Part shown: piece by piece, positions 1 through 64,000 of the stretch | Numbering within the stretch: the first letter of the stretch is position 1 | Layout of the letters: each line of letters begins with the position of its first letter | Source of the DNA: a virus | Reading direction: 5' to 3' (one strand) | Virus record (IMG/VR): IMGVR_UViG_3300012642_000011 | Location: 224,001 to 288,000 of that record | DNA: 64,000 nucleotides | The notes under the pieces: model-generated | Told to the model about the DNA's origin: nothing | The model's input: the letters and a program-made list of their open reading frames with translations, nothing else | The model's database searches: none | Position numbers and translations under genes: made by a program

Positions 1-496
1 CGTTGCCAGATACGTAGGCGTTATCAGTCAGCATGGCCTTACCAACCACCAGTACATAACCGGAAACTCGTGCGTTGCCAGTTACTCGCGCGTTGCCGGT
101 CACCCACACGTCGTCAGTCACTCGCGCTTCGTACTCCACTGTCGAGTTGCCTTCTACGCGTGCGTTGCCGGACACTTCTGCGTTCTCGAAAACCTCTGCG
201 TTACCGTACACCCACGCGTTGTCGGTTACTCGCGCGTTATCGTACACCTCCGCTTCACCGGACACTCGCGCGTTGTCGGTTACTCGTGCGTTACCGTAGA
301 CTACTGCGTAGTCGAATACTCGTGCATCATCGGCTACCCAAGCGTTTCCTGAAAGGTTACCCAGATGTTCCACATATCCGCCGAGATCACCGGCCTTCAC
401 GTCATGAGTAGGCAGGTCTCGTGTGGCTCGGATACGGTGGAGCGTGCGACCTTCATAGTGAATTGTTTCATCTGTTAATTCGAAGTGAGCGCTCAT
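1..496 (-). CDS. hexapeptide-repeat (LbH-like) paralog, N-terminal part only (3' end lies beyond window start); N-term MSAHFELTDETIHYEGRTLHRIRATRDLP... then xVxGNAxV repeats
   Basis: ATG at 494-496 after RBS GGAGAGAAAAC; N-terminal domain nearly identical to the six paralogs at 40.7-46.1 kb; 18-bp tandem DNA repeats. Confidence 0.6.
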   Translation of the reverse strand, partial: MSAHFELTDETIHYEGRTLHRIRATRDLPTHDVKAGDLGGYVEHLGNLSGNAWVADDARVFDYAVVYGNARVTDNARVSGEAEVYDNARVTDNAWVYGNAEVFENAEVSGNARVEGNSTVEYEARVTDDVWVTGNARVTGNARVSGYVLVVGKAMLTDNAYVSGN

Positions 497-723
497 GTTT
501 TCTCTCCTTAAGTAAGGTTAACTCTGGTTTGTCATTCTCATTGGTGATCGTATATTACCACAAGAATACGACATAAACAAGACGTGTATAAAACTTATGG
601 TGCGTATTTGCGCTTGTTATCGTTGTGGACTGTCGTTGTCGATAGGGACACAATCCAGTAATCCGTGAAAGAAGAATGCCCGCTATCCTCCCATGTGAAG
701 GTCAAGCGGGCATCCGTAGTTCG

Positions 724-975
724 TCAGGGCTGAAGAAGTTCATTCATGTAGTCGTGAGCATCCTTGGCGTTGTCGAACGTGGCGAGGGTCTCGCACGTCT
801 GATCGTCCCAGATGCTCACGGTAGCGTTCTTATGCGCGAGGTAGAACAGGTTAGAACTCACGTAAATGTTTGCTTCAGTCTGGACATCTCCGAACATGAT
901 GGATGCGCGAACCACCTCGGGCTTGCTAAGGGAAGTAGTCTCCATCTTGGTCAGTTCATTCAGGACGGTCTCCAT
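724..975 (-). CDS. hypothetical protein, 83 aa
   Basis: ORF with RBS GGAGAGATCATCATG; followed by conserved-loop terminator at 683-716. Confidence 0.5.
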   Translation of the reverse strand: METVLNELTKMETTSLSKPEVVRASIMFGDVQTEANIYVSSNLFYLAHKNATVSIWDDQTCETLATFDNAKDAHDYMNELLQP

Positions 976-1077
976 GATGATCTCTCCTTGTGAATGGTAG
1001 GTGTTCGCCTAAGTTGCTTTTCTTATTGTTGGAATCAATCTATCACGGGGGACGTGACGCGCGCAACTCTTAGGTTT

Positions 1078-1371
1078 TCAGATCAGCACACGCATCATGT
1101 CTGTGTCATCAATGGGGGCAAGCACACCGGCTCTCATCAAGTCGTGAGCAAACGCTGTACCGTACTTGCTTAGCGTCACCACGTTCTCGTGAGCGTGACG
1201 AGGATCGCGGATACCGATGACTTCACCCTCATCAGCAGTCCACGCGAGAAAGCGAAGCAGCAGGGTGCCATCGGTCTTCCAGACGGCGACAGCCTCATTG
1301 AAGTGGTTTCCGATGAAGGGGATCTTGAAGGGTGCAGTGGTAATGGCGGTGGTCTTGAAGATGCTTGCCAT
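1078..1371 (-). CDS. hypothetical protein, 97 aa
   Basis: ORF with RBS AGGAGAACATCATG. Confidence 0.5.
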   Translation of the reverse strand: MASIFKTTAITTAPFKIPFIGNHFNEAVAVWKTDGTLLLRFLAWTADEGEVIGIRDPRHAHENVVTLSKYGTAFAHDLMRAGVLAPIDDTDMMRVLI

Positions 1372-1615
1372 GATGTTCTCCTATGTTTGTACGGTGAGTA
1401 TCAAGGCAATCGTATCAGGCTATCAGCCTATTGTCTACATCATGTTTCGAGATCATTATGGCTATGTGGGGACACAGTAATAGGCTGCAGGATTGGACTT
1501 TTCCTATACCCGATTGTGTGATTGTTTTCGGATGCTGCGACACAATAGCCCGCCGTTCCATCGTGTGAGGTACTAGGCGGGCCATTGCTTATCTACTGTC
1601 TGCGATCAGCGCGGA

Positions 1616-1825
1616 TCACTCGGAGACGACGTACACGGTTCCGGTGGCAGGCTCGTAGTCTTCGGGGCAATTGTCGCACTGCCACGGGCCTTCCATCTTG
1701 GTGGTGCCGCGAATCTGCTCTTCAGTGTAGAAGTCGATGTGCTTGTTGCAGACCGCGTAGACTTCGTGGCCCTTGTTCGAGAATGCGAACAGGTCAACGA
1801 AAGGTGCGTTCGCGTTCTTCATCAT
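1616..1825 (-). CDS. hypothetical small Cys-containing protein (MMKNANAPF..., 69 aa)
   Basis: Internal start with RBS AAGGAGAGAGC; conserved promoter/leader variant at 1826-1930; upstream in-frame part of ORF 1616..1945 is translated leader. Confidence 0.5.
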   Translation of the reverse strand: MMKNANAPFVDLFAFSNKGHEVYAVCNKHIDFYTEEQIRGTTKMEGPWQCDNCPEDYEPATGTVYVVSE

Positions 1826-1937
1826 GATGCTCTCTCCTTGAGAGTAGTAGGGATCACTCTGTGTTACTCTCCCTGTTGATGACTCAACTCTACCATGGGG
1901 GACGTGACAAGTGCAACTCGTGCAACACGTTTTATTT

Positions 1938-2315
1938 TCAGTCAATGAAACCGTCCTCGATGATCCTTTCGATCATGTTGGCAGCCATGTTCAGAATGAT
2001 GTATGAATTGTCGTTTGCAAGGTCTGCAGCGTTTCGGAGCACTTCTAGTGCTTGCACGCTTTCCATCTCTGTAGGGGGTACTGTGTCCTCTCCTCCTGTA
2101 CCAGCGATGACAGCCCATGTGGAAATGGTCTGCTCTGCGTTCATGGTGTTGATGACCGTATCCGACCTTGAAAGCAACCAGCGGTAACGGATCTGGCTAA
2201 GGATGATGGCGGCGTTAGTAAGGATGGGGTGTTGCCCACGGATGAGGACGAGTTGACCTTGATCGTCTCTGCCCCATTGTGAGATGTTGATGTGTCGCTC
2301 ATGATTAATGCCCAT
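1938..2315 (-). CDS. hypothetical protein (MGINHERHINISQWG..., ~125 aa)
   Basis: Start chosen at Met preceded by GGAGACAATC; sigma70-like TTGCTA-17-TATCAT upstream (2340-2375, minus strand). Confidence 0.4.
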   Translation of the reverse strand: MGINHERHINISQWGRDDQGQLVLIRGQHPILTNAAIILSQIRYRWLLSRSDTVINTMNAEQTISTWAVIAGTGGEDTVPPTEMESVQALEVLRNAADLANDNSYIILNMAANMIERIIEDGFID

Positions 2316-2420
2316 GATTGTCTCCATGTCGATGATTGTTTTATCGAATGATAGCATATGGTTCTTTTGGTAGCAAGGTGGGGGCATGGGGACACGGAAT
2401 TATCACTAGGAAAGAACAAC

Positions 2421-2458
2421 GGCCCGCTGTCCTCCCGTGTGTGGGATTCTAGCGGGCC
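2421..2458 (-). terminator. intrinsic terminator, conserved-loop family (GGCCCGCU-loop AGAAUCCCACACGGGAGGAC-AGCGGGCC, then GUUGUUCUUUC)
   Basis: GC stem + U-rich tail on minus-strand transcript immediately after stop of 2472..2885. Confidence 0.6.
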
Positions 2459-2471
2459 GTTGCGGTTGGGG

Positions 2472-2885
2472 TCAGTCGCCCTCGCCATCGGCGCTAGTCT
2501 TCACGTCAATGTCCGGCACGACGTTCTCCGGCTTGAAGATGACACGATGATGGTACTCGCTGACATCAGCAGAATCAATCTGCTCCGCAATATAAGTAAC
2601 GTTGTCAGACAGGCCAAGGAAATGCTTCTTGTACTCGTTGGGGCCAATCTTGCATGTTACCTCAAGCTGACCATCTGCATCGACAATAGAGCATCGACCC
2701 TCTACCGTAAGCATGTACTTATCCGTGATTCCATTGTAGAAAACCACACGGCGATTGATTTCAAAGTTGTCTGCAGCAGTCGAAAGATTGTCACTAGCCC
2801 TTGACGCGCCAGACTGACAGCCGGTAAGCCCAAGGACAAGAGCACATGCGGCACCAACAAAAGCAAGGTTCTTCTTCTTATTCAT
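2472..2885 (-). CDS. putative lipoprotein (signal peptide with lipobox LTGC), 137 aa
   Basis: N-term MNKKKNLAFVGAACALVLGLTGC; RBS GGAGAGTAATG. Confidence 0.55.
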   Translation of the reverse strand: MNKKKNLAFVGAACALVLGLTGCQSGASRASDNLSTAADNFEINRRVVFYNGITDKYMLTVEGRCSIVDADGQLEVTCKIGPNEYKKHFLGLSDNVTYIAEQIDSADVSEYHHRVIFKPENVVPDIDVKTSADGEGD

Positions 2886-3200
2886 TACTCTCCTAATAGA
2901 TGTTTAAAGATGTGAACGTGGTTGATTCATTCGAGGTGATGGGCGGGTGTTTGTTCACGACATGTTATCTCCTTGAAAGCATTGGTCTTATGTTGTTCTC
3001 TTGATCTGATGCTCTCAATGTACAATAGGAACTCTTCACAGTCAAGTCAAGTCGAAGAAATTGTCGTGACGTGTGTAGGTTTTACGAAGACAAGTGTACG
3101 CTTCACCTTTAGCGGGAGGTTAAGGGACACAATTTAAACATCCCGTTATGAAGACAACGGCCCGCTGTCCTCCCGTGTGGGATTCTAGCGTGCCGCTGGT

Positions 3201-3566
3201 TCAGTAGTACAGGGCGATCCACCCGATGGTTTCCCCGTCATCGTCCTGCACAGTGGTCGTGTAGAAGTGAATCAGATCGGTTTCGGGGTTGTCGTTGAAC
3301 GCTCGTGCGATCATGCCTGCACTGAACACCTCGGAAGTGTGCATGATTGCGCCGTCGTAGCCGTGCTGGTTGCTGGAACCGTGGAGGGTTTTGAGGCCGT
3401 GGGGGATCGTGAGTTCCAACGCGCCATCGTGCTTGTCGTAGGTCTCCACCGTCTCGGGGAAGTCATGCTCAAGGATGGTCTGGTACTCACCGTTGGCACG
3501 GACGAGGACGGCGGCGTACTCGCTGTCGTTGATGGCTTGGGCTGCGTCGTTGTAGATGCTGGACAT
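3201..3566 (-). CDS. hypothetical protein, paralog family with 11454..11906 and 56927..57361
   Basis: Start MSSIYNDAAQ after conserved leader; shared motifs (LMHESE/HTSE, IGWIALYY vs FSWVTLYREP). Confidence 0.5.
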   Translation of the reverse strand: MSSIYNDAAQAINDSEYAAVLVRANGEYQTILEHDFPETVETYDKHDGALELTIPHGLKTLHGSSNQHGYDGAIMHTSEVFSAGMIARAFNDNPETDLIHFYTTTVQDDDGETIGWIALYY

Positions 3567-3779
3567 GATGTTCTCCTTGTGGAGTGTGGGGCTGATTACT
3601 GATGTAAGCATACCATGTTGACAGGGTGTTGTCTATAGATGGTTTTAATCTGGTCAACCTTTTATTTGGGGACACAGGATTGATCTCTTGCCCCGACGTT
3701 TAGGCTGAAGTCACATATCTGTGATTGTTATGTCTCAGTTATGTGACTTCAGCGTGCAACGTAGTCCAGTTATGTGACT

Positions 3780-4043
3780 TCACCGTGCAGCGTAGGCCGC
3801 TCGACGCTGTTCCTCATGGGCGGTCACAACGTCCTTGATGATGCGATGATCCAGCAGGATTCCCGTAGCGTCGAAGAGGTCATCCTTCATGGTTTCAAGG
3901 ACGTGGACGCGGGCGCGCTGACGCTGTTCAGCGGCTGTGATGATGGTGCTGCCCCGTCGCTTGCACAGGGTGTTCTTCATCTCCTTGCGATGCGTCTTGT
4001 AGCAGTTGTAGATGCGCTGGGAGATGTCAGGGGTGATGGTCAT
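3780..4043 (-). CDS. small basic protein, paralog of 39256..39522 (and 59216..59554)
   Basis: MTITPDISQRIYNCYK... similar to MTIISDNVDARVFNAYK...; weak RBS. Confidence 0.4.
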   Translation of the reverse strand: MTITPDISQRIYNCYKTHRKEMKNTLCKRRGSTIITAAEQRQRARVHVLETMKDDLFDATGILLDHRIIKDVVTAHEEQRRAAYAAR

Positions 4044-4230
4044 GGTGATCGTCTTTTCTGTGCGGTCTATGTTCCCACGGTTGTGGTGTCTTCACACTCT
4101 ACAGTGCGTGGTTCCTGATGTCAACACGGGGGACGGACAATCTGGTTGCTTGTGTTCCTTTCTTGTGGTATGCTTCCATGAGAACACCACGAAGGGGTTC
4201 GCGCAATTACACTTCTCAAGGAGAACAGGC

Positions 4231-4608
4231 ATGACCAAGACCGCTTACCAGACCAACACTGGATCAATCCGAGGAGATGTGGCTCTGCTCAAGGAGACCA
4301 TGGATCGTGAGTTCGCGGTGCTGGTGAATCCGTCGCTGAAGAATCTCGACAAGGCAACAGACACTGCACGCAAGTCGGCAGTGGTGCGTCTGGCGAACTA
4401 CACCGCCAAGATGGAGCTGTGTGACCTCCTTACGCTTCTGGTTCATGAGGATGCTGACGATGACACCATCGTGCGCAATGCTCGCAAGCACATCTACGAT
4501 ACCCTGATCTGCAACCACAACTCGCTGTCCGATCTTCAGGCGGCGCGCCGAGATATGATGGAGAACATGGCGTTTGAATTCAGGTGGATGAGCATTCGCC
4601 CGGAGTGA
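4231..4608 (+). CDS. hypothetical protein, 125 aa
   Basis: ATG after RBS AAGGAGAACAGGC; upstream part of ORF 4012..4608 lacks RBS. Confidence 0.5.
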   Translation: MTKTAYQTNTGSIRGDVALLKETMDREFAVLVNPSLKNLDKATDTARKSAVVRLANYTAKMELCDLLTLLVHEDADDDTIVRNARKHIYDTLICNHNSLSDLQAARRDMMENMAFEFRWMSIRPE

Positions 4609-4801
4609 GAATCGCTGCAAGGCCACGGTAGTCATTCGAGACTACCGTGGCCTTGTTGTATCTGCATGTACTTTGGTACTTCAACAGGGGACACAGAAAA
4701 CAATAGCCAATGGAGCCACAGTCATCATGACTCCATTGGCTGCTTTTGCGGTCAGATCTTCAACCTCTCTATGATCTACCCTCCTGTCTTGTGTAGGGTG
4801 A

Positions 4802-5077
4802 TCAGTCGAGGGTGATGGTCTCGCGCACCAGATCCATGGAACGGTCCCACGTGTTCTTCTCGACCTCGTTATCGCTGAGGCGGCGGGCGTTCTTGATGCG
4901 ATCCTCCATCACGGCCACAGCCTCAGCCTTGGTCATCTCAGGGGTAAGGTGGTCCGTGAACATGTCAGACGTGTTCCACACGTCCGCCTCGTGGTAAGAC
5001 TCCTCGGTACCCATGTCCGTGGCGATCTTCCAGTTCTGATGGAAAGCGTCCGAGAGGGTCTTTGCGATGGTAGCCAT
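4802..5077 (-). CDS. hypothetical protein, 91 aa
   Basis: ORF with RBS and leader variant ending ...gacgctccatgagcaag. Confidence 0.5.
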   Translation of the reverse strand: MATIAKTLSDAFHQNWKIATDMGTEESYHEADVWNTSDMFTDHLTPEMTKAEAVAVMEDRIKNARRLSDNEVEKNTWDRSMDLVRETITLD

Positions 5078-5180
5078 GGTCTTCTCCTTCTGGATTCGTG
5101 GTGCTTGGCTTTCCTCACACCGTTGATGTTTTCAGTCTACTACGCTGGACGCTCCATGAGCAAGACCAGCGTCGAGTGGA

Positions 5181-5369
5181 TCAGACAGTCTCGATGCGGA
5201 TGATCTGGAAGTTCATGTCATCGACAGTGTCCAGCGCGGTCGCTTGGGAGAAGATCGCCATCGCCTCTGCCATGTCCTTGGCCTCCACCGTCATGGTGGC
5301 GTTCTCGGCAACCGTGTCCTCCAGGTCGGGAGCAAGGATGCGAGCGATGTAACGGAACGTGCGGTTCAT
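5181..5369 (-). CDS. hypothetical small protein, paralog of 48193..48402 (C-term DMNFQIIRIE)
   Basis: Shared C-terminal motif with 48193..48402. Confidence 0.45.
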   Translation of the reverse strand: MNRTFRYIARILAPDLEDTVAENATMTVEAKDMAEAMAIFSQATALDTVDDMNFQIIRIETV

Positions 5370-5625
5370 GGTGTCCTCTTTCAGTCTAGGATGGTGGTGG
5401 CAGTGTTGCCAATGTCTTCAGGCTACACGGACGACATGGGCGCTGTCAAGTACTCATCTGGAATCAGGTGGGCACGGGTATCCCTTGTCTGTCAGGGGTG
5501 AATTGACAACAAGACGCTCCATCGATGGAATCAATCCATACTACTTTGACAGGACTGCACATTTGTGGAAGGATACTTACAAAGGCAACCATGCCTGGAC
5601 AGGCAACCATCACCTGAAGGAGTAG

Positions 5626-5724
5626 ATGATGAACAACATCACCACCCGCGAGCAGATGCACAATCTGGTGCCTCTGATGAACGCTCTGAACCGTCACCCG
5701 CAGTCGCTGATTTTGTTACAATAA
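5626..5724 (+). pseudogene. 5' fragment of a gene truncated by IS insertion (MMNNITTREQMHNLVPLMNALNRHPQSL + 4 IS-encoded codons)
   Basis: RBS GAAGGAG; ORF runs into the AT-rich IS left end at ~5712 and stops at 5724. Confidence 0.4.
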
Positions 5725-7262
5725 TCACAATCCTAACAATTTTTACATAAGAGGATTTTCACGATAGTTCTTGATATAATCAAGCATGAGAAAAACACAC
5801 GCACCATTTAGACTTACGCATTATGAGATCCACGAAGGAAAAGCCACCAAAAAGGCAATCCTTCAAGAACTCACACGTATGAGCACATGGATGCGCGCAG
5901 AACAAGAACACTACTTCAAAAGCGACATGAACCGCATCATCCAAGAATTTCACAAAGGTGAAATCTTTACCGGTTCCCTTAACTCCCTCGGACGAACCCT
6001 CAACATACAACCATACAAGAACTACCCACACAATGCCTACAACATGAGCGAAATGCTCAGAACTTCCGTCCTCGCCCGCACCGCCGGACAAATACAAGAT
6101 GCCGCAATCTGCGAAATCATCAACAAAGACAATCAAAATGATACAAAAAAGATCATCCAAGACTTCAAGAATACTTATCCACACCTCAAAAAACCCACAG
6201 AAGCACACACCACAGCAGTAGCCAAAAGGCTCATCGAGAAGGGGGTCATTGCTGGAGAACCTGCTCCTGATGGGATCATTAACCTCTCCGCCACAGATAC
6301 TCACTATTGCAAAATCACAAGAGATAATCGCAATCTTTATTTAACTATTCGCTCCCTTGGAGAGTTAGGGCGAGTTGTGCTGAAGTTCAGAATCCCCAAA
6401 AGCGATAGGTTTAGCGGGGGTAAAATAACACGACCCAATATTGCTATCAAAAATGGGGAACCTGTTTTCTACTTCACTGTTCAACATGAGATTGAAACCT
6501 TACCCTACAACTCCCGCGTTCTCGGAGTAGATCTCGGCAAGATTGAAGAATATGTTGCTACCATTGTTGATGGTAACGAGATGAGCTATAGCGCTCCTTA
6601 TTATGCTCGAAAGAAAGTGAAAAGCATCACTGAACAGATGGATAAACTATGGAGACAGTATAATTCTAATAAATACAAGAAAGAAATGAATGAGAAGTTT
6701 GGTCATTTAAATCGCGCAAGCATTCATAAGACGGAATGCCAGAGAATCAGGTCAAGAATCACTCGGTTGAAGAATGAGAGAGCACTCACTATTGCTGCTC
6801 ATTTGGTAGAGGTTGCTGAGCGCAATGGCGTTAGCCTGATTTCTGTTGAGCAGTTATCATGGTTAGGGTCTAAAGGTGGCAAGTGGGAGCATTCTGCTAT
6901 TCAGAATGCTATGGAGAATCGTGGGAGACGTTCTGGCATCGGGGTGCGTAAAGTGAGTGCTAGGGGGACTTCCACTCATTGTTCTAAGTGTAATAAGGAG
7001 GCTCGTCAGTCTGGGCGTTTTGTGATTTGTGATTCTTGTGGTTTAAAGTTGAATCGTGATGTGTCTGCTTCTCGTAAGGTAGGCGTGAGGGCTATTCCTA
7101 ACGCTACTAAACAGTTTAACCATTATAAGCAGGTTTTATCGGTGATGACGCGATCATCGAGGCGGGTTACTATGGTTCCCTCTCCTTACCTCCAGAGTGT
7201 TACGATTGATTCTCAGGAATCTAAGAATTGTAACAACCTAGAGTAGCGTCCGCTGTTGAACC
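5712..7262 (+). mobile_element. IS200/IS605-family tnpB-only insertion (IS1341-like), AT-rich island; boundaries approximate
   Basis: Abrupt drop in GC at ~5712 and return at ~7247; contains TnpB ORF; no tnpA. Confidence 0.6.
5786..7246 (+). CDS. tnpB: TnpB-like RNA-guided endonuclease (RuvC-like D/E/D and CxxC..CxxC zinc ribbon), 486 aa
   Basis: N-term ...HAPFRLTHYE...; VLGVDLGK (RuvC-I), ISVEQL (RuvC-II), CSKCNKEARQSGRFVICDSCGLKLNRDVSASRKV (Zn ribbon + RuvC-III); AT-rich codon usage. Confidence 0.75.
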   Translation: MRKTHAPFRLTHYEIHEGKATKKAILQELTRMSTWMRAEQEHYFKSDMNRIIQEFHKGEIFTGSLNSLGRTLNIQPYKNYPHNAYNMSEMLRTSVLARTAGQIQDAAICEIINKDNQNDTKKIIQDFKNTYPHLKKPTEAHTTAVAKRLIEKGVIAGEPAPDGIINLSATDTHYCKITRDNRNLYLTIRSLGELGRVVLKFRIPKSDRFSGGKITRPNIAIKNGEPVFYFTVQHEIETLPYNSRVLGVDLGKIEEYVATIVDGNEMSYSAPYYARKKVKSITEQMDKLWRQYNSNKYKKEMNEKFGHLNRASIHKTECQRIRSRITRLKNERALTIAAHLVEVAERNGVSLISVEQLSWLGSKGGKWEHSAIQNAMENRGRRSGIGVRKVSARGTSTHCSKCNKEARQSGRFVICDSCGLKLNRDVSASRKVGVRAIPNATKQFNHYKQVLSVMTRSSRRVTMVPSPYLQSVTIDSQESKNCNNLE

Positions 7263-7645
7263 ATGACATCGAGAACACATGGGGGCTGCATGTTGTCGCT
7301 GTCAGCGTTGATAACCCGAACCTGCTCATCACCACAGACATGATGGGGGAGAGTTCCAAGGTGCTGGTCATCGACGGCGACATTGACTTGCGCGACATGG
7401 ATGACCCTGATTCCTATGATGAGGATGGGTCCATTGCCTCCGATATGGTCTTCAACATCGTGGATGAGGTGATGGGGGTGATGGAGACCAACATCCTCAC
7501 GGACTTCTATCGCCTCTTCCTTGACAAGAACACCAAGGTCGAACTTAACCCCATGCTCATCACAAGCCTGTCGAAGTCGGGGGTGCGGTTGTATGTCGCC
7601 TCTGGTTACGAACTCAAGGTCATGAAGATCGCCCGTCTCGCCTGA
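7256..7645 (+). CDS. hypothetical acidic protein; possibly the 3' remnant of the gene interrupted by the IS (no RBS, TTG-start ORF)
   Basis: ORF begins immediately after IS right end without promoter/RBS; terminator hairpin downstream. Confidence 0.35.
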   Translation: MNHDIENTWGLHVVAVSVDNPNLLITTDMMGESSKVLVIDGDIDLRDMDDPDSYDEDGSIASDMVFNIVDEVMGVMETNILTDFYRLFLDKNTKVELNPMLITSLSKSGVRLYVASGYELKVMKIARLA

Positions 7646-7650
7646 TCTCA

Positions 7651-7688
7651 AGCAAGAACCCCAGTCAGACATAACTGGGGTTCTTGCT
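7651..7688 (+). terminator. hairpin agcaagaacccc-agtcagacataact-ggggttcttgct
   Basis: 12-bp perfect stem after stop of 7256..7645. Confidence 0.5.
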
Positions 7689-7863
7689 TGGCTCTCAATC
7701 AGGGGACACAATAAGTGACTTCTTCCAACTCGTAACCTTGAACTCTCCTCGCGCTTTCATCTTCTGTAGAAGTCATGTGTCCTTGGACAGCACGCAACCC
7801 CGACTCTACCATGTGTGAAACAAGGTCGGATCGGGGTTGCGTCGTCTATGCGCAGATGAGGCA

Positions 7864-8154
7864 TCAGCAATCGTCAGAGGAGTAGTAACTATACGTGTAA
7901 TCGTAACAGAAAGAGGCGATTTCCGCATAATCCACATAGTACTTTCCGACCTTCGCAACGCGCTTCGGGCTTTCGGTTGCAACGCGAGTGTTGCTGTTGA
8001 TGGCGGTGGCAATCCTCTCAACGGTATCCTTCGCCTCTTGCGCGCTTATCATGTGCGCTTTGATCACATGCCCTGAAGTGAGAACCACAGTGACATAGTG
8101 ATACAGTTTGTAGTTCTCATCAGTCTCGGCTTCAAGGTTGCTGACGTTCTTCAT
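7864..8154 (-). CDS. hypothetical protein (MKNVSNLEAE..., 96 aa)
   Basis: RBS AAGGAGGAATGAGAAGGGTC-ATG. Confidence 0.5.
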   Translation of the reverse strand: MKNVSNLEAETDENYKLYHYVTVVLTSGHVIKAHMISAQEAKDTVERIATAINSNTRVATESPKRVAKVGKYYVDYAEIASFCYDYTYSYYSSDDC

Positions 8155-8462
8155 GACCCTTCTCATTCCTCCTTGTGTAGTGTGGCGGTTGCAGGATCTT
8201 CCTTGTCCTGTTGCTGATGTGAGTATAACATGCAGTATGCTTCTTGTACAGTGTCGATTCTAAGACTGATCTCTTCACAAGTTCTTGATCGCTTGCGGTG
8301 AAGCAGCAACAGTAGGGGCGCGAGATGGAAGCACTGGGGGACACAGATTGTATTGAATCCTGCATAGTTCTTTGTGTCGCTCACGGCCGTCATAGGACGG
8401 AAGAGCGACAAGAATATCTCCCTGCAAGAGGGGGTGGGGATTATGCCCCACCCCTCACCTTG

Positions 8463-8777
8463 TCAAGCGACGATTTCGAGGATTTCCTCGCGGTGCGGGT
8501 GAATTCTCACCGTGACCCCATGGAAGTCAAGATCAAAGAACCGCTCGCCCTCGAACGCGTCACGACCCACCCCCACCACGGTGGCGACTCGCGGAGCATA
8601 GGCCCCGAGGTAGGCACCGGCGAAATCGGGATTAATCTTCAGCATCCATCCCACGCACTCGATATGATCGGGGTTGTCTTTCGACTTGATGACGCCGTTG
8701 TGCGACTTGACCAGAGCCAGCACGTCGCCTACCTTGATGGCGGACTGAAAGACGGGAGTGGTGTTGTAGTCCTTCAT
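8463..8777 (-). CDS. hypothetical protein (MKDYNTTPVFQ..., 104 aa)
   Basis: Conserved leader 8778-8860 with AAGGAGAGAAC-ATG; upstream 21 codons of ORF are translated leader. Confidence 0.55.
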   Translation of the reverse strand: MKDYNTTPVFQSAIKVGDVLALVKSHNGVIKSKDNPDHIECVGWMLKINPDFAGAYLGAYAPRVATVVGVGRDAFEGERFFDLDFHGVTVRIHPHREEILEIVA

Positions 8778-9016
8778 GTTCTCTCCTTGAGAGTGATGGT
8801 CTTGGGTTGTTCCCTTGACCTGATGAATCAATAGTACCACGAGGGACGCTCCATGTTCAAGTACCCTATGGAGTAATTTTTACGGCACGCTCGGCAGCAC
8901 AATCGCTGCGTCATTACCGTCTTGTAATGCTTGATTGACGAGATTGCGTTTATGGTGTAGGCTGGTTTCAGAACAACAGATCAGGGCGACTCGCCCCTCA
9001 CAGAAACGAGAACATC

Positions 9017-9481
9017 ATGAGCACGAACTTCTACCTTGTCCCCGCCGTTGCCGTGCAGTCGGGAATGGATCTGTCGTGGCTGACGAAGGTTCATCTGGGC
9101 AAGCGCTCCAATGGTCGGGTCATGCTTCAGGCGCTTGTGGGCGAGTGGGACAACGATAACACTGATGTCCTCAAGAAGCAGTCGGATTACGTGAGGATGG
9201 GTGCACCGCAGTTCTCCTTCATGGACGCTCCGGTGATCGACACGTGGGCTGTGATGCGCTCCATGCTGGTTTCCGGCGAGTTCGACGTGGTTGATGAGTA
9301 TGGACGGAGCGGGCTGATGATGGAGTTCATTAAGAGCGTGGAGGTTGACCCCTCTGGCGCTCACAGGGAGATGATGGACTACTTCGATTCGCTGAATCCC
9401 GGACACTACAGCCTGCCTTATCGTGAGCACCACTTCATGGACGATCAGGGATTCTCCTTCTCCGTCTCGGATTTCTCCTGA
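9017..9481 (+). CDS. hypothetical protein, 154 aa
   Basis: Alternative conserved plus-strand leader CAGGGCGACTCGCCCCTCACAGAAACGAGAACATC-ATG. Confidence 0.55.
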   Translation: MSTNFYLVPAVAVQSGMDLSWLTKVHLGKRSNGRVMLQALVGEWDNDNTDVLKKQSDYVRMGAPQFSFMDAPVIDTWAVMRSMLVSGEFDVVDEYGRSGLMMEFIKSVEVDPSGAHREMMDYFDSLNPGHYSLPYREHHFMDDQGFSFSVSDFS

Positions 9482-9493
9482 TCGTTTCACGTC

Positions 9494-9530
9494 GGGCGGG
9501 GCTGGCTACGGCTGGCCCCGTTTGATGTTT
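9494..9530 (+). terminator. intrinsic terminator (GC-rich hairpin + TTTGATGTTT)
   Basis: gggcggggctggctacggctggccccg followed by T-rich run after stop of 9017..9481. Confidence 0.55.
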
Positions 9531-9683
9531 GGTCAGATCGGGGGACACAGAATCACGCACTACCCACCCCATCGACTCGGTGACAGATTGAAAGAATGAG
9601 CGGTTTGTCATCATTGCCATCATGGTGTAATCTGTTCTCAGAACAACCGATCAGGGCGACTCGCCCCTCACAGAAACGAGAAC

Positions 9684-10175
9684 ATGATGACCCTCACTGA
9701 CAAGGATTACAACACCACCACCGTGGTTGACATGGCGGGAGAGAGCCTCTCGCTGATCGAGTTCTTCGGCGACAATGCCAAGCACGGCTCCGTGGAGTTC
9801 TCTGAGGACGGTGATCGCGCCGATGTGATCATCGTGGAGGATCTGGAGTGGCACCAGAAGCGCGATCCCGAGCTGATGGAGAAGCTGACCGATGAGGAGG
9901 GTTGGCTCACCGAGGGCACCCGTGAAATCATCGCGCGTAACCTGTCCAAGATCGTGGGCGGCTCCGTCGAGATCGAGCTGAGCGAGATGGACGCTCACCC
10001 TGACAGCCCCTCCGTTGCCTTCGTCGCCAGCTACCATGTGAACCCTGAGACCACGCTGGGGACGCTCCACGAGATGTCCTACGGGTTCTACGCTGATGTG
10101 ATCAATGTGACTGATCCCGGCACCTTCGACTCCCCCTACGTGTTCGGCACACTGGCGAACCCCAGCTACTCCTGA
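9684..10175 (+). CDS. hypothetical acidic protein, 163 aa
   Basis: Same conserved plus-strand leader as 9017 gene. Confidence 0.55.
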   Translation: MMTLTDKDYNTTTVVDMAGESLSLIEFFGDNAKHGSVEFSEDGDRADVIIVEDLEWHQKRDPELMEKLTDEEGWLTEGTREIIARNLSKIVGGSVEIELSEMDAHPDSPSVAFVASYHVNPETTLGTLHEMSYGFYADVINVTDPGTFDSPYVFGTLANPSYS

Positions 10176-10238
10176 ACGCACGGATCGACCCGCTCTACTC
10201 CTCATAGGGTGGGCGGGTCGATCTTTTGCGCAGGAGCA

Positions 10239-10251
10239 GGGGACACAGAAT
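10239..10251 (+). repeat. instance of dispersed 13-mer GGGGACACAGAAT (other examples: 9542-9554, 11298-11310, 13358-13370, 19350-19362, 50913-50925, 56781-56793)
   Basis: Exact 13-mer seen at each listed site, always between a terminator and the next promoter. Confidence 0.8.
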
Positions 10252-10424
10252 GTGAGCATTGACTGCATCTGCACCTGCTTCCCGTGGTGGTGCCACAAAG
10301 CCCCCACTGCTTCCGGGCGCACCACACAGCGCCACACGGTTCTGACTTGCACTCGGCTCATCATGCTGGTAACCTGATTCCTGTCAGCAACCGCTGGCAC
10401 TGCACTCTGAACAAGGAGACCATC

Positions 10425-10844
10425 ATGAGCGTCATCACCTACCGCTACGACCTGTCCGACCGCGACAACGTCATCGCCACCTCTGCGGAGGTCATGCTGT
10501 GGCAGGCAGGCGAGATGATGGATGAGAACGGCGAGATGCTCGCGCAGAAGTGGGAGGATCACTTCGATGAGTCCAACCTGACCGATGAGGCGCGTGAGCG
10601 CATCGTGGAGGACTTCGCCGCGTTCGTGGGCAACGTGAGCGACGGCGACCTGCTGGCCTACGAGGCGGCTGGTGAGACCTCGGCGCAGATGATCCATGAC
10701 TACTGGCTCACGCGCAACAGGCACGGTGCTGGCTTCTGGGATCGTGGTCTGGGGGAGCTGGGGGATCGCCTGACCGAACTGGCGCAGTCGGACGGCACCT
10801 ACAACCTCTTCGAGACCAACGACGGCGAGTGGGACTACATGTGA
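10425..10844 (+). CDS. hypothetical protein (MSVITYRYDLSD..., 139 aa)
   Basis: RBS ACAAGGAGACCATC-ATG. Confidence 0.5.
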   Translation: MSVITYRYDLSDRDNVIATSAEVMLWQAGEMMDENGEMLAQKWEDHFDESNLTDEARERIVEDFAAFVGNVSDGDLLAYEAAGETSAQMIHDYWLTRNRHGAGFWDRGLGELGDRLTELAQSDGTYNLFETNDGEWDYM

Positions 10845-11056
10845 TCCAGTGAGGACGCTCCGCGTGCTACCCGTGACACCACAGGAAGCACGCGGAGCGG
10901 TCGCCGTGAAGGGCTGGCAGGGCGGGAGGCTTCACGGTCTCCCGCTTTTTGTGTCAAGGGCAAGGGGACACAGTTCTCACTGAATCATGCATGCCCTCGT
11001 GTGGCATCCACGGCGGTGATGGTGTAGGATGGGGGAGTCCCACACGGCAAGGAGCG

Positions 11057-11260
11057 ATGACGATGGCGACCATGACCACCGATGTCACCACGGTTCGCAT
11101 TGAGCACATGGTGCGCGTGACCACGTTCGGTCGCAACCACGCCTTCAGCACGCCTCCCATGCTCGCCTCCAAGGGGCGACAGTGGGCGGAGATGGAGTCG
11201 GGTGAGCCGGACACGGTGAAGGTGGTTGTGGAGTGCGATGCCTACTGCTGGTGCCAGTGA
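11057..11260 (+). CDS. small protein of 'CWC' paralog family (ends ...CDAYCWCQ); paralogs 17031..17234 and 54917..55120
   Basis: RBS AAGGAG; conserved HMVRVTTFGRNHAFSTPPM / HIVRVVTSGSNHAFTTPPM; C-terminal C-x-C. Confidence 0.5.
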   Translation: MTMATMTTDVTTVRIEHMVRVTTFGRNHAFSTPPMLASKGRQWAEMESGEPDTVKVVVECDAYCWCQ

Positions 11261-11453
11261 GGTGTGTAGGCGGGCGTGAGGGTGAGGGTGGGCAACAGGG
11301 GACACAGAATGTGTTCTTATGCTCGCGCTGTCGCCCTGACGACTGAAACAATGGGAGAGCGCCCTGTTTGACTTCAGTGTGAATGTGTGGCAGACTGTTC
11401 TTCAGTAGGTCGGGGGAGCCGCCCCTGACCATCTACTCTCAAGGGGAGAAAAC

Positions 11454-11906
11454 ATGTCGAAGACCGACTGGACTGCTTTCGTGGATGCCGCCGACTCCAT
11501 CCGCACGCGTGGCGACGAGCAGACGCACCTGATCTACCCGGACGGCACCTTCGAGGTGTTCGAGCGCTACAGCACCGACGCTCCCGACACCCCCGAGGAC
11601 GCGCTTCAGTGGGAGGGCAAGGACGACGAGGAGCGCGACGTGATCACGGGCGCGCAGGGGTGGAGCATCGCCGAGGGAATGAGCGGGGCGTTCCGCTACG
11701 ACGGCCCTCTGATGCACGAGTCGGAGTTCTTCTCCCCCGGCATCCTCTCCTGCCTGATGTGGGACCGGGACGCTCCCCTGCTGGTCGCCACGGCGCATGT
11801 GGCTGACTACTCCCCCGAGGCGTACGACGAGGGCGAGGAGGACTCTCAGGTGGGCGAGGTGTTCTCGTGGGTGACCCTCTACCGCGAGCCGGAGACCGAC
11901 GACTGA
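11454..11906 (+). CDS. hypothetical acidic protein, paralog family E
   Basis: Leader ...CTCAAGGGGAGAAAAC-ATG; similarity to 56927..57361. Confidence 0.55.
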   Translation: MSKTDWTAFVDAADSIRTRGDEQTHLIYPDGTFEVFERYSTDAPDTPEDALQWEGKDDEERDVITGAQGWSIAEGMSGAFRYDGPLMHESEFFSPGILSCLMWDRDAPLLVATAHVADYSPEAYDEGEEDSQVGEVFSWVTLYREPETDD

Positions 11907-12108
11907 CCGACACTACCAACGCCCCGCCTGACTCCCACGAGGATGATGGCGGGGCGTTGTGTTGTGGGGGGAATCGGGAACAGGGGACACAATATGTGTC
12001 ATCAACGACAACGGGTTACCACGGCGAACAGGGTGACGCTGTGTGGACATGCGAACGCCCCGCCCGTGCTCCTTGGTCCAAGGGTTCAGGCGGGGCTGTC
12101 GTGCTGGT

Positions 12109-12489
12109 TCAGTTCTCCCAGTAACGCGGGTTGGTCACCTCTTCGCCGTCGTAGTCGAGAGCAAGGATGACGCGGCCGATCTGATCGGCGTAGATGTTGG
12201 AAGCGGTGTAGTGAGTGACGATCTCGCTTGCGCGCTTGTAGGTCACAGTGACCGTATAGGTGTCGGAGAACGTGCAGACGATCTTCACATCCATGATACG
12301 CGCGCAGCCGGAGCGCTTGCCGGTCTTAGTGAAGGGGAGAATGTTTGCATGGAAGGAGAGGCTCCCGCGCTCTTCCGAACCGTAGAGGAAGTCACGCGCA
12401 CCCACGGCGGCGAAGTTCCAGAAGCCGATCTGCTGACGGATGGTATCGGCGACCTGCTTGTACTGGGTATCCTTGATGGTCTGCGACAT
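12109..12489 (-). CDS. hypothetical protein, 126 aa
   Basis: Conserved leader/promoter directly upstream. Confidence 0.55.
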   Translation of the reverse strand: MSQTIKDTQYKQVADTIRQQIGFWNFAAVGARDFLYGSEERGSLSFHANILPFTKTGKRSGCARIMDVKIVCTFSDTYTVTVTYKRASEIVTHYTASNIYADQIGRVILALDYDGEEVTNPRYWEN

Positions 12490-12543
12490 GTTCTCTCCTT
12501 GAGAGTTGTGGTCTTGGGTGGCTCCCTCGACCTGATGACTCTT

Positions 12544-12573
12544 ACTCTACAGCACAGGACGCTCCACGGTCAA
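12544..12573 (-). promoter_or_regulatory. sigma70-like promoter exemplar: TTGACC-18-(TG)TAGAGT with conserved spacer GGAGCGTCC
   Basis: Read on minus strand: ...TTGACCGTGGAGCGTCCTGTGCTGTAGAGT... Confidence 0.5.
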
Positions 12574-12686
12574 GTCCCCTATGGAATAATTTTTACGGCA
12601 TGCTCGGTAGGGTAACGCTTAGGGGACACAATGCGCATGGGGCAACCAAGCGCAATGGCGACTGTGAATTCAGGATTGAACCGTAA

Positions 12687-12749
12687 GTTAAAATCGACAT
12701 TTTGACATAAAATAGCGAGAAAATGCTATAAATGAATGGCGATTTTAAC
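12687..12749. repeat. 10-bp inverted repeat (gttaaaatcg / cgattttaac) flanking a ~45-bp AT-rich core
   Basis: Seen directly; lies in a 200-bp non-coding AT-rich gap. Confidence 0.5.
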
Positions 12750-12842
12750 TTCTTTTGCGCAGCCATGGGCGGCATCACGCTTGTCGTGATGCCCCGCCGT
12801 CCTCCCTTGTCGAGAGCGAAGGCGGGGCGCGTGCTCACATGA

Positions 12843-13226
12843 TCACTCGGCGGGAGCGAGGAACGCGGCGACCTCATCATCGGTCAGGGACTCGTAGTGC
12901 GAGTAGCCTTCCTCATCCACGCTCTCACGCACCACCAGCACGGGACCGAACGGGTAAGCCCCCTGCATGATGCCCAGACGGTCGATGACGTGCTTGTGCG
13001 GGTTGGGGCGACCGAACTTGTAGATCCCCTCATCGTCCGCCATGACCTCGATGCCGTCGCCGTAAGCATCGCGCGGCATGTAGGTGATGGTGCCCAGACC
13101 GGCGACCTCACGGAAGGCGGGGAAGTTGTAAGCCTCGGGGTCGGCGTTGATGGTCACCTCGATGGCGCGCGGGGTGGAGTCCAGATCGCCGGGGACGAGA
13201 ACAGCCTTGATGTTCTTCGTGGTCAT
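12843..13226 (-). CDS. hypothetical protein, paralog of 21148..21522 (MTTKNIKAVLVPGDLDSTPRAIEV...)
   Basis: ~60% identity by eye to 21148..21522 product; conserved leader. Confidence 0.55.
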   Translation of the reverse strand: MTTKNIKAVLVPGDLDSTPRAIEVTINADPEAYNFPAFREVAGLGTITYMPRDAYGDGIEVMADDEGIYKFGRPNPHKHVIDRLGIMQGAYPFGPVLVVRESVDEEGYSHYESLTDDEVAAFLAPAE

Positions 13227-13436
13227 GGTCTCTCTCCTTGAGAGTCGTGAGGCTTGCCGGTTGCTTACCCCTTGATGAATCCCACTATACACGACAGTAC
13301 GCGCAGCCGTCAAGCGTATTATCGCCCCTCCAGCAGAGCAATCACTGTATGCTGTGAGGGGACACAGAATTCGAGTTGACGGTTTGAAAAAACCGCCCCA
13401 GTGCTCATAATCAGCACTGGGGCGGCGGGGCGCTTG

Positions 13437-13775
13437 TCAGCGTTCGAGACCAGCCTCGAACGCGGCGATCACGAGGTGTGACACAGTTGAGTAGACATCC
13501 TCGATCCCGCTGTAGCCGGAGCTGTGACCCTCACCATAGGAGTAGTTAAACACTCGATCAGCGATGTGGTCGGGAATGTCGTCGGTCAGGTAGTCATCGC
13601 GGAACTGCTTAGCGTGGCGCTCCCGTTCCTCGCGCTCGATTCGGTAGCGCTCCTCACGCTCGATGCGACGCGCCTCCTGCTTGGCGCGCTCCTCTTCCGC
13701 CTGGGCTTCAGCGAGAGCCTGCTTGGCGGCGTCGAGGGCGGCTTCGGCTGCGATCACTTCTGGGGACTTCTGCAT
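13437..13775 (-). CDS. hypothetical coiled-coil protein (EERAKQEARRIEREERYRIEREERER)
   Basis: Conserved leader; charged repeat region. Confidence 0.5.
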   Translation of the reverse strand: MQKSPEVIAAEAALDAAKQALAEAQAEEERAKQEARRIEREERYRIEREERERHAKQFRDDYLTDDIPDHIADRVFNYSYGEGHSSGYSGIEDVYSTVSHLVIAAFEAGLER

Positions 13776-13999
13776 AATACTCTCCTTGTGGAGTCGTGGT
13801 CTTGGGCTGCTCCCTTGACCTGATGAATCAATAGTACCACGGGGGACGCTCCGCCGTCAAATCTATCAATCGTGGTAGTGCTATAACATCTCGGATTGGT
13901 CGAGGCGCTGGATGACTTAGGTATCAGGGGACACAAGAATTGCGACAACGAGGATAAGAACACGCCCCCATCCTCGCGGTAAGGATGGGGGTGTGTGAG

Positions 14000-14230
14000 T
14001 CAGAATCGGGCGGAACCGGCGAGGATAGCCATGGTGTCAGCCATGGTCTCGCTGTAGCGCATCTTGATCTTCGCGCGCAGGTGCTTCATTCGCAGGATGC
14101 GGCGGATGTGATGCTCGTCCAGTTCAGTCTCACCGGCGAGGGTGTCCAAGTAGATGCCGGAGTACTCGTTGTCGATCTCTTCGGTGATAGCGTCGATGCG
14201 GGCGGCGTCGTCGGCGGTCATCTGCTTCAT
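14000..14230 (-). CDS. hypothetical protein, 76 aa
   Basis: Conserved leader 14231-14320. Confidence 0.5.
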   Translation of the reverse strand: MKQMTADDAARIDAITEEIDNEYSGIYLDTLAGETELDEHHIRRILRMKHLRAKIKMRYSETMADTMAILAGSARF

Positions 14231-14450
14231 GATTGTCTCTCCTTGAGAGTCGTGGTCTTAGGTTCTTCCCTCGACCTGATGAAAGAAATCTATCACAGAC
14301 ATGGAGCAGGCGTCAAGTCGAGCGGTCAAGATTATTTCATCATCTTCCAGAGGGGACACGGAATATGGTATATGCCACACTTCTTGCATCCATCAGTGTG
14401 AACAGGGCGATGCATGATCACACTGATGGATGCTCACACCTTGCACACTG

Positions 14451-14846
14451 TCAGGAGCGGACTTCCACCATCTCTCCTCGTGAGTTGCACTCCACGGTCT
14501 TACCACTGTAGGTGCCGGAGTCGTGCGTGTAACGGATCAGGCGCTCAGGCAAGTAAGTCCTGCCGTTCGCGCACCAGTATTCGCCGTCATAGACCATCTT
14601 GCTGTAGTGTCCGTCGCCCCATTCGTAGTCCTCCCGCATGGTGACGCTCGTGATCGTGTCACCGATCTCGGACGGGTGCGGGTAAGTGCGCTCTTCCTCC
14701 ACGGTCAGAGCGGCGGTCAGGATTGCGCGCATCCTCTCGACATCATGGTGATCCCACTCATCGAGTTCCCTATGCCCCCATGACGACACGCTGGCGTTCA
14801 GCGCGCGTTCGAGCATGTTATCATCGACTTCGATCATTGTGCTCAT
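14451..14846 (-). CDS. hypothetical protein, 131 aa
   Basis: RBS GAAGGAGAGACC-ATG; promoter TTGACC-17-TAGCAT upstream. Confidence 0.5.
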   Translation of the reverse strand: MSTMIEVDDNMLERALNASVSSWGHRELDEWDHHDVERMRAILTAALTVEEERTYPHPSEIGDTITSVTMREDYEWGDGHYSKMVYDGEYWCANGRTYLPERLIRYTHDSGTYSGKTVECNSRGEMVEVRS

Positions 14847-15219
14847 GGTCTCTCCTTCGAGTTGTGCCCAGCCGTGTGCTGTGCTCTCGTGAGCAATGCT
14901 ACCAGATAATTAACCCGTGGTCAAAGTTGTCTGTCGAGAAGATCAAGGGGACACAATAATGTCCTTGATACCCACACCCGCAGATAACACCACAAGACTG
15001 GGGAACAGCAAGCGGGAACCTTTGCGCAACACGTAGATGGCACACCATATGTGGAGTACAGGTGAGGTGTGCAGGTACTCAAGGGGACACAGTAATTGTA
15101 CTCGGACTGCAGCGTAATCCGCAGAATCACGCTGCTGAACACGCATTGGCGACTTGACCACATCGGTGCTCTGCGGCTACAGTGGAGATAGATCAACACC
15201 CATTTCCAAGGAGAACACC

Positions 15220-15798
15220 ATGACCACCTTGAACAGCCTCCCCATCCGCCATTTCACCAACCACTTCTTCGACATGCACGACAGCGACAGTGTCGAGGTC
15301 GATGGTGAGATCATCACCCAGATCCCCGAGGTGATGGGAACGATGGGGCATGACATCATCAACAAAACCATCTACATCGGTGCAGAGCGCGATGGCAAGG
15401 TCGCTGTGGATGCCTCATGGACGATCACGCTTGACCGCGCTCACCTTGATCGCCTGAAGTCCGAGGGACGTGACAACGCGGTGCTCAACTCGGAGGCGTT
15501 CGAGACCGGCGAGGATTCGTGGTTGGAGGTACACCGTGAGCATATGAAGAGCATCACGGATCACATCAAGTCCGCTGTGCCGTCTGCGCTGGACGTGAGC
15601 GAAGATGAGGGGGAGCATGACCGCTGGGTTGAGGACGTGCCGTTCTCCGTGTTTGCCACCTTCACCGTGAATCCCGATGCCACTATCGGTGACGTGGAGG
15701 AGACGGTGCGCCCGTTCTTCGAGTTCATGGAGAAGGTGACCGCGCCGGACGCGCCGGATGAGGACTACATCTTCGGTCGTGCTGTGCTGGGCAAGTGA
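15220..15798 (+). CDS. hypothetical acidic protein, 192 aa
   Basis: RBS CCAAGGAGAACACC-ATG. Confidence 0.55.
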   Translation: MTTLNSLPIRHFTNHFFDMHDSDSVEVDGEIITQIPEVMGTMGHDIINKTIYIGAERDGKVAVDASWTITLDRAHLDRLKSEGRDNAVLNSEAFETGEDSWLEVHREHMKSITDHIKSAVPSALDVSEDEGEHDRWVEDVPFSVFATFTVNPDATIGDVEETVRPFFEFMEKVTAPDAPDEDYIFGRAVLGK

Positions 15799-16128
15799 GT
15801 ATCGGGGCGACGTGGTGTATAACTGCACCACGTCGCCCCGTAGGTGCCCCTGATGCCTATGTGAGCACATGGATGGCACTAAGGTCTTCAGGCGTCCTCA
15901 TAGGGGTACAGAACGCCGTGTGTGTCGTCGTCTCTGATTCGTGAGGAGATAATTAAGCAGAGCGGTCGAAGGGGTAGTGGTAACGATAGGGGACACGGAA
16001 TCGGATGTAGTAGGCACGAGATCCTTGAACGACTGTACTGCCAATCAAGGATCTCGTGCCTACTCAACCCACTGTACTCATTAGCAGTTGTAGGGAGACT
16101 GCTAAGGGGGACGCTCGTGCGTGGCGAT

Positions 16129-16509
16129 TCAGTTGTCCAGGTGCTTCCGGGCGTAGTCGTAGACGCGAGAGGCTACGATGTTCCCGTCCTCGTCCCTGAA
16201 CGCATCCCAGTGCGTGAACACGTTGCCGTCGTCGTCATCGCGCTCGATGTCGAAAAGGTAATCACCCGCTGAGGTCACTTCCGCGTTCTCGTCGGACTCG
16301 CTCTGAAGCACCTGACACACGCTGTAGTAGCCCTCCTCGCTCACAGAGAGGTCGATGATGGCGTCCTCGGGAATGCCGTTCTCCTGAAGGATGAAGGCGA
16401 GCATCAGACAGTTGTGGTGAGCCTGTGCCTCCTCGTACTCGGTGCGAGCATCCTCAAGACGCTGATCCTGAAGAAGCACAGCCTTTTCAAAAATGTTCTT
16501 GGTCATCAT
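16129..16509 (-). CDS. hypothetical acidic protein (MMTKNIFEK..., 126 aa)
   Basis: RBS AAAGGAACC-ATGATG. Confidence 0.45.
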   Translation of the reverse strand: MMTKNIFEKAVLLQDQRLEDARTEYEEAQAHHNCLMLAFILQENGIPEDAIIDLSVSEEGYYSVCQVLQSESDENAEVTSAGDYLFDIERDDDDGNVFTHWDAFRDEDGNIVASRVYDYARKHLDN

Positions 16510-17030
16510 GGTTCCTTTGTTTGATCTGTTCGTCTGTCGTCTACCAGTGTAGCAGAACAAGGGGAACAGGGGTAATCCAAGTGGCACGATAGCAATGGGG
16601 ACACAATGCAAACACTCTGATGGGCAGCACGACAGGTAGTACAGCAATTGTCTCCTTGTCCATCATGTCGATCTTGCTGACGGCTTGACCTTCACGGCGG
16701 TCAGAACATGCTCTGGGGTCGCCTATGCGCCCCGTGGAGGCGTTGGGAGCTTGTGGGGGCACTCTTGGACGTTGAAACACTGTGGGTGGCTCTGAAGGGC
16801 GGCAGGGGCTTCGAGGTGTCTGCATGGGCTTGAGGGTGCCGTTTTTTGGTGGCTTGAGGGACGTGACATGGACATCGTTAGCACTCCTCGAAAAAAAATA
16901 TTGGCTCCCGACTTGTGCTCGGATTAAATGTGTGCCATGATGGTTACAACGCAAACGAATAGAGCAACGAAGGACAGGGAGCGCCAGAGAGTTCCCGAAT
17001 CTTCCTGATCACCTACAAAGGAGGTGAAAA

Positions 17031-17234
17031 ATGAAGGTTAACGTCATTCCGACTCCTGCTGAGGCTTTCCCGCGTCAGCACCGGGTCACCGTTGAGATTG
17101 ACGGCATGTGGGGCACCTACCGCAGCGATATGTGGGATCGAGAGGTCACCGCGTTCCTTGCGGAACTCCCCACAACCGAGGGTCTTTCCGACCTTTACTG
17201 CGCCCGCAACTGCTGGTGCGAGGTCGGGGAGTGA
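17031..17234 (+). CDS. small 'CWC' family protein (ends ...ARNCWCEVGE)
   Basis: RBS AAAGGAGGTGAAAA-ATG; follows 380-bp non-coding region. Confidence 0.5.
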   Translation: MKVNVIPTPAEAFPRQHRVTVEIDGMWGTYRSDMWDREVTAFLAELPTTEGLSDLYCARNCWCEVGE

Positions 17235-17504
17235 TCTCCACGGTCATCAGGCAGGGCAAGTGACCCCACCTGCCGCACGGATACCCCGTGCGGGACGTTC
17301 TACTTCAGGGGCTGGGCACAATGTCCAGCCCCTTTTTCATGCGCTCGATAGGGGACACAGTTTTCACGACCACCTTAGCCCTTTCATGTGTTGACTTCAC
17401 CGAATATGGCAAGGACAGCAAGCCACATCGGAAGGACAAGAAGACGACCATTCTGGGTTGTACAAAGGACACGCTCGATACTGTCACCACGGAGGAGATG
17501 GACG

Positions 17505-17625
17505 ATTACGCTTGACCGCGCTCACTTTGACCGCCTGAAGCAAGAGGGACGTGACAACGCGGTGCTCAACTCGGAGGTGTTCGACAACGGTGAGTCGCGG
17601 TTGGAAGTGCGCCGTGAGCACAAGG
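17505..17625 (+). pseudogene. orphan internal fragment duplicating 15420-15540 (WTITLDRAHLDRLKSEGRDNAVLNSE...)
   Basis: About 85% nucleotide identity over ~120 bp to the interior of 15220..15798; no start or RBS; followed by hairpin ggttatcaagc...gcttgataacc. Confidence 0.5.
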
Positions 17626-17663
17626 TTATCAAGCGGGTAGTGTGCTTGATAACCTTGTGCTCG

Positions 17664-18119
17664 TTAGCAGTTGTAGGGGGTCTTCAAACGCTTCAGGCTC
17701 GCCTTGCTGATGGTGCTCGACTCGATGACCTCGAAGGCATCCCACGCGCACACAATGGAGATACTGCCGCAGTCCTCCCACTCGTTATAGTACCCCTGAA
17801 CATCGTAATCAATTCCCCGCCAGATATGGTCTTCATCGTCCTCGATGAAAGGGCTGATCACAGCATCGGGCTTCAGCCGCAGAGCGTGGATGTAGTTCTT
17901 AGTGTCTCCCGTGGCGAAGAGACGCTCATAAGCGGCCATGAGGGTGCCTGCATGGATGTCAAACTTGGCTTCCTTGAGATCATTCTGCCACGTATCGGCA
18001 GGAGTGGCGTGATACCAGATCATGTCCTTCATGGCTTCAGGGTTCGCCGTGATCAACTTTGCCTCATCGGTCAGGATGGGGGAGAATTGGAGGCAGTTGA
18101 TAGACTCACACTCACTCAT
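17664..18119 (-). CDS. hypothetical protein, third gene of overlapping operon
   Basis: ATG overlaps stop of upstream gene (ATGAGTGA). Confidence 0.5.
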   Translation of the reverse strand: MSECESINCLQFSPILTDEAKLITANPEAMKDMIWYHATPADTWQNDLKEAKFDIHAGTLMAAYERLFATGDTKNYIHALRLKPDAVISPFIEDDEDHIWRGIDYDVQGYYNEWEDCGSISIVCAWDAFEVIESSTISKASLKRLKTPYNC

Positions 18120-18552
18120 TCATGACAAAAAAGAACTCCTCGATCCTCTGGCGATCATCATCGCTCAAGGGAGCCACCGCACGCTCATACAGATCAAGAG
18201 CACGCAGGTAATCGGGGTCATCTTTGTCGATCCAGATTTCCGAACGGAAGTCCCCCTCCCCGCGAACCGTGATGTCCATCATGATAGCGCCCACGACCTC
18301 ATCGTAGGGCAGCCCCAGCGTCTTCACCCGCCACTCATTAGCGGGGTCGTCAGGATCGGCAAGGTAGAAAACCTCGGCGTCTTCACCCTTGGATGCATCT
18401 CCATTGATGCAGATACGATCCTTGGAGACCTCGGGATCACCCTTTCCCGAAGGGCCGAAGACCTGAACGGTAGAGGTATCAATGATCTTGTGGGCATTCT
18501 TGACGGTGGTATCACTGATCTTAGAGTTGTTCCAGAAGTGAAAGTGTCCCAT
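18112..18552 (-). CDS. hypothetical protein (MGHFHFWNNSK..., 146 aa)
   Basis: RBS AAAGGACTTTTC-ATG. Confidence 0.45.
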   Translation of the reverse strand: MGHFHFWNNSKISDTTVKNAHKIIDTSTVQVFGPSGKGDPEVSKDRICINGDASKGEDAEVFYLADPDDPANEWRVKTLGLPYDEVVGAIMMDITVRGEGDFRSEIWIDKDDPDYLRALDLYERAVAPLSDDDRQRIEEFFFVMNE

Positions 18553-18693
18553 GAAAAGTCCTTTGATTGGTGGATGGTGTTGCCTCAATGCTACAGCAAG
18601 GAAGCGCTTTCGTCAAGCAATCCAAAGACAGATTTGTTTCGTTCCCTGTGTCCCCTCATGCACACGGAGAGCGGCGGATCGCCCCGCCACTGC

Positions 18694-19248
18694 TCACGCG
18701 GCACAGGTCATCTGATCCAGCGCACTGATAATGTCGCACTCAAAGCGCGCCTCCCTCTTCCCGCGCATCTCCACCGCTTCCAAGCAGTGATCCAGCACCT
18801 CGGAGAGATCCATCTCGCGACAGTCGATGATCTCTGACGGATGCAGAAGCACCTCCCAGTCGGCAGTGTGGTAGTCCCCGATGTTCTCCATGAAGTCCAT
18901 CAGAGGCACCGCGCCCTCCCAGTAAGCGTAGGCATAGGACTCATCACCGGAATCCTTCCACTGCTCATACTTGCTCACCTGATAGGCAAAGACCTCATCA
19001 CACTCCACCTCCACCTCATTGATGACGACAGTCGCGCCACCAGCCACCCCCTTGGTCCAGACCCAACGCATCAGTGCGCTCATGTCGGGAGCAGCGAAGA
19101 AGCAGTGGGAACGGGTGTGGTAACCCATAGTGCGCTGGATCGCAGGGTGACACATCTCGTCAAACTCGCGGTTGATCACGCGCACGTAGTCGTCTCGGAG
19201 GTGGAGGGGAGTCATCTCGCCCACCCTGTAGATCTTCATCGTCGTCAT
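18694..19248 (-). CDS. hypothetical protein; N-term MTTMKIYRVGEM shared with 29288..29539
   Basis: First 13 codons + ~100 bp upstream about 85% identical to 29501-29640. Confidence 0.5.
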   Translation of the reverse strand: MTTMKIYRVGEMTPLHLRDDYVRVINREFDEMCHPAIQRTMGYHTRSHCFFAAPDMSALMRWVWTKGVAGGATVVINEVEVECDEVFAYQVSKYEQWKDSGDESYAYAYWEGAVPLMDFMENIGDYHTADWEVLLHPSEIIDCREMDLSEVLDHCLEAVEMRGKREARFECDIISALDQMTCAA

Positions 19249-19453
19249 GGTGCCAGCCTACAGGACAAGAGGAAATAATGCAAGCCTGATGCTCTGCTTG
19301 TTTTTGCCTCATATTGTGTCCCCTTGGGCGTGCCATCATGTGCGCGCGTGGGGACACAGAATTCGAGAGTAGTCATGAACCACGATGAGCACACACGCGC
19401 CGCCCCGCCGTTCATCCTCTGGGGACTACTTGGCGGGGCGAGCGGCTTGCAGG

Positions 19454-19852
19454 TCAGGCGTCCTCGTTCTTCTTCAGGGCGTTCTTGTCAGCGTCGATTC
19501 CGAAGAGGTCGAGGTGGGTATAGAATACCGCGTAAGCCTTCATCTTTGCCATCTCCTCCACAGTGAAGCGGGGATTGAGTTCGGAGGTGAAAGCGACAAT
19601 CTCGATGACGTAGTTGGACGCGCGGTGCTTCAGGTGGGCGATCACCTTCTCCGCAGAGTAACCCTTGTCCAGAAGCTTCTGCGCGCTGTCAGCAAGAGCC
19701 TTCTGCGCGGTGTAGAACTGCATCGAGGCAGCACGGGAGCCGATGCTGGTCACGATGCCCGCGTCCAGATCGTCCTTGATGATCTGCTTCTGGTTCTCGT
19801 AGAGGGCGTTGGCGTCCTTGATGAACTTGTTGAGTTCGTTGGCGATGGTCAT
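19454..19852 (-). CDS. hypothetical protein, 132 aa
   Basis: Conserved leader; conserved-loop terminator at 19395-19440. Confidence 0.55.
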   Translation of the reverse strand: MTIANELNKFIKDANALYENQKQIIKDDLDAGIVTSIGSRAASMQFYTAQKALADSAQKLLDKGYSAEKVIAHLKHRASNYVIEIVAFTSELNPRFTVEEMAKMKAYAVFYTHLDLFGIDADKNALKKNEDA

Positions 19853-20084
19853 GGTATCTCCTTGAAGAGTGGTGGGTCTTGCCGGTTGCTTGCCCCTTGA
19901 TGACTCCTACTCTACCAGCAAGACGCTCCATTATCCAACCCCAGAGCAATATTGTGTTCTTCAACAGTAAGCGCACACTCGGATGGACGAGTCGCTCTGG
20001 GGACACAAATTAATGCTTAAGTATCCTATACGCACGCATGCCCGCCACCCCTCTGTCGTAGAGTTCTGGCGGGCATGCTGCATG

Positions 20085-20453
20085 TCAGCGAGAGGTGTTC
20101 AGAACCGAAAAAAGGTCATTCATAAGCATGGCGGCAACACGGTTCCGTGACGCCTCATCTGCAGGCACGGGAACGTCCGACATTGCCATGTGGATGAGCC
20201 TCTTCGTCTGGTCAGACAGGAACTCCTCGGCGATCTGGGTATCGGTCGCACCGGCGTCACGCTTTCTCTTGAGGTTGCCAGCAATCATCTTACGATGGCG
20301 GGCGTCCATGAAAGCCTTGAGGTCATGAGAAGAGATCGTTTCAACAAGGTTCGATGTGCTTGCGACCTCTACAGCCGACTTGTAATCCCCCTCAGCACGA
20401 TTGATGAACTGGTCGATGATGAACGTGACGATGTCCTGCTGATCCTGCTCCAT
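20085..20453 (-). CDS. hypothetical protein, 122 aa
   Basis: Conserved leader. Confidence 0.55.
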   Translation of the reverse strand: MEQDQQDIVTFIIDQFINRAEGDYKSAVEVASTSNLVETISSHDLKAFMDARHRKMIAGNLKRKRDAGATDTQIAEEFLSDQTKRLIHMAMSDVPVPADEASRNRVAAMLMNDLFSVLNTSR

Positions 20454-20695
20454 GATGTTCTCCTTGAGAGTGTTGGTCTCGGGCTGTTCCCTTGACCTGA
20501 TGAAATGATCTTACCACACGGGACGCTCCACGGTCAATCTTTCCATGAAACTTCATGCATGAATGGTTCCGCGTTCGGACCTATTCATGCATGGCCCCTC
20601 CCCTGTGGGGACACAATATGGGTGACCACTGTGCGCACGATAAAGCCCCGCCGTCCCTCCGTGATGGAGTTCAGGCGGGGCGTCGGGGGTCAGGA

Positions 20696-20947
20696 TCAGA
20701 GCGTGATGACCTCGATAGCGGCGATCTCCGACAGGTTGATGAACAGGTCAGCGGTGCTCTTGACGACGGCGGGGTACTTACCCTGCGCGTGGTCATCGGT
20801 CAGGATCTGGAAGCCCTCGGCGGACATGCGAGCATCCTCCAGCGGCTCGGGGGCAGTCTTGACCTGCACGCCGGACTTCAGCGTGATGACGACCTGACCC
20901 TCGCGGTGATCGAACTTGTAACCGATAAAGTTCTTGTTCTGCTCCAT
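20696..20947 (-). CDS. hypothetical protein, 83 aa
   Basis: Conserved leader; terminator 20640-20690. Confidence 0.55.
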   Translation of the reverse strand: MEQNKNFIGYKFDHREGQVVITLKSGVQVKTAPEPLEDARMSAEGFQILTDDHAQGKYPAVVKSTADLFINLSEIAAIEVITL

Positions 20948-21147
20948 GATGTTCTCCTTGAAAGTGTTGGTCTCGGGTGGCTCCCTTGACCTGATGGAAT
21001 GACCTTACCACACAGGACGCTTCTTGTGCAACCCACATTGGAGGAGAAGGGAGGGGACACAAGATGTTGCCACCAGAGCACTACGAACATGACAAAGCCC
21101 CGCCGTCCCTCCGTGATGGAGTTCAGGCGGGGCATTATCGGAGTGAG

Positions 21148-21522
21148 TCACTCCACGGGAGCGAGGATCTGGGCGAGCTCTTCATCGGTCAGCGAGTCGT
21201 AGTGGGACTCACCCTCGTCATCCACGCTCTCGCGGATCACCAGCACCGGACCGAACGGGTACGTTTCGTCCATGAGACCCAGACGATTGATGACGTGCTC
21301 GTGGGGGTTGGGAGTGTCGAACCTGTAGATGCCCTCGTCGTCGGCCACGACCTCGATACCGTCACTGTAGTTCTTACGCGGCATGTAGGTGATCAGACCC
21401 AGCCCCGCGACCTCTCGAAAGACGCGGAATGCGCCAGCACCCTCTTCGATGGTCATTTCCACGGCACGCGGGGCAGAGTCGAGGTTGGCGGGAACAAGCA
21501 CGGCCTTGATGGTCTGCGACAT
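21148..21522 (-). CDS. hypothetical protein, paralog of 12843..13226
   Basis: MSQTIKAVLVPANLDSAPRAVEM...; conserved leader. Confidence 0.55.
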   Translation of the reverse strand: MSQTIKAVLVPANLDSAPRAVEMTIEEGAGAFRVFREVAGLGLITYMPRKNYSDGIEVVADDEGIYRFDTPNPHEHVINRLGLMDETYPFGPVLVIRESVDDEGESHYDSLTDEELAQILAPVE

Positions 21523-22151
21523 GGTATCTCTCCTTGAGAGTTTCGGTCTTGGGCGGTTCCTTCGACCTGATGAGACCATCCTACATGATAGGACGCTCCA
21601 CTGTCCAGACCGCACCCAGTCACAGTTGTCGTGGCTGCAGTTACCACTAAAGACATTTTGCTTCCTCAAGGTGTCTTTGAAGTCAATCTGTCCATGAAAG
21701 AGAACGTGATGAATACACTTTGACATTTTGACTCGAAGACTGATTGGACAAATTGATCTGGGGGTGATCCGTAGTGACCCTCCGAACGTCACCACGGCCT
21801 CGTGCATGCTGTGCGGCGCTGTAAGCCTATTTGACGCACTGACATTGCCTCAGCGTCCAAGAGTGCCCTCAGATGTCACCAGAGGCTCACAGAGGCGCTC
21901 ATAGGCTCCTGACGCACTCGGAGAGGGCCACGTGCTCTCGTGCTCTCGTAAAGTCTCCTGCACCCTCACAGGGACCATAATGACCATGTGATGCCATGTG
22001 AGCACGATGGGGCAGGCGCGCAACTGCTGCATCTATCCCTGACGGTGAGAGCGGATAGTGGGCGAGTTGCCATAGGGGACACAAAAGATGATACAAAGAG
22101 ATGACCCCGCTTTGCGATTCAGGTCAGAATCGCAAAGCAGGGTCTAACAGG

Positions 22152-22490
22152 TCACTTCTCGGGGAAGGTGTAGGTCGCCAGCAGTCGCGGAGTCTTGCGC
22201 CCCTCGACGTTCTCGAACACGCGGTACTCAGCGACGGCACCGAACTCGCCCATGCTCTCTGCAACCTTATCGAAGATGTCGAAGGGGTGATGGACGGCAA
22301 AGAGATGCTTTGTAGTCGTCTCGCCATTGCTACCCTCGAAGTAGAACTTCTTGTCGCCATGAAGGCGCACCTTGCCGAAGAACTGGAAAGGGTGGTTCGG
22401 GTTGTTGTTGATTACGCCCTTGTAGTTGACGGTCTTGGCGAACAGGCTGCTCTCCGTGGGAGTGACGTGGGTAACGATGGTCTCAGACAT
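22152..22490 (-). CDS. hypothetical protein, 112 aa
   Basis: RBS GAGGAGAAACC-ATG. Confidence 0.5.
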   Translation of the reverse strand: MSETIVTHVTPTESSLFAKTVNYKGVINNNPNHPFQFFGKVRLHGDKKFYFEGSNGETTTKHLFAVHHPFDIFDKVAESMGEFGAVAEYRVFENVEGRKTPRLLATYTFPEK

Positions 22491-22892
22491 GGTTTCTCCT
22501 CAGAAAATATGGCAGGGTCTTCCTGATCCAGTAATTCGATTCTACTACATCCTCTCTTGCGAGTCAACAACTCCGATGAGACGGTACTGGTGGTTGCCCT
22601 TGCCGTGCCGCTGACACCATTCGGGGACACAGTTAGCACATTGCAGCAAGAGCCACCAAGTAACCCGTAAGGGTGAAAGGTGGCGTAGTGGTCAGTGCTG
22701 ATCAGGTCGATTCCCTTGATGGTGCGCATGATGAGTGCCCTCTTCCTGTTGAGTGATCTTTGTCCATGCAGTCTATCAGGGATGGGGCGAGAGTCAAGTG
22801 GATGTAAAGGTTCCCGAGGGGACACAAGATGATCAGAAAAACACAAGACCCAGCAATTCAACTCACTGGGTCTTGTGTTTGTGCGTGTTCCC

Positions 22893-23114
22893 TCAGTCCT
22901 CGATGTCCTCTGCAACGGTGTAGTCCGCGCTCAGCGACACCCACTTTGCGCCACGGTAGTTGCCCGAGGACAGCGCGACATACTTCATACCATCGAGCTT
23001 AGCCGACTCCAGCATTTCGATCAGCTCGTCGATGCTCTCCGCTGCGTCGTCCAGCGAGTAGGCCAAGCCGCCGCCGCTGAGGATGATGGTATTCTGATCG
23101 GTGATCTCGCTCAT
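22893..23114 (-). CDS. hypothetical small acidic protein, 73 aa
   Basis: Conserved leader variant. Confidence 0.5.
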   Translation of the reverse strand: MSEITDQNTIILSGGGLAYSLDDAAESIDELIEMLESAKLDGMKYVALSSGNYRGAKWVSLSADYTVAEDIED

Positions 23115-23201
23115 GGTCTTCTCCTATGAAATGGTGGTCTTGGGGGATTCCTTGACCTGATGATGAAACTCTACACCACAGGACGCTCCATATGCAAACA
23201 A

Positions 23202-23615
23202 TCAGTTCATCGGGATCATCTTGTCCCAGTCACGGACGAACGTCATGTCCTTGAACGCTTCATGATGAGTATCGCCATAGCGGACGCGCCACTGCTGCAT
23301 CGGTACCAGCCCCTCCCCATTGCGCACCAGTCGCTCGTATCCGGTTTTCGTGTAGCACCCCGACGTGTAGAGAATCTTGCCGTCCTCGGACTCCTGGACG
23401 CGCCGGATGATCTCTTTCGCCAGCCCCTTCCCACGATACTCGGGGCGCACCTCAAGGTCGCACAGAGCCAGTCCCTTTTCCTCGCCCTCCACCACGTGAT
23501 TGTCGTCGTGGTGGAAGTAGCAAAGGTAGGCTACCGGAACACCGTCGATCAGCATGAACGTGTCGATCATGGAGTTCGCCCAGCGCTTCTCCTTGTTAAG
23601 TGTGATGGTGCTCAT
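23202..23615 (-). CDS. GNAT-family N-acetyltransferase, 137 aa
   Basis: Motif A VRPEYRGKGLAKEIIRRV; RBS TAGGAGAACATC-ATG. Confidence 0.6.
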   Translation of the reverse strand: MSTITLNKEKRWANSMIDTFMLIDGVPVAYLCYFHHDDNHVVEGEEKGLALCDLEVRPEYRGKGLAKEIIRRVQESEDGKILYTSGCYTKTGYERLVRNGEGLVPMQQWRVRYGDTHHEAFKDMTFVRDWDKMIPMN

Positions 23616-24011
23616 GATGTTCTCCTATGGGGAGTGCGGGTTTATTGCTGATGAGTAGCGGGGCGGGGAGAACTACCACTCCCCGCCCCGCCGTGTATCC
23701 GTTCAGGCGCTTGTGGGCTTTCCACAGTGACCATCAACCCATTGGGGAGGATGATCCACCGCATTTGAGCTTCTTCGAGAGGCTTGAGTGGCGCTCTGTC
23801 CTGTTGTCTTGATCGTAGCACCCTTGTGCTCATGGTGTCAATGCGAGTTCTCCACGGACAAGGACGCTCCACTGGTCTTGGTCTGTCACGCGCTGTTCTG
23901 GGTCTCGCTACTGTCCATCTCGTTCTTCATAGAAGGGACACAATCCCTGCACAGCGAGAGAGGGCGGGGCTTCCACCGTCTCCGGCTTCCGCCCCGCCCT
24001 CTTGGGTGAGG

Positions 24012-24212
24012 TCAGTAGTCCTCGTCCCGCGTCTCGACCCACTCGGCGTAACTGGACGGACTCATCCATTCAATCCGCAGCGGCTGGCCGGAGGCGCTGA
24101 ACCACTGCCCGCACGAGCACTGCTGGTCGCCCTGACCACGGTAGCACTCCACGGTCTCGCCGCAGCCACACTCCCACGTGTGGGTGGGGGTCTCGAACTC
24201 GTAATCCGCCAT
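24012..24212 (-). CDS. small Cys-rich zinc-ribbon-like protein, paralog of 63422..63622
   Basis: WECGCGETVECYRGQGDQQCSCGQW vs WTCDCGTLVERWRGQSDVQCYNCGQW. Confidence 0.55.
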   Translation of the reverse strand: MADYEFETPTHTWECGCGETVECYRGQGDQQCSCGQWFSASGQPLRIEWMSPSSYAEWVETRDEDY

Positions 24213-24431
24213 GCTGCTCTCCTTGAGAGTGGTGGTCTTGGGATGTTCCCTTGACCTGATGAGACCAGACTACACGATAGGACGCTCCACTGTCCAGTCG
24301 AAAACCGAGAATCTTTCTCCAGAAGGCAGACGGAGCGATCAGGGGACACACATCGAGGCGCGTGTGCGAAGCAGAAACGCCCCGCCATCGTCCTCTCGGG
24401 TGAGGAGTCAGGCGGGGCGGTCTCGGAGTGC

Positions 24432-24599
24432 TCACTTGCTCCCGAAGGCACTCTGTGCGTTGCGGATCGCGGCGCTCTCACGAACCTTCTCGTCCGCCTC
24501 ATCACGCTTGCGAAGAGTCTCGCGCACGGCACGGCCCCACCGCTTGTTCGACTCGCTGATGACGCGGATGCTGATAGTGTTCTTGCTCTCGTTCTCCAT
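24432..24599 (-). CDS. small basic protein (~55 aa, MENESKNTISIRVISESNKRWGRAVRETL...)
   Basis: Below ORF-track cutoff; RBS AAGGAGAGC; coordinates approximate. Confidence 0.35.
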   Translation of the reverse strand: MENESKNTISIRVISESNKRWGRAVRETLRKRDEADEKVRESAAIRNAQSAFGSK

Positions 24600-24842
24600 G
24601 ATGCTCTCCTTGCTCGGAGTTTGATTGACATGACCATGATAGAACGCGTTTGATGTTCATGTCAAGAGGTTTTCCAGAATTCCAGAGAGCGATCTTCGTG
24701 ACGGACTCATCGAGTGAGCGTGGTGGTTGCTGTCTGGGTGAGCAGGGCAAGGGGACACAGTATTCGTGAGCGCGGTAACGCGATGACACCGCCACGCCCC
24801 GCCTGTACTCTACCACAGAGGGACGGCGGGGCGCTGTGTTAT

Positions 24843-25229
24843 TCAGTCCGCGATCAGAACACCCTGCTCAACAAGGTAGTCGATCATCTTGGAGCGCACC
24901 AGCACCCAGCGGGAGCCATCTCCCTCGAAGTCATCACCGATGGTCTCCCACAGGAACTTGGAAGCATCCTCCATGTGCTCGATGCCGTTCGTGTAGAAAG
25001 TCGGAGCGGACTCAAGCGCCTGCTCACTCATGTCCACACCCAGTGCCACCATGATGACACGATCCTCGGGGCCGTCGTAACCGTTGTCCGTGGCCTCCAT
25101 GACCTCGGGGACGGGCACGCCGCGCTCAATGTGAGCCTCGAAGACCTGACTGATGAACTCGATCTCCACCGTGAGGTCGGGGAAGTTGTCGATAGCGTCG
25201 AAGACCTGATGATCGGTGACCTGCTTCAT
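24843..25229 (-). CDS. hypothetical acidic protein (MKQVTDHQVFDAIDN..., 128 aa)
   Basis: Conserved leader. Confidence 0.55.
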   Translation of the reverse strand: MKQVTDHQVFDAIDNFPDLTVEIEFISQVFEAHIERGVPVPEVMEATDNGYDGPEDRVIMVALGVDMSEQALESAPTFYTNGIEHMEDASKFLWETIGDDFEGDGSRWVLVRSKMIDYLVEQGVLIAD

Positions 25230-25403
25230 GTATCTCTCCTTGAGAGTCGTGGTCTTGGGGGAATCCCTTGACCTGATAAGGCCATCGTAGCGCACGTAGT
25301 CCGCTTTGTCGAATCTGCAGACGGGGTAGCCCCAGAGGCCAAAGGGGACACGGAATCAAGGACAACAGAACAGGCGGGGAGTACTATCACTCCCCGCCTA
25401 CTC

Positions 25404-25715
25404 TCAACCTGCGATGTTCTGGGCGCGCTCGAAGTCCCGTGCCAGATTCAAGTCATCCAGAGCAGTGCAGATAGCCTCGTTGTAGGCGGAGATAGCCTTG
25501 CGGGTGCTCTTGTACGACTCGTCGCTGTGCCAGAGAGCGTAGAAGATGTTCAGCGATGTGAAGACGAACGTGACCCCAGAGGTGATGTACAAAGCAACAA
25601 CCAGCGCCACTGCCTCCATCACGCCGAGCACACAGGCAAGCGCGAACACGAGACCACCGGCGATGAAGAACTTAAACGCGCGATGTGAAAAATCATTGGA
25701 CATCTTGCGGTGCAT
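25404..25715 (-). CDS. small membrane protein (2 TM), 103 aa
   Basis: Hydrophobic segments FFIAGGLVFALACVLGVMEAVALVVALYITSGVTFVF. Confidence 0.5.
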   Translation of the reverse strand: MHRKMSNDFSHRAFKFFIAGGLVFALACVLGVMEAVALVVALYITSGVTFVFTSLNIFYALWHSDESYKSTRKAISAYNEAICTALDDLNLARDFERAQNIAG

Positions 25716-25769
25716 GCGGGCGGCGGCATGGAGCCTCCGAGCACGCGAGGCATCAGGGGTTTGCGGTGT

Positions 25770-27150
25770 AGAAAACAGATGCTTAATTACATGCTTTTTG
25801 CTATACTATAATGTAGAAACGGGAAGAAGGTGAAAAATGATACTCACAGAGAAGCATGTGATTCGCAAAAATCACATGAACTTCAATGAGTGCGATCATC
25901 TCGCTTTCTTGAGCAAGAATCTTTACAATTCTACTCTTTTTGCCGTTCGCCAGCACTACTTCAGTAATGGTGAATACCTTAACTACAATAATGCAAATAA
26001 AATCTTCACCATAGAGGGACAAAGCGACTATGTTGCCTTGCCCAGAAAAGTCAGCAAACACACAATGATGCTGGTGGATCGTTCTTTCAAATCCTTTTTC
26101 AAACTCTTGGAGAAGAAAAGAAATGGAGAATATGACAAAACCGTAAGAATCCCAAAATACTTAGACAAAACAAAAGGTCGTCAAGTTGTTCATTATGAAA
26201 AAGGGGCATTGTCCTTCAAGAAGAAGGAGGGGTACCTCTATCTTTCACAGACTAACATATATTTGAAAACCAAGGTAACTTCGGATCAAATTCAATTTGC
26301 TAGAATCGTCCCTCGGGGTGAGCATTATGTGATTGAGGTGGGATATAGGGTTCCTCAGGTAGATAATCTTCACGATAATGGGCGATACCTGTCCCTTGAT
26401 CTTGGGGTGAATAATCTTGTCACAGCAGTGAGCAATGTGACAGCCCCGATACTCTTCAATGGGCGACCATTGAAGAGTATCAATCAGTTTTACAATAAGA
26501 GATTTGCATCCCTTCAGTCTAAACTCGGAGAGGAGGTGAAAAGCAGTAAGCAGATCAAGACTTTGCATCAGAGAAGATTGAACAAAATCAATGATTATCT
26601 CCACAAAGCCTCAAGAATGTTGGTGAATCACGCAGTTGAAAACTCTATCAATACTATAGTTATTGGATACAATAAAGAGTGGAAACAAGACATCAACATT
26701 GGGCGAAGAAACAATCAGAATTTTGCCTCTATTCCTTTTGCAAGGCTTATTGAGATGATTGAATACAAGGCTTCTCTTGTTGGTATCAACACCATCAGAC
26801 AGGAAGAGTCCTATACTTCCAAGTGTTCCTTTCTTGACGATGAGCAGGTGAGGAAAGCCAATTCCTATTCAGGAAGAAGGGTGAGTCGAGGTCTTTTCAA
26901 GACTGGGCAAGGACTTCGCGTTAATGCTGATGTGAATGGTGCCTTGAATATCTTAAGAAAAGCACTGAAAGTATCATGGAATGACCAGTTGTGGTCAGAC
27001 TGTGTAGCGGCGTGCAGTGTGCCGAAGCGGGTCAATATACCAGCTTGAAATGTTAATTCATGTTTATCATGTTTTCAACTAACTGTCCATCTTCTCGTTC
27101 ATCGTAAGTATTTTTTCTCCTTGGGAATAGTGGTTTCCGAGCGTGAAGCG
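25770..27150 (+). mobile_element. second IS200/IS605-family tnpB-only insertion, AT-rich; boundaries approximate
   Basis: GC drop at ~25770, return at ~27150; carries TnpB-like ORF antisense to flanking genes. Confidence 0.55.
25837..27048 (+). CDS. tnpB: TnpB-like protein, 403 aa, with degenerate zinc finger (only one Cys in place of CxxC..CxxC)
   Basis: LSLDLGVNN (RuvC-I), ESYTSKCSF..., NADVNGALNILRK (RuvC-III) typical of TnpB; second CxxC absent; RuvC-II Glu not obvious. Confidence 0.65.
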   Translation: MILTEKHVIRKNHMNFNECDHLAFLSKNLYNSTLFAVRQHYFSNGEYLNYNNANKIFTIEGQSDYVALPRKVSKHTMMLVDRSFKSFFKLLEKKRNGEYDKTVRIPKYLDKTKGRQVVHYEKGALSFKKKEGYLYLSQTNIYLKTKVTSDQIQFARIVPRGEHYVIEVGYRVPQVDNLHDNGRYLSLDLGVNNLVTAVSNVTAPILFNGRPLKSINQFYNKRFASLQSKLGEEVKSSKQIKTLHQRRLNKINDYLHKASRMLVNHAVENSINTIVIGYNKEWKQDINIGRRNNQNFASIPFARLIEMIEYKASLVGINTIRQEESYTSKCSFLDDEQVRKANSYSGRRVSRGLFKTGQGLRVNADVNGALNILRKALKVSWNDQLWSDCVAACSVPKRVNIPA

Positions 27151-27152
27151 GT

Positions 27153-27479
27153 TCAGAGGCTCGTGATCTGGTAAGTGTAAGACTTCAGGTCACCCTTGGG
27201 CTTCGTGGAGTAATCAACTTCCACAGCGACGATGCTCCCGCTCTTGTCAAGCACCGGACGCGCCAGTTCGAACAGGGAGTAGCGAGGGTCACTCTCTTCA
27301 GCGGCGCGCAGAGCGGCAGGCTGGTGCAGTTGGAACAGGCGAGTGTTGCGCTCATCCTGTGCGGTCTGCGCACGGGGTGTGCTCCGCTTCGGCTTCACCG
27401 TGGCGGTGACCTTGTTCTCGATGATTGCGCGGGCGGTGGGAGTCATCAGGGACAGGCTGTGCCGCGTGGAAGACTTCAT
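27153..27479 (-). CDS. hypothetical protein, 108 aa
   Basis: RBS TAAGGAGAGCATC-ATG; 33 nt after upstream gene. Confidence 0.5.
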   Translation of the reverse strand: MKSSTRHSLSLMTPTARAIIENKVTATVKPKRSTPRAQTAQDERNTRLFQLHQPAALRAAEESDPRYSLFELARPVLDKSGSIVAVEVDYSTKPKGDLKSYTYQITSL

Positions 27480-27511
27480 GATGCTCTCCTTAGGGGAATG
27501 ACTGTGTTGTT

Positions 27512-28039
27512 TCAGTCTTCGAAGCGGATAGCAGGAATGATCTTGAAACCATTGTAGCGGGTCTTTTCAAGATAGTCAAGAAGGTCGATTACCAAGTAGC
27601 CCCACGAGGTGTCAGAGGGGATCTTCCAGCCATCCTCGCCAGCATCAAGGACGCGCCGCACGTCAGCATTGAACCTGTGATCGTCTGCCTGCCTCTTGCG
27701 GATACGAGCAGTAGTGTTCTCCACGTAGGTGAGCACTTCCAGAGCCTCGCTCTTGAACGGTTCAGGAAGAGACTGGGCGCTCTCCATCGTGACGTTCTTG
27801 GCGATTTCAAGATCATCGTCATCGAGGTATTGGTTGGAGTTGATGATCTCATCGACCTCACGATCAGCACGAGTGTCGATGAAGTCGTCGCTGCGAAGGA
27901 AGTACTTTTCGCTTGTCATTTTCACCAACTCGGCGTGACAGAATCGAGCGAACTGATCAGGGGAGTTGATGATGTAGTGGTCTCGCTCACGGGTGTCTTC
28001 ACCTGCCAGCGTGACGATGATGGGGTAGTCAATGCTCAT
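27512..28039 (-). CDS. hypothetical protein, paralog family with 46800..47315 and 47466..47978 (SLPEP, GEDGWK/S motifs)
   Basis: Shared motifs across three ORFs. Confidence 0.5.
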   Translation of the reverse strand: MSIDYPIIVTLAGEDTRERDHYIINSPDQFARFCHAELVKMTSEKYFLRSDDFIDTRADREVDEIINSNQYLDDDDLEIAKNVTMESAQSLPEPFKSEALEVLTYVENTTARIRKRQADDHRFNADVRRVLDAGEDGWKIPSDTSWGYLVIDLLDYLEKTRYNGFKIIPAIRFED

Positions 28040-28226
28040 GATGTTCTCCTAATGAATAATTGATGAGTCTTGTTCAAGTGCAATGCTATACCGTCATATG
28101 TGTTACGTCAAGCCTCATCCGCGAGCGATCAAGGAGTTCTCACATGGGGACACAACTTGAGCGCAAGCGCACCCCTTGAACAGCAAAAAGTGGGCAGCGC
28201 CTCCACTACCCACCCTTGCTCATGAG

Positions 28227-28520
28227 TCAGGCGCTCTTGACGTTCGTCTGCACCCACTCGATTGCGTCTTCGGGGCTGGCGAACGTTCCGAGGATAACAG
28301 GCTGTGACTTGCGCAGTCGGCGCTTGTGGTCGGAGTGCTTCAGGACCGTGACGTAGCCGCCCAGATGGATCATGTAGTCCACATCGTGACCATTGACATG
28401 CATGCTCATGTTGGTGAAGTCAGTCATGAGGACGGAGAGATCATTGAGCGGGTGGTGCTCGAAGTCAACGATCTTGTTCGCGGTCTCGGTCAGGTTCTCG
28501 GTGACATCTACGGTGTTCAT
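28227..28520 (-). CDS. hypothetical protein, 97 aa
   Basis: RBS AAGGAGAGAAC-ATG. Confidence 0.5.
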   Translation of the reverse strand: MNTVDVTENLTETANKIVDFEHHPLNDLSVLMTDFTNMSMHVNGHDVDYMIHLGGYVTVLKHSDHKRRLRKSQPVILGTFASPEDAIEWVQTNVKSA

Positions 28521-28712
28521 GTTCTCTCCTTAGAGTGTCTGCGCGGTGTTGCGCTCTGCAATGAACTCTACCCTACGCGGTGGATCATTGTCAAAGCGCA
28601 ACGCAGTGAATGCATATGGGGACACAATACTCGCGGCAGCGCCATGAGCGCAGCAGCACAACGCCCCGCCGTTCATCCTCGGGGGACTACTGGGCGGGGC
28701 GCTGGTGGGGTC

Positions 28713-29042
28713 TTAGCGGGCGAGCAGAGTCCGCACGGACTGGATCATGCGGGTCACGTGCTTGATGCTCTCCTGCGCGTCGTCCGACTCATCGTAGTGA
28801 CGCTCGGCGGTGAAGATGTTGCGATCACCCTGATAGGCGCGGGCATTCACGCGCATGCCGGTGGGGTGGTTCAGGAACACGCTCACATAGACGCGACCGG
28901 CGGGCTCATTGCTGTCCTTGTCGAACAGGTGCTCGAACTCATCGGACAGGTCGAAGTAGGGAGCGCTGAGCGTGTAGCCGAGAGTCTTGTGCTCGTGCAG
29001 GCGGGTGATGGTCTCGTGGATATTCTTGGTCGTCGGCTCCAT
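28713..29042 (-). CDS. hypothetical protein (MEPTTKNIHETITR..., 109 aa)
   Basis: Conserved leader; conserved-loop terminator 28660-28705. Confidence 0.55.
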   Translation of the reverse strand: MEPTTKNIHETITRLHEHKTLGYTLSAPYFDLSDEFEHLFDKDSNEPAGRVYVSVFLNHPTGMRVNARAYQGDRNIFTAERHYDESDDAQESIKHVTRMIQSVRTLLAR

Positions 29043-29287
29043 GATGGTCTCCTTGGGGAGTTGTGGGGTTCGGCTCTTCCTCATCCCTTGATGAATCCCA
29101 CTTTACCAGACAGACGCTCCGCTGTCCAGCCGGAATGAGTAGGGCGAACAACTTTTTCCTCCCTATGCGATGAGGGGGTGGGTGTAGCGTGAGGGGACAC
29201 AGATTGTATGATCACCACATCGGCAACACACACACAACGCCCCGCCGTTCATCCTCTGGGGGACTACTGGGCGGAGCGTGCGGTGGA

Positions 29288-29539
29288 TCAGGCGTTGGTC
29301 TGGTAGCGACGCTCCCACTCGTCCATGATGGAGTTCGCCACGCGGTTGAGGGTGCACGCGTTGGTGTCCATGAGGATGACTCGGTAGCCCTTCTTGCTCC
29401 CCGTGACCGCACCGTAGCGGGTCAGGGTGCGGGCACAGACATGGTTGATGATCTTGGTCACATCCATCTCGTCTGTGCCCTTGAACTGCGGCAGGGTCAG
29501 GGTCATCTCGCCCACGCGGTAGATCTTCATCGTCGTCAT
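29288..29539 (-). CDS. hypothetical protein with MTTMKIYRVGEM N-terminus (chimeric paralog of 18694..19248)
   Basis: Identical first 12-13 aa and upstream region, unrelated remainder. Confidence 0.5.
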   Translation of the reverse strand: MTTMKIYRVGEMTLTLPQFKGTDEMDVTKIINHVCARTLTRYGAVTGSKKGYRVILMDTNACTLNRVANSIMDEWERRYQTNA

Positions 29540-29704
29540 GGTGCCAACCTATAGGATGAGAGGGAATAATGTAAGTCTGATTGCCTGCATATTTTTGTCT
29601 TATATTGTGTCCCCTTGAAGCGAGTCATCATGTGCGCGCGTGCCAGTTGAATGCAAGAGGGCGGGTTTAGCCATGGTGCGCTCAACCCGCCCTCACGCAG
29701 TAGG

Positions 29705-30337
29705 TCACACCTCGAACGACTCCCACGTGATCGAGACCGGACGGCGCACGGCGCGCCACATGTGCTCACTACCCTCATCCTTGGAGTCAGCCATCCAGCC
29801 CATCACCTGTGGCAGAGACATGTCAGAGCGGTGAAGGTCTTCAGAGTTCAGGTGATTCGGCACAGAGTCTGCACGGGCGATGCCATACTGCCAGATCCGA
29901 CCGTTCAGGCGGTTGGTGCGAATCGTCTCCAAAGCGCGCACGTTGATGTCCTCATCGAAGTCAAGCGCCACGCGAGTGGGGAAGATTTCAGGACGATCTG
30001 CACCGTAGAAGATGATAGCTTCGTTGTGAAGGTTGTAGTCACCATCCTCAAGCAGAAGTACACCCTCACCATAGTGGATGATCGCCTTCATGGTGTCAGA
30101 GTCATCATCGAAGATCGAGTGATAACGGTCATCCTTGCTCACGCGAGCCTCGAACACCACGTCCTGACGCAGAGCGTCATGATCCTCCTTGTAGGAGGTC
30201 TCGAACTTCACGCCATGAGCGGAGAGAACGTCGTAGATGCCCTTGGCGTTCTGGTCGATGCAGCCGATCATCTTGGCGAAGTCGGGCACGTGAGCCTTCG
30301 GGATGGTGATGCGGTAGAGGGGGTGGATCTTAGTCAT
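29705..30337 (-). CDS. hypothetical protein, 210 aa
   Basis: RBS AAGGAGAGAGCACC-ATG; overlapping plus-strand ORF 29651..30469 rejected. Confidence 0.5.
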   Translation of the reverse strand: MTKIHPLYRITIPKAHVPDFAKMIGCIDQNAKGIYDVLSAHGVKFETSYKEDHDALRQDVVFEARVSKDDRYHSIFDDDSDTMKAIIHYGEGVLLLEDGDYNLHNEAIIFYGADRPEIFPTRVALDFDEDINVRALETIRTNRLNGRIWQYGIARADSVPNHLNSEDLHRSDMSLPQVMGWMADSKDEGSEHMWRAVRRPVSITWESFEV

Positions 30338-30633
30338 GGTGCTCTCTCCTTGAGTAGCGGAATTCTTACTGATGTAGAGACTACCATCATCTTCTCCTCA
30401 ATGCAAGCCATGCGATCAATCAGCAAAATGAATGCCGGTCGGACTAAAGCGATAGTCCGACCGGCTTAGTCAGAAGCATTGCGCGCTCAAGCACCTATGG
30501 TGCTAACAAGAAGCATTCTTGACTGATGTGTAGAAGCATACATGCTGATCAGGCAGAGCGCAACCGTTGTCTTCGTGAGGTGGGTCACGGTGTCCGACTG
30601 GCGAGGAACGCGGGTGAGGAGAATGACACGCTC

Positions 30634-30876
30634 ATGACCGCGTTGGAGCGCTTCGGCTTCGAGGTGGATGCCGGTTACGAGAACCCCGATGACGTGGTGA
30701 TCACGAACTACAACGACAAGTATGGCGATGAGATCGTCGCCGCTCTGGAGGCACTTGCCCCGTTCGCTGTCGAGGGCACGGGGATGCAGTGGCAGGGCGA
30801 GGACAATTCCTTCTGGAAGATGGAGGTCAAGGGTGGCAAACTGGATGAGAAGAACGGGGATCTCACCTACTCCTGA
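30634..30876 (+). CDS. hypothetical small acidic protein (~80 aa)
   Basis: GAGGAG 12 nt upstream of the ATG. Confidence 0.35.
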   Translation: MTALERFGFEVDAGYENPDDVVITNYNDKYGDEIVAALEALAPFAVEGTGMQWQGEDNSFWKMEVKGGKLDEKNGDLTYS

Positions 30877-30949
30877 CCCCAGCACCTTGACGAGAATGCC
30901 CCCATGAGGTAGCATGGAGGCAACAAGCACTCACAGCAGACAGGAGAAC

Positions 30950-31225
30950 ATGATGAACAAGGTGGATGAGGTCAAGACCCACGATGACGCTGGTTTCCTC
31001 ATGGGTTACGAGTTCTACGAGGACAACGGGAAGTTCCGCTGGATCTTCACCGAGCACGGTCAGCCGGACGACGTGAGCAGTGCCCGCTTCGACAGTCTGA
31101 TCGATGCTCTGCGCGGGGCTTCGGACAACGCTGAGGACTCCTTCGGCTCTTACGAGGAAGCCAAGCGACTCACGCGCGTGATGCGCGGCAAGGCGACCCG
31201 ACTGGAGAAGAAGAACCAGTCCTGA
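30950..31225 (+). CDS. hypothetical protein (MMNKVDEVKTHDD..., 91 aa)
   Basis: RBS CAGGAGAAC-ATGATG. Confidence 0.5.
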   Translation: MMNKVDEVKTHDDAGFLMGYEFYEDNGKFRWIFTEHGQPDDVSSARFDSLIDALRGASDNAEDSFGSYEEAKRLTRVMRGKATRLEKKNQS

Positions 31226-31452
31226 CGATGAGCGCCCCGCTGGTGACAATGCCAGCGGGCGTTTTCTATATTCACATTTCGTGTCCCCACTCGTCCCACG
31301 GCGCACCCGCAACAGCAATGAGCCCAGATGACAACATGAGAAGGGGATCAGTGGAGAGGTCGCCACAAGGGGACACAATATGACTATTTTTGAGAACACC
31401 ACCGCCCCGCCTGAACTCCGAGAGGGAGGATAAGCGGGGCGGTTGGTATAGA

Positions 31453-31950
31453 TCAGGCCGTGGCGAGCGCCGGAGCGTGGGCGGAGTGGTAGGACTTCTT
31501 CACCGTCTCCGAGACGCGGCCACGGGTGCCCACGGTGAGGCCCTGTGCGATAGCCCACTCGCGGATGCGCGAGTTGGCAGAGAGGATCACCTTCACCGGA
31601 GCGGCCTCGCCGTGAGCCTCACGGTAAGCCTTGACCACGGCGTGCGGGACGCGACCACGCTGACCCGCCTTCAGCAGCCCCTCGGCCTCGGCCCACGCGC
31701 GGATGACGGGGGCGGACTCACCGGCGAGCAGGCCCTTGTCCTCGTTGTAGGCCGCGCCGACAACCTCCCCCTTGTCGAGCAGACGCTCCGCCTTGGACTC
31801 GCGGAAGTTCTTGTCCTTCAGGGCGGCGGCGGTCTTGTCGGTCAGGGCCACGGTGACGCGCTTGCCGTTCACGCGGATGGTGTGCTCGGTCGCGCCGAAG
31901 TGGCCGGTCAGGGCGTCGCGGACGGTGGAGGTGGTCTGGGTCTTCGTCAT
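31453..31950 (-). CDS. lsr2: Lsr2-like nucleoid-associated/xenogeneic-silencing protein with two tandem Lsr2-type C-terminal DNA-binding motifs
   Basis: VIRAWAEAEGLLKAGQRGRVPHAVVKAYREAHG and IREWAIAQGLTVGTRGRVSETVKKSYHSAH match the Lsr2 RGR DNA-binding motif. Confidence 0.65.
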   Translation of the reverse strand: MTKTQTTSTVRDALTGHFGATEHTIRVNGKRVTVALTDKTAAALKDKNFRESKAERLLDKGEVVGAAYNEDKGLLAGESAPVIRAWAEAEGLLKAGQRGRVPHAVVKAYREAHGEAAPVKVILSANSRIREWAIAQGLTVGTRGRVSETVKKSYHSAHAPALATA

Positions 31951-32243
31951 GATGTTCTCCTAAGAGTTGTGGAGCCGTGGTGACTCCGTTATGTGGGCTT
32001 TGGGTTTGTTTCCCTCTGCCGTGCTGATGGAATAAATCTAACACACCAGACGCTCCACGGTCAACCCGAAACGGCAGATTCGAGGAACTTTTTCTTGATG
32101 TGCAGGGACGCTCCACTATGGCGACAAGTGAGAGTAAGAATCAGTTGCACATTCAAGGGGACACAGGATTCGTATTTTATAGTGACGCTGGATACACAAA
32201 GCCGCCCCAGCGATCATCGTGACCACTGGGGCGGCGAGGTGGA

Positions 32244-32411
32244 TCACCAACCGGCGTTGATCGCCTGTCGCTTGTTGGCGGAGCGGGTGCCCTTGCGCGA
32301 CTTCACCGTGTGGCGCTGGGCGGCGGAGGAACGTCGCAGTTCCATCATCGCGTCGTAGCAGGCGCGGTTGCCGTTGTTGGCCGCGTTCTTGATCTTCTTG
32401 TTCTTCGCCAT
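32244..32411 (-). CDS. very basic small protein (~54 aa, MAKNKKIKNAANNGNRACYDAMMELRR...)
   Basis: Below ORF-track cutoff; conserved leader upstream; coordinates approximate. Confidence 0.4.
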   Translation of the reverse strand: MAKNKKIKNAANNGNRACYDAMMELRRSSAAQRHTVKSRKGTRSANKRQAINAGW

Positions 32412-32671
32412 GATGTTCTCTCCTTGAGAGTTGTGGGGTTTGGCTCTTCCTCGCCCCTGTTGTCTCCTACTCTACACGATGAGACGCTCCATGTCAAATC
32501 ATTCTCGGAACTTCTTTGGTTGAGGAGAAGACGTAGCGTTTATTGCGCTCTGGGGGTTCAGTGCGTGCTTCTGTCACATGCTGACGGGGCAACTTGAGGG
32601 GACACAATGATACTGCATTGTCAAACAACAAGCCCGACACCCTGATGAGTGCCGGGCTTGTTGTTGTGGAT

Positions 32672-32938
32672 TCAGAGCAGGCCCATGAGCATGTAGTTCT
32701 CGATGTGGCGGCGCACGTTGAGCGCGTGCTTCAGATCGTTTCGCGCGGCCTCATGGTCGAACCCCACGCTCATTGCGAGCATGCCGTAGAACGTGCGGAT
32801 GACATCATTGACGTGCCCCAGCATCTCGTTCATCTGCTTGACCGTGAGATTATCGAGGATGCTGGTGGCGTCCTCATCATCGGTGAAAGAACCGAGATCG
32901 TAGTAGGCGTTCAAGTTCTCGCCGGTCAGTTGCATCAT
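32672..32938 (-). CDS. hypothetical protein, 88 aa
   Basis: RBS GAAGGAGAGTCACC-ATG. Confidence 0.5.
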   Translation of the reverse strand: MMQLTGENLNAYYDLGSFTDDEDATSILDNLTVKQMNEMLGHVNDVIRTFYGMLAMSVGFDHEAARNDLKHALNVRRHIENYMLMGLL

Positions 32939-33124
32939 GGTGACTCTCCTTCAGAGTGAGTGAAGACTTGGTTGTCTTCGTTGTTGATTTGATCCTAAGG
33001 CATGCAGCATCAGCGCGTCAAGCCCAGTGGAAGATTTTTTCGCATGATGTTACAAGCGGCAGGAGAGGGACACAAGTCTGCTGTATGCCGCATTCTCCCT
33101 GAAGTCAGAGATCTGCGGTACCTA

Positions 33125-33457
33125 TCACTTGATGGTCACGATGAAATCGCTTCCGTACTCATCCTTGCCCTCAAGCGTCTTAGCGTCGATCAGGCCGTTG
33201 AACTCCTTGATGCGATCAACGATGCCTGCCGTGCCCTTGCTTTCAGGCGTCCATCCCAGATGCAGACGGAGAGCGGGCGCATAGTCCTCGTAGTCAACGA
33301 AGACCGTGATCCCCTCGTGCTCCTTCTCGAACTGACGAGCAATCTGCTCAATGTTGGAATGCTTCGCCTTACCAGCACCGATGCTGTAGCCATAGGCGTC
33401 CAGTCGGGCACCACTCAGCGTAGGGGTGTTCTGGGTGAAGTGGTAGTGGTAGGACAT
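33125..33457 (-). CDS. hypothetical protein, 110 aa
   Basis: Canonical conserved leader. Confidence 0.55.
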   Translation of the reverse strand: MSYHYHFTQNTPTLSGARLDAYGYSIGAGKAKHSNIEQIARQFEKEHEGITVFVDYEDYAPALRLHLGWTPESKGTAGIVDRIKEFNGLIDAKTLEGKDEYGSDFIVTIK

Positions 33458-33511
33458 GTTTCTCTCCTTGAGAGTTGTGGTCTTGGGCTGTTCCCTCGAC
33501 CTGATGAATTA

Positions 33512-33545
33512 ATAGTACCACAGGGGACGCTCCATACGCAACACG
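33512..33545 (-). promoter_or_regulatory. conserved promoter exemplar (-35-like, spacer GGAGCGTCCCCTGTGG, TGnTACTAT)
   Basis: Read on minus strand upstream of 33125..33457. Confidence 0.5.
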
Positions 33546-33704
33546 ATTGAGGGAACTTGCAGAATTGTTCAAAAGGGACACAGAAGTAGCGCTGGGTGGG
33601 ATTGGAAGCATGCAGCCCCGTTATCCTCTGGGTAGGGAGGATAGCGGAGCATGTGTAAGAGGGGAGTAGTGGTCAATACGCTTGACCACTACTTCCCCCT
33701 CCAT

Positions 33705-34019
33705 TCACTTGCGTCGCGCAATGCCAACGAGGAACTCGCTGAACTTTGTGCTCGTGAACACGGAATCATAGGGCACGTACAGCGTCCGATGAACGTCGTC
33801 GTACACACGGAAACGTACCTCAATGTCGTAGTTACGGTACGATACATCAACGGATGCGATGTAGCCCACGTGCCACGCCAGATCACCCATAACCACAGCG
33901 CGCAGATGCTCAACGTCCATTCGGTGCAGCGGGACGTACTCGCCCACAAGACACTCCGTGCAACCGCAGTCGTAGGGGTTGATAGCGTAAACTTTCCTGC
34001 CGTCAATGACCTTCGCCAT
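33705..34019 (-). CDS. hypothetical protein (MAKVIDGRKVYAINPYDCGCTEC..., 105 aa)
   Basis: Conserved leader. Confidence 0.55.
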   Translation of the reverse strand: MAKVIDGRKVYAINPYDCGCTECLVGEYVPLHRMDVEHLRAVVMGDLAWHVGYIASVDVSYRNYDIEVRFRVYDDVHRTLYVPYDSVFTSTKFSEFLVGIARRK

Positions 34020-34297
34020 GATGTGCTCCTTGTGGAGTCGTGGTCTTGGGCTGTTCCCTCGACCTGATGACTCTACTCTACCACAAGGGACGCTCCATGT
34101 CAAAATGATTCAGAGCGTGGTGCCACCGTCAGGATGTGGCGCAGAAAGCATAAGGGGACACAAGTCATCACCCTGATCACCAAGGTGCTGCTGTACCCAT
34201 TGGCACCTACAAGATGCTTCATGCTCACTGCCAAGATTGAGACACATTGGTGACACTGCCGCCCACTTGTGTGTCCAGACAGGCGGCAGTGTCATCA

Positions 34298-34756
34298 TCA
34301 GACCTTCACATCATACTGGGAGGTATGAGCAGAGACAGGAACGGGTTCGTAGCGCTTAGTCTTTGCGTTGCAAGACACTGTGGAGATGCTGACGTGCTGG
34401 AATGGCGTGGACGCTCCATCCCAGATAGCGTTGCCGTAAGCCGTCACCGCGCGAAGATGGTCCAGCATCTCCGACTCGTCTTCAGGGGCGGCGATCACCA
34501 TGCGATCCACCTGATTCATCCACTTCACCCAACGGTAGGTGTCCTCTTCAGCGCACCACGTGATCGTGTAATACGTGTCGTCATCAAAGAAGACGGACGC
34601 ATTGGCGTGGTGGTGGCCCTCGTGCTCGGGAGAACAAAGTGGGTTGTCAGCGTAATGGGCAGCAAGCATGGGGTTGTGGGTGAAGCGGAAGTGCCGCTCC
34701 TCATAGTGGGCATTCGTCTTCGTAGCGATAGTGCGCTTGATCTGGTTCAGGTTCAT
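34298..34756 (-). CDS. hypothetical His-rich protein (MNLNQIKRTIATK..., 152 aa)
   Basis: RBS GAGGGAGTCACCACC-ATG. Confidence 0.5.
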   Translation of the reverse strand: MNLNQIKRTIATKTNAHYEERHFRFTHNPMLAAHYADNPLCSPEHEGHHHANASVFFDDDTYYTITWCAEEDTYRWVKWMNQVDRMVIAAPEDESEMLDHLRAVTAYGNAIWDGASTPFQHVSISTVSCNAKTKRYEPVPVSAHTSQYDVKV

Positions 34757-34943
34757 GGTGGTGACTCCCTCGTTATTATCTGTGCCTCCATCATAAGCAT
34801 GATGAAACCGTTGCGTCAAGGAAAAACTAAGGAAGTTAAAAGTCCTTAGTGCCACAGTCTCATGCTTGCGAGAGGTCAAATAAGAACGTTGCCGGTGGCT
34901 CTGGGGACACAATTACACTCCCGTAGATCATCGATGTGGATTA

Positions 34944-34972
34944 TTGATTTCCCTCCTAGTCTGTGATACGAT
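34944..34972 (+). promoter_or_regulatory. sigma70-like promoter TTGATT-17-TACGAT giving a leaderless transcript (ATG at predicted +1)
   Basis: -10 ends 7 nt before ATG 34979; no RBS. Confidence 0.45.
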
Positions 34973-34978
34973 GTCACC

Positions 34979-35497
34979 ATGAGCACGAAGAAATCAAAGC
35001 GACTGGCGTACATTCTGCGTCACGATCCGGCATCTGCGAACACCACTGCCAGTGAGCAGGGTTGGGTCAGTGTGTCGGATATCATGCGTGCTCTCAACGT
35101 CACCATGTCTCAGTTGCAGGTCATCGTGAGCGAGGACAACAAGGGTCGCTACGAGTTCTCTGCAGACAATGAGATGATCAGAGCAACTCAGGGCCACTCC
35201 TACCCTGTCAACTTGGGATGGGAGAGCGTGCTTCCTCCTGCTATCCTCTACCACGGCACGGCTACGCGATTCGTTGAGTCCATCATGCGTGAGGGTCTGG
35301 TCAAGGGGTCGCGTCAGTGGGTCCACCTGTCTGCTGACACTGCTACAGCCTCGATGGTTGGTTCTCGTCATGGCGAGTTGGTCATCCTTGAGGTGGCAGC
35401 ATCTCGCATGGCAGCGGATGGTCGCTCCTTCTACCGCTCTTCCAACGGCGTGTGGATGGCTGAACATGTCCCTGTGGAGTACATCACCACCCTCTGA
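34979..35497 (+). CDS. kptA: RNA 2'-phosphotransferase Tpt1/KptA-like (NAD-dependent)
   Basis: KRLAYILRHDP...GWVSV and LYHGTATRFVESIMREGL...RQWVHLSAD match Tpt1 signature motifs. Confidence 0.7.
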   Translation: MSTKKSKRLAYILRHDPASANTTASEQGWVSVSDIMRALNVTMSQLQVIVSEDNKGRYEFSADNEMIRATQGHSYPVNLGWESVLPPAILYHGTATRFVESIMREGLVKGSRQWVHLSADTATASMVGSRHGELVILEVAASRMAADGRSFYRSSNGVWMAEHVPVEYITTL

Positions 35498-35637
35498 TAG
35501 CAGAGAATCTTGTGGCACACAGTTGTCACAGGATTCTCTCATGACGGACAGGGGACACAAAAACAGAACAACACCAACCAAACACTACGGCCCGCCGTTC
35601 CCTCGTGTGAGGTACTGGGCGGGCCGTAGTGTGGAGG

Positions 35638-35940
35638 TCACAGACCAGAGAGTTCAGACTTGACAGAACACATCCACGACGGGGTGATCTCGTTGATGCT
35701 CTCAACCATGAACTCCTTCTCGTTGAAGGCGTTGATGAAGTTGATCACGTTGTTGAACTTGAAGTAGGTGATGTAGTCATCACCAGAGAGTTCGCCGTTC
35801 TCGATCTTCACGGTCAGACCATTCACCTCGAAGGTGAAGTAGAAGACAGTCATCTCACCAGTGTGCATGCAGAAGTCACAGGTGCCCCAAGTGATGTCCT
35901 CCTGGCTGCTGTCAACGTTCACGATCTTCACGGGGTACAT
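35638..35940 (-). CDS. hypothetical protein, 100 aa
   Basis: Conserved leader. Confidence 0.55.
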   Translation of the reverse strand: MYPVKIVNVDSSQEDITWGTCDFCMHTGEMTVFYFTFEVNGLTVKIENGELSGDDYITYFKFNNVINFINAFNEKEFMVESINEITPSWMCSVKSELSGL

Positions 35941-36060
35941 GGTATCTCCTTGTGGAGTAATGGTCTCGGGCTGTTCCCTCGACCTGATGAATCAATAGTA
36001 GCACAGGGGACGCTCCATACGCAACTCCACAACGCGAATAATTTGAGTAGAGTCGTAGCC

Positions 36061-36522
36061 TCACCCCATACGGTAGGAGAAAAGCGTCTCGAAACCCTGT
36101 ACGCCCTCATCATCCACTGTCCCACGGCTTACATGAATCCAGTTAAAAGGCTCATTCTCGCCCTCCATGCTTGCCCCTGTCACATGCGGCAGATAGCCGT
36201 CGCCGTGGTGCTCGGGAACAGCAAGGGACGCTCCACTATCGATAGCGGCGCGCAAAAGATGATCGTGCATAGTGCCGATCTGGTTGCTCTTCAAAACTTC
36301 AATGACGTGAATTGCTTCCCCATCGTCCCCCTGAAACACCTGCTCACCTTGATTAGAAGTGATCACAGGGCCAAAATAGAAACAAGCATTCTTTACTCTG
36401 TCAATGAACTTGTTGACCTGATCCTCTGTGTCAACACGGAAGGCAGGCATCAGTGTCAGATGGAAAACAGATCCTTCACCGTGATCAACAATCACATAGA
36501 TCTTCATGTCCTTATTGTGCAT
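36061..36522 (-). CDS. hypothetical protein (MHNKDMKIYVIVDHGEG..., 153 aa)
   Basis: RBS CAAGGAATCCAAG-ATG. Confidence 0.45.
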   Translation of the reverse strand: MHNKDMKIYVIVDHGEGSVFHLTLMPAFRVDTEDQVNKFIDRVKNACFYFGPVITSNQGEQVFQGDDGEAIHVIEVLKSNQIGTMHDHLLRAAIDSGASLAVPEHHGDGYLPHVTGASMEGENEPFNWIHVSRGTVDDEGVQGFETLFSYRMG

Positions 36523-36656
36523 CTTGGATTCCTTGTCTGAATATGAGTTTGTCAACAATCTATCATGGATGAACGTATAAGACAACCTTGTTTTCAGGCG
36601 AGGTCTCCTTAGGGACACAGGATACTCGTAGATGATCCTTTCCGAAGTCTTGGGGA

Positions 36657-36866
36657 TCACTCATTCCATGAAGCGAAATCTCCCCATGTGGACGTACCGG
36701 AATGATCGGTAACGGAATGATCTGCAGAACCGTTATGATCTGTGGTGTCCTTCTGATCGCCTTCGCGGATGAGTCGATGCGCTTCCTCGAAGACGCGACG
36801 ATGGTACTCCGCTTCGGTCTCACCTTCCTCGTAGGTAACGGCAGCGTGCTTCATTGCGTGCTTCAT
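36657..36866 (-). CDS. hypothetical small protein, 69 aa
   Basis: RBS AAAGGAGAGCATC-ATG. Confidence 0.45.
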   Translation of the reverse strand: MKHAMKHAAVTYEEGETEAEYHRRVFEEAHRLIREGDQKDTTDHNGSADHSVTDHSGTSTWGDFASWNE

Positions 36867-37192
36867 GATGCTCTCCTTTTCGTGTTGTCCTTGCCACTAT
36901 GGTAACAGGTTTAAAGGTATTACGGTAGGGGGTACATTCTTTGATTACTGGTAGGTTGCATGAGGGTGAGTCGCCTCTGGATTGTCTGACCTCGACAGAG
37001 GCTCTGTGTGCCCTTCTGACGCCTTCTAACACCCCCATCCCACTGTGAGGCATCAACGGTTGGAACGTTCTTCTACGAGCCGCACAGCCTCGTAGAGCAT
37101 ATATTCTCACTCGTGCGTGCTCACATGAGTGGCTTTGGGTGTCTGATGTTCTCGTGGACCCTTGGGGACACAAAATGGTGTGAGACGAAAAA

Positions 37193-37230
37193 GGCCCTGC
37201 CGTCCTCCCGTGTGGGATTCTGGCAGGGCC
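37193..37230 (-). terminator. conserved-loop intrinsic terminator (GGCCCUGCC-loop-GGCAGGGCC + U-run)
   Basis: Follows stop of 37236..37475 on minus strand. Confidence 0.6.
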
Positions 37231-37235
37231 TCGTA

Positions 37236-37475
37236 TCAGGCGAGGTTATCCGGCAGGTCTCCGGTCTCTCGCAGGGAACGCTTCACCGCCGACTTGGCGT
37301 TACGGATGCCAGAGGCGGACTTGGAAGTGGAGGGGCCGACGAACATGCGACCGTTGATGAGGCGGTAGCGGATGTGACCGGAACCCGTCTTGCCCTCCAC
37401 TTCGCCTAGGTTGTTCTTCACGATCCAATCGTGAAGTTCCTTGGCGATCCCCGTTGCTCCGATTCGCTTCCCCAT
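37236..37475 (-). CDS. hypothetical protein (MGKRIGATGIAKELHDW..., 79 aa)
   Basis: Conserved leader. Confidence 0.5.
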   Translation of the reverse strand: MGKRIGATGIAKELHDWIVKNNLGEVEGKTGSGHIRYRLINGRMFVGPSTSKSASGIRNAKSAVKRSLRETGDLPDNLA

Positions 37476-37703
37476 GATCTCTCCTTGAGAGTTGCGGTCT
37501 CGGGCTGTTCCCTCGACCTGATGAATCAATAGTACCACAGGGGACGCTCCATCGTCTACTCCGCAGAGAATTTATTTTCAGCACTCTTGGAGGCAGATGG
37601 ACAAGGGGACACAATAATCGTATCCCTCTTGACTAAGAGGACAGGATACAGTTCGGCCCACCATCCTCCCGTGTGTGGGATTCTGGTGGGCCGAACTGTC
37701 TCA

Positions 37704-37913
37704 TCACGCCTTGACGGACTCCCACGTGTTCTCGGAAGTCTTCACCATGGTCATGTCCGTCACGTCCACACCGATGTGCTTGAGGCGATGCACAGCGGCC
37801 TTCTTGGCGATCTCGCGCGGGACGTAGGGGTAGATTGTGGACTCCACGAACTGAGTGCCGTTGTAGACGGTCACGATGTAGTCAACGCCGTTCTTGGTCA
37901 GGACTGCCTTCAT
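37704..37913 (-). CDS. hypothetical protein, 69 aa
   Basis: Conserved leader variant. Confidence 0.5.
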   Translation of the reverse strand: MKAVLTKNGVDYIVTVYNGTQFVESTIYPYVPREIAKKAAVHRLKHIGVDVTDMTMVKTSENTWESVKA

Positions 37914-38000
37914 GATGCTCTCTCCTTGAGAGTAGTAGGGATTACTCTGTGTGCTCTCCCTTGCTGATGAATTAATAGTAGCACAGGGGGACGCTCCATG

Positions 38001-38183
38001 TCAATCCGAAGAAGCGTCGATCTTCTGCTTTTCGTTTGAGCGATTGCGGATCATCAAGGTGAAAGCATGGAAGAAGCACGCGGTGGCTACAGTGATCCCT
38101 GCCATCAGCGTTCTAATGGGAGAGGGGTCCGTGACAGCAGTGAATACATTAAAGACCGCAAATAATATGATGATATCCTTCAT
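38001..38183 (-). CDS. small membrane protein, 60 aa
   Basis: RBS TAAGGAAATC-ATG; hydrophobic. Confidence 0.45.
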   Translation of the reverse strand: MKDIIILFAVFNVFTAVTDPSPIRTLMAGITVATACFFHAFTLMIRNRSNEKQKIDASSD

Positions 38184-38377
38184 GATTTCCTTAGATTAGA
38201 TGACAATGTACTGTGAGAGATGGTAGCACGTGTGGGCATCGAGATCAACTTGTGACACAAGATGACATGGATAAAAATGATCCTCCCAAAGATTTGCAAT
38301 CAACGAGATGATGCTGTAGCGTGGACATCAGTTGGTGAGGGAGCCGCCCGAACCGCTTACTCCGAAAGGGAGTCGCC

Positions 38378-38707
38378 ATGTCGCTTCTTATCGAGAACAT
38401 GATCAACAGCCGCGAACTGTCGCCTGCTGCGCGGGACATGTCTGCTGCTGATGTCCTTCAGGCTTGGGTTGAGGCCAATGCAGCGGAGACTGTGAAGTTG
38501 GAGACCCTCGGAGTCGAGGAGGAGTCCCTGATTGGTGTGCTGGCTTTCGAGCGTGATGGGGACGCTCTGAGCGTCCTCCTGAACACTTTCGACAACCCTG
38601 TGGAGTCGAGCATGGAGATCTTCCTGATCGATCCCATGATGAAGGGCAAGGGTCAGTATGACTCGCAGGGTGTGTGGAAGGGTGCCAAGATGCTCGTGGC
38701 GCTGTGA
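38378..38707 (+). CDS. hypothetical protein, 109 aa
   Basis: RBS AAAGGGAGTCGCC-ATG. Confidence 0.5.
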   Translation: MSLLIENMINSRELSPAARDMSAADVLQAWVEANAAETVKLETLGVEEESLIGVLAFERDGDALSVLLNTFDNPVESSMEIFLIDPMMKGKGQYDSQGVWKGAKMLVAL

Positions 38708-38878
38708 TCATAGGGTGAGGGTGATGGGAGGAATCCTGTCACCCTCACTTTTTGAGTGAGTATGGGGACACAATATACATGACATGGTTGTGATGTATGT
38801 CTGATGTGTTGTCGTATGTGTAACACTCAACCCCCTGCCGTTCTGTACTGATGCTGGCAGGGGGTTGAGTGGATCATC

Positions 38879-39136
38879 TCACTCCCAGTAGATGCTGTTC
38901 ATGTAGTCAATGGCTTCATCTGCCGTGCTGAAGGTCTTTTCGAACTCGTAGTTCTCATCATTCCACACGCTCACATCACCATTGGGATGGACGACGTAGA
39001 AGTGAAGCACATGCGCGTAGATGGTCACTTCCCCACTGTCCTCGTAGAGCACGGCAGGTTCCCCATCGGGGCCGGTCTCCTTGCTGATGAGGTAGTCAAC
39101 AACGCTCTGTGCGGTGGTGGTCTTGACGTTTGACAC
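38879..39136 (-). CDS. hypothetical protein, 85 aa
   Basis: RBS TAGGAGAGTATCGTG...ATG. Confidence 0.45.
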   Translation of the reverse strand: MSNVKTTTAQSVVDYLISKETGPDGEPAVLYEDSGEVTIYAHVLHFYVVHPNGDVSVWNDENYEFEKTFSTADEAIDYMNSIYWE

Positions 39137-39255
39137 GATACTCTCCTAAGGTTGAGTGTTTAGGATTGATTACTGGACTTCATAGTGAAACCATAGCAGA
39201 GGGACGTGACAGGTGCAACACGTAATCCCGATTTCGGTGTTGCGCCTGTTGAGAT

Positions 39256-39522
39256 TCAGCGTCCGTTGAGCATGGCGTTTCGATCTTGCACAATGTCTTT
39301 GATGACACGATGAGTGAGTTCGTAACCAGTTGCCTCGAAAACGTCATCTGCCATGGCATGCATGACGTTGTGGCGGGCGTTCTGGCGTTGCATGCTGGCT
39401 GTCACGATGTTGCCCGTAGCGTTGCCTCGACGTGATTTCTGCAATGCTCGCTTGATCTTTGCGCGTTCCATCTTGTACGCATTGAATACGCGCGCATCCA
39501 CGTTGTCGCTGATGATTGTCAT
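39256..39522 (-). CDS. small basic protein, paralog of 3780..4043
   Basis: RBS CAGGAGACCATGAA-ATG. Confidence 0.5.
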   Translation of the reverse strand: MTIISDNVDARVFNAYKMERAKIKRALQKSRRGNATGNIVTASMQRQNARHNVMHAMADDVFEATGYELTHRVIKDIVQDRNAMLNGR

Positions 39523-39555
39523 TTCATGGTCTCCTGAATCCGTTATGGGGACGTG

Positions 39556-39711
39556 TCACTCTGCGATCAGAGCGTACATGAGAGCGTACATCATGACAGC
39601 ACAGAAGAAACTCAGGACAGCGCCCGTCACAACGTCGAAGCCGTTCTGAGTGGTCACGCACATTGCCATGAAGGCAACCATGGCGCTGAAGACAAGGTTG
39701 AAGACTCGCAT
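39556..39711 (-). CDS. tiny membrane protein (~51 aa, MRVFNLVFSAMVAFMAMCV...)
   Basis: Conserved leader; below ORF cutoff. Confidence 0.45.
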   Translation of the reverse strand: MRVFNLVFSAMVAFMAMCVTTQNGFDVVTGAVLSFFCAVMMYALMYALIAE

Positions 39712-40182
39712 GATGCTCTCCTTGTGGAGTAGTGGTCTTGGGCTGTTCCCTCGACCTGATGGGATCATCCTATCACAGTGGATTGTCCAGTTCAAGTCAG
39801 GGGTCAGGGGTGGTTAGGGGACACAGGAATCATGTGATGCCCATGCAGCAAGATGCAGTGCTACCTCATGCTGATTGGCTCGTGTTCCATGTGAGCGCAT
39901 AGGTGGATGGTGCTACCGTAGAGTTTCCCTGTGTGGCATGGAGAGGAGGTCAAAAGGGTAGTACCATGACTTGCTTGCCGGTGATTGAAAAAGTCTGATG
40001 TATAGTCATTATTTTTACGATATTTATAGGGACACGTATTGTCTTCAGCGCCAATAAAAGAAACCTGATTGATTTGTACTTATCACTCAATCAGGTTTCT
40101 TTTGTTTTGTCTGTAGTTAAAAGAACAATGTGGCCCAGCCACCTGTACTATCAGGATTCACTGGGCCGCATTGCTATGTGGT

Positions 40183-40488
40183 TCATACGTTCACGATGGT
40201 GGCGTTCTTCATGTGCTGGTCGTAGGCGTCCACGATGATAGCGGCCAGCTGACCACGCTCGCTCACGTCGTAGCCGTTCTTGATGGCCCACGCTCGGATG
40301 GTGGCCGTGGTGGTCTTGGGGCGGTAGGAGGGGTTCTCGTCACGGAACTGGGCCACGAGATCCTTGGACAGACGACCACGGACGCTGACCTCGATGCCCT
40401 TGGACTTGGCCCACTGGCGGATGTCAGCGGCAGCCGAACGGCCAGCGATGAGGGTCTTGTCCTCGTTGTACTTGCGCTTGGTGGTCAT
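40183..40488 (-). CDS. lsr2: Lsr2-like DNA-binding protein (two Lsr2-type motifs), ~101 aa
   Basis: IRQWAKSKGIEVSVRGRLSKDLVAQF and IRAWAIKNGYDVSERGQLAAIIVDAY; conserved leader. Confidence 0.55.
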   Translation of the reverse strand: MTTKRKYNEDKTLIAGRSAAADIRQWAKSKGIEVSVRGRLSKDLVAQFRDENPSYRPKTTTATIRAWAIKNGYDVSERGQLAAIIVDAYDQHMKNATIVNV

Positions 40489-40705
40489 GGTCTCTCCTAG
40501 GAGTAGTGGTTGGTGTTGAGATTGGCCCCTGTGGCCTCGCTGTTTGCTCTCAACCTGATGAATCAATAGTAGCACGGGGGACGCTCCATGTGCAACATGT
40601 GCAGCACGAATAATCTCGGGATAGTCGCAGCCCTCTATTGGATCACGTAAACTCGTGATAGTATGCTCACACATACCTATGGGGACACATAACTTGCTGT
40701 AAATA

Positions 40706-40757
40706 GTCAGGTAGCACAGTAGTGGTTTTCCTACTGTGCTACCTGACTTTATTTATT
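40706..40757 (+). terminator. hairpin gtcaggtagcacagtag-N-ctactgtgctacctgac + TTTATTTATT; same element recurs after each LbH paralog (42990, 44510, 45218)
   Basis: Perfect 17-bp stem; T-run on plus strand. Confidence 0.5.
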
Positions 40758-40762
40758 CGGAA

Positions 40763-41488
40763 TCAGGTCGCACAATCGTTTCCGGTCAACTTTGCATAAT
40801 CACACACTTGTGCGTTGCCAGACACTTGTGCATTTCCGGCCACAAATGCACAATCGTACACTTGTGCGTTACCGGACACTTGTGCGCTGTCTGTTACTTC
40901 TGCATCGTCAGATACCTGTGTATTACCAGTCACTTGAGCGTTGTCATAAATAAATGCTTCACCGGATACTCGTGCTTTACCAGACACCCGTGCGTTACCT
41001 GCCACGCGCGAGTTGCCATAAATTCGCGTGTTACCAGACACTCGCGCATTATCGTACACCTCTGCGTTGCCATATACTCGTGCGTTGTCATGCACAAGAG
41101 CGTCATCAAACACGTAAGCGTCGCCGGACACACAAGCGCTACCGTACACCGAAGCATTGCCAAATACCCAAGCGTTCTCGAACACTCGCGCGTTGCCGTA
41201 AACCCGCGAGTCCTCAGTGACGTATATGTTACCAAGCAACTCTGCGTTATCATACGCCTGAGCGTTCTCGTACACCCGAGCGTTATCAGTCACGTGCGCA
41301 TTGCCGTACACCTTCGCCTCATCATTGACCCATGCATTATCTGAGAGATTGTCCATGCTCTCCACATAACCGCCCAGATCCCCAGATTTCACCTCATGAT
41401 CGGGCAGGTCGCGTGTGGCTCGAATACGGTGGAGCGTTCGACCGTTGTAGTGAATCGTTTCATCTGTCAGTTCGTAATTCTTATTCAT
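40763..41488 (-). CDS. hexapeptide-repeat (LbH-like) paralog, 241 aa
   Basis: N-term MNKNYELTDETIHYNGRTLHRIRATRDLP..., ~30 xVxGNAxV repeats; co-operonic with 41503..42258 (14-nt gap). Confidence 0.65.
   Translation of the reverse strand: MNKNYELTDETIHYNGRTLHRIRATRDLPDHEVKSGDLGGYVESMDNLSDNAWVNDEAKVYGNAHVTDNARVYENAQAYDNAELLGNIYVTEDSRVYGNARVFENAWVFGNASVYGSACVSGDAYVFDDALVHDNARVYGNAEVYDNARVSGNTRIYGNSRVAGNARVSGKARVSGEAFIYDNAQVTGNTQVSDDAEVTDSAQVSGNAQVYDCAFVAGNAQVSGNAQVCDYAKLTGNDCAT
40800..41340 (-). repeat. tandem 18-bp coding repeats (gcg tta ccg gac act cgc-type), also in 41760-42110, 43060-43600, 43860-44210, 44600-44900, 45300-45930 and 60-330
   Basis: Periodicity produces the many short overlapping out-of-frame ORFs in the six-frame track. 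Confidence 0.8.
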
Positions 41489-41502
41489 GATTTCTCCTTG
41501 TA

Positions 41503-42258
41503 TTATTTAGTCCAGCGTGCGACACGGGCGCGGCACTGATCAATGACGGATTGGTACTCGGGACGTGCGTCACGAATGATTTCAGGGTCAGTGGTTTCAA
41601 CCCATGAATCCGAGTCGCAGAGGATCTGGTGATCATCAAGAGTGCCTGACTTGCAACCGATATGGAGAACATGATCATCCGTGGTGCGGTGCAGGGTCCA
41701 ATTGAATTGCCGATTGGTGCAGAGTGTGCCGATCATAATATGCTTTTCTTCAGCCACTCGCGCGTACCCAAACACGTGTGCGTTACCAAAAACTCGCGCG
41801 TACCCAAACACCCGTGCGTTACCACACACCCGTGCCCAATTGTACACTTGTGCGTCATCGGACACTTGTGCGTTGTCTGTTACTTCTGCATTCTCAAATA
41901 TGTGTGCCTTACCAGCCACTTGAGCTTTGTCATAAATAAATGCGTCATCGGACACTAGTGCGTCCCCGAACACTTGTGCGTCCCCGAACACTTGTGCGTT
42001 ACCGGACACGCGTGCGTTGCCATATACACGCGCGTCATCGTACACCAAAGCGTTCCCTGACACTCGTGCGTCATCGTACACCATCGCCTCATCAGCGACC
42101 CATGCGCTATCGGAGAGGTTGTCCAGATGTTCCACGAAGCCGCCCAGATCGCCGGGCTTTACAGCGTGGTAGGGTAGTTCTCGTGTTGCACGAATGCGGT
42201 GGAGCGTTCGACCGTCGTAGTGAATCGTTTCATCTGTCAGTTCGAAATGCTTATTCAT
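41503..42258 (-). CDS. hexapeptide-repeat paralog with extra ~80-aa Cys-containing C-terminal domain, 251 aa
   Basis: Same N-term domain; C-term AEEKHIMIGTLCTNRQFNW... unique. Confidence 0.65.
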   Translation of the reverse strand: MNKHFELTDETIHYDGRTLHRIRATRELPYHAVKPGDLGGFVEHLDNLSDSAWVADEAMVYDDARVSGNALVYDDARVYGNARVSGNAQVFGDAQVFGDALVSDDAFIYDKAQVAGKAHIFENAEVTDNAQVSDDAQVYNWARVCGNARVFGYARVFGNAHVFGYARVAEEKHIMIGTLCTNRQFNWTLHRTTDDHVLHIGCKSGTLDDHQILCDSDSWVETTDPEIIRDARPEYQSVIDQCRARVARWTK

Positions 42259-42467
42259 GGCGTCTCCTTGAAAATGGTAGGGATTATCTTATCAACGATC
42301 CTATGCTGCCCTTACCCTATCATATGGGACGCTCTATGCGCAACCTATTTCTTGTACTAATTGGGCTATATTGCGACAAGTGATGCCGAAGTTTACACAA
42401 GGGGACACAGTAGCGAAAACAGAGAACGGACAAGGCGACAGTCGATGCCACCTTGTCCGTTCTCTGA

Positions 42468-42779
42468 TCAGGCTGCGAGGTTGTAGTAATCCTTGAGGTC
42501 AGTGTTCTTGAACCCACCCATAGCGTGAGCGTTTCGCTCCGACATGGCCCACGTGCGGATCTTCTTGTTCTGGGTGCGGTGGAAGTAGTTCCGGTTCCGC
42601 TGGACTCGCGTTCCGAAGTTGACGATATCCTCGTAGTTCGCGTAGGTGGTGTTGTCCTTCTTGTTCTTGACACGATTGATGGTGCTCTCATCGGCGGGGA
42701 AAAGGTAGATGCCCTTGCCGGGAACGCGGATCTCGACATGACCCTTGACATCGGAAGCGAAGACCTGGAAGTTCTGCAT
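42468..42779 (-). CDS. hypothetical protein (MQNFQVFASDVKGHVEIRVPGKG..., 103 aa)
   Basis: Conserved leader; embedded between LbH paralogs. Confidence 0.5.
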   Translation of the reverse strand: MQNFQVFASDVKGHVEIRVPGKGIYLFPADESTINRVKNKKDNTTYANYEDIVNFGTRVQRNRNYFHRTQNKKIRTWAMSERNAHAMGGFKNTDLKDYYNLAA

Positions 42780-43022
42780 AATCTCTCCTTGAGAGTGGTA
42801 AGGGTCGCTCTGTGTTGCTCTCCCTTGCTGATGAGTCAATAGTAACACGGGGGACGCTCCATGCGCAACCTGACAGCAGAAATAATCTAGGGAGGCTCAC
42901 AACCTCTCGATTGGATCACTTCAATTCGTGATAGTATGCTCACACATACCTATGGGGACACATAACTTGCTGTAAACAGTCAAGTAGCACAGTAGGGATA
43001 CAACTACTGTGCTACTTGGGTT

Positions 43023-43724
43023 TTACCACCTGCAATCAAACCAATTAATTTCATCAGTAACTATTGCATTACCGGACACCCGCGAGTTACCAATCACCCG
43101 CGCATATTCGCAAACCCTCGAACAACCAGTCACTATTGCATTACCTGACACCAATGCTCTGTCTGTCACTTGTGCATTACCATTCACCATTGCTCTTTCA
43201 GAGACCAGTGAATTACCAAATACCTGTGCGTCACCCCTCACTATCGCGTCATCGATAACCCTTGTTTTGCCGTGTACACGAGCATTGCCAGACACATGCG
43301 CATGACCGAACACCCACGCTTCATCGAATACTCGTGCAGAGATATATACATATGCGTAACCGAACACCCGTGCGTCACCATAGACCCACGCTTCACCGGA
43401 CACTGATGAATTACCACTCACCAATGCGTTGCCGAAAACCCGCGCACTATTGTACACATGTGCAGTACCAGTCACCAATGCATTACCGGACACCATTGCC
43501 TTACCATTCACTTTTGCGCCCCCTGATACCCGCGCGTCCCCGTACACCATAGCCTCGCCACCGACCCATGCGATATCTGAAAGGTTATCCAAACGCTCCA
43601 CAAAACCACCCAGATCACCTGACTTTACGCGGTGCTCGGGCAAGTCTTGCGTGGCGCAGATACGATGGAGCGTGTGTCCTTCATAGCGGATCGTCTCATT
43701 TGTTAGTTCAAAGTGTTTAGTCAT
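43023..43724 (-). CDS. hexapeptide-repeat paralog, 233 aa
   Basis: N-term MTKHFELTNETIRYEGHTLHRICATQDLP... Confidence 0.65.
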   Translation of the reverse strand: MTKHFELTNETIRYEGHTLHRICATQDLPEHRVKSGDLGGFVERLDNLSDIAWVGGEAMVYGDARVSGGAKVNGKAMVSGNALVTGTAHVYNSARVFGNALVSGNSSVSGEAWVYGDARVFGYAYVYISARVFDEAWVFGHAHVSGNARVHGKTRVIDDAIVRGDAQVFGNSLVSERAMVNGNAQVTDRALVSGNAIVTGCSRVCEYARVIGNSRVSGNAIVTDEINWFDCRW

Positions 43725-43825
43725 GGTTTTCCTCGTGAAGTAATGATCTTTGTTTATTTCCTATAGTAGATTTTTAGATTTTCCATCGGATTATTTCATT
43801 TCTTGATCAGGTTACTCACAGACGC

Positions 43826-44347
43826 TCACCTGTGCATCACGGTCACTTCTGCGTCGCCAGACACTCGCACGTCACCTGTCATCCATGCTTCTCCAAACAC
43901 GCGTGCGTTACCAATCACATTCACGCTGTCGGCCACAACCGCTTCCCCATACACGTGAGCATTCTCAGCCACGTATGCATTACCGGACACTCGCGTGTCG
44001 CCATGCACTCGCGCGTCACCTGTCACCCATGCTTCGCCGTACACTCGCGCATTACCGAACACCCGCGCGCGACCATCCACCAGTGCGTTACCGGCCACCT
44101 GTGCATTACCAGACACCTCTGCATTGCTGTACACCTGCGCGTTATCATATACTCGCGCGTCATCGTACACCTTGGCCTCATCAGCAACCCATGCGTTACC
44201 TGAAAGGTTGTCCATGCCCTCCACAAAACCGCCCAGATCACCGGCCTTCACGTCATGAATAGGCAGGTTTCGTGTTGCACGGATGCGGTAGAGCGTGCGG
44301 CCCTCATGATTGATGGTCTCGTCAGTCAGTTCGAAGTGCTTATTCAT
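43826..44347 (-). CDS. hexapeptide-repeat paralog, 173 aa
   Basis: Same family. Confidence 0.65.
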   Translation of the reverse strand: MNKHFELTDETINHEGRTLYRIRATRNLPIHDVKAGDLGGFVEGMDNLSGNAWVADEAKVYDDARVYDNAQVYSNAEVSGNAQVAGNALVDGRARVFGNARVYGEAWVTGDARVHGDTRVSGNAYVAENAHVYGEAVVADSVNVIGNARVFGEAWMTGDVRVSGDAEVTVMHR

Positions 44348-44573
44348 AGTTTCTCCTTGAAATGGTAGGTGATGACCTTACCCTATCATGGAGACGACCC
44401 ATACGCAACATGTGCAGCATGAATGATCTATGGAGACTCACGGTATCTCAATTGGGTCATTTCAACTCATGAGACTACTAAAGGGACACAAAACGTGGTA
44501 CAAACAAGGCAATCAGCACAGTAGGAATCCCACTACTGTGCTGATTGCCTTTTATTGCTTGGAATCAGGCCGC

Positions 44574-45038
44574 TCAATCAGTGCCGATTACCGACATCTC
44601 ATCGAACACTCGCGCGTCGCCGGACACTCGTGCGTTACCGGACACCCATGCGTTACCGAACACGTTCGCATCACCGGACACCCATGCGCTACCGGAGACA
44701 TATGCCCCTTCGTACACCCACGCATTGCCATAGACCCATGCATCGTCGTACACACGCGCATTGCCAAACACTCGTGCGTTACCGGACACTCGGGCGTAAC
44801 CGAACACTCGCGCGTTGTCATACACTCGCGCGTTATCAGTCACGTGTGCATTGCCGTACACCTTCGCCATATCAGCGACCCACGCGTTATGTGAGAGATT
44901 GTCCGTGCCCTCCACGAAACCACCCAGATCACCCTGCAGCACGTTGTGCTCTGGCAGGTCGCGTGTGGCACGGATGCGATAGAGCGTGCGACCCTCATGG
45001 TTGATGGTCTCGTCAGTCAGTTCGAAGTGGTTGCTCAT
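44574..45038 (-). CDS. hexapeptide-repeat paralog, 154 aa
   Basis: Same family. Confidence 0.65.
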   Translation of the reverse strand: MSNHFELTDETINHEGRTLYRIRATRDLPEHNVLQGDLGGFVEGTDNLSHNAWVADMAKVYGNAHVTDNARVYDNARVFGYARVSGNARVFGNARVYDDAWVYGNAWVYEGAYVSGSAWVSGDANVFGNAWVSGNARVSGDARVFDEMSVIGTD

Positions 45039-45268
45039 AGCGTCTCCTTGAGAGTGGTAGGGTGTTGTCCTATTGACGTTCCCGTGATTCCCTTATCCTA
45101 TCATGGGAGACGCTCCACATGCAACACTAGTGATCTAGGGAGGCTCACGACATCTCAATTGGATCACTTCAACTCGTAAGAATGCTAAAGGGACACAAAG
45201 TATTAAGTAAACAATCAGGTAGCACAGTAGTGGTATTCCTACTGTACTACCTGACTTTTGTTGCTTGA

Positions 45269-46084
45269 TCAGGTCGCTCGTTCGTTACCTAACACTCGTG
45301 CGTAACCATACACCAGCGCGTTGTCGGTCACCCATGCATCACCCTGCACCTGAGCGTTGTCTTCCACTCGCGCATAGGTGAGCACGCATGCGTTACCAAA
45401 CACTCGCGCGTTACCGGACACTCGCGCATAGTCAGTCACTTGCGCGTTATCGTACACCATTGCACCACCGAACACCTGAGCGTTACCGGACACCTGTGCC
45501 TCACCGAACACTTGGGCGTTACGAGATACCCACGCGTTACCGGACACCACTGCATCGCCGTACACTTGTGCGTCTTCATCAATATATGCACCACCGAACA
45601 CCTGAGCGTTACCGTACACTCGGGCGCAATCGGACACTCGTGCGTTATCGTACACTCGCGCGTCGCAAAGCACTAGCGCGTTACCCGTCACTCGCGCGTT
45701 ACCGGACACTCGCGCATAGTCAGTCACTTGCGCGTTATCGTACACCATTGCACCACCGAACACCTGAGCGTTACCGGACACCTGTGCCTCACCGAACACC
45801 CAAGCGTAACCGAACACTCGCGCGTCGTCGCCAATATATGCCTTACCGAACACCCATGCATCATTGGATACCCGTGCGTTACCAGATACCAGCGCGTTAC
45901 CAAACACATACGCCTCATCAGCAACCCATGCATCATCTGAAAGGTTGTCCAGACGCTCCACGTAACCACCCAGATCCCCAGCCTTCACATCATGATCGGG
46001 CAGATCTCGTGTCGCACGGATACGATAGAGCGTTCGACCGTAGCGGATGATGGTATCGTTTGTCAGTTCGAAGTGCTTGCTCAT
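45269..46084 (-). CDS. hexapeptide-repeat paralog, 271 aa, with internal ~300-bp duplication
   Basis: Blocks 45400-45540 and 45690-45830 nearly identical at DNA level. Confidence 0.65.
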   Translation of the reverse strand: MSKHFELTNDTIIRYGRTLYRIRATRDLPDHDVKAGDLGGYVERLDNLSDDAWVADEAYVFGNALVSGNARVSNDAWVFGKAYIGDDARVFGYAWVFGEAQVSGNAQVFGGAMVYDNAQVTDYARVSGNARVTGNALVLCDARVYDNARVSDCARVYGNAQVFGGAYIDEDAQVYGDAVVSGNAWVSRNAQVFGEAQVSGNAQVFGGAMVYDNAQVTDYARVSGNARVFGNACVLTYARVEDNAQVQGDAWVTDNALVYGYARVLGNERAT

Positions 46085-46337
46085 GATTTCTCCTTATGAA
46101 TGAGGGGCGATTCGTGTTTGCTGCCTTCGTCGCTAACGCAACTCTACCATAGGAAACACTCCACTATCAACTCTGAAACGAAACTTCAAGGTCAATTCTT
46201 ACCATCCTTTGAGTATAGGGGACACAAGTTGCGAGGGTGTTTCCTACAAGTCCTCATGGTCTCCCCATGTTGACAATGAGTTACCCATGTGTTAGATTTA
46301 AGTCATCAACAGGTTCATTGGTACAGGAGAGTGAAAC

Positions 46338-46709
46338 ATGAAGCAGGGATTGATCGTACTCATTGATGATCTGAGGTCATTCAAGGATGCTCAGATGATG
46401 GAGAATGCTGTAGTGATCCGCACAATCAAAGATGCGCTGACGTGGCTGGATGCTTCCAGTGGTGTTCATGTTGCCCAGTTGTGGCTTGACCATGATCTTG
46501 GCGAGGTGGATGGTGTTGCTACAGACGTGATGCCGTTCGTGAACTTGCTGGAAGAGCGACTTGCCTTGGGAGAGGACGCTCCGTATATTGACGATGTGAT
46601 CGTCCACACTTCGAACACTGTGGGTCGCTCTCGCATGATTGCTGCCTTGTCGGGCCGTGTGGGTCGCGTGGTGGTTGTGGACGCTGGCGCGTACTTCACC
46701 GCTCAGTAA
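46338..46709 (+). CDS. hypothetical protein; weak resemblance to a stand-alone receiver (REC)/flavodoxin-like fold
   Basis: LIVLIDD at N-term, Asp ~53, HTS ~83; RBS CAGGAGAGTGAAAC-ATG. Confidence 0.3.
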   Translation: MKQGLIVLIDDLRSFKDAQMMENAVVIRTIKDALTWLDASSGVHVAQLWLDHDLGEVDGVATDVMPFVNLLEERLALGEDAPYIDDVIVHTSNTVGRSRMIAALSGRVGRVVVVDAGAYFTAQ

Positions 46710-46799
46710 GTCGCCCATACGGCGCAAGAAGGCCGATCAGTAATCACTACTACTGATCGGCCTTCTTGTCGCTGATGATCACTCCTTGAGGAGAACGGG

Positions 46800-47315
46800 T
46801 CAGATAGTCATGACTTTGTAGAATTCAACTTCCTCACCAGGCTCATGCCGACGTGAATTAATCAGGTCAATGCACAGGTACTGACCCTTGTCATTCTTCA
46901 GAGACCATCCGTTCTCATCAGAATCAAGCACACGAGACAAACCATTATAAAAATCCCTGTTTTTGATGTACTGGTACTCGATTTCAAGGGTCTTCTGGGC
47001 GTATTCACCTCGTGCGATTTCAGCAAGCATACGGATGGGTTCAGGCAGAGACTTCACCTCATCCTCAGAGAGATCCACGAAAGCATGCTCCTGAGTGGTC
47101 ATGGCAGCGTGGAACTCCTGCAACTTCTGTGACTTCTGTCGCTCTGGATTTGTGCTCATGACGTGCCAATACCTATTTTTCTGTACTCTCGTAATGAGCA
47201 TCTTATAGCAGATCTTGGCAATGTCCTCATCAGAGTGAGCGAGGTATCGGAGGTCTCCTGATGATTTGTTTGGGAAGGTGACAATCATAGGGTAATTCGT
47301 GTATCTCTGTTTCAT
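46800..47315 (-). CDS. hypothetical protein (MKQRYTNYPMIVTF..., 171 aa), paralog of 47466..47978 and 27512..28039
   Basis: Lower GC; RBS AAAGGAGAAAACC-ATG. Confidence 0.5.
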   Translation of the reverse strand: MKQRYTNYPMIVTFPNKSSGDLRYLAHSDEDIAKICYKMLITRVQKNRYWHVMSTNPERQKSQKLQEFHAAMTTQEHAFVDLSEDEVKSLPEPIRMLAEIARGEYAQKTLEIEYQYIKNRDFYNGLSRVLDSDENGWSLKNDKGQYLCIDLINSRRHEPGEEVEFYKVMTI

Positions 47316-47465
47316 GGTTTTCTCCTTTGATGGACATGTTTTCATTACAACATTACAAGACAATGTGTTCATTGTCAACACAGAAAACACAAGGTTTACT
47401 GATAATCAAGGGACACAAGACGTGAAGCGCCCCTGTAGAGACTGTTCTACAGGGAGGCTACACGA

Positions 47466-47978
47466 TCAGAAAGATTCACTGTGCTCTACGTAACACTCTT
47501 CGTACTGATGCGTTACCCGATGAGAGATCAAGATGTGGCTAAGATACCGATCACCCTTATTCCCTTTCAGAGACCAACCATCCTCGCCCATGTTCTTGAT
47601 CGAAAGGACGCCCTGCGCGAATGCCAAATCCTCCGAAAGATATGAATTCTCTCGCTTAACGGCCTCACGATAGGAACGACGAGCAGCGAGAGCGTTCTTC
47701 TTTACAGGATCAGGGAGGGAAAGCACTTCCTCCTCAGACAGATCAATAAAACTCTTTTCGCTTTCCTTCAGACGAGAGCGAAGACGCGATTCAGTCTCGC
47801 GCATTTCTTTTCGCGTTCGGTCGTAGTCGGGATACCAACCGTCCTCATCACGCTCAAGGAGGATCTTGCGGCATACCTTAGCCGTGTCCTCAGGGGAGTT
47901 GACGATAAAGAATCGATCAGCGTGCTTCTCATGGAAGACAAGGATGGCAGGGTATTCGATCTTCGAGGTGATCAGCAT
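47466..47978 (-). CDS. hypothetical protein (MLITSKIEYPAILVF..., 170 aa), paralog family
   Basis: RBS GGAGAAGTAATA-ATG. Confidence 0.5.
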   Translation of the reverse strand: MLITSKIEYPAILVFHEKHADRFFIVNSPEDTAKVCRKILLERDEDGWYPDYDRTRKEMRETESRLRSRLKESEKSFIDLSEEEVLSLPDPVKKNALAARRSYREAVKRENSYLSEDLAFAQGVLSIKNMGEDGWSLKGNKGDRYLSHILISHRVTHQYEECYVEHSESF

Positions 47979-47980
47979 TA

Positions 47981-48196
47981 TTACTTCTCCTTCTCGGAAA
48001 CAGTCAACAGTGGAGCGCCGCATGGAGAAACCACGGTGTAGTCGTCCAGAGAGCGATCAGAGGTGAGCAGGGTATCCCCTGCATCCTCGGCTGCCTTCAG
48101 GGTCTTGAACTCGCCTACGGTACGGCCAGAGACCTTCAGCGTGTACACCAGAGGGGACGTGACAGCATCAGTGATCAGAGCGTGCTTCATGCTCAC
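47981..48196 (-). CDS. hypothetical small protein, 71 aa
   Basis: ATGA overlap with upstream gene. Confidence 0.45.
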   Translation of the reverse strand: MSMKHALITDAVTSPLVYTLKVSGRTVGEFKTLKAAEDAGDTLLTSDRSLDDYTVVSPCGAPLLTVSEKEK

Positions 48197-48402
48197 ACCT
48201 GCTCGATCTTGATGATCTGGAAGTTCATGTCCTCCTCAGTCTCCAGGAACGTGGCATCGGTGAGCAGGTTAATGGCTTCAGAAAGACCATTCGCCTGCAC
48301 GGTGACCGTTGCGTCCTTGGCGATGAAACCGTTGTCTTCCTCACGCGCAGCCGTGAAATTATCACCCTTGCGGAGCAGGAAGCGGGCGGTGTACTTGAAC
48401 AT
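48193..48402 (-). CDS. hypothetical small protein, paralog of 5181..5369
   Basis: C-term EEDMNFQIIKIEQV. Confidence 0.45.
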   Translation of the reverse strand: MFKYTARFLLRKGDNFTAAREEDNGFIAKDATVTVQANGLSEAINLLTDATFLETEEDMNFQIIKIEQV

Positions 48403-48576
48403 GGTGTTCCCTTTCGTTGGAATGGTTCAGGAAGTCTTACTTGATGGAATCATCGTATCACAGGTTTCTTCTTGTTGCAAACGTAACTGTGTCATTCAGG
48501 CAGCAGCGCCGCTTGGGACACAGTTTGAGTATGTTGTATGCTGCATATAAATGCTGCAGTTTTTAAACGGGGAAAC

Positions 48577-48611
48577 GCCCGCCGTCCTCCCTGTGTGGGA
48601 TTCTGGCGGGC
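48577..48611 (-). terminator. conserved-loop intrinsic terminator
   Basis: GCCCGCC-GTCCTCCCTGTGTGGGATTCT-GGCGGGC; U-run on minus transcript. Confidence 0.6.
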
Positions 48612-48624
48612 CGTTAGCCTTGGA

Positions 48625-49038
48625 TCAGAGGTTGCCGTTCATGTCAACGACGAACACGTAGGCGAGCACCTGACCATCTTCTCCGATCTCGGTGCTGACG
48701 ACACCCTTGTGGACGAGGCTGGCGAGGACGCCACCACGCTGGTTCTTGGACTCCCAGTTGTCCATCGGCATGATGTCGAAGTCGCCCCAGAAGTCGAACT
48801 CGCCGGAGGCTTCCAGAGCATCCTGGATGATCTCGGTGACCAGCAGGGTCTCCTTCTCGGTCAGGTTGTACTTCGCCTTCACCTCAGCGGCAACGGAAGC
48901 GGCGGTCTTGGTCTCGGTCTCGGTGCTCTCACCGGAGGCATCCAGAACAGCCTCAGTCATCTCGGCCATCAGCAGGGACTCCTTCTCGGTCATCTTGAAC
49001 TGAGTCTTCAGGTCAGCGGCGGTCTTGTTCTCGGTCAT
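48625..49038 (-). CDS. hypothetical acidic protein with internal ~27-aa duplication; paralog of 49438..49722
   Basis: TEKESLLMAEMTEAVLDASGE / TEKETLLVTEIIQDALEASGE. Confidence 0.5.
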   Translation of the reverse strand: MTENKTAADLKTQFKMTEKESLLMAEMTEAVLDASGESTETETKTAASVAAEVKAKYNLTEKETLLVTEIIQDALEASGEFDFWGDFDIMPMDNWESKNQRGGVLASLVHKGVVSTEIGEDGQVLAYVFVVDMNGNL

Positions 49039-49437
49039 GATGCTCTCCTTGGGGAGTGGTAGGGATTGCTCTGTTTTGCTCTCCCTGTTGATGACTCAAC
49101 TCTAACATGTGGGGACGCTCCATGTCAACTGGTTTGAGCAATAATTTTTAGGCAGCCGAAACGCACAGTGTTATCACAGGAAACAGAAAGGGACACAGAA
49201 CTTCTCGCAGTATCAAAAAGTGGACTGATTGCATAGGCAGCATGCAACCAGTCCACTCAAGTGAGGTTCTCTTGTTGGTATCACTCTACAACAGGGGACG
49301 CTCCGTTGTCAACTCGATCTCGGGACAATCTGCAGCCTTTTGGTCAGATAGGCATTAGGGACACAAGATACGAGTGCCACCTAAAAAGGAAGGGGAGAGC
49401 ACAGCGCCTTGTGGTCTCCCCTTCCTGTGGCAGTGTG

Positions 49438-49722
49438 TCAGACTCTGCAACCATCCGAAGTGACCGCGATCACTCGAACAGTGTCATCATCCATAGACAC
49501 AATGCCATCCTCAACCAGGTGCTCAATAATCATCATTTGACGTTCACGGCTATCCCAGTCCAGCAACGGCAGGGAGTCGATCTCCACAGAAGCGTCGTAA
49601 CGTCCAGTAGACGACAGCGCTTGGTGCATGATGTCAGTAAGCATGAAGCCCTCAGAAGTGCTCAGTCCCAGATCGTGTTCGATAGACAGGGCCAAGTCTT
49701 CAGCGTCCATGTGTGCAGTCAT
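49438..49722 (-). CDS. hypothetical acidic protein, 94 aa
   Basis: RBS TAGGAGAACATC-ATG. Confidence 0.5.
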   Translation of the reverse strand: MTAHMDAEDLALSIEHDLGLSTSEGFMLTDIMHQALSSTGRYDASVEIDSLPLLDWDSRERQMMIIEHLVEDGIVSMDDDTVRVIAVTSDGCRV

Positions 49723-49992
49723 GATGTTCTCCTATGAGTAGTGATGTTGCTTCTTGCAACATTTCGTATGTACAGAAATAATCTTACATGAGTAATTGGA
49801 ACATGTCAACCTACACCATGATCAGAACAGATGCAAGGAGGTAACGAGTTCGTCGTTTCGGTCTAGCACGGGGACGCTCCACGATCTTCGGAAATCATGT
49901 TGCACATGAAGCGTCCCCGTGGTAGAGTTGAGTCATCAACAAGGGAGAGCAACACAGAGCAATCCCGCACTACTCTCATCAAGGAGAACATC

Positions 49993-50268
49993 ATGAGCAA
50001 GCGTCGTGATGACATGGTTATCGCAGAACTGTCTTTTGAACTGGGTCGCATGGGATATGACCCGTATGGCACCTCTGAGCAGATCAAGATGCTGCCTCTT
50101 CGGGGTGGTCATCGGCTCTTCATTGACGGTCAGGAAGCCATGCAGGTCATGCAGTACATGGGGATGGCTGATCTTGCCTACTACGATTGTGGTCGGGGTG
50201 TGATCGAGACGGATAAGGGCGTAGATGATCTTCACGATCTGTTCCGCTCCATCCTGAAGGTCCAGTGA
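49993..50268 (+). CDS. hypothetical protein (MSKRRDDMVIAELSF..., 91 aa)
   Basis: Plus-strand copy of the second leader family ...CATCAACAAGGGAGAGCAACACAGAGCAATCCC...CAAGGAGAACATC-ATG. Confidence 0.55.
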   Translation: MSKRRDDMVIAELSFELGRMGYDPYGTSEQIKMLPLRGGHRLFIDGQEAMQVMQYMGMADLAYYDCGRGVIETDKGVDDLHDLFRSILKVQ

Positions 50269-50404
50269 TCCTGATGCCGCCCGTGAGGGTGGTGTCATAG
50301 GGGACACAATTCCTGAATTACCATACTGAGATCTGTTCTCAACATGAACAACGTCCCGCTATCGTCTCTTTCGTGAGATTCTAGCGGGACGTTGTTCTTT
50401 TGCT

Positions 50405-50809
50405 TCAGATGCGGGTGTCAGGGAAGGTGTAGGAGGGGTCAACAAGGGCCTTCATGATCAGTTCCTTAGCAACTCCACCATGATCCTCACCCACAACAGG
50501 GGTCTGATGAAGGATACATTCCGCAATGCCGCGAACGTACTCATCGTAGGCGTTAGTAGGAGCGCCATAAGGGTCTTCGCAAAGACTACCCATCATGTAG
50601 ATCAGACGCTTGCGCTCTGCAAAATCGTCAACGATCTGAATCTTCTCATTGGGGATTCGCAGCGTGCCGATCTTGATGGGAACCTCCACCATGTCGCCAA
50701 TCACCTCCACCTCACCAGTGACAGTGATTTCCTCGCCATTATTCTGGACGATCTTCATGCCGTATCGAAGATCCTTGGGGGAAACAGTAGTCAGATTCCT
50801 GGTCATCAT
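50405..50809 (-). CDS. hypothetical protein, 134 aa
   Basis: RBS CAAGGAGTAC-ATGATG. Confidence 0.5.
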   Translation of the reverse strand: MMTRNLTTVSPKDLRYGMKIVQNNGEEITVTGEVEVIGDMVEVPIKIGTLRIPNEKIQIVDDFAERKRLIYMMGSLCEDPYGAPTNAYDEYVRGIAECILHQTPVVGEDHGGVAKELIMKALVDPSYTFPDTRI

Positions 50810-50995
50810 GTACTCCTTGTCGTGGGGTAGTATTCATTTCCTATCACCATCAGGATACATGATGGAGAGGTGAAAGGCAACCTGCACGAGTTCTTATTTG
50901 TAGAGATGAAGTGGGGACACAGAATTATAACGTGAGGAAAAGCAAACGACCCGCTCTCATCCTCTCGGGAATCAAGCGGGCCGTTTGCTTTTGGA

Positions 50996-51337
50996 TCAGG
51001 CGTGAGCGGCCTTGTAGGCGTCGATCACGTCCTTGGGGAAGCGGCCACGGGTGCCGACCTTGTAGCCGTTCGCCTTGGCCCACTCGCGGACCTTGGCGGC
51101 GTCCTGACCCACCTTCAGGTCGGGGTTGACCTTGTAGGAGCGGACGACGCGGCGGACGGAGTTCTCGATGATCTTGTCGGACTTCTCGATCAGGAACGTC
51201 TCGTCCTTGATCTTCTCCACGGACTTGGAGTTCAGGGGAACCTCGTACACACCCTTGTTGGGGATGCGCACCTGAACCAGCTTGGCACCCATCTGCTTGG
51301 TGATCGCGTCCTGCAGGAAAGCCTGGGTCTTCGTCAT
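50996..51337 (-). CDS. lsr2: Lsr2-like DNA-binding protein, ~113 aa
   Basis: C-term [31 protein letters not shown] matches the Lsr2 C-terminal DNA-binding domain; conserved leader. Confidence 0.65.
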
Positions 51338-51580
51338 GATTTTCTCCTTGATGAGAGTATTTCGGGATTGCTCTGTGTTGCTCTCCCTTGCTGATGAATC
51401 AAATGTACCACAGGGGACGCTCCATGTGCAACATGATTTCCGAAGATCGTGGAACTTTTCTACCCGTGAGAACAAAAGGCAGCATGAAGACCACACACAG
51501 ACAACCCACAGGGGACACAAGATGAGAGCAACAAGAAAGGGTGTGGACGTTTGTATGCGGCCACACCCCTCTTTGATCAA

Positions 51581-52030
51581 TCAAGCCATAGCGATTGGAC
51601 CCCAATTGTCAGGAAGGCGAACCCCTCCACCGATCACCCCGAACGGCTTGCCAAGTTCGGGGATGTGCTCCACGGCAACCAGCGCAATGCAGGCATTTGT
51701 ATACCCATCGAAAGGCTCATCACCGTAAGACGTGCCACCCATGGAGTAGTGAACATAGCCTGTGTCCGCAATCGGACTCTCAGCGCAATCATAAGGGTCT
51801 GCAAGAATAAACAGGCCATCGCTCACAATGTCCACCACAGCATCCCTGTCCTCAGGATCATCAAAAAACTCATCATAATCCCACACATCGAGATCACTCA
51901 TAAGATCATATGAGTGCCGCTCCACAAGAATGCGAACGTCCTCTCGTGTCAGGTCGCTGTTATCCACAGCGGAGTCCAGCGTCCACCCAACACTCACAAA
52001 CGATGCCGACATGGTTCTCCTCTTTCTCAC
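51581..52030 (-). CDS. hypothetical acidic protein, 149 aa
   Basis: RBS AAGAGGAGAACC-ATG. Confidence 0.5.
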   Translation of the reverse strand: MRKRRTMSASFVSVGWTLDSAVDNSDLTREDVRILVERHSYDLMSDLDVWDYDEFFDDPEDRDAVVDIVSDGLFILADPYDCAESPIADTGYVHYSMGGTSYGDEPFDGYTNACIALVAVEHIPELGKPFGVIGGGVRLPDNWGPIAMA

Positions 52031-52274
52031 AATTTAAACAATAGGGACGTGACACCATGCAGTATCGACGTAAAACAAGGTCTGCATTAGCGCCTCTTGC
52101 ACACAGTACCACGTTCTTCACACATGATCAACTCGAACGTGACACAACATGGGACGCTCCGCAGACCAGCCTCTCGGACAGACGAGAGCAGAGGAATTAT
52201 TTGACAGCAGACATGCACCCCTGATAACGTTCATCCTGTCAACAAGGAACCACGACACAGAGAGGGAAACGATC

Positions 52275-52508
52275 ATGAAGACCATCACGTCGCAGCATGA
52301 CCCCCGTATCACCTACATCGTCGTGGAGGAACCGTTCAAGATCACCCTGATCGACCACAAGCGTCGTCATCACACCGGACTCACCCTGAACATGGCGATC
52401 AAGGCCGCTGAAGATATGCTGTCCTCCGAGCCTATGCTGGCAGCATCTGATGTGCAGTGGTGGATGGATGCGCGAGAAGCCTACATGGACTACGATCTCA
52501 CCGCATGA
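52275..52508 (+). CDS. hypothetical protein (MKTITSQHDPRITYIVV..., 77 aa)
   Basis: RBS AGAGGGAAACGATC-ATG. Confidence 0.45.
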   Translation: MKTITSQHDPRITYIVVEEPFKITLIDHKRRHHTGLTLNMAIKAAEDMLSSEPMLAASDVQWWMDAREAYMDYDLTA

Positions 52509-52674
52509 TCAGAGTGTGAGGTGAGATCGTAGTGGTCTGTGGCGAGGGGACACAATTATGCTAACAAAATAGTGGCGTTTTGGTAGATCGGGGACGTGAC
52601 ATGAAGATCATCCGGTGAGATGAACAGGGGGAGGGAGATGGGATCACTCCCATCTCCCTCCCCAGATCACGTTG

Positions 52675-53832
52675 TCAGCGACGGTTCAAGTACGCATTGA
52701 AGGCAAGAGACAGCGGCTTGATGAGAGGACGTGACCACTCGCCGTGAGTCTGCACCACGTCAGCGCCCACAGCCGTCTTGAACATGGTCAGGCCAGAAGT
52801 CTTGCCGTTCGCCTTCAATGATCCCGGCACGCCGATCAGGTCATACCACTTGCACCCATACTTCACGGCGTCAGAGATCATCTCCCACTGAACAGCGCGG
52901 GAAGCGTACATCTTACGATGCTCAGCACTGGAACCGCCGTACAGGTACCACAGAAAATCGCCCTGACGGATCGTGAGCGCTGCAGCAAGCGGAATGTCCT
53001 CGTGGTAAGCGACAATGACCTCAGCGTGGGCGATCTCCGAGCGATCAAAAACTTCAAGGAGACGCTCAAAGTAGGAGACAGGTCGGGGAGTGAACTGCTC
53101 ACGCTCTGCCGTCATCACATAGAGTGCGTGGAAATCATGCACGAGGGACGCTCCACGCTTGATGATCAGACCCTGCTTCAGAGACTTGCGCGTTTCGGAT
53201 CGAGAGGTCTGGTTCATGCGCATGAGGACGCTCTCGGCATCTGACTCAATCGGAATGCGTGCTTGAAACATGGGCTGACCATTACCGAAGTCCTCTTCGA
53301 TAGAAGGCTCCTTGAATCCAGCGCGAACCATGTCTGATTCAATGGAGATCTGGCGATAATCCACATCTGCCTGAAGTTCCATCAGGTGCTCGTACTGGTC
53401 GTCCTTGAGTGCCTTGCGTACCACGTCAGCATCCCAACGTCGGACAGTCTCAGGAAGACCCAGACGGAGTTCGAACGCACCAGTCTTCTTCACGTAGGAA
53501 GTCAGGGCAGGGAGCACATCAGAGATATGCACATCTGCGTTTACTACAGGACCTTCACTGATGTAGGCCAGAGACAGGTTGCCGATCACAGGGATCTTGT
53601 TCACGACAGGAAGCGGGCGGTAGAGGATCAGGGACGCTCCAACCAGAACGTCCTCATGGTAGATGCCTACGGACTCGTTGCGCCACTCGCTCTTGACCTC
53701 ACCCCAGTGTGGGTTCTGCAGGAAGGATGCAGCAGGACGGGTAGACAGATATGCCTCATGCTGATCTGCGGTGATAGCGCGGATCGTGTAGTCCTTGTTT
53801 GCCTTGATTGGCTTGGTTGCGGTAGCGGTCAT
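52675..53832 (-). CDS. FemAB-family (Fem/FemX-like) peptidoglycan aminoacyltransferase homolog, 385 aa
   Basis: Size and C-terminal WYLYGGSS...R...WEMISDAVKYGCKWYDLIG motif typical of FemABX/GNAT-fold transferases. Confidence 0.5.
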   Translation of the reverse strand: MTATATKPIKANKDYTIRAITADQHEAYLSTRPAASFLQNPHWGEVKSEWRNESVGIYHEDVLVGASLILYRPLPVVNKIPVIGNLSLAYISEGPVVNADVHISDVLPALTSYVKKTGAFELRLGLPETVRRWDADVVRKALKDDQYEHLMELQADVDYRQISIESDMVRAGFKEPSIEEDFGNGQPMFQARIPIESDAESVLMRMNQTSRSETRKSLKQGLIIKRGASLVHDFHALYVMTAEREQFTPRPVSYFERLLEVFDRSEIAHAEVIVAYHEDIPLAAALTIRQGDFLWYLYGGSSAEHRKMYASRAVQWEMISDAVKYGCKWYDLIGVPGSLKANGKTSGLTMFKTAVGADVVQTHGEWSRPLIKPLSLAFNAYLNRR

Positions 53833-54029
53833 AGTTTCCTCATGGTTTAATTGTAGAAATGAATAGTTCTTGCCATGATCTTAGCACAATGCTTGCTACG
53901 AGAACAAATGCAAGCGCGTCTTTGTGACAGATTGTTTCGTACTATCCGCTTGGGGACACAAAATAATGTTGCGAGGGAATGAAAAACCCCTGCTGATCTC
54001 CACTCGGGAACCCAGCAGGGGGAGGAGGG

Positions 54030-54186
54030 TCAGTGACCCTGCGCCGCGTTGGCGGCGGCCACGACGGCGAATGGCTCGCCCTCGAAGGAGGTGTGGGTCT
54101 CACCCACCTTCACCGCCACGGCGGCGGAGGCAAGGGCCTCCACGTTGCCGATGGTGATGGCCTTGTTGTTGAGGATGATCTCCATG
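54030..54186 (-). CDS. very small ORF (28-51 aa depending on a 1-nt reading ambiguity near 54121) behind a conserved leader
   Basis: Conserved leader 54187-54270 with AAGGAGAACATC-ATG; frame not resolved confidently. Confidence 0.25.
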
Positions 54187-54445
54187 ATGTTCTCCTTGTG
54201 GAGTAGTAGGGATTGCTCTGTGTTGCTCTCCCTGTTGATGACTCAACTCTACCATGGGGGACGCTCCACGTGCAAGTCTCGGCAAGATTATTTTTGAGGA
54301 TGTGTAAGCCGGCATGATGTGTGCAGTTCCGCAGGGGACACAAGAGAGGGCGAAATAATCTTCTGCCCTCATGTTGACTTTCGCCTCTCCTTGCCCTAGG
54401 CTTAGAGAAGAAGCAAGGAAACATTCGACTCACGAAAGAGAGACC

Positions 54446-54742
54446 ATGAAGCGTTCTAAGATGGATCTGGTTGCTGAACTCATCCTGTTCAGGGAAGAGA
54501 ACGGGTTTGAGGAAGATGTGATGTGGAAGCATTACGCTCCCATCCTCCTGAAGCACCTTGCTCTCGGCAATGACCGTGAGTTCCTTACCGCCATGCAGGA
54601 CGCTGTGGAGGCACATCGCTTGCAGTACGGTGTGGGTATCGTCCCGAAGCGACTTGTCGATCTTGAGACTTCCCTGTGGGAGAAGGAAGAGGCTATGCCG
54701 CGTGAGATCGGCCCGCGTGCTCGGCGTATGCAGCGTCAGTGA
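54446..54742 (+). CDS. hypothetical protein (MKRSKMDLVAELILF..., 98 aa)
   Basis: RBS GAAAGAGAGACC-ATG. Confidence 0.5.
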   Translation: MKRSKMDLVAELILFREENGFEEDVMWKHYAPILLKHLALGNDREFLTAMQDAVEAHRLQYGVGIVPKRLVDLETSLWEKEEAMPREIGPRARRMQRQ

Positions 54743-54916
54743 GCATAGACGCTGAAGACCTGACACTAAAACGTCAGGTCTTCAGCGTTTCTGTGTCTCC
54801 CATCATGACGGGACGAGGGGACACAGTATTCGAGAAGAACGCACTTGCTGTTGGGCTTGCTTATGCGCATGATGCCCTGTAGGCTGGGAGCATCCCCGAC
54901 AGCAAGGAATGGAATC

Positions 54917-55120
54917 ATGGCAGTTCAGACGATCACACGTTCGGGCACGATCACCATTGAGCACATTGTCCGAGTGGTCACGAGCGGATCGAACCACGCC
55001 TTTACCACGCCCCCGATGGAAGCATCCCGTGCTCTCCTGTGGGCCGAAGCGGAAAAGCGCGAGTATGGCTATGACAACGTGAAGATCACCTGTGATACGC
55101 ATTGCTGGTGTAAGCACTAA
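54917..55120 (+). CDS. small 'CWC' family protein (ends ...CDTHCWCKH)
   Basis: RBS AAGGAATGGAATC-ATG. Confidence 0.5.
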   Translation: MAVQTITRSGTITIEHIVRVVTSGSNHAFTTPPMEASRALLWAEAEKREYGYDNVKITCDTHCWCKH

Positions 55121-55296
55121 AGGCAAGAAGGGATCAGCGATAGTAGGTAATCCTACTATCGCTGTTTTAATCTCTAGGGGAGGGGACACAACATGAGAGC
55201 AGCACGTATTCGTGTACCAAGTTGCTTTCAGGATGTCGCTGTGATAGTCTGATTCCAGTTGTTCACCAGTACACATCTCACTAAGGAGAGAGAACC

Positions 55297-55770
55297 ATGA
55301 AGATCAATGCCGAGACTCTTGCCAAGATCGATGCTATCGTGAAGGAAGGCATCCCGAAGATCGGCTACGAGGCTGTCATCCCTCTTGATCAGAAAGAGGC
55401 CGTGAACGCCGCTGCTCTGAACCACTGGGAGGATCTGGTCGAGATGCGGCCTGCGTACTTCGACGCTCTGAGCGACGGGTACGAGATCGAGGGATACCTG
55501 AACGGTAACGGTGTGGATCTCAAGAAGGTGATGGACGCGAGCGAGGACGTTGAGTTCGAGTCTGAGATTCTGGGCTGGGCTGGTGAACTGCAGGGTAACG
55601 CCGCTTCCATGACGTTCGCTCAGATGCGCGAGGGCTATTTCCGCGCCATCGTCATGGACTTCGCTCGTGCATGGGAGGCCCTGTACCGCGATGCTGTGGA
55701 GCAGGTCACGGGTGAAGATCACATGGGCGCGGGGGACGGCCTGACGTGGTGGGATGAGGAGCAGGACTGA
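55297..55770 (+). CDS. hypothetical acidic protein, 157 aa
   Basis: RBS TAAGGAGAGAGAACC-ATG. Confidence 0.55.
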   Translation: MKINAETLAKIDAIVKEGIPKIGYEAVIPLDQKEAVNAAALNHWEDLVEMRPAYFDALSDGYEIEGYLNGNGVDLKKVMDASEDVEFESEILGWAGELQGNAASMTFAQMREGYFRAIVMDFARAWEALYRDAVEQVTGEDHMGAGDGLTWWDEEQD

Positions 55771-55984
55771 TCTTCTGACGTAAGGGAGACGGGAGCAATC
55801 CTGTCTCCCTTACTCTTTGTCGCCATTGGGGACACAAAAATCCTCACACTACCTCTCATTGCTCTTGCCCAACGGGGACGCTCTACCACACAACGATATG
55901 CTGACTGGTGTGCAGTATCTGTTCGCTTTGACATCTGATGGAGAAGGTGTAGAGTAGAAGAAAACGACGATGAGAGGATGGATC

Positions 55985-56230
55985 ATGCGAGAGGTGCTGA
56001 GTGATAAGCCGCGTGTGACGCTCAAGGAAGCGCTGCTGACCACGCCGGGTATCGCTGAAGACATTGTTGAGTCTGTGCGAGATTATGATGATCCCCGCAC
56101 GAGTGATGAGACTCTAGAGGAGATTCAGGCATGGTGGGATCGGATTGGCATTCGAAACGTGATGCATGCACGAGCCGCCAAGGCTGAATTTGAATACCTG
56201 TGGAAGTATGAGCCGGATATGGCGTGGTGA
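55985..56230 (+). CDS. hypothetical protein (MREVLSDKPRVTLKEALL..., 81 aa)
   Basis: Start chosen for RBS GAGAGGATGGATC-ATG. Confidence 0.4.
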   Translation: MREVLSDKPRVTLKEALLTTPGIAEDIVESVRDYDDPRTSDETLEEIQAWWDRIGIRNVMHARAAKAEFEYLWKYEPDMAW

Positions 56231-56414
56231 TCGGTCGCCCTTCGGGGCTTCGCCGCAAGGGACACAGAAAATAATCTGGTGCGGAAGCAAAAAAATTCCA
56301 CCAAGGGCTTGCATCATGCCGTCAGTTATGCCTATGATGGTTTCAGCAAGCAGCCCACATCCACGAACTCACCATTGATTTGGTGGAGACCATCAGCACT
56401 GAAAGGGACTTCCC

Positions 56415-56660
56415 ATGACGATTGACAAGATGCTCGCCAGCGACCTCTACGAGATGGCCGACGAGGACAACGGCCACGTTGAGGCTCCCACGGGATTCTT
56501 CGCCACTGTGCACATCGATGAGGAGATGCCCGGTCTCAAGCCCGGCCGCTACCTGTTGGTGACGGACAACTACGGTTTCGATTCGATCTACGAGGACTCG
56601 GACGGCCTCCTGTGGGATGAGAGGCTGAAGCAGTACTGCGAGTGGTACGACGAGGACTGA
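56415..56660 (+). CDS. hypothetical acidic protein, 81 aa
   Basis: RBS AAAGGGACTTCCC-ATG. Confidence 0.45.
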   Translation: MTIDKMLASDLYEMADEDNGHVEAPTGFFATVHIDEEMPGLKPGRYLLVTDNYGFDSIYEDSDGLLWDERLKQYCEWYDED

Positions 56661-56926
56661 TCCCGACATGCGCCCACCGATGATGACTCGGTGGGCGCAT
56701 GTTATCGACCAGCGTTCTCTGTAGGCAAAGACCACGATCTATTCCGAGATCGTGAACGCATGTTGAGGCAAGAGGACATAGGGGACACAGAATGCCATAC
56801 AGAGCGGGGAGTGAGTAGCCTGAAAGTTTTCCTTGCACGGCTTGACATGATCACCGCCATGTGTAATGATTGATTCATCAGGTCGAGGGAACAGCCTAAG
56901 ACCATCACTCTCAAGGAGAGACTATC

Positions 56927-57361
56927 GTGGATCTTTACGATCAGTACAAGGATGCAGCAGAGGCTATTGACGACGCCGAGTACGGTGTGGCATTCCTCGT
57001 GCAGCCGGATGGTCAGTTCGAGCAGATGGATGAGTCTGCTCACTACAGCCTCCACTGGCATGGTGTGGATGAGCAGGGACGTGACATCCTCAAGGATGAG
57101 GATGATGGTGATGTCACTGACTGGGAGATCGCCACTGGCATGACGGGTCAGTACGGCTACAACGATCCGCTCATGCACGAGTCGGAGTACTTCGGTGAGA
57201 ACCTCCTTGCCAGACTCATGGAAGACCGCACGGAGCCTTTGATGATCGCACTGGCTGTTGTGGGTGACTACTCGGAGGAAGCGTTCGAAAGTGAGGATTC
57301 TGAAGATCTGGGAGAGCCTTTCTCGTGGGTGATCCTCTACCGTGAGCCTGATTCCCTCTGA
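56927..57361 (+). CDS. hypothetical acidic protein, paralog family E (GTG start)
   Basis: Plus-strand copy of canonical leader GATTCATCAGGTCGAGGGAACAGCCTAAGACCATCACTCTCAAGGAGAGACTATC-GTG. Confidence 0.55.
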   Translation: MDLYDQYKDAAEAIDDAEYGVAFLVQPDGQFEQMDESAHYSLHWHGVDEQGRDILKDEDDGDVTDWEIATGMTGQYGYNDPLMHESEYFGENLLARLMEDRTEPLMIALAVVGDYSEEAFESEDSEDLGEPFSWVILYREPDSL

Positions 57362-57535
57362 TCCGAAGGCAGTTTGTTGACTTGGTGTGATTCAAGTCAA
57401 CAAACTGTCTTTTTGCGCATCGAGAGGGGACACAGTTTTTGTGTGCCTTTCATTCTTTTCCTCACGTTGACATCACGCTTGCTCTCCTGTAGATTTAGTT
57501 CCAACAGGGCAGGACAAATTCCACTCAAGGAGAAC

Positions 57536-57931
57536 ATGATGAGCACGATGACTCGCAAGCAGATGGATCAGAAGGTCTACGATCTTCAGGAGATGCTGAT
57601 CGAAGCAGGTGTCGAGTGTGAGGTGGATCATGTGGACTATGATCATGCCGAGTATGGTATGGCAGTCCTCTTCGGCACCTACACTGGTGAGGCGGAGGAC
57701 GAGGAAATCTACATCAACTTCGGTGGCTCTGATGAGGACGTGGCGAACGGCGACGATCCCACGTGGCAGTTCTACGCCCTGATGCCGCTTGGGGGCGGCA
57801 AGGTAAAGGAGATCTGCGACGTGACGCAGATGGGCGCTGACACCCCGATGAGCGAGGTTCGCGCGTGGGCTTTGAGGCATCTGTGGATCGACAGGGTTCC
57901 GGCGCTGACGGGTGAGTACATCCAGTACTGA
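57536..57931 (+). CDS. hypothetical acidic protein (MMSTMTRKQMDQKVYDL..., 131 aa)
   Basis: RBS CAAGGAGAAC-ATGATG. Confidence 0.5.
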   Translation: MMSTMTRKQMDQKVYDLQEMLIEAGVECEVDHVDYDHAEYGMAVLFGTYTGEAEDEEIYINFGGSDEDVANGDDPTWQFYALMPLGGGKVKEICDVTQMGADTPMSEVRAWALRHLWIDRVPALTGEYIQY

Positions 57932-58284
57932 TCACGCATAACAGAGACCCTGTAGGGAGAGTTTCCTACAGGGTCTCTTGTGTGCGTAGTAGAGGGGACA
58001 CAAGATCGCCAGTGCCGCGTATGTTCCTGCGATTCAAGCAATGTAGACTGTTTAGACATTTTGTAACCTTAGAGATCATTTGAGTGCAATATGTCTTCAC
58101 CTAGAGGTGATTCTGTTGACACTTTGAAATTCTGACTCGAAGAGCGATTGGACAAATTGCAACCTGCTGCATCCTGTAAGCGAACAACATCTTGCATGCA
58201 TCACACCCATGCTTGCATTCAATGCACGGGTAGTGTACGGTAGGAACTACCAAGCAAGATAACTTCCGAGAAGGAGAGCATGAG

Positions 58285-58578
58285 ATGACTGAGAACATTA
58301 ACGGACTGAACATCAAGGTCTACGACAACGGCGGGCGTACCTTTGATCGGTACACCGTGATCTACGTGGATGAGATCGAGGATAACGGCATGGGCAAGCG
58401 CCTTCCGTTCGGCGTCTTCATGAGCGACGATCCGACGCATCCTCAGGGTGTCTTCATCCGCGATCAGATCGAGGACAGCCCCCGTTTGGGCGATGTGATC
58501 CCGTTTGCCTCACTGCCGAAGAAGTGCCAGAAGTCCGTGTTGGAGGATGTGGAGGAAATCCTCGCCTTCAGCAACTGA
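58285..58578 (+). CDS. hypothetical protein, 97 aa
   Basis: RBS GAAGGAGAGCATGAG-ATG; 300-bp non-coding region upstream. Confidence 0.5.
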   Translation: MTENINGLNIKVYDNGGRTFDRYTVIYVDEIEDNGMGKRLPFGVFMSDDPTHPQGVFIRDQIEDSPRLGDVIPFASLPKKCQKSVLEDVEEILAFSN

Positions 58579-58685
58579 TGCCACCTAGCAACGCCTGACT
58601 GATTCCCCTTGAGGATGATGTCAGGCGTTGCTGTAGGTCACTTAGGGGACACAATATTTCTCTAAATGCAAAGAGGTTGCAGAAA

Positions 58686-58722
58686 GCCCGCCGTCCTCCT
58701 GTGTGTGGGGATTCAAGCGGGC
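58686..58722 (-). terminator. conserved-loop intrinsic terminator
   Basis: GCCCGCC-GTCCTCCTGTGTGTGGGGATTCAA-GCGGGC after stop of 58734..58991. Confidence 0.55.
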
Positions 58723-58733
58723 CACGTGTGTCA

Positions 58734-58991
58734 TCACATTCCGATGCGGTGATGATACTTGCGCACAGCAGTGATCAGGTGATCAGCGTTTTTCTGGTCG
58801 GACTCTACGATCACGGCGTTTCGCTTGTGATCGCGGAAGATCAGAATCAACTTGCCGTTCTCCTTTGCCTCCACCGTGTACATGCCGTTCTCCGTGACGA
58901 TCAGGCCCTTGTTCTTCCCGATAGTCACTACAGATGATGTCACGATATTGCTGTCGGCAATCTGTCGTGTGGTCTTAGCAATGAGGTTCAC
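58734..58991 (-). CDS. hypothetical protein, 85 aa
   Basis: RBS AAGGAGAAC-ATG. Confidence 0.5.
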   Translation of the reverse strand: MNLIAKTTRQIADSNIVTSSVVTIGKNKGLIVTENGMYTVEAKENGKLILIFRDHKRNAVIVESDQKNADHLITAVRKYHHRIGM

Positions 58992-59215
58992 TCATGTTCT
59001 CCTTGTTTAGCGGCGTAGAAGGTGTGCCGTGTGTTCAACTGACTACGTTACTCTACACGAAACCTGCTTTGACTGCAAAACTGTGAGAACGTTGAAGAAC
59101 TCACATGGTGATCACAGCGAACTGTTAGCCCCACGACTTGCACCATCATGACTATGTATGCAAGGATGTTGGTACAAGAACTACATAACCCTACTACTTC
59201 AAGGAGAAGAACCTT

Positions 59216-59554
59216 ATGGTTGACACCGTATCCACCAGAGCATTGATCACTTACGATCCCTCAATCGAGCGTGATGTCTACGATGCGTATAAGGAGCACC
59301 GTGCTGACATCAAGGCAGAGCTGCGTCAGGCTAAGTCCAAGGTGATCATGAAGGCTTCTGAACAGCGTAACGAGGCCAGAGAGCGCGTGATGGAGTACGA
59401 CTACCCGTTCCTCGATCACTACACGATCAAGCACATCGTGTCTAAGTTCGAGCCGCTGAAGTCCTCCTACCATGAGCGCATCGAACAGATGACCAAGAAG
59501 GATGAAGACACTGTTCTTCCTCATGATGACAGGCCCCTGTTCTCTGCAGCATGA
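59216..59554 (+). CDS. hypothetical protein, distant paralog of 3780/39256 family
   Basis: RBS CAAGGAGAAGAACCTT-ATG; DVYDAYKEHRADIKAEL resembles ARVFNAYKMERAKIKRAL. Confidence 0.5.
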   Translation: MVDTVSTRALITYDPSIERDVYDAYKEHRADIKAELRQAKSKVIMKASEQRNEARERVMEYDYPFLDHYTIKHIVSKFEPLKSSYHERIEQMTKKDEDTVLPHDDRPLFSAA

Positions 59555-60138
59555 TCAAATGAAAGAGACCTGAGATCTATAACCAGATCTCAGGTCTCTT
59601 TCGCTTAAGGGGACGTGACAATCACAACAGGCTGGCGACACGATAAGGGAGCGTCGAAGCCACTGCCTTCAGGCCGCATGCGTCAGGGGTTGGGATCACC
59701 GTCAAGAGCATCCATCACCCTGCAAGCAAACTTCCACCAAGTACAGTCAACGTCCTCATCACTAAGACGGGGATCATGACCAGAACGTGCAACAGATCGA
59801 ACGGCGGCAAGGATGCTTTCGTCGCTGGGCGCTTCGTATCTCTCCATGTTCTTTCTCTCCTTTGTGTAGAAATGATTCCTCTGCAGTTGATTAATTCAAT
59901 GCTTTTGCAGGTCACAATGATTGTATCATGTCAAGCGCCTGTATTCAATAGGGGACATGACACCAAACGACTTGACGACGCTGCTCTTAACGCGCTGGCA
60001 GTGGAACACCATGCGTATGCTCTCTTAGGCCGTACACGCGATTCTGACGCGATCTCGCAGTTAGACAGCGTAGTTGTGAGCGGGACTCCTGTGATCACCG
60101 GAGAAAGCAACGTGACACCGTGGAGACGAAAAAAGAGG

Positions 60139-60173
60139 AGTGACGGTACTTGACCATCACTCCTCTTCGAGAT
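60139..60173 (-). terminator. intrinsic terminator (11-bp stem aagaggagtga/tcactcctctt + U6 on minus transcript)
   Basis: Downstream of stop of 60194..60622. Confidence 0.6.
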
Positions 60174-60193
60174 TTCTCGCTACTACTTCAGCA

Positions 60194-60622
60194 TCAATGT
60201 GCCTGTGCAGCAGCCTTCATGCGCGACTCCTCCTGACGCCTATGCATATCCTCAAGCGCCGCTGCCTTCTCCTGACGCCTCTGAGCGACTACAGCAGCCT
60301 CAGCATCAGCAGCAGCCTGCGCCTTAGCAACCTTACGATCTGCCTCATCTCTAGCGGCATCAGCGGCTGCGAAAACCTTCGGGAACATGCGACGCTGGAC
60401 GGCCTCCTGATTCGCGCTGAAGTCAGCACCATAACTGGACGCACGGAGGTTCTCGCTCATCACCCCATCAAGGTCAGGTCGGGACGTGGGGATGACCTTC
60501 TGCACGTTTCTCGTTGCGTGAACAAACGCGCTAACAATGATGACACCAACGACAGCCAGAAGGCCGAGGAAGACGTAGCCGACGTAGGGGTGCAGGGTGG
60601 TTCCTGATGCAAGTACAAACAT
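60194..60622 (-). CDS. membrane protein (N-terminal TM, Ala/Gln/Arg-rich C-terminus), 142 aa
   Basis: GYVFLGLLAVVGVIIVSAFVHA; RBS TAGGAAAAACATC-ATG. Confidence 0.5.
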   Translation of the reverse strand: MFVLASGTTLHPYVGYVFLGLLAVVGVIIVSAFVHATRNVQKVIPTSRPDLDGVMSENLRASSYGADFSANQEAVQRRMFPKVFAAADAARDEADRKVAKAQAAADAEAAVVAQRRQEKAAALEDMHRRQEESRMKAAAQAH

Positions 60623-60726
60623 GATGTTTTTCCTATCTATGCGATGTGTCTAGAACATTGTCATCATAACACACTCTGCATCGAAAAACAACCGATATTC
60701 TGAACTAATTTTCTGAAGCCGAGAGA

Positions 60727-60900
60727 TCAGAGGACCAAGTACAGTCCACTTGAGAGCATGGCGAGCACACTGACCATCATCTTGAACATCGTGATCAATA
60801 CGCCAGACTTGTTGAACCCATCCTTCAGGGCGCGCTGAGGGATGGTGAAGATAGCGATCACAGATGCGATCAGGACAACGACAGCGATGAACGTACTCAT
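60727..60900 (-). CDS. small two-TM membrane protein (~57 aa, MSTFIAVVVLIASVIAIFT...); holin-like is speculative
   Basis: RBS AGAGGAGAGACC-ATG; below ORF cutoff. Confidence 0.4.
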   Translation of the reverse strand: MSTFIAVVVLIASVIAIFTIPQRALKDGFNKSGVLITMFKMMVSVLAMLSSGLYLVL

Positions 60901-61093
60901 GGTCTCTCCTCTGGGTCGGAAGTGGTCTTGAACTTCTCATGCTATCACACATGTGGGAAGATCACCTCATCCCAAGAACGTGTCGCCTTTAGCATGCGAG
61001 GGGGGACGTGACACTGCAGGTACACCCAACGTGTATCTGACCACTGGTGCGTTTGATAAGATATTCCACAGGAACGTGTTGACAATCAAGACA

Positions 61094-61588
61094 ATGGAGA
61101 TGATGGATATGAACTTGCTTACTTACGCTATGAATGCTGGAACGCTGACTACTGCAAAGGCCGCTGTCACTAACAACTTTTATACTGTTGATGAAGAGAA
61201 GAAGGCACGTGAGTTATTCATTGCTGCCAACGTGGTGGATGCGTCTCGTGTCCTCAAGATGAGTCGTGGTGTGATCAGCCCCAAGAGCGGATGGGTGACT
61301 CGTGTGCTGTGCGCTGTGGACGCATGGAATACCGGAAAGATTATCGCCGGAAATGTTGCTACTATCGCTTCATATGATGGCGATGATTTCGGGGAGAAAA
61401 CAGAAAAGTTCGTCAAGCATCTTCGATCCAACAAGGCAAGAGTGAAGAGTGCTCGATCATTGAGTAACAGGTTCCTCAAATTGAAGAACAACGTGATGAG
61501 CGATCCTTCAGAGGTCAAGTCCCACGTGAAGACCTTCTTGTTTGAGGATCATGTGGAAGATGCTTCCCCAAGCAATGCCCGTATCTGA
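61094..61588 (+). CDS. hypothetical protein (start among MEMMDM ambiguous), ~160 aa
   Basis: Several in-frame ATGs 61094-61111; GGAG at 61096. Confidence 0.4.
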   Translation: MEMMDMNLLTYAMNAGTLTTAKAAVTNNFYTVDEEKKARELFIAANVVDASRVLKMSRGVISPKSGWVTRVLCAVDAWNTGKIIAGNVATIASYDGDDFGEKTEKFVKHLRSNKARVKSARSLSNRFLKLKNNVMSDPSEVKSHVKTFLFEDHVEDASPSNARI

Positions 61589-61685
61589 GGAAGGCATTGT
61601 GGTCCCTGTGGGGACACAGATCAGCATGATCGGAACATGATAAAGTCCGACTGAAATTGATCAGTCGGACTTTATGCTTTCCCTG

Positions 61686-61913
61686 TCAGTCGTACAGAAG
61701 GATTTCCTGCACGTCGTTGCGGAGGGAGTTCACGATCTTGTTGGCGACCTTGTTGCCACCCACCTCGGAGGGGTCAACGTTCAGGCGGATGGAGAAGGAA
61801 CGCCCCTCGGGGATGACCACGAAGGAACCACCGGCACGGGTGACGAGGTTATCGATGGCATCCTCCTGCTTCCACGAAAGACGCTCGGGGGAGGAAACGG
61901 TGATCGAAGACAT
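61686..61913 (-). CDS. hypothetical protein, 75 aa
   Basis: RBS TAGGAGAGCATCAC-ATG. Confidence 0.5.
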   Translation of the reverse strand: MSSITVSSPERLSWKQEDAIDNLVTRAGGSFVVIPEGRSFSIRLNVDPSEVGGNKVANKIVNSLRNDVQEILLYD

Positions 61914-62118
61914 GTGATGCTCTCCTACGGAGTAAGTGGGAATCGGCTCTTCCTCTTCCCTGCTTGATACTCATAATCTATCACAGGGGACGCTCCACTG
62001 TCAACCATGTTTTGCACGTTGCTTCCGTGAGTAAACGATAGGCATAGGGACACAAGATGAGCGATCAATGAATAGGGGCGGCAGAGATGTGTTCTCTGCC
62101 GCCCCTATCGCGTGTTGG

Positions 62119-62550
62119 TCAGGGCTTGAAGTAGTGCCCGTTCATCATCTCCACGTCGATGGTCGCCATCACTGTCTCGGCCATCTTCTCGTAGTTCCCG
62201 CCCAGCATCTGGTACAGCAGGTTGGACGAGTCAGCGGAAAGCGTCTTGTTCATGTGGTCCTCTACGAAGGCAGCGTCATCCTCGAAGTGACCGAAGTGCG
62301 CATCATCAGCCGAGCGCACCAGATCGTCCAGATCATAAGCGGTCTTCATCTTCATGTTGAACAGAGTGGTATAAGCGTCGTACTTTCCAGCGTCCTCATC
62401 GTTCTCGACAGAGAACAGAAGGGGGTTCTCGATAGTCTCGACAGTGCTACGCAGATTCTCGATAGCATGGTAGATGCTCCCCACCGTGCCATCATGCTCG
62501 ATCTCGTAAGCGTCGCCCTGTGCGCTGTAGACAGTCATCGTCTGGGTCAT
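62119..62550 (-). CDS. hypothetical acidic protein, 143 aa
   Basis: RBS GAGGAGAGATC-ATG. Confidence 0.5.
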   Translation of the reverse strand: MTQTMTVYSAQGDAYEIEHDGTVGSIYHAIENLRSTVETIENPLLFSVENDEDAGKYDAYTTLFNMKMKTAYDLDDLVRSADDAHFGHFEDDAAFVEDHMNKTLSADSSNLLYQMLGGNYEKMAETVMATIDVEMMNGHYFKP

Positions 62551-62642
62551 GATCTCTCCTCATGAGTGAATGGTCTCGGATGGCTTCCTTAACCTCTGTG
62601 ATTACTCTACACGAAGGGACGTTTCACTGTCAACACGAGCGA

Positions 62643-62918
62643 TCACACCTCAAAACGCATGGAATAGAGTGGGTTCGCGCCGATCTTGTTCTCAGTCACG
62701 GAATAGCGAAGTTGTGTCATCGTGTTTGGAATGTATTCAGATCCGTTCATCCCCACCTCGTGATCCTTGATCCCCAGATGCAAGAACTCCTTGCTCACCT
62801 GATCCATGGCATCTTGTGCCGTCTTGTGGGCAGAGACGAACATATCGCCGCTCACGTCAATTGAATCCCGTGTCACAACAAGTCGCATTATGGTCAAAAT
62901 GTACACAGTATCGATCAT
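62643..62918 (-). CDS. hypothetical protein (MIDTVYILTIMRLVV..., 91 aa)
   Basis: RBS AAGGAGAAGAAC-ATG. Confidence 0.45.
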   Translation of the reverse strand: MIDTVYILTIMRLVVTRDSIDVSGDMFVSAHKTAQDAMDQVSKEFLHLGIKDHEVGMNGSEYIPNTMTQLRYSVTENKIGANPLYSMRFEV

Positions 62919-63086
62919 GTTCTTCTCCTTGTTTGTTTTGATTATTGTCAATGACACACTATATTTTCAGAACCCTTTTGTCAACACAGTCCCCACATCG
63001 AAATAAGGGGACACAGATCATGTGATGGCTGTAGTGACGATAGTACAACTAGTAGCACGAACAGGATCACAGAAGGAGGGAAGCAC

Positions 63087-63281
63087 ATGAACCTCAGAAG
63101 AGACAGAACCATAGCAGGAATCATTGCCTTGCTTATGCTCGTTGCTGTAGGCATCTATGCCCTCTACTCGGACATCCCTCTCGTGAGCGTAGGTGTTCTC
63201 ATCCTCGTCATCCTAGGGATCAGGGAGGTCTGGAAAGTACGCAAGGAACCAGACGCTCACGACACAGCAAACGACGACTGA
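63087..63281 (+). CDS. small membrane protein, 64 aa
   Basis: RBS GAAGGAGGGAAGCAC-ATG; two hydrophobic helices. Confidence 0.5.
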   Translation: MNLRRDRTIAGIIALLMLVAVGIYALYSDIPLVSVGVLILVILGIREVWKVRKEPDAHDTANDD

Positions 63282-63421
63282 TTCATAAGGGACGCTCCAT
63301 CGTGGTCTCCGTCTGGAAAATGTTTTGACCCAGAGTTGACACGTGTACAGAACGTGTGCAATGATTGATTCATCAGGTCAAGGGAACAGCCCAAGACCAT
63401 AACTCTCAAGGAGAGAGCATC

Positions 63422-63622
63422 ATGAAGGAAACTTTCAACCAGCCCGCCGCCCAGTGGACCTGCGATTGCGGCACCCTGGTGGAGCGGTGGCGCGGGCAGT
63501 CGGATGTCCAGTGCTACAACTGCGGCCAGTGGTACAACGCCTTCGGTCAGCGTCTGGTGAGCAACTGGGCCAGCGCCGCCCGCATGGCCGAGTACGGCGA
63601 GGTGTGGGACGAGGACTACTGA
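63422..63622 (+). CDS. small Cys-rich zinc-ribbon-like protein, paralog of 24012..24212
   Basis: Plus-strand canonical leader GATTCATCAGGTCAAGGGAACAGCCCAAGACCATAACTCTCAAGGAGAGAGCATC-ATG. Confidence 0.55.
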   Translation: MKETFNQPAAQWTCDCGTLVERWRGQSDVQCYNCGQWYNAFGQRLVSNWASAARMAEYGEVWDEDY

Positions 63623-63776
63623 GCATAGCCTCAGTAGCAGCCCGCCTAGTACCTCACACGAGGGAACGGCGGGCCGCTCCATATTGATTACTTGCTGGAT
63701 TTTGCATTCATGGGGTTATCATGGTAAGATAGGTAGACCATGAAAATACTCTGCAAATCAGCAAGGAGAATGGCGC

Positions 63777-64000
63777 ATGAGTGAAATCTTTGGAAGTTGG
63801 AACATCTGGGTGATCCTCGCTGTGACTATCGTCAGTTTCGCTCTGTTCGCTAAGGCGATACGTATGCGAGGCGATCATGACAGCAAGGCGGGAGGCGTAG
63901 CAGTTAATTCCGGTCTCTGCATCCTCGGCGTAGGCGTGATCGTGATGTCCATGATTGGTATTGCCTACCTGTCCGCGTCTTACACCAGCCATGTGGCAAA
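63777..64000 (+). CDS. membrane protein, 5' part (continues beyond window)
   Basis: Promoter TTGCAT-17-TAAGAT at ~63700-63730; RBS AAGGAGAATGGCGC-ATG. Confidence 0.5.
   Translation, partial: MSEIFGSWNIWVILAVTIVSFALFAKAIRMRGDHDSKAGGVAVNSGLCILGVGVIVMSMIGIAYLSASYTSHVA

Follow-up and report, generated by a model that had tools for sequence, protein, structure and literature searches.

Promoter-leader modules, terminators and strand-locked motifs in a small-gene array of a large, probably plasmid-like element

The 64,000-nt stretch of DNA analysed here (the window, 1..64000) raises the question of how many small genes come to be preceded by almost the same sequence, and what kind of element carries them. 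By our own gene calls, the window holds an array of ~107 small ORFs, mostly in single-gene units, with 78 on the minus strand and 62.6% of the DNA coding; ~27% of the genes run opposite to the majority direction. Short operons hold several genes, and three genes have leaderless-type promoters. Among 105 ORFs, matches were obtained to 12 Pfam families only. The same motifs recur in the flanks (L023 and L026), where the array continues for at least 9 kb past both window ends. It also contains a six-member solenoid family and some paralogous gene pairs. A previous sequence-only reading proposed that every gene is a promoter-leader-ORF-terminator cassette; the cassette design was supported, but "every" was too strong, since a recognisable promoter precedes ~60% of the genes.

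Promoters and leader families

The shared module spans ~85 nt: a -35 and a -10 box separated by 17-18 nt are followed by a leader of ~50 nt with its Shine-Dalgarno site. Homologous modules precede 33 genes, in agreement with the proposal that dozens of genes share a near-identical sequence of this length. Alignment of 17 family-1 copies showed conservation from the -35 box to the ATG, with unrelated flanks and ORFs, and this similarity extends well beyond the Shine-Dalgarno region. The leader core TCAGGTCGAGGGAACAGCCCAAGACCACAAC occurs in 10 copies at up to three mismatches, against none in shuffled sequence; an nhmmer profile found ~40 copies (E<1e-4), and a covariance model of the leader gave 40 matches (E<1e-4), almost all ending on a start codon.

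The best family-1 module (33455..33541, minus strand; 76.9 bits in the covariance model) has a -35 box TTGCGT, the spacer ATGGAGCGTCCCCTGTGG, a -10 box TACTAT, a 54-nt leader and ATG, and matches the previously described core exactly. Covariance-model matches on the same strand comprise promoter and leader at 8775..8860, 12487..12573, 13773..13860, 20451..20537, 20945..21030, 21520..21607, 34017..34103, 35938..36024, 37473..37558 and 24210..24296, the last before an ORF paralogous to that at 63422. One further copy (23112..23198, minus strand), absent from the earlier list, was recovered by both nhmmer and the covariance model. Three minus-strand copies retain the leader with a promoter spacer devoid of the GGAGCGTCC box (14228..14316, 25227..25312 and 39709..39795). 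The plus-strand cassettes of the genes at 56927 (56842..56929, start codon GTG) and 63422 (63336..63424) likewise keep the leader and lack the box; the former is conserved inside a diverged block of the variant L030 (96.8% identity). At 40486..40603 (minus strand, nhmmer), a family-1-type promoter is followed by a longer, different leader hairpin. All 18 family-1 sites cited earlier were found to be as described.

A divergent family 1b was distinguished at 11454 and 38378 on the plus strand and at 13226, 19852, 29042, 32411, 61913 and 62550. The covariance model recovered the leader at 11368..11456 (plus strand), whose hairpin GGTCGGGGG/CCCCTGACC carries compensatory changes, and promoter plus leader on the minus strand at 13224..13313, 19850..19937, 29040..29128, 32409..32497, 61911..62004 and 62548..62633; for the leader at 38329..38380 (plus strand), the coordinates are those of the covariance-model hit. 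Family 2 was as described at its four cited sites and gained members at 37913, 42779 and 51337. Its promoter-leader modules lie on the minus strand at 1823..1925 (with a C-type box GTCACGTCCCCC in the spacer), 42777..42868, 49036..49128, 51335..51430 and 54183..54285, and on the plus strand at 49901..49995, where the spacer GAAGCGTCCCC is the sole plus-sense box-like one, with one mismatch. All were detected by the covariance model, and those at 1823 and 54183 by nhmmer as well. An Lsr2-like gene lies downstream of the module at 51335..51430. Both sites cited for family 3 also proved as described (8935..9019 and 9605..9686, plus strand), the first with a simple hairpin, GGGCG ACU CGCCC. A promoter and leader at 2961..3055 (minus strand; nhmmer E=1.2e-11, covariance model 34 bits) are followed only by ATG TCG TGA; this orphan was probably left when its gene was replaced.

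Promoter scores of at least 8 were obtained for 62 of 105 ORFs (~12 expected from shuffles) and of at least 9 for 42 (~1 expected); a promoter scan gave 28 against 11.4±3 expected. Between -10 box and ATG, distances of 53-57 nt predominate. TTGACA, a 17-18-nt spacer and TAnnnT, often preceded by TG, support the assignment to the sigma-70/sigma-A type, as had been suggested, and such a housekeeping-sigma promoter would start transcription ~7 nt past the -10 box. The dedicated regulator postulated alongside fared worse. It rests on the spacer box GGAGCGTCC, which follows the DNA strand and not the promoters: the plus strand has 44 copies of GACGCTCC against one of its reverse complement, which weakens the idea.

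The predicted 5' UTR of ~50 nt opens with CAUCA and would fold, 4-6 nt from its 5' end, into a two-tier hairpin. This structure is backed by covariation: 96% of alignment cells are paired (87% in shuffles), and four of seven pairs are altered on both sides (e.g. UA to GC, CG to GC/AU), with the same covariation in a model-based alignment of 68 matches. The sequence conservation of the leader, 90-100%, is far above what stabilising the hairpin alone would need, and a sequence-specific partner is therefore likely. The hairpin would protect the mRNA from 5'-end-dependent decay, or would be a common handle for one factor. The AUG is preceded, at 6-8 nt, by the strong Shine-Dalgarno site AAGGAGA, for which a CUCY further upstream offers a weak pairing partner, a pairing seen in the sequence without covariation support.

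Could the modules have been left behind by recent tandem duplication or gene conversion, neutral and with no shared function? The copies are 85-95% identical, and the solenoid family and paralogous pairs would fit such a history, but most ORFs behind near-identical leaders are mutually unrelated, similarity starts and stops abruptly at the -35 box and the ATG, and the hairpin shows compensatory changes. Against it also stands variant L030, in which promoter hexamers, leader and the TAGGGGACACA core are intact inside blocks diverged by 10-35%, the A-type core (see below) being intact in three diverged contexts. Neutral duplication is thus largely refuted and highly improbable. Judged by the comparison with L030, hexamers, leader and TAGGGGACACA core are under purifying selection. 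At 37913, a family-2 leader (37911..38004, minus strand; covariance model) follows a family-1-type promoter, indicating that the parts recombine. The mosaic divergence of L030, with block edges in a terminator and in a leader, and the orphan leader at 2961 point the same way.

Terminators

The earlier claim that each gene is followed by a terminator of one conserved family was borne out only in part. For 73 of 105 genes, the folding energy of the downstream 90 nt is -30 kcal/mol or lower (intragenic controls: 23), so that a strong hairpin follows ~70% of the genes; a single family does not, one recognisable two-tier design accounting for only 24 hairpins (about a quarter). These (678..63674, both strands) were defined by folding and have a GC-rich lower stem, a purine-rich internal loop (e.g. 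AGAAU/AGGAC), an upper stem of 3-5 bp and an apical loop (e.g. ACAC). On the minus strand they lie at 678-711, 1548-1583, 2421-2458, 3159-3194, 19402-19439, 20040-20074, 20645-20681, 21097-21133, 24379-24418, 24796-24832, 28663-28700, 29239-29277, 31404-31440, 35589-35625, 37194-37229, 37655-37692, 40132-40167, 48577-48611, 50353-50390, 50948-50982 and 58685-58723, and on the plus strand at 11921-11955, 58592-58627 and 63640-63674.

When 20 members were aligned on a hand-made structure, 99.6% of the cells proved paired, and both sides are altered in 11 of the 14 pairs. G-U pairs occur in the mRNA sense only, which argues for folding as RNA. A strict scan requiring a T-run gave 16 terminators, no excess over the 13.5 in shuffles; many would therefore need weak U-tracts. 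Each unit would be ended by a long hairpin and a T-rich tail, the hairpins being observed and the termination predicted from them. The element GTGTCCCC, probably taken for a terminator arm in the sequence-only reading, was ruled out as one: it has no inverted partner, and GGGGACAC occurs 62 times on the plus strand versus four on the minus strand.

Strand-locked motifs at the junctions

A further set of motifs is locked to the plus strand. The A-type motif, W-G-GGGACACA-R-N-A-T (644..63015), has 77 copies, with first bases at 644, 1468, 2388, 3123, 3668, 4687, 7702, 8337, 9541, 10239, 10964, 11298, 11983, 12622, 13358, 13927, 14352, 14947, 15083, 15989, 16597, 17351, 19350, 19999, 20607, 21053, 22075, 22623, 22818, 23934, 24342, 24751, 25344, 28146, 28618, 29193, 31369, 32157, 32598, 33066, 33574, 34154, 34903, 35551, 36611, 37164, 37605, 38764, 39817, 40028, 40681, 42401, 42954, 44482, 45189, 46218, 47409, 48514, 49189, 49357, 50300, 50913, 51511, 52546, 53952, 54334, 54817, 55182, 55828, 56258, 56781, 57426, 57994, 58645, 61610, 62046 and 63007. 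Its core GGGGACACA was found 77 times on the plus strand against five on the minus strand (~4.6 expected per strand), whatever the direction of the genes. About one copy lies in almost every junction and none of the 77 inside an ORF.

Two boxes related to it, GGGGACGCTCC and GGGGACGTGAC, keep to the plus strand as well. The B-type box GGGGACGCTCC(A), which reads TGGAGCGTCCCC in the minus sense (5147..63297), is represented by 40 copies of the 8-mer GGACGCTC, at 5147, 8844, 9223, 9989, 10060, 10853, 11768, 12557, 13844, 16109, 20521, 21591, 23181, 23862, 24280, 32106, 33525, 34088, 34409, 36008, 36226, 37542, 37989, 38560, 40579, 42327, 42852, 46574, 49113, 49296, 49872, 51415, 52152, 53146, 53226, 53632, 54259, 55876, 61988 and 63290; 11 of these are inside ORFs and others in junctions without a -10 box. 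The C-type box GGGGACGTGAC(A) (1049..61010) has 15 copies against none on the other strand, at 1049, 1899, 15465, 16858, 17546, 39201, 39548, 41560, 48154, 52044, 52591, 57076, 59610, 60481 and 61003.

It is conceivable that GGGGACACA is the core of a recombination site, with direct repeats bounding cassettes that were captured site-specifically, as in integrons, with genes either way. Such capture would account for one site per junction in a single orientation regardless of gene direction, with none in ORFs, and for paralogous cassettes on opposite strands (24012, minus; 63422, plus) whose junction motifs keep a constant orientation. The homology of these cassettes, however, comprises leader and ORF only and stops well short of the motifs. 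The A-type motif is ~11 nt long, without dyad symmetry or conserved flanks, and B- and C-type copies lie inside ORFs. In L030, the main diverged block is bounded by positions in a terminator and in a leader, with two motif copies inside the block. As no integrase or recombinase gene and no attC-like site was seen in the window either, we regard capture as quite improbable.

The GGGGAC-core motifs could also act as polar signals like Chi or KOPS, on the leading strand, read by a translocase or helicase-nuclease relative to an origin and unrelated to expression. They are G-rich. To the right of an abrupt skew switch, where there is a perfect palindrome, the strand that bears them shows GC skew above zero and AT skew below; over at least 83 kb they keep one orientation. 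Distant relatives keep the core GTCCCC in the same orientation, YCGTCGTCCCC having 6-7 copies versus none on the same arm in relatives with 42% GC, so that the core is kept at different GC contents. However, the A-type sites are strictly intergenic, one per 0.8 kb and 4-30 nt past terminators, and we know of no Chi or KOPS-type signal limited to intergenic DNA in this way. The extended consensus, moreover, takes three distinct forms of 10-12 nt, and the motif is not enriched beyond the switch, with no copies in the 14 kb read across it. This account is unlikely, though less so than capture.

We prefer to see the GGGGAC-core motifs as DNA-level signals for a directional process that would run from the origin-like switch ~6 kb left of the window. 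The likeliest such process would be the handling of single-stranded DNA, i.e. second-strand priming or protein loading in transfer or replication. With one A-type copy in almost every putatively untranscribed junction, the motif would form a separate signal laid over the cassette architecture. No relaxase or oriT was located in the DNA read, which leaves the plus strand unanchored as the transferred strand.

Nature of the element and meaning of the array

The array was previously likened to the early genes of a phage, and it might be the host-takeover array of a jumbo actinobacteriophage, whose many small early genes the host RNA polymerase would read from uniform strong promoters. Comparable arrays are the host-takeover module of SPO1 and the hyperplastic regions of T4. 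Many small ORFs of unknown function, each with its own strong promoter, would suit a phage, as would the size of the element (332 kb). Some PHROG and Pfam matches are phage-associated (Phage_gp86, Phage_VG64, Lsr2-like, RNA 2'-phosphotransferase and Ku-like), and an RNA ligase just beyond the window is nearest to those of large Arthrobacter and Microbacterium phages (40% amino-acid identity). But ~6 kb to the left the array adjoins a Tad-pilus/type IV secretion-like cluster (T2SSE, a TadZ/ParA-like protein, RcpC, AAA_10, TcpE and T2SSF), and no virion or packaging gene was found in the 96 kb read. There are no tRNAs. Homologues of the AAA_10 ATPase occur in 506 plasmid records versus four "phage" records, one annotated as a conjugative transposon protein and three without annotation. 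There was no DNA match among 50,697 phage records and none in IMG/VR. Racecar, the nearest isolated phage, is densely packed and lacks the promoter-leader-terminator cassette architecture. The phage reading is accordingly doubtful, about as unlikely as that of Chi or KOPS-type signals, and the element is probably not a phage.

Near the switch in strand composition lies a gene for a large acidic protein, whose homologues show the same gene order on contigs of 337-347 kb. The element resembles the oral "Inocle" giant plasmids (PMC12340149). We therefore favour, with reasonable though not full confidence, a plasmid-like, conjugative, Inocle-like element of ~332 kb, with an actinobacterium as probable host. 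The window would be its accessory arm, holding many ORFs of unknown function in over 100 insulated expression units, most of them with a single gene, and the proposed workings of cassettes and motifs share this standing.

Among known analogues, the PeSL of T4-like phages comes closest to the cassettes. In about a third of the units, homologous promoter-leader copies stand before unrelated ORFs, and about a quarter share one terminator design. Such shared parts would give uniform, context-independent expression, and the homology patches of ~90 nt would let units be swapped by recombination, as with the PeSLs.

Promoters, leaders and terminators of the repeated unit

Gene calling in the window gave 105 ORFs and two TnpB genes, with coding DNA making up 62.6% of its length. 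The sequence-only reading had held that every gene has its own promoter; this was found for 62 of the 105 ORFs (score ≥8; about 12 expected) and did not hold for the remainder, and several genes lie in short operons. At a score of ≥9, promoters were found for 42 of the 105 ORFs, where about one was expected, and none occurred on the antisense strand. The proposed sigma-70/sigma-A class is supported by TTGACA-like −35 and TAnnnT −10 boxes spaced 16–19 bp apart upstream of genes, in excess over shuffles; a consensus promoter scan of 20 kb gave 28 sites against 11.4 ± 3 in shuffled sequence. Leaderless-type promoters, in which the −10 hexamer is followed by 6 nt and then ATG, were observed at window 19248 (−), 29539 (−) and 34979 (+). 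The first two of these lie inside a repeat of about 120 nt, together with two of the four reverse-oriented copies of GTGTCCCC (19316 and 29607). Leaderless mRNAs are common in actinobacteria.

The shared upstream repeat described from the sequence was recovered independently: a 31-nt leader core is present in 10 copies at ≤3 mismatches and absent from shuffles, and each of the sites cited for the repeat reads as described. A covariance model found 40 leader matches at E<1e-4, almost all of them ending exactly at a start codon, and a profile built from 22 sites gave about 40 copies of the module (promoter, leader and Shine-Dalgarno site) at the same threshold. The similarity is not limited to the Shine-Dalgarno region. 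In 17 aligned copies of the largest family, F1, conservation begins at the −35 box and ends at the ATG, while the DNA 5' of the −35 box and the ORFs themselves are unrelated. The leader is the best-conserved part, at 90–100% per column in these copies (TCATCAGGTCRAGGGAACAGCCCAAGACC...ACTCTCAAGGAGAG). All-against-all BLASTP showed that the ORFs behind the leaders are mutually dissimilar, apart from one solenoid family of six members and a small number of paralogue pairs.

Parsing of 33 modules gave four families (F1, n = 17; F1b, n = 8; F2, n = 7; F3, n = 2). In front of gene 37913 an F1-type promoter is fused to an F2 leader, which indicates that the module parts recombine. A full promoter-leader module at window 2961-3055 (−) is followed only by ATG TCG TGA, and 75 nt beyond lies a separate ribosome-binding site, that of the next gene (2472-2885, Phage_VG64-like); this orphan module looks like a gene-replacement scar. 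Searches beyond the element were negative. There was no megablast match for 12 kb of the window among 50,697 phage records, no match for the exact degenerate leader pattern in IMG/VR or in 185,579 species genomes, and no blastn match for the 88-nt consensus among plasmids and phages. Single matches to a promoter-plus-box pattern in IMG/VR (16, with neither motifs nor profile matches) and to the leader pattern in JGI metagenomes (9) were all attributed to chance.

Counted from the predicted transcription start, some 7 nt past the −10 box, the 5' UTR spans about 48–50 nt and begins with CAUCA; a two-tier hairpin lies 4–6 nt downstream of this start. In a plain MAFFT alignment of 25 leaders, the hairpin positions were paired in 96% of cells, against 87% in shuffles and 40–62% in slid controls. 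Two-sided changes were seen at four of its seven pairs (UA to GC in six sequences, CG to GC, AU or UA, and GC to CG or AU), and a model-based alignment of 68 leader matches gave the same covariation picture. A 2 × 2 purine internal loop (GA/AA) is kept in all leader families, and a putative second small helix, CUCY/GGAG, over the Shine-Dalgarno site had zero two-sided changes, which argues neither for nor against it. No leader or terminator matched Rfam at the gathering score in the window or its two flanks (L023 on the left, L026 on the right), nor at E≤1 in window 33.0–38.2 kb. The very high conservation of the leader sequence suggests a sequence-specific partner.

It had also been proposed that each gene is followed by a terminator of one conserved family. 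Terminator-like hairpins themselves are widespread, with a strong hairpin (MFE ≤−30 kcal/mol in the 90 nt downstream) at 73 of the 105 genes, vs 23 in intragenic and 11 in shuffled controls; membership in one family applies to only 24 of the hairpins. Stems are 12–20 bp long and the tails are T-rich and interrupted, as in GTTGTTCTTTCC; a strict scan for a hairpin with a T-run (≥5 T in 8 positions) found 16 sites against 13.5 ± 3.1, hence no enrichment. The 24-member family has a GC-rich lower stem, a purine-rich internal loop (e.g. AGAAU/AGGAC), an upper stem of 3–5 bp and an apical loop (e.g. ACAC). In a hand-structured alignment of 20 members, which was fitted to the structure and leans toward the fold, 99.6% of cells were paired and 11 of 14 pairs varied on both sides. 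The presence of G-U pairs in mRNA sense, with mismatches almost absent, argues that the fold forms in RNA. Between the window (59561-59602) and the diverged variant contig L030 (4924-4965), one terminator loop is inverted (ATAACC vs GGTTAT) between unchanged stems, a flip mediated by the palindrome.

Overall, the cassette reading was borne out: repeated homologous promoter-leader parts with a covarying 5' hairpin stand before unrelated ORFs, with covarying terminators. Host sigma-A RNA polymerase would transcribe each unit separately, the 5' hairpin may stabilise the mRNA or act as a common handle, and the terminators would insulate neighbouring units.

Oriented motifs between the units

The junctions between genes carry a further motif, AGGGGACACAGAAT, termed A-type, which is fixed on the + strand. 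The + strand has 62 copies of its form GGGGACAC and the − strand 4; for GGGACAC the counts are 77 and 5, respectively, with about 4.6 expected per strand. The A-type logo is W-G-GGGACACA-R-N-A-T, about 11 nt long and devoid of dyad symmetry, with nothing conserved on either side. None of the 77 copies lies inside an ORF, though ORFs occupy 62.6% of the window. Exactly one A-type or related C-type copy was found in 44 of 58 tandem (−,−), 11 of 12 tandem (+,+) and 11 of 15 convergent junctions, and 8 of 16 divergent junctions had none of either. The A-type motif lies at a median of 13–26 nt past the terminator hairpin and 21–149 nt ahead of the next −35 box; from these distances, it sits in presumably untranscribed DNA after terminators, on one strand, whatever the gene direction.

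Two related boxes share this behaviour, C-type (GGGGACGTGAC) with 15 copies vs 0 by strand and B-type (GGGGACGCTCC, as 8-mer GACGCTCC) with 44 vs 1. The B-type box is the promoter spacer sequence TGGAGCGTCCCC of the sequence-only reading, which had invoked a dedicated regulator. It also occurs within ORFs of either coding strand and at junctions with no −10 box, always in the same absolute orientation, and the + strand cassettes with the same leader lack it. Hence, it is neither a required promoter part nor a simple operator, and the idea of a dedicated regulator is too simple: the spacer box follows the DNA strand, not the promoters.

Several other explanations were discarded. An upstream activator site was ruled out by the variable distance (21–149 nt) to the −35 box and by an orientation independent of the gene, and an ECF-sigma promoter by the lack of anything conserved 15–20 nt downstream. 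GTGTCCCC has no inverted partner and was ruled out as a terminator arm. The over-represented 8-mers GCGTTACC, CCGGACAC and ACTCGCGC were found to be 18-nt coding repeats of the solenoid genes and were set aside as motifs.

The orientation is constant over 83 kb, comprising the window together with its left flank (14 vs 0) and right flank (24 vs 0). An abrupt change in strand composition (the switch) lies about 6 kb left of the window; in the 14 kb read on its far side, where the transfer genes lie and operons are present, the motif was not found. In relatives of the element, YCGTCGTCCCC occurs 6–7 times vs 0, spaced 0.8–1 kb apart, on the corresponding arm and oriented in the same way with respect to the switch, so that the GTCCCC/GGGGAC core appears as a conserved oriented feature of the element family. 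In two further relatives the contigs break at the repeat-rich switch. To our knowledge, one DNA strand is read without regard to transcription only in replication, single-strand transfer, translocation and end-processing. The motif may be a Chi/KOPS-like signal; priming or protein loading on single-stranded DNA is the reading we find most attractive, although we hold it as a tentative and rather doubtful one.

Contigs of the element from six samples (ENA, JGI and Logan) were 100% identical over common stretches of up to 20 kb, in a comparison that covered contigs L001-L006 and L023-L028, with 20–23 contigs listed per protein. This suggests one clone resampled, or a very recent spread. One diverged variant was found, L030, which is 96.8% identical with mosaic divergence; it was reached via a 144-aa window protein, the only homologues of which are 88–89% identical. 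In blocks of L030 that are 10–35% diverged, the leader, both promoter hexamers (−35 and −10) and the TAGGGGACACA core (three sites) are intact, while flanks and spacer have changed; the strand-locked junction motifs are under purifying selection. The main diverged block has its edges in a terminator loop and in the leader of the next gene, which is where homologous exchange between common parts would put them. Compared with this single variant, the window differs by block replacement, and no cassette has been gained or lost.

The carrier element and its host

The record had been taken as a phage, which is probably wrong, since a transfer or pilus-type backbone adjoins the array. A perfect 32-nt palindrome (L023 16908-16939; window about −5950, about 5.9 kb before the window) lies at the composition switch, where GC skew turns from about −0.45 to about +0.45. 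In this region (L023 14500-18400), C/A-rich repeats fill some 2.5 kb on one side and G/T-rich repeats are found on the other. The same switch precedes the homologous acidic-protein gene in the 42%-GC relatives L052 and L053, and the palindrome with its composition switch is a candidate replication or transfer origin. The DNA beyond the switch (L051 10001-22043) encodes, in order, a 680-aa acidic repeat protein, a T2SSE ATPase, a TadZ/ParA-like protein, RcpC/CpaB, an AAA_10 ATPase, TcpE, T2SSF and an intein-containing T2SSE, the last with a homing-endonuclease match. This gene order is common to four other metagenome contigs, of 337 and 347 kb (both 42% GC) and two shorter lengths; the two long ones are ENA ERZ27262748 k119_28504 (337,400 bp) and ERZ26867811 NODE_2 (347,407 bp), and the contig of the element itself is ERZ27289831 k141_11150 (332,269 bp). 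The AAA_10 protein matched 506 plasmid records vs 4 'phage' records, one of which is annotated as a conjugative transposon protein and three of which have no annotation. The acidic protein beside the switch (P0123) had no Pfam match, and its homologue P0127 gave a borderline Replic_Relax match (24.9 bits on PF13814 vs a cut-off of 25.3). Neither an oriT nor a relaxase was found in the 96 kb read, and no tRNAs were found.

A jumbo actinophage would account for the 332-kb contig, the Lsr2-like genes and the Phage_gp86 and Phage_VG64 matches, as well as for the flanking RNA ligase, which is closest to those of Arthrobacter and Microbacterium phages. However, Arthrobacter phage Racecar, the best RNA-ligase match, has an ordinary dense genome, and the T2SSE/TadZ/RcpC/AAA_10/TcpE/T2SSF cluster lies beyond the switch; this identity is probably wrong. 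Judged by its gene content, the backbone appears plasmid-like and conjugative, not that of a T4-like myovirus.

Only 12 Pfam families were matched among the 105 ORFs. The few recognisable genes include those for a FemAB-family peptidoglycan bridge transferase (window 52675-53832, −), three Lsr2-like DNA-bridging proteins (window 31453-31950, 40183-40488 and 50996-51337, all −), an RNA ligase (L026 14804-15808) and a GmrSD-type nuclease (L026 17153-17995), a mix typical of defence, anti-defence and cell-envelope functions. An RNA 2'-phosphotransferase gene was also among them. The 52% GC content, the three Lsr2-like genes, the leaderless-type promoters and the solenoid homologues named from Corynebacterium durum point to a host that is probably actinobacterial.

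Two IS605-family TnpB (OrfB/Cas12f-like) genes, at window 5786-7246 (+) and 25837-27048 (+), sit between cassettes in low-GC islands of about 47% GC. The nearest genomic relatives of the latter, at 57% amino-acid identity, are in Lachnospiraceae MAGs; these relatives were discarded as uninformative on the host. Six paralogous YdcK-type beta-solenoid genes with an 18-nt coding periodicity stand in a row at window 40763-46084 (−), with such sequence also at 66-322. Their promoters are variants particular to them and their terminators are near-identical (AGTCAGGTAGCACAGTAG...); the genes cause a local dip in GC skew and have homologues in prophages and C. durum. As a route to relatives of the element the solenoid protein was abandoned; it gave thousands of unrelated matches, and the two long contigs examined were ordinary prophages.

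Related systems and meaning of the array

The closest described parallel is the promoter-early stem-loop (PeSL) of T4-like phages, proposed as a homology patch for modular shuffling (Arbiol et al. 2010, PMC2839356; Comeau et al. 2014, PMC4122927). Both PeSL and the present module are conserved intergenic composites of about 100 bp in which a stem-loop terminator and a Shine-Dalgarno site accompany a strong promoter of sigma-70 type, and both occur in dozens of copies that flank small ORFs of unassigned function in plastic regions and would insulate each of them. PeSLs belong to T4-like phages, whereas the present module is found on a plasmid-like element whose Gram-positive host is probably actinobacterial. 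The terminator hairpin overlaps the promoter in PeSL and stands apart from it here; the present unit also includes a long 5' UTR that is highly conserved and has a covarying hairpin of its own, each junction has an extra strand-locked motif, and the scale is of >120 units over >80 kb. For PeSL, mini-circles and gains, losses and replacements of ORFs are known; the present array shows block replacement against L030, with its edges in regulatory parts, and the orphan leader at 2961. The common parts would act as homology for PeSL-like exchange (PMC2839356; PMC4122927).

A second comparison is with the leading-region anti-defence islands of conjugative plasmids, whose Frpo/ssi single-strand promoters also prime complementary-strand synthesis (Samuel et al. 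2024, PMC11541004). Both have small, mostly uncharacterised genes beside transfer functions, a gene orientation bias and strand-specific DNA signals, and by analogy the array would have the geometry of leading regions in plasmids (PMC11541004). Such a region adjoins oriT directly, on the side that is first to enter, and its genes have the transferred strand as template. Here, about 73% of the genes run in one direction (78 of 107 on the − strand, toward the switch; 29 not), which makes the + strand, with its motifs, the template of most genes. No Frpo-like hairpins over −35/−10 boxes were found in window 30–40 kb, where inverted repeats of ≥16 nt were terminators or lay elsewhere in an ORF or leader; the promoters are of the ordinary duplex type rather than single-strand promoters, and the motif is a short linear sequence rather than a folded ssi element. 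The present array is far longer than any leading region known to us.

Inocles are giant plasmid-like extrachromosomal elements of the oral cavity; they carry VirB4/VirD4, their origin and terminus are defined by skew, and about 95% of their genes are unknown. Their marker InoC has an N-terminal Replic_Relax domain and >70% identity among members (Kiguchi et al. 2025, PMC12340149). They share with the present element a metagenomic source, a size of about 330–395 kb, about 95% of genes without assigned function and VirB4-type transfer genes. Beside the Inocle replicon of about 350–395 kb stands here a contig of 332 kb with an AAA_10 ATPase, TcpE, T2SSE and an abrupt skew switch, on which circularity, a terminus and VirD4 were not seen; beside the Replic_Relax marker stands the protein that follows the origin-like switch, whose homologue P0127 is borderline for that domain. 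Inocles are from Streptococcus, whereas 52% GC and the Lsr2 genes suggest an actinobacterial host here. Cassettes or a junction motif of this kind are not described for Inocles, and the word 'intergenic' is absent from that paper (PMC12340149).

The junction motif also recalls other repeats and sites. Like the stoperators of cluster A mycobacteriophages and the start-associated sequences of cluster K, it is short, asymmetric, intergenic and present in many copies on an actinobacterial mobile element. Stoperators, which in cluster A are bound by one repressor, are oriented relative to transcription; the orientation of the present motif goes by DNA strand, whatever the gene direction. The motif may be a recombination site. 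The attC sites of integrons are imperfect inverted repeats of 57–141 bp at cassette ends, whereas the present motif has about 11 nt, no dyad and no conserved flanks; integron cassettes are promoterless and depend on IntI, attI and a common promoter, whereas the present cassettes have promoters of their own, and no integrase was among the Pfam matches of the window.

The single-strand reading of the motif can be extended to a fuller scheme, which we consider improbable. The GGGGAC-core motifs would be single-stranded DNA signals on the transferred or lagging-template strand, one per unit edge, at which synthesis of the complementary strand begins or a protective or processing protein is loaded. 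More than 120 insulated establishment genes, on an arm of >80 kb, would thereby be converted, unit by unit and soon after entry, into double-stranded and expressible form, and their expression would come in a single synchronous burst from the uniform promoter-leader parts; the scheme would be common to an Inocle-like family through the GTCCCC core. If the single-strand reading were true, this would be an undescribed organisation of a very large 'leading region'.

The architecture is a variant of the promoter-terminator cassette of PeSL type, from a kind of replicon in which it was not expected, with two additions for which no description was found, namely the conserved structured 5' UTR and the strand-locked motif with a core kept throughout the element family. 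A large share of the element consists of regularly arrayed, self-contained expression units that draw on a small set of interchangeable parts. This offers a handle to predict co-expressed genes, a set of parts (promoter, 5' UTR and terminator) predicted to be strong and portable in Gram-positive or actinobacterial hosts, and a model for the gain and swapping of hundreds of genes without assigned function. The strand-locked motif, with its core kept in distant relatives, is a testable clue to the replication or transfer of the element.

Follow-up and report, generated by a model that had tools for sequence, protein, structure and literature searches.

An array of small gene cassettes, about 80 kb long, in an uncultivated element carries about 80 copies of a 13-mer, almost all of them on one strand, and this motif tracks terminators, not promoters. 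In this array, each of about 100 one-gene cassettes has a single repeat, oriented the same way irrespective of the direction of the ORF, and a same-strand 13-mer past terminators fits no described kind of site. We tentatively favour the view that the motif is an asymmetric protein site that acts as a transcription insulator at the cassette boundary and takes its orientation from one-way replication or transfer that begins at the neighbouring origin. The stretch analysed here (the window, 64 kb) belongs to a 332-kb metagenomic contig (ena:ERZ27289831:k141_11150), and about 100 kb of this replicon was read.

Abundance, consensus and strand bias of the motif

The exact 13-mer GGGGACACAGAAT occurred seven times in the 64-kb window, always on the + strand (0.01 expected), and its 9-mer core, GGGGACACA, was present in 61 copies compared to 0.60 expected, with 58 copies on the + strand and 3 on the - strand (binomial p = 3e-14). 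The 8-mer GGGACACA was similarly distributed (72 + and 3 -). A search with GGGGACACARWAT that allowed ≤2 mismatches returned 76 matches compared to 4.6 expected, and recovered a second allele, GGGGACACGGAAT (n = 4, all +), as well as a single reversed near form, GGGGACACGAAAT, on the - strand. With near-variants included, the window contains ~76 copies on the + strand and ~4 on the - strand (Table 1), as estimated in the preliminary description (about 70 top-strand and about 4 reversed copies by hand count); the observation is confirmed and is stronger than described there.

The consensus, W-GGGGACACA-R-W-A-T, spans 14 positions, with flanks that show no conservation, and amounts to a stand-alone word of ~21 bits. 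The second allele carries an A9->G change and has a perfect GAAT tail in every case. A stand-alone conserved word with such an allele behaves as expected of a site that is read whole, which argues for the insulator. The median spacing between copies was 651 nt. An inverted pair, previously described as perfect at 19310-19362, does exist (19311-19362) and its arms agree over GGGGACACA plus the outer AT; however, with GGGGACACAAT as its left arm and GGGGACACAGAAT as its right arm, the pair is imperfect over 13 nt.

Table 1. Positions of the motif copies in the window and of one representative minus-strand promoter.
Feature	Position	Strand	Remark
motif copy	643..656	+	core 8/9
motif copy	1467..1480	+	
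variant allele GGGGACACGGAAT	2388..2400	+	
motif copy	3122..3135	+	core 8/9
motif copy	3667..3680	+	
motif copy	4686..4699	+	flanked by two convergent terminators
motif copy	7701..7714	+	9 nt past hairpin at right edge of TnpB element
motif copy	8336..8349	+	
motif copy	9540..9553	+	plus-strand gene block, terminator 11 nt before
motif copy	10238..10251	+	plus-strand gene block
motif copy	10963..10976	+	plus-strand gene block
motif copy	11297..11310	+	plus-strand gene block
motif copy	11982..11995	+	convergent junction
motif copy	12621..12634	+	
motif copy	13357..13370	+	reverse-strand terminator 23 nt further on
motif copy	13926..13939	+	
variant allele GGGGACACGGAAT	14352..14364	+	
motif copy	14946..14959	+	
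motif copy	15082..15095	+	
variant allele GGGGACACGGAAT	15989..16001	+	
motif copy	16596..16609	+	
motif copy	17350..17363	+	
reversed motif copy	18643..18656	-	within hairpin
reversed motif copy	19311..19324	-	left arm of inverted pair, 67 nt upstream of gene 18694-19248(-)
motif copy	19349..19362	+	right arm of inverted pair
motif copy	19998..20011	+	
motif copy	20606..20619	+	
motif copy	21052..21065	+	
motif copy	22074..22087	+	
motif copy	22622..22635	+	
motif copy	22817..22830	+	
motif copy	23933..23946	+	core 8/9
conserved promoter + 5'UTR	24245..24302	-	example, 1 of ~39
motif copy	24341..24354	+	
motif copy	24750..24763	+	
variant allele GGGGACACGGAAT	25344..25356	+	
motif copy	28145..28158	+	
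motif copy	28617..28630	+	
motif copy	29192..29205	+	
reversed motif copy	29602..29615	-	flanks homologous to copy at 19311, 67 nt upstream of gene 29288-29539(-)
reversed variant GGGGACACGAAAT	31276..31288	-	
motif copy	31368..31381	+	
motif copy	32156..32169	+	
motif copy	32597..32610	+	
motif copy	33065..33078	+	core 8/9
motif copy	33573..33586	+	core 8/9
motif copy	34153..34166	+	
motif copy	34902..34915	+	
motif copy	35550..35563	+	
motif copy	36610..36623	+	core 8/9
motif copy	37163..37176	+	
motif copy	37604..37617	+	
motif copy	38763..38776	+	flanked by two convergent terminators
motif copy	39816..39829	+	
motif copy	40680..40693	+	flank duplicated at 42953
motif copy	42400..42413	+	
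motif copy	42953..42966	+	flank duplicated at 40680
motif copy	44481..44494	+	core 8/9
motif copy	45188..45201	+	core 8/9
motif copy	46217..46230	+	
motif copy	47408..47421	+	core 8/9
motif copy	48513..48526	+	core 8/9
motif copy	49188..49201	+	core 8/9
motif copy	49356..49369	+	core 8/9
motif copy	50299..50312	+	
motif copy	50912..50925	+	
motif copy	51510..51523	+	
motif copy	52545..52558	+	
motif copy	53951..53964	+	
motif copy	54333..54346	+	
motif copy	54816..54829	+	plus-strand gene block, terminator 21 nt before
motif copy	55181..55194	+	plus-strand gene block, terminator 12 nt before
motif copy	55827..55840	+	plus-strand gene block, terminator 13 nt before
motif copy	56257..56270	+	core 8/9, plus-strand gene block
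motif copy	56780..56793	+	plus-strand gene block
motif copy	57425..57438	+	plus-strand gene block, terminator 12 nt before
motif copy	57993..58006	+	plus-strand gene block, terminator 14 nt before
motif copy	58644..58657	+	
motif copy	61609..61622	+	
motif copy	62045..62058	+	core 8/9
motif copy	63006..63019	+	

Placement relative to genes, terminators and promoters

Gene calls based on a codon model assigned 64% of the window to coding sequence (two low-scoring ORFs that overlapped motif copies were dropped) and placed every motif copy between genes, as had been claimed for an asymmetric site occurring about once per cassette. A + strand copy was found at 11 of 12 ++ junctions and at 42 of 56 -- junctions, which bears out the proposal that the replicon and not the gene sets its orientation. 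The motif was present at 11-12 of 15 convergent junctions, sited between both terminators, and at only 6 of 16 divergent ones. The median gap between motif and base of the terminator hairpin was 14 nt for both gene orientations, and 71% of copies lay ≤25 nt from a hairpin compared to 26% when positions were drawn at random within the same spacers. The hairpin stands to the left of the motif at ++ junctions and to its right at -- junctions; because its side switches with the gene strand, transcription always reaches the terminator before the motif. The earlier statement that the motif sits between a terminator and a promoter can thus be refined, since the motif is tied to the terminator: promoter-only junctions without a hairpin (5078-5180, 23115-23201, 35941-36060 and 37914-38000) carry no motif. 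The coupling to terminators, the preference for convergent over divergent junctions and the gene-independent strand all favour an insulator.

One same-oriented repeat per cassette, each adjoined by a variable hairpin, could also mark a recombination site for cassette insertion or exchange, such as an integron attC or the conserved junctions suggested previously. However, the two cassette indels that distinguish the element from a close relative (92-94% identical) have their breakpoints outside the motif, either 18 nt off or far from any copy, hairpin orientation follows the genes and motif orientation does not, and an inverse core is absent beyond the hairpins (the + strand has just 14 occurrences of GTCCCC). 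This reading fails; in addition, the cassettes carry promoters of their own and no integrase was seen in the ~100 kb read, and we consider it highly improbable.

The motif lies outside sigma-70-type promoters, in support of the earlier view. A rightward promoter element read by a special polymerase or sigma factor, with CARWAT as a -10-like box, would draw on the similarity of this tail to nAnnAT and on the two reversed copies, at 19311 and 29602, that precede genes without the usual promoter. Yet ~60 copies would then drive antisense transcription into a terminator, plus-strand genes are served by a TTGAC-N17-TAnnnT promoter of their own between motif and gene, the distance from motif to start codon varies from 76 to 291 nt, and the tail in distant relatives, GGGGACGACGAAA, is not -10-like; on these points the reading fails, and we consider it very improbable. 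The classical stoperator, already described as not a full match, fails the orientation rule, since the motif does not flip with the genes.

The promoters of the minus-strand cassettes do share a short sequence with the motif. The spacer element GGACGCTC occurs 39 times on the + strand compared to a single GGAGCGTC, and is thus confined to minus-strand promoters; in the example listed in Table 1, the -35/-10 spacer contains GGAGCGTCC(CC), which reads GGGGAC/GGACGCTCC on the + strand, i.e. the strand of the motif. The GTCCCC similarity noted in the preliminary description is real, but GGGGAC alone is common to both, other positions differ, and the spacer element is absent from plus-strand promoters. 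The operator-like position of GGGGAC, on the motif's strand in ~39 minus-strand promoters, is in keeping with an insulator, whereas the limited extent of the overlap counts against it.

The adjacent origin and the polarity of the array

An origin region with three DnaA boxes, five direct repeats and AT-rich DNA, which coincides with a sharp switch in GC/AT skew (strand composition), precedes the array by ~1.3 kb on its left, and the 14 kb to the left of this origin contain no motif copy on either strand. In the window, the replication-associated component of the skew (third codon positions and spacers) shows G>C on the + strand, and the + strand is the template for ~80% of the genes. The origin region adjoins a gene for a MOBC-relaxase-like protein (with a wHTH and the invariant residues PD...(E)VE...K; Replic_Relax is matched by 5 of 9 members of its family) and, on the side opposite the array, T4SS/Tad-like genes, an order reminiscent of tra genes followed by oriT and a leading region. 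Because the array abuts these features, the assumption that the element is a phage is doubtful; the replicon looks more plasmid-like than virion-packaged.

In the close relative, all 12 motif copies are on the same strand as here, and 53 of 54 core positions are kept compared to 90.9% of other intergenic positions, which is a trend only (p = 0.086). Distant relatives, in which the origin-flanking protein is ~35% identical, have GGGGACGAC at the same position and in the same orientation; this related motif is spaced at 0.8-1.2 kb there, in gene-poor DNA that lacks evident cassettes and terminators.

A G-rich word on the G-rich strand that points away from an origin brings to mind polar signals for translocases or nucleases (Chi for AddAB/RecBCD, KOPS/SRS for FtsK/SpoIIIE), co-oriented with replication, and genes close by encode a TcpF/FtsK-like ATPase fragment and further ATPases of the translocase type. 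Chi and KOPS signals measure 5-8 nt, lie within genes and are mirrored on both replichores. The word described here is longer (9-13 nt), occurs strictly between genes and next to terminators, and lacks mirrored copies over the 14 kb on the left side of the origin; the comparison fails on length, placement and missing mirror copies, and such a role is very unlikely. Candidate site- and strand-specific nick sites for an element-encoded nickase, as in the single-strand interruptions of T5-, phiKMV- and tf-like phage DNA, would be asymmetric, on one strand and outside transcription units, where a template nick would spare RNA polymerase, and an HNH/GmrSD_C protein is encoded immediately to the right of the window. 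We nevertheless think this unlikely: the nicked genomes known to us have 4 to ~15 sites compared to 80 or more in 80 kb here, the replicon, which is absent from IMG/VR and INPHARED, looks more like a plasmid than like packaged virion DNA, and neither the terminator coupling nor the one-sided start at the origin is explained.

The main rival, which we regard as a serious though doubtful possibility, is a strand-specific priming signal for rightward replication or transfer from the adjacent origin or oriT. The motif would be read on the strand left single-stranded, complementary synthesis would start about once per kb, and the cassettes of the first-entering (leading) region would, promoter first, quickly become double-stranded and expressible. 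The ~80% of genes on one template strand match known leading regions (PMC11541004), and the five direct repeats equal in number those bound by TraX at the oriT of pAD1 (PMC12857230). The uniform motif strand, the one-sided start of the array at the origin, the tra-like layout and the spacing, also retained in the gene-poor DNA of relatives, fit as well, as does the position of the motif 40-90 nt behind the promoter of minus-strand cassettes, from which leftward synthesis would meet the promoter first. Against priming, no primase was found in the ~100 kb read, the unpaired probability of the motif in predicted ssDNA folds shows no excess (0.49 compared to 0.51 for the control), the model gives no reason to expect a tight, mirror-symmetric link to terminators, synthesis at ++ junctions would meet the hairpin head-on, and the motif-free 14 kb on the other side of the origin would equally need priming. 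Known primases recognise 3 nt, and the ssi/Frpo signals known to us are structured elements of 100-300 nt, not linear 13-mers.

A model for the cassette boundary

The one-sided start at the origin, the + strand skew and the conserved strand of the motif in relatives are likewise consistent with an insulator oriented by replication or transfer. However, a simple roadblock would not have to point one way, which makes the polarity argument an extra assumption, and the motif in the gene-poor DNA of distant relatives fits a function outside transcription better; that core conservation is only a trend also weighs against the insulator. We infer protein binding, a block to RNA polymerase and replication or transfer polarity as the source of the orientation. 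W-GGGGACACA-RWAT would be the asymmetric recognition site of a putative element-encoded, sequence-specific DNA-binding factor, with one site 10-20 bp past nearly every terminator, so that the bound factor would stand directly ahead of any RNA polymerase that arrives or reads through. The orientation may be uniform because the array is crossed one way from the adjacent origin by a second machine, either the replisome or conjugative strand transfer, which would pass or read the complex in one polarity. Acting as a roadblock or boundary element, the bound factor would shield each promoter-gene-terminator cassette from the adjoining one.

A single-orientation word behind the terminators

The exact 13-mer GGGGACACAGAAT occurs seven times in the window, always on the top (+) strand, where 0.01 occurrences are expected, and its invariant core GGGGACACA has 61 copies (58 on + and 3 on -; binomial p = 3e-14) against 0.60 expected from dinucleotide-preserving shuffles. 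Looser searches returned the 8-mer GGGACACA 72 times on + and 3 times on -, and 76 matches to GGGGACACARWAT with up to two mismatches, where 4.6 are expected. At up to two mismatches a second allele, GGGGACACGGAAT, was also found four times on +, with a perfect GAAT tail in all four, and a near form, GGGGACACGAAAT, accounts for one reversed copy. The preliminary description had counted by hand about 70 copies on the top strand and about 4 in reverse, and with a total of ~76 on the top and ~4 on the bottom strand both this count and its bias hold against the shuffled expectation. A position count over the 61 core copies yields the consensus W-GGGGACACA-R-W-A-T, with 9 invariant and 4-5 biased positions (~21 bits). 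Beyond the 14 positions of this consensus nothing is conserved, which means that the motif does not belong to a longer conserved terminator or promoter but is a unit of its own. The motif is a real, highly non-random and conserved feature, and our literature search, on its sequence and on oriented intergenic repeats, turned up no description of it.

To place the motif we called genes with a codon model trained on the annotation of the matching public contig, which gave ~108 genes in the window, mostly of 50-250 aa (64% coding). No copy lies in coding sequence, which upholds the claim that the motif is always intergenic. It is present at 42 of the 56 junctions between two minus-strand genes, 11 of the 12 between two plus-strand genes, 11 of the 15 convergent and 6 of the 16 divergent junctions, and four further junctions are filled by a GGGGACACG allele. 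Its orientation is identical across all four classes, so that, with 11 of 12 junctions marked in the plus-strand blocks, the flip relative to transcription that had been claimed there is confirmed and the orientation is fixed to the genome. A strict hairpin finder placed a hairpin in the same spacer for 51 copies, with a median gap of 14 nt from motif to hairpin base; 71% of these copies lie within 25 nt of the hairpin, compared with 26% under random placement in the same spacers. At plus-strand junctions the hairpin is to the left of the motif and at minus-strand junctions to its right. Since the hairpin changes side with the gene strand, the motif always lies just past the terminator and its T-tract along the direction of transcription, and the motif's own orientation relative to transcription is opposite in the two types of junction. 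At convergent junctions it lies between both terminators (for example at 4686 and 38763), and it is absent from the short, promoter-bearing junctions without a hairpin at 5078-5180, 23115-23201, 35941-36060 and 37914-38000. Many of the terminator hairpins have weak T-tracts. The motif is thus coupled to terminators, not to promoters, and this coupling is new: of the earlier placement between the terminator of one cassette and the promoter of the next, the adjacency to the terminator stands and the tie to the promoter does not, because promoter-only junctions lack the motif. Separately, two cassettes of the YdcK-type paralogues (see table) have near-identical spacers (~130 nt) around their motifs at ~40680 and ~42953, which indicates a recent cassette duplication.

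The minus-strand genes have a highly conserved promoter and 5' leader, TTGACA-..GGAGCGTCCCC..TGg-TACTAT-..CATCAGGTCGAGGGAAC on the minus strand, whose spacer element appears on the + strand as GGACGCTC 39 times and as GGAGCGTC once. The spacer between -35 and -10, GGAGCGTCC, is GC-rich and near-palindromic. The plus-strand genes have TTGAC-N17-TAnnnT promoters, placed between motif and gene; two of them, in the upstream regions of 56927 and 63422, have the same -10 and leader as the minus-strand promoters, and the GGAGCGTCC spacer was found in none of the plus-strand promoters. GGGGAC occurs 96 times on + and 14 times on -; on +, 58 occurrences are in the motif, and the promoter spacers contribute 17 as GGGGACGCT and 7 as GGGGACGTG. 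The earlier remark that the spacer and the reverse complement of the motif have GTCCCC in common is correct, but the sequences differ beyond it: motif and GGAGCGTCCCC agree only in GGGGAC (6 of 13 positions). The motif had been judged unlike a promoter element, and this judgement is supported by a variable distance of 30-90 nt to the nearest -35, by its opposite orientation in minus-strand blocks and by its presence at convergent junctions that have no promoter at all. That the motif is itself a promoter is extremely improbable given its position and a -10-like tail that is not kept in relatives, and we rejected this reading since the plus-strand genes have promoters of their own between motif and gene.

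The reversed copies at 19311-19324 and 29602-29615 have flanks that are homologous over ~80 nt. The minus-strand genes 18694-19248 and 29288-29539, both without the usual promoter, have one of these copies apiece 67 nt upstream of their start codons, and 67 nt is the distance at which the GGAGCGTCC spacer lies in other genes. A third inverted pair is formed by 31276 (-) and 31368 (+).

An origin-like region and the extent of the array

The GC and AT skews both change sign sharply, in the sense expected for an origin, at a non-coding region to the left of the window that contains DnaA boxes, repeats and strand-asymmetric tracts (see table); Rfam detected no known RNA families in the window or in this region. 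Directly to its left is the gene for P0001 (680 aa). A winged helix and an invariant PD...(E)VE...K motif characterise the family of this protein, and five of its nine members match Pfam Replic_Relax (best E = 2e-6). The NCBIfam match to MobC is weak, and the AlphaFold model of P0001 is poor (pLDDT 44). Judged by these sequence features, P0001 appears similar to relaxases of the MOBC type, which resemble restriction endonucleases. One of these is TraX of pAD1, a protein with a wHTH at its N terminus; the oriT of pAD1 has five direct repeats to which TraX binds (PMC12857230). At third codon positions on the + strand, G exceeds C by 0.139 in minus-strand genes and C exceeds G by 0.015 in plus-strand genes, which leaves a strand component of ~ +0.06, and the spacers have a skew of +0.04 with the motif masked. 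This weakly supports a fork that moves rightward from the origin, in which case the + strand is the lagging-strand template and most cassettes are head-on to replication.

Coordinates of features in and beside the array. Unprefixed positions refer to the window; L097 and L103 cover sequence to its left and L100 sequence to its right; w is the window coordinate, negative to the left of the window.
Feature	Location	Strand	Remarks
Minus-strand promoter family	8844, 12557, 13844, 20521, 24280, 33525, 37542, 49113 (examples)	-	~39 sites
Origin-like non-coding region	L097 15900-18840 (w about -4500 to -7470)		~3 kb; read in window orientation
Tract nearly only of A and C	origin-like region	one strand	~1.3-1.8 kb
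AT-rich stretch	origin-like region		
Three DnaA boxes	L097 17194, 17216, 17237 (17194-17245; w ~ -5850)		21-22 nt apart; two TTATCCACA, one TTGTCCACA
Five direct repeats	origin-like region		GGGTGTGCGCAYA
G-rich tract	origin-like region		GGGRRNTCATG-like repeats
Gene cluster	beyond P0001		PilT-like ATPase; TadZ/ParA-like; CpaB-like; TcpF/VirB4-like ATPase; TcpE-like; RusA-like; TadB/C-like; TadA/VirB11-like ATPase with intein
TadA/VirB11-like gene of this cluster	L103 19907-22043 (w ~ -17.4 to -19.5 kb)		903 aa; apparent intein, Hom_end match
YdcK-type beta-solenoid / bactofilin-like paralogues	40763-46084; L097 10876-11628		at least six; strong PHROG matches, E = 1e-99
RNA-repair-like genes and GmrSD_C/HNH nuclease	34979-35497, 46338-46709; L100 3322-4326, 1135-1977	+ (both window genes)	
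FemAB-family protein	52675-53832		
Two TnpB (IS605-type) ORFs	5786-7645, 25837-27048	+ (both)	lower-GC segments

A contig of 332,269 bp (ENA ERZ27289831 k141_11150; w = 155744 - contig position) contains the window at 100% identity, and ~100 kb of this replicon were read here. Stretches of 13-21 kb from the window and its flanks recur at 100% identity in over 20 independent assemblies from ENA and JGI, and the sole variant found is a contig of 92-94% identity in one Logan run (SRR25400133). The element is absent from the reference collections searched: no INPHARED phage matched it at the DNA level, IMG/VR scans with the motif and the leader gave chance singletons only, PLSDB held no match to the relaxase-like protein and the element was not found in the metagenome collection searched; the genome contigs gave a single match, a 3.6-kb Tissierella MAG contig. 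The contig that carries the gene for the protein P0002 ends 677 nt from that gene. Rightward of the window, same-strand copies extend at least as far as w = 70.5 kb. Leftward, the array becomes sparser (w = 644, -1396, -3599 and -4496) and then ends: from there to -19.5 kb no genuine-looking copy (up to one mismatch) is present on either strand. A single orientation is thus held over 75 kb or more.

The proteome of the window is of a phage-like accessory type, with six YdcK-type beta-solenoid paralogues, three Lsr2-like proteins, a VG64/RDF-like protein, FemAB, Tpt1/KptA, a cREC domain, a GNAT and two TnpB, and just to the right of the window are an RNA ligase and a GmrSD_C/HNH protein. RNA-repair-like genes (Tpt1/KptA 2'-phosphotransferase, cREC cyclic-phosphate-processing receiver domain, RNA ligase) are scattered in the array. 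Together this set and the GmrSD_C/HNH, Lsr2-like and FemAB proteins look like counter-defence or takeover content; homologues of the RNA ligase (P0023, P0052, P0104) are found in unrelated genomes. Given the origin-like region, P0001 with the T4SS/Tad-like genes and the phage-like accessory proteome, we take the replicon to be plasmid-like or phage-plasmid-like, with the cassette array flanking its origin, and the array may be the leading region of a conjugative element. After the first TnpB ORF come an ORF of 129 aa and a long hairpin whose end precedes the motif at 7701 by 9 nt; this TnpB gene is single-copy in the public contigs that carry it. The idea that the motif is an IS605 target was set aside; one TnpB element ends beside a motif and the other does not.

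Conservation and rearrangement in relatives

In the 92-94% identical relative the core occurs 12 times, always on the same strand and never reversed, and five of these copies lie in the 3.9 kb past the right end of the element sequence read here. The core is kept at 53 of 54 aligned positions compared with 90.9% of other intergenic positions, which is a trend only (p = 0.086). Two cassette-sized indels separate this relative from the element: the first takes out an ORF that has no promoter and begins at 18 nt from a motif, and the second has a short direct repeat at its flanks and is far from any motif. With both breakpoints outside the motif, the earlier suggestion that the motif marks junctions used for cassette recombination found no support. 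Integron attC sites would be the precedent, as they likewise provide one same-oriented site per cassette, whatever the orientation of the ORF, beside a variable hairpin 3' of the gene. However, the motif has no R''/R' inverted cores (GTCCCC occurs only 14 times on +, and the motif is a single asymmetric word), its hairpins are ordinary terminators that flip with the gene, and the cassettes have their own promoters. No integrase or IntI is present among the Pfam matches of the 108 window proteins or in the flanks (~100 kb read). Both the breakpoints and this anatomy make an attC-like recombination site highly improbable.

Two distant relatives, ENA contigs of 347 kb (ERZ26867811 NODE_2) and 337 kb (ERZ27262748 k119_28504) with a GC of 41%, have a P0001 homologue of ~35% identity and share both the gene pair and the skew switch with the element. 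Their corresponding side has 5-7 copies of YGTCGTCCCC, which is GGGGACGAC in window orientation; these copies lie on a single strand, are oriented as in the element and are spaced by 0.5-1.8 kb. The ~9 kb beside the origin-flanking gene (positions 1-9000 of L104 and L105, the sequences from these relatives) are gene-poor, with low-complexity ORFs only, and extremely strand-asymmetric, being A/C-rich on one strand; higher-order repeats are absent from them. The GGGGACGAC copies indicate that the GGGGAC core, its polarity and its position beside the origin were conserved while the remainder of the word changed.

A possible polar boundary element and its alternatives

Any explanation has to account for four facts: an asymmetric word of ~21 bits, its position 10-20 nt past terminators in both gene orientations, its fixed orientation and the one-sidedness of the array. 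A stand-alone word adjacent to terminators points to a factor that reads the whole word and acts at the ends of transcription units, and a fixed orientation in a one-sided array anchored at the origin points to a unidirectional process that starts there. We join both indications and tentatively favour, at less than even confidence, a polar boundary element whose orientation would be set by the passage of the replisome or by strand transfer; in its simplest version a putative bound protein would stop read-through polymerases. The stoperators of cluster A mycobacteriophages, repressor-binding sites of 13-14 bp, are similar to the motif in length, asymmetry, intergenic position and occurrence in tens of copies; both also appear related to an element at early promoters, with which the motif has just 6 of 13 positions in common, and blocking of transcription between genes is a plausible function of both. 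Stoperators, however, follow the direction of transcription, whereas the motif is on the same strand at 42 of 56 minus-strand and 11 of 12 plus-strand junctions, lies 10-20 nt past terminator hairpins and is arrayed to one side only, from a replication/transfer origin onward. The earlier view of stoperators as a partial match is thus apt, in that the format of the site is alike and the orientation rule is not; no repressor for the motif was identified in the ~100 kb read.

As the main alternative, the motif could be recognised in single-stranded form and direct the start of complementary-strand synthesis within a leading region, or be another signal read on ssDNA. Such a region would be giant (at least 80 kb of a 332-kb conjugative element), with the incoming strand made duplex cassette by cassette and ~100 phage-like counter-defence or takeover genes firing in order of entry. 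This would explain the fixed orientation, the array anchored at the origin and the kb-scale spacing in gene-poor DNA of the relatives, and the array abuts a MOBC-relaxase-like gene, five direct repeats and T4SS-like genes. The ssi/Frpo elements and ssDNA promoters in the leading regions of F, R100 and ColIb are also strand-specific and beside an oriT-like locus, most genes there are, as in the array, templated by one strand, and a role in early conversion and expression of the first-entering DNA is proposed for them as it would be for the motif. Known leading regions, though, combine one-strand gene orientation with ssDNA signals that are structured and 100-300 nt long (PMC11541004; bioRxiv 10.64898/2026.01.09.698686): ssi/Frpo are imperfect hairpins that mimic -35 and -10 or the assembly site of a primosome, few per plasmid, and the motif is a linear 13-mer in ~80 copies, with no conserved structure, no conservation past 14 nt, a hairpin that may be to its left or to its right and no Rfam match. 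A start signal for synthesis also leaves the symmetric coupling to terminators unexplained, and no primase was identified in the ~100 kb read. Predicted ssDNA folds add nothing in its favour, with the motif unpaired at 0.49 compared with 0.51 for the control, so that accessibility as a distinguishing property was discarded. We consider this reading unlikely. In a variant of it, an orientation-dependent boundary element at every terminator would let the replisome pass one way and be a barrier to RNA polymerase.

Like the motif, Chi and KOPS/SRS are G-rich, strongly strand-skewed and co-oriented with replication away from the origin. They are words of 5-8 nt that lie mostly inside genes, occur genome-wide and are mirrored on both replichores. 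The motif differs in being 9-13 nt long, exclusively intergenic, adjacent to terminators and confined to one side of the origin, with no mirror copies on either strand between w = -4.5 and -19.5 kb; a word of the Chi/KOPS kind is for these reasons decidedly improbable. A strand-specific nick site we hold to be improbable: the nick sites of T5, phiKMV and tf are likewise sequence-specific, asymmetric and on one strand, but the copy number of the motif is ~10 times theirs and the replicon is probably plasmid-like. T4-type PeSL cassettes are, like those here, dense arrays of small genes in a plastic region, each with a strong conserved promoter and a stem-loop; they have no additional genome-oriented word such as the extra 13-mer found here. 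The motif lacks defining features of stoperators, ssi/Frpo, Chi/KOPS and attC, yet works like parts of each.

If the motif serves for priming or as a polar boundary, it shows how a very large mobile element arranges ~100 accessory genes, each transcribed on its own, with respect to the direction of its replication or transfer. This is a problem that no current model covers: stoperators are oriented by transcription, Chi and KOPS are placed without regard to genes, and ssi/Frpo are structured and few. Were it read on single-stranded DNA, it would be a linear-sequence counterpart of ssi/Frpo, so far undescribed. A GGGGAC-type word on one strand beside terminators, starting at an origin next to a MOBC-like relaxase gene, also provides a sequence handle by which related elements of the uncultivated megaplasmid or phage-plasmid-like kind could be found and oriented. 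The limits of their early or leading regions, where candidate counter-defence genes abound, could be set in the same way.

What the first reader, a model, noticed from the sequence alone, without database searches (positions are those of the whole stretch)
5600..7300. AT-rich TnpB insertion that splits a resident gene; candidate guide just past the right end
A ~1.5-kb AT-rich block at about 5712-7246 carries an apparently intact TnpB (RuvC D/E/D motifs plus a CxxC..CxxC zinc ribbon) and no tnpA. A plus-strand ORF with a good RBS (5626) runs for 28 codons and is then terminated by IS-derived sequence. Downstream of the IS, an ORF (7256..7645) with no promoter or RBS continues to a terminator. 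That pattern fits insertion into an expressed gene. TTAC (5716-5719) lies immediately left of the AT-rich block, as for IS608-type targets. The ωRNA should overlap the 3' end of tnpB, with its guide in roughly 7247-7265.
Basis: partly seen in the sequence, partly recalled or inferred. Interest (0 to 1): 0.6.

Follow-up and report, generated by a model that had tools for sequence, protein, structure and literature searches.

The report
tnpB-only IS607 element splitting phage gene
A 1.5-kb mobile element that has lost its transposase but keeps an intact RNA-guided nuclease gene sits inside a small gene of a giant bacteriophage, and related phages in public metagenomes still carry the uninterrupted gene, so this is a well-documented but fairly ordinary case of a known kind of element.

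Summary
The insertion is real. Related phage contigs carry an uninterrupted 152-aa gene, and aligning them gives the element as 5695..7249 (1555 bp, ±4 nt because CGTC lies at both junctions).

The element holds a 91-nt left end and one intact gene, tnpB (5786..7246). D249, E355, D425 and two CxxC pairs are conserved, and the predicted fold is Cas12f/TnpB-like. There is no tnpA.

It belongs to the IS607 family, not IS200/IS605. Four relatives (33-59% identical TnpB) have an IS607 serine-recombinase tnpA directly upstream.

The actual target motif is ACCGT (5690-5694). ACYGT abuts the left end in 5 of 6 elements, and every right end finishes in AGYGT. This mirrors the published TGGG (target motif) versus TCGG (right end) pair of the C. 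botulinum IS607 element.

A hairpin in the tnpB 3' end (7139-7160) covaries across seven elements, which supports an ωRNA.

One empty allele (L031) carries ACCGT plus a perfect guide match. Eight others read ACCGC. RNA-guided homing between co-infecting phages is inferred, not shown.

New member of a known kind; moderate interest.

The parts
5616..5694 (+). Ribosome-binding site (GAAGGAG, 5616-5622) and the host-derived 5' fragment of the interrupted 152/153-aa phage gene. It runs from ATG 5626 (or 5629) through codon R, CGT 5692-5694. The frame then reads 9 element-derived codons and stops at 5722-5724.
   Evidence: The alignment to empty alleles L008/L011/L012 is identical up to 5693. All junctions are listed.
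5690..5694 (+). ACCGT: the target motif and candidate TAM that abuts the left end. It contains the shared YGT, the presumed crossover region.
   Evidence: ACYGT sits directly left of the left end (LE) in the window, L007, L016, L019 and L033. L032 has CTTGT. Empty allele L031 reads AACCGT|CCGCTG.
5695..7249 (+). The inserted element: 1555 bp, IS607 family, tnpA-less. The boundaries are ambiguous by up to 4 nt because CGTC occurs at 5692-5695 and at 7247-7250.
   Evidence: Occupied versus empty alleles. Removing it restores the ORF. The occupied allele is 100% identical in L001 and L003-L005; L002 differs only more than 2 kb to the right of the element.
5695..5785 (+). Left end (91 nt). It has a conserved box CACCCGCAGTCGCTGATTTTGTT and four ~9-10-bp-spaced T(T/C/A)ACA(A/T)(T/A) repeats (the 5713-5722 copy TTGTTACAAT is the inverse of 7227-7236), which are candidate TnpA binding sites. 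An extended -10 sequence TGATATAAT (5772-5780) lies 5 nt before the tnpB ATG.
   Evidence: The box is shared with L007 (CGCCTGCAGTCAATGATTTTGTT) and L032 (CATCCGCAGTCGCCCGTTTT). The promoter and repeats were read by eye. The consensus scan, which needs a -35 hexamer, did not list the promoter.
5786..7246 (+). tnpB, 486 aa, apparently intact RNA-guided nuclease. RuvC residues D249, E355, D425; zinc ribbon C399/C402/C415/C418.
   Evidence: Pfam TNB domain 2.6e-11. NCBIfam guided_TnpB scores 71.6 bits, below its cut-off of 100. Invariant catalytic columns. Sequence profile matches Cas12f/TnpB structures at 4e-17. AlphaFold2 model pLDDT 85.7, with full-length Foldseek hits to AsCas12f and ISFba1 TnpB.
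7139..7160 (+). ωRNA scaffold hairpin 1: a 7-8-bp stem with an ACGCG-containing loop (GACGCG in the window), inside the tnpB 3' coding region.
   Evidence: Seven elements: 91% of cells paired, 5 of 8 pairs changed on both sides, 0 of 500 shuffles reach the score, and slid registers give 25-43% paired.
7199..7234 (+). ωRNA terminal hairpin: GUUACGAUUGAUUC-UCAG-GAAUC-UAAG-AAUUGUAAC.
   Evidence: Present in the centroid fold. Two compensatory pairs relative to L007. L016, L019 and L034 have an equivalently placed hairpin of unrelated sequence.
7245..7249 (+). Right-end terminus AGCGT. It looks like the TAM but differs from ACCGT at position -4, which is the presumed self/non-self discriminator. 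The tnpB stop TAG is at 7244-7246.
   Evidence: Right ends finish in AGCGT (window, L016, L019, L034) or AGTGT (L007, L032). The analogy is TGGG versus TCGG in CboIStron (paper 10.1101/2023.11.20.567912).
7250..7269 (+). Predicted guide segment of the ωRNA (CCGCTGTTGAACCATGACAT; the 16-20 nt length is assumed). It is also the start of the host gene's 3' fragment.
   Evidence: This is the first flank sequence after the right end. It is identical in all nine empty alleles. Guide length and exact first base are inferred from published TnpB systems.
7250..7645 (+). Host-derived 3' fragment of the interrupted gene (131 codons plus stop TGA 7643-7645). It is in frame with the tnpB stop by coincidence. 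The first in-frame start is TTG 7256, with no ribosome-binding site.
   Evidence: In L007 the host frame is +1 relative to tnpB, so the in-frame arrangement is not conserved.
7650..7689 (.). Perfect 16-bp inverted repeat directly after the host gene (AAGCAAGAACCCCAGT...ACTGGGGTTCTTGCTT).
   Evidence: Read. The terminator scan did not list it because there is no T tract.

Best explanation
This is a non-autonomous, tnpA-deleted IS607-family insertion sequence at 5695..7249. It sits, in sense orientation, after codon 23 of a 152/153-aa gene of unknown function in a megaphage (contigs up to 437 kb).

Shown:
- The insertion and its exact junctions.
- The family assignment, through relatives that carry tnpA.
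- An intact TnpB.
- A conserved left-flank motif ACYGT against a right-end terminus AGYGT, with YGT identical on both sides of every element.
- A covarying hairpin in the tnpB 3' end.
- Occupied and empty alleles coexisting in metagenomes.

Inferred mechanism:
- An IS607 serine recombinase, supplied in cis before tnpA was lost or in trans, recombined a circular form of the element with the target at a short overlap within CGT. That leaves the overlap on both sides and produces no true duplication.
- tnpB is now driven by the promoter that drives tnpA in autonomous relatives. The sequence just upstream of the ATG, AGTTCTTGATATAATCAAGCATGA, is homologous to the tnpA leader of L007.
- The tnpB transcript's 3' end folds into the ωRNA scaffold (about 7076/7139 to 7249) and reads out into a 16-20-nt guide starting at 7250.
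- The TnpB-ωRNA complex should cleave any allele in which ACCGT directly abuts CCGCTGTTGAACC, that is an empty or excised site. It should spare its own right junction, which reads AGCGT.
- In a co-infected cell, repair from the occupied genome would copy the element in (homing). Without tnpA, that is the only way this copy can spread.
- The host gene is truncated. Its 3' part could be made only by reinitiation at TTG 7256.
For: - Junctions: empty alleles L008-L015 and L031 and the restored ORF.
- Family: an NF033518 transpos_IS607 tnpA (139 and 132 bits, cut-off 110) overlaps the start of the tnpB homologue in L007 and L016. The same gene order occurs in L006, L019 and L033.
- L007 control: joining its flanks at TGT restores one HD-domain match spanning residues 47-133, across the junction at residue ~121.
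- End motifs.
- TnpB integrity.
- ωRNA.
- Published precedent for every mechanistic step in an IS607 element: scarless donor joint, TAM equal to the TnpA target, a TAM-like right end differing at one base, and TnpB-driven homing that does not require TnpA.
- Population data: the occupied allele is in 28 contigs and the empty allele in 23. The V/I and T/A variants downstream occur with both states.
Against: - No RNA data, so ωRNA ends and guide length are assumed.
- Nuclease activity and the TAM are untested.
- The element is seen at this one site only. No other copy was found in IMG/VR, JGI metagenome contigs or GTDB genomes.
- The occupied contigs I could read are essentially one clone. I therefore have no direct trace of spread between haplotypes beyond the four-gamete pattern in protein variants.
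- The overlap is not the GG of classical IS607.
- L032 has CTTGT rather than ACYGT, and the ends of L020 could not be parsed cleanly.
- NCBIfam guided_TnpB is below its cut-off, and Pfam OrfB_IS605 does not hit.
Confidence: 0.8

Rival explanations
1. One reading: an IS200/IS605 (IS608-type) tnpB element that inserted 3' of a TTAC target at about 5712-5719, mobilised as single-stranded DNA by a Y1 transposase.
For: TTAC is present at 5716-5719 next to the drop in GC. tnpB-only IS200/IS605 derivatives are common (general knowledge).
Against: Empty alleles place the junction at 5694/5695, so TTAC is 22 nt inside the element. Four relatives carry an IS607 serine recombinase and none carries a Y1 transposase. 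The conserved flank motif is ACYGT.
Confidence: 0.02
2. An inert relic. The element inserted once in an ancestor of this phage lineage, lost tnpA, and is now inherited only vertically. The presence/absence polymorphism would then reflect lineage sorting and ordinary phage recombination, and TnpB would no longer act.
For: Only one site is known, with no other copy in three collections. There is no tnpA in the window. The readable occupied contigs are clonal. The T-to-C change in eight empty alleles is not statistically distinguishable from background divergence: about 2.7% divergence gives roughly 0.13 expected changes in 5 nt.
Against: The 486-aa ORF is intact in all four sequence variants of the cluster, including all catalytic and zinc ligands. 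The ωRNA hairpins and the AGCGT terminus are intact. A 1.5-kb dead insert in a phage would be expected to decay or be lost.
Confidence: 0.2
3. An IStron-like element that splices out of the host mRNA through a group I intron, so the interrupted gene remains functional.
For: The element is in sense orientation within an expressed gene, and IS607-family IStrons exist.
Against: Only 91 nt precede tnpB. No group I intron or any other Rfam family reached even E=0.1 in 5400-7800 on either strand.
Confidence: 0.02
4. A domesticated TnpB used by the phage as a regulator or as a weapon against other targets (TldR-like, or anti-competitor), rather than for its own maintenance.
For: Phage-encoded TnpB derivatives with host-directed guides are known (papers listed). 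The element is fixed in a widely sampled phage clone.
Against: The RuvC triad is intact, unlike TldR. The guide position corresponds to the element's own flank, and the end architecture matches mobile relatives.
Confidence: 0.05

Closest known systems
CboIStron, an IS607-family element of Clostridium botulinum (Zedaveinyte et al., bioRxiv 10.1101/2023.11.20.567912)
   Same: Serine-recombinase family. tnpB has an ωRNA at the right end. The TAM abuts the left end and equals the TnpA target motif. The right end finishes in a TAM look-alike that differs at one base (TGGG versus TCGG there, ACCGT versus AGCGT here). The empty site is scarless. TnpB-driven homing works without TnpA.
   Different: There is no group I intron and no tnpA in this copy. 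The overlap is within YGT rather than GG. The TnpB is about 490 aa and only distantly related. The host replicon is a megaphage.
ISXfa1 TnpB, IS607, Xylella fastidiosa (Yoon et al., NAR 2023, PMC10711439)
   Same: An IS607 TnpB with an RNA of about 150 nt that extends past the transposon boundary. The boundary nucleotides are fixed by the recombinase overlap and belong to the scaffold.
   Different: Its TAM is GGG, and it is an autonomous element in a bacterial chromosome. Whether the first flank base here belongs to scaffold or guide is untested.
IS607 of Helicobacter pylori and the serine-transposase model (Boocock & Rice 2013, PMC4058570; Chen et al. 2018, PMC6188088)
   Same: No terminal inverted repeats at the tips, no true target duplication, an overlap sequence present on both sides, and short sub-terminal repeats as presumed TnpA sites.
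   Different: The overlap there is GG with little further target preference. This clade shows a 5-nt left-flank motif and a YGT overlap.
IS200/IS605 tnpB elements (ISDra2, IS608)
   Same: A TnpB nuclease with a RuvC triad and zinc ribbon, an ωRNA overlapping the 3' end, and a guide taken from the right flank.
   Different: Those use a Y1 transposase, single-stranded DNA hairpin ends, and insertion 3' of TTAC or TTGAT. None of these applies here.
Free-standing and intron-borne homing endonuclease genes of T-even phages (SegF, I-TevI and others; reviewed in PMC13565253)
   Same: The expected population behaviour: a nuclease gene present in some phage genomes and absent from close relatives, spreading in co-infection by cutting the empty allele.
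   Different: Target recognition here would be RNA-guided and set by the flank. The element disrupts its target gene instead of sparing it.

Membership tests
IS607 family | Serine-recombinase TnpA with an N-terminal MerR-like helix-turn-helix, encoded directly upstream of tnpB | tested here: not met
   Absent from this copy: only 91 nt lie between the left end and tnpB, and tblastn of four TnpAs against the window finds nothing better than E=0.17. It is present in relatives L006, L007, L016, L019 and L033, where NF033518 scores 139 and 132 bits against a cut-off of 110. This copy is therefore a non-autonomous derivative.
IS607 family | Ends homologous to those of tnpA-bearing members | tested here: met
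   The left-end box C(A/G)CC(C/T)GCAGTC..TGATTTTGTT and the right end ..GAGTAG(C/T)GT are shared with L007. The right-end terminus AGYGT is shared with L016, L019, L034 and L032.
IS607 family | No target duplication: a short overlap identical at both junctions and a scarless empty site | tested here: met
   CGT(C) is at both junctions, and empty allele L031 reads AACCGT|CCGCTG with a single copy. YGT is identical on both sides in all four elements with both junctions read (the window, L007, L016 and L032).
IS607 family | GG overlap dinucleotide (IS607, ISXfa1, CboIStron) | tested here: not met
   There is no GG at either junction. The shared bases are YGT. This feature holds for the characterised members and is probably not a family requirement.
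TnpB (OMEGA RNA-guided nuclease) | RuvC D-E-D triad and CxxC..CxxC zinc ribbon in a WED-REC-RuvC-TNB fold | tested here: met
   D249, E355 and D425 are invariant in 26 sequences, as are C399 and C415; C402 and C418 are conserved in at least 90%. PF07282 2.6e-11. The model has pLDDT 85.7 and aligns over ~480 columns to AsCas12f (E 7e-16) and to ISFba1 TnpB. Curated whole-protein thresholds are not reached: guided_TnpB scores 71.6 against 100, and there is no PF01385 hit.
TnpB (OMEGA RNA-guided nuclease) | Structured ωRNA encoded at the 3' end of tnpB and the right end, reading into the flank | tested here: inconclusive
   Covariation supports hairpin 1. A terminal hairpin is conserved in position. 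There is no expression data, no Rfam family matches, and the RNA ends are unknown.
TnpB (OMEGA RNA-guided nuclease) | TAM-dependent, guide-dependent DNA cleavage | not testable with these tools
   Only the sequence logic is available: ACYGT at the left flanks, AGYGT at the right ends, and a perfect target in L031.
IS200/IS605 (IS608-type) | Y1 transposase in autonomous relatives and insertion 3' of TTAC/TTGAT | tested here: not met
   Relatives carry serine recombinases only. TTAC at 5716-5719 is internal to the element.
IStron | Group I intron at the 5' end of the element | tested here: not met
   No intron family appears in the Rfam scan of 5400-7800 at E<=10, and the 91-nt left end is too short.

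The most novel reading that the evidence does not exclude
The tnpA-less element persists in a megaphage population purely as an RNA-guided homing gene. In co-infections, TnpB-ωRNA would cut empty alleles (ACCGT + CCGCTGTTGAACC, as in L031) of related phages and be copied in. The synonymous ACCGT-to-ACCGC change seen in eight empty contigs would then be a TAM or overlap escape allele. That would make this a natural drive-and-resistance polymorphism for a TnpB in viruses, carried by a rare long-form TnpB clade with a non-GG IS607 overlap.
Probability: 0.25. Interest if true: 0.65.

Novelty: new member of a known kind. Interest (0 to 1): 0.4.

Why it matters
The case provides a clean natural pair of occupied and empty alleles for an IS607-type TnpB in a phage, with the predicted TAM and guide target both readable from the data. 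That makes TnpB-driven homing between co-infecting viruses directly testable. So far this "non-restorative homing" has been discussed mostly as a possibility, with plasmid data only.

It also defines the ends, the candidate TAM (ACYGT) and a covarying ωRNA hairpin for a small, divergent TnpB clade of about 490 aa. Roughly 25-30 representative clusters (50% identity) among 1.84 billion proteins match over most of their length. That could interest people mining compact nucleases.

Otherwise it is an ordinary IS insertion that knocks out a small gene of unknown function.

Tried and rejected
- Megablast of 5400-7800 against 50,697 phage records found nothing. tblastn of the restored host protein found nothing. 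tblastn of TnpB gave only about 23-28% identity hits to generic phage "transposases".
- The search for related loci with the 6-sequence alignment found no relative in IMG/VR, GTDB genomes or JGI metagenomes. The 26-sequence alignment was too divergent to build search patterns.
- Exact scans for the last 31 nt of the tnpB reading frame, which lie in the right end (7216-7246), found no copy in any of the three collections.
- The third homologue search, using a profile, added only P0028.
- Rfam gave no meaningful hit.
- The TAG of tnpB being in frame with the downstream host ORF suggested readthrough or a fusion protein. I rejected it as coincidence because the frame differs in L007.
- I first took the 10-bp inverted repeat (5713-5722 / 7227-7236) for terminal inverted repeats. 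It is sub-terminal, and its right copy is the 3' arm of the terminal ωRNA hairpin.
- I looked for signs of spread among haplotypes in the occupied contigs. Those I could fetch are one clone.
- The ends of L020 could not be parsed unambiguously. A tRNA-like flank resembles the left-end box, so I left it out of the motif count.
- The host gene has no Pfam or PHROG match.
Full report
**1. What is in the sequence**

Between about 5700 and 7250, GC falls to 0.37-0.48 from 0.52-0.58 in the flanks. The block holds one long ORF, 5786..7246 (486 aa).

Pfam recognises only the Cas12f1-like TNB zinc-ribbon domain (PF07282, 2.6e-11, residues 369-430). NCBIfam guided_TnpB scores 71.6 bits, below its cut-off of 100.

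Upstream lies a 32-codon ORF (5626..5724) preceded by GAAGGAG. Downstream, a frame is open from 7247 to the stop at 7643-7645, with no start signal of its own.

The window as a whole is packed with small genes, each behind a copy of a ~90-nt promoter and leader module. It comes from a metagenomic megaphage: the exact TnpB protein occurs on contigs of 332 kb and, for a cluster member, 437 kb.

**2.

A search with the conceptually rejoined host protein found a 152-aa protein, P0007, at 94% identity. It is encoded on eight contigs (L008-L015) with the same neighbouring genes as the window. A ninth empty contig, L031, came from P0009.

The DNA alignments and the listing of all junctions give these three states:
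- Empty: ...CTGAACCG(C/T)|CCGCTGTTGAACC...
- Occupied, left junction: ...CTGAACCGT|CACCCGCAGTCGCTGATTTTGTTAC...
- Occupied, right junction: ...CCTAGAGTAGCGT|CCGCTGTTGAACC...

The insert is therefore 5695..7249, 1555 bp. There are 4 nt of positional ambiguity because CGTC stands at both junctions.

Deleting it restores a 154-codon ORF. Only 23 codons of the upstream ORF are host-derived; the next nine and the stop come from the element.

**3. Family**

The TnpB has very few close relatives. The word-indexed search of 5.8 billion proteins returned six clusters. An exhaustive HMMER search of 1.84 billion representatives found roughly 25-30 representative clusters matching over most of their length, ahead of the general TnpB background.

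In L006/L007 (59% identity), L016, L019 and L033 (33-36%), the homologue is immediately preceded, and overlapped, by a ~200-aa gene with MerR-type helix-turn-helix and Resolvase domains. Two of these genes score 139 and 132 bits on NCBIfam transpos_IS607, whose cut-off is 110. No Y1 transposase was seen.

The clade is therefore IS607-type. The window copy, like L032, is a tnpB-only derivative. No tnpA or tnpA remnant exists anywhere in the 64-kb window.

In the window, the 25 nt before the tnpB ATG (AGTTCTTGATATAATCAAGCATGA) resemble the leader of tnpA in L007 (ATTCTTTGATATACTATAGTATGA). This fits a clean deletion of tnpA that left tnpB behind the tnpA promoter, an extended -10 TGATATAAT sited 5 nt before the ATG. 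That is my reading by eye. The consensus scan, which requires a -35 hexamer, does not list it.

**4. End and target logic**

| Element | Left flank \| left end | Right end \| right flank |
|---|---|---|
| window | GAACCGT\|CACCCGCAGTC | GTAGCGT\|CCGCTG |
| L007 | CACTGT\|CGCCTGCAGTC | GTAGTGT\|CCGTAC |
| L016 | GACCGT\|CCGTGATAGTC | GGAGCGT\|AGAACG |
| L019 | CACCGT\|CATGAATAATC | GGAGCGT\|GAACTA |
| L033 | CACCGT\|CAACGACTGTC | not available |
| L032 | TCTTGT\|CATCCGCAGTC | CGAGTGT\|GATGCC |
| L034 | not available | GTAGCGT\|GAATTG |

How each boundary was fixed:
- For the window, by the empty alleles.
- For L007, by rejoining the flanks, which restores an HD-domain protein. The Pfam match runs from residue 47 to 133, across the junction at residue ~121.
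- For the right ends of L016 and L019, by the point at which two related elements diverge.

The left flank is therefore ACYGT in 5 of 6 elements, where the chance expectation per site is 2/1024. Every right end finishes in AGYGT. The Y matches on the two sides of each element: C/C in the window and L016, T/T in L007 and L032, the four elements with both junctions read. The right flanks are unrelated to each other.

This is the pattern published for the IS607-family CboIStron. There the TnpA target and the TnpB TAM are both TGGG next to the left end, and the right end finishes in TCGG. The single-base difference lets TnpB spare the occupied site (paper 10.1101/2023.11.20.567912, read).

Here the presumed discriminator is position -4 (C versus G). 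The overlap is not the GG described for IS607, ISXfa1 and CboIStron. It lies somewhere within YGT, and I cannot tell which two bases are exchanged.

**5. The nuclease and its RNA**

D249 (GVDLG), E355 (VEQL), D425 (NRDVSAS), C399 and C415 are invariant in a 26-member alignment; C402 and C418 are conserved in at least 90% of members. The family profile hits Cas12f and TnpB structures by sequence (E about 4e-17).

An AlphaFold2 model built on that alignment has mean pLDDT 85.7. It aligns over roughly its whole length to AsCas12f (Foldseek E 7e-16) and also matches ISFba1 TnpB and a Fanzor2. Residues 450-486 are below pLDDT 50. This is the stretch of the ORF that overlaps the RNA hairpins, so it is probably constrained as RNA rather than as protein.

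Evidence for the ωRNA:
- Hairpin 7139-7160 has a 7-8-bp stem and an ACGCG-containing loop (GACGCG in the window) and is present in seven elements. 91% of cells are paired, 5 of 8 pairs are changed on both sides, 0 of 500 shuffles reach the covariation score, and slid registers give 25-43% pairing.
- A terminal hairpin (7199-7234) appears in the centroid fold and differs from its L007 counterpart by two compensatory pairs.
- L016, L019 and L034 carry a hairpin of unrelated sequence at the same position, directly before (G/T)AGCGT.

Whole-region fold energies are not exceptional (z -1.0 and -1.9), and no Rfam family matches. The RNA evidence therefore rests on comparison between elements, not on thermodynamics.

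The guide should begin at 7250 (CCGCTGTTGAACC...). Whether the first flank base counts as scaffold, as reported for ISXfa1, is untested.

**6. Population picture**

In the protein collection, the 3' fragment typical of the occupied allele (129 aa) occurs in 28 contigs as five sequence variants. The full-length 152/153-aa gene occurs in 23 contigs as nine variants.

Two polymorphic residues downstream of the junction (V/I and T/A) are found with both states. This is a four-gamete pattern and implies either recombination or repeated gain and loss.

The occupied contigs I could fetch are one clone: 100% identical over up to 11 kb, with L002 differing only more than 2 kb to the right. The empty contigs are about 97% identical to the window flanks and differ among themselves.

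L031 has ACCGT followed by a perfect match to the predicted guide, so it is exactly the substrate the model predicts; its copy of the gene is frameshifted. L008-L015 read ACCGC, a synonymous CGT-to-CGC change that removes the T shared by all TAMs and overlaps. This is suggestive of escape. However, at about 2.7% background divergence, a change within a 5-nt motif is expected about once in eight cases, and the eight contigs share linked variants. I do not count it as evidence.

**7. Mechanism, with its status**

Shown:
- The insertion into a gene and the exact junctions.
- IS607 affinity.
- An intact tnpB.
- The TAM-like motif and the right-end look-alike.
- The covarying hairpin.
- Coexisting occupied and empty alleles.

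Inferred from the published IS607 and IS605 systems:
- Integration by a serine recombinase through a circular intermediate.
- Transcription of tnpB and ωRNA from the former tnpA promoter, and possibly by read-through from the host gene.
- Cleavage of ACCGT-plus-guide-match alleles.
- Copying of the element by recombinational repair in co-infected cells. Without tnpA, that would be the only route of spread, apart from mobilisation in trans.

The host gene has no known function (no Pfam or PHROG match). It is truncated after residue 23. The viability of the widely sampled occupied clone and the frameshift in L031 suggest the gene is dispensable.

**8. Alternatives**

- The IS608/TTAC model is refuted by the junctions.
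- An IStron is excluded: the left end is only 91 nt and no intron hit was found.
- A fusion or readthrough with the in-frame downstream ORF is a coincidence not shared by L007.
- An inert relic cannot be excluded. It is the main rival to the "active homing" part of the explanation.

**9. Verdict**

The left boundary, the target motif and the IS family were wrong.

This is a new member of a known kind. It is a clean and well-delimited example, with a candidate TAM and natural target alleles for a rare TnpB clade in a megaphage, but it does not depart from the established IS607/TnpB model. Interest 0.4.

Noticed in passing
window 25770-27150 (ORF 25837..27048, +): A second, unrelated TnpB: 403 aa, with OrfB_IS605 and TNB domains, guided_TnpB 166 bits. 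It sits in its own AT-rich block between two minus-strand genes, has no tnpA, and shows no BLAST similarity to the first TnpB.
   Followed up: partly
window, e.g. 8775-8860, 13775-13860, 20452-20537, 33456-33541, 37473-37558; about 20 copies in all: A conserved ~90-nt promoter and 5'-leader module precedes most small genes. On the coding strand it reads TTGnnC-ATGGAGCGTCC..-TACTAT..CATCAGGTCAAGGGAACAGCCCAAGACC..CTCAAGGAGAGA-ATG. The conserved leader may be a structured or regulatory RNA element.
   Followed up: no
window 40700-46100 and 1-500: An array of paralogous genes made of 18-nt-periodic YdcK beta-solenoid / hexapeptide repeats (Pfam PF18836, PF00132, bactofilin-like).
   Followed up: no
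window 52675..53832 (-): A FemAB-family peptidyl-transferase gene (PF02388, 4e-47) in the phage. Together with an Lsr2-like gene in the related contig L024, it hints at a Gram-positive, possibly actinobacterial, host.
   Followed up: no
L031 6001-6458: The only empty allele with an intact ACCGT motif has a frameshift in the 152-aa gene (94-aa and 57-aa ORFs). This may be gene decay or an assembly error.
   Followed up: no
L007 3251-5373 (and L006): The autonomous relative (tnpA plus tnpB, 59% identical TnpB) also sits in sense orientation inside a gene, in this case an HD-domain protein. Rejoining the flanks restores one continuous HD-domain match.
   Followed up: yes
L032 ~3197-3290 and L020 1-25: The elements of the P0010/P0006 subclade lie next to a tRNA-like 3' end (GGAGTTCGAATCTCCCGCAGGAAC). 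Its last bases resemble the CCGCAG box of the left end. The ends of L020 could not be parsed.
   Followed up: partly
window 49915-50001 / 51329-51415: An 87-nt inverted repeat, 89% complementary, formed by two promoter/leader modules on opposite strands 1.3 kb apart.
   Followed up: no
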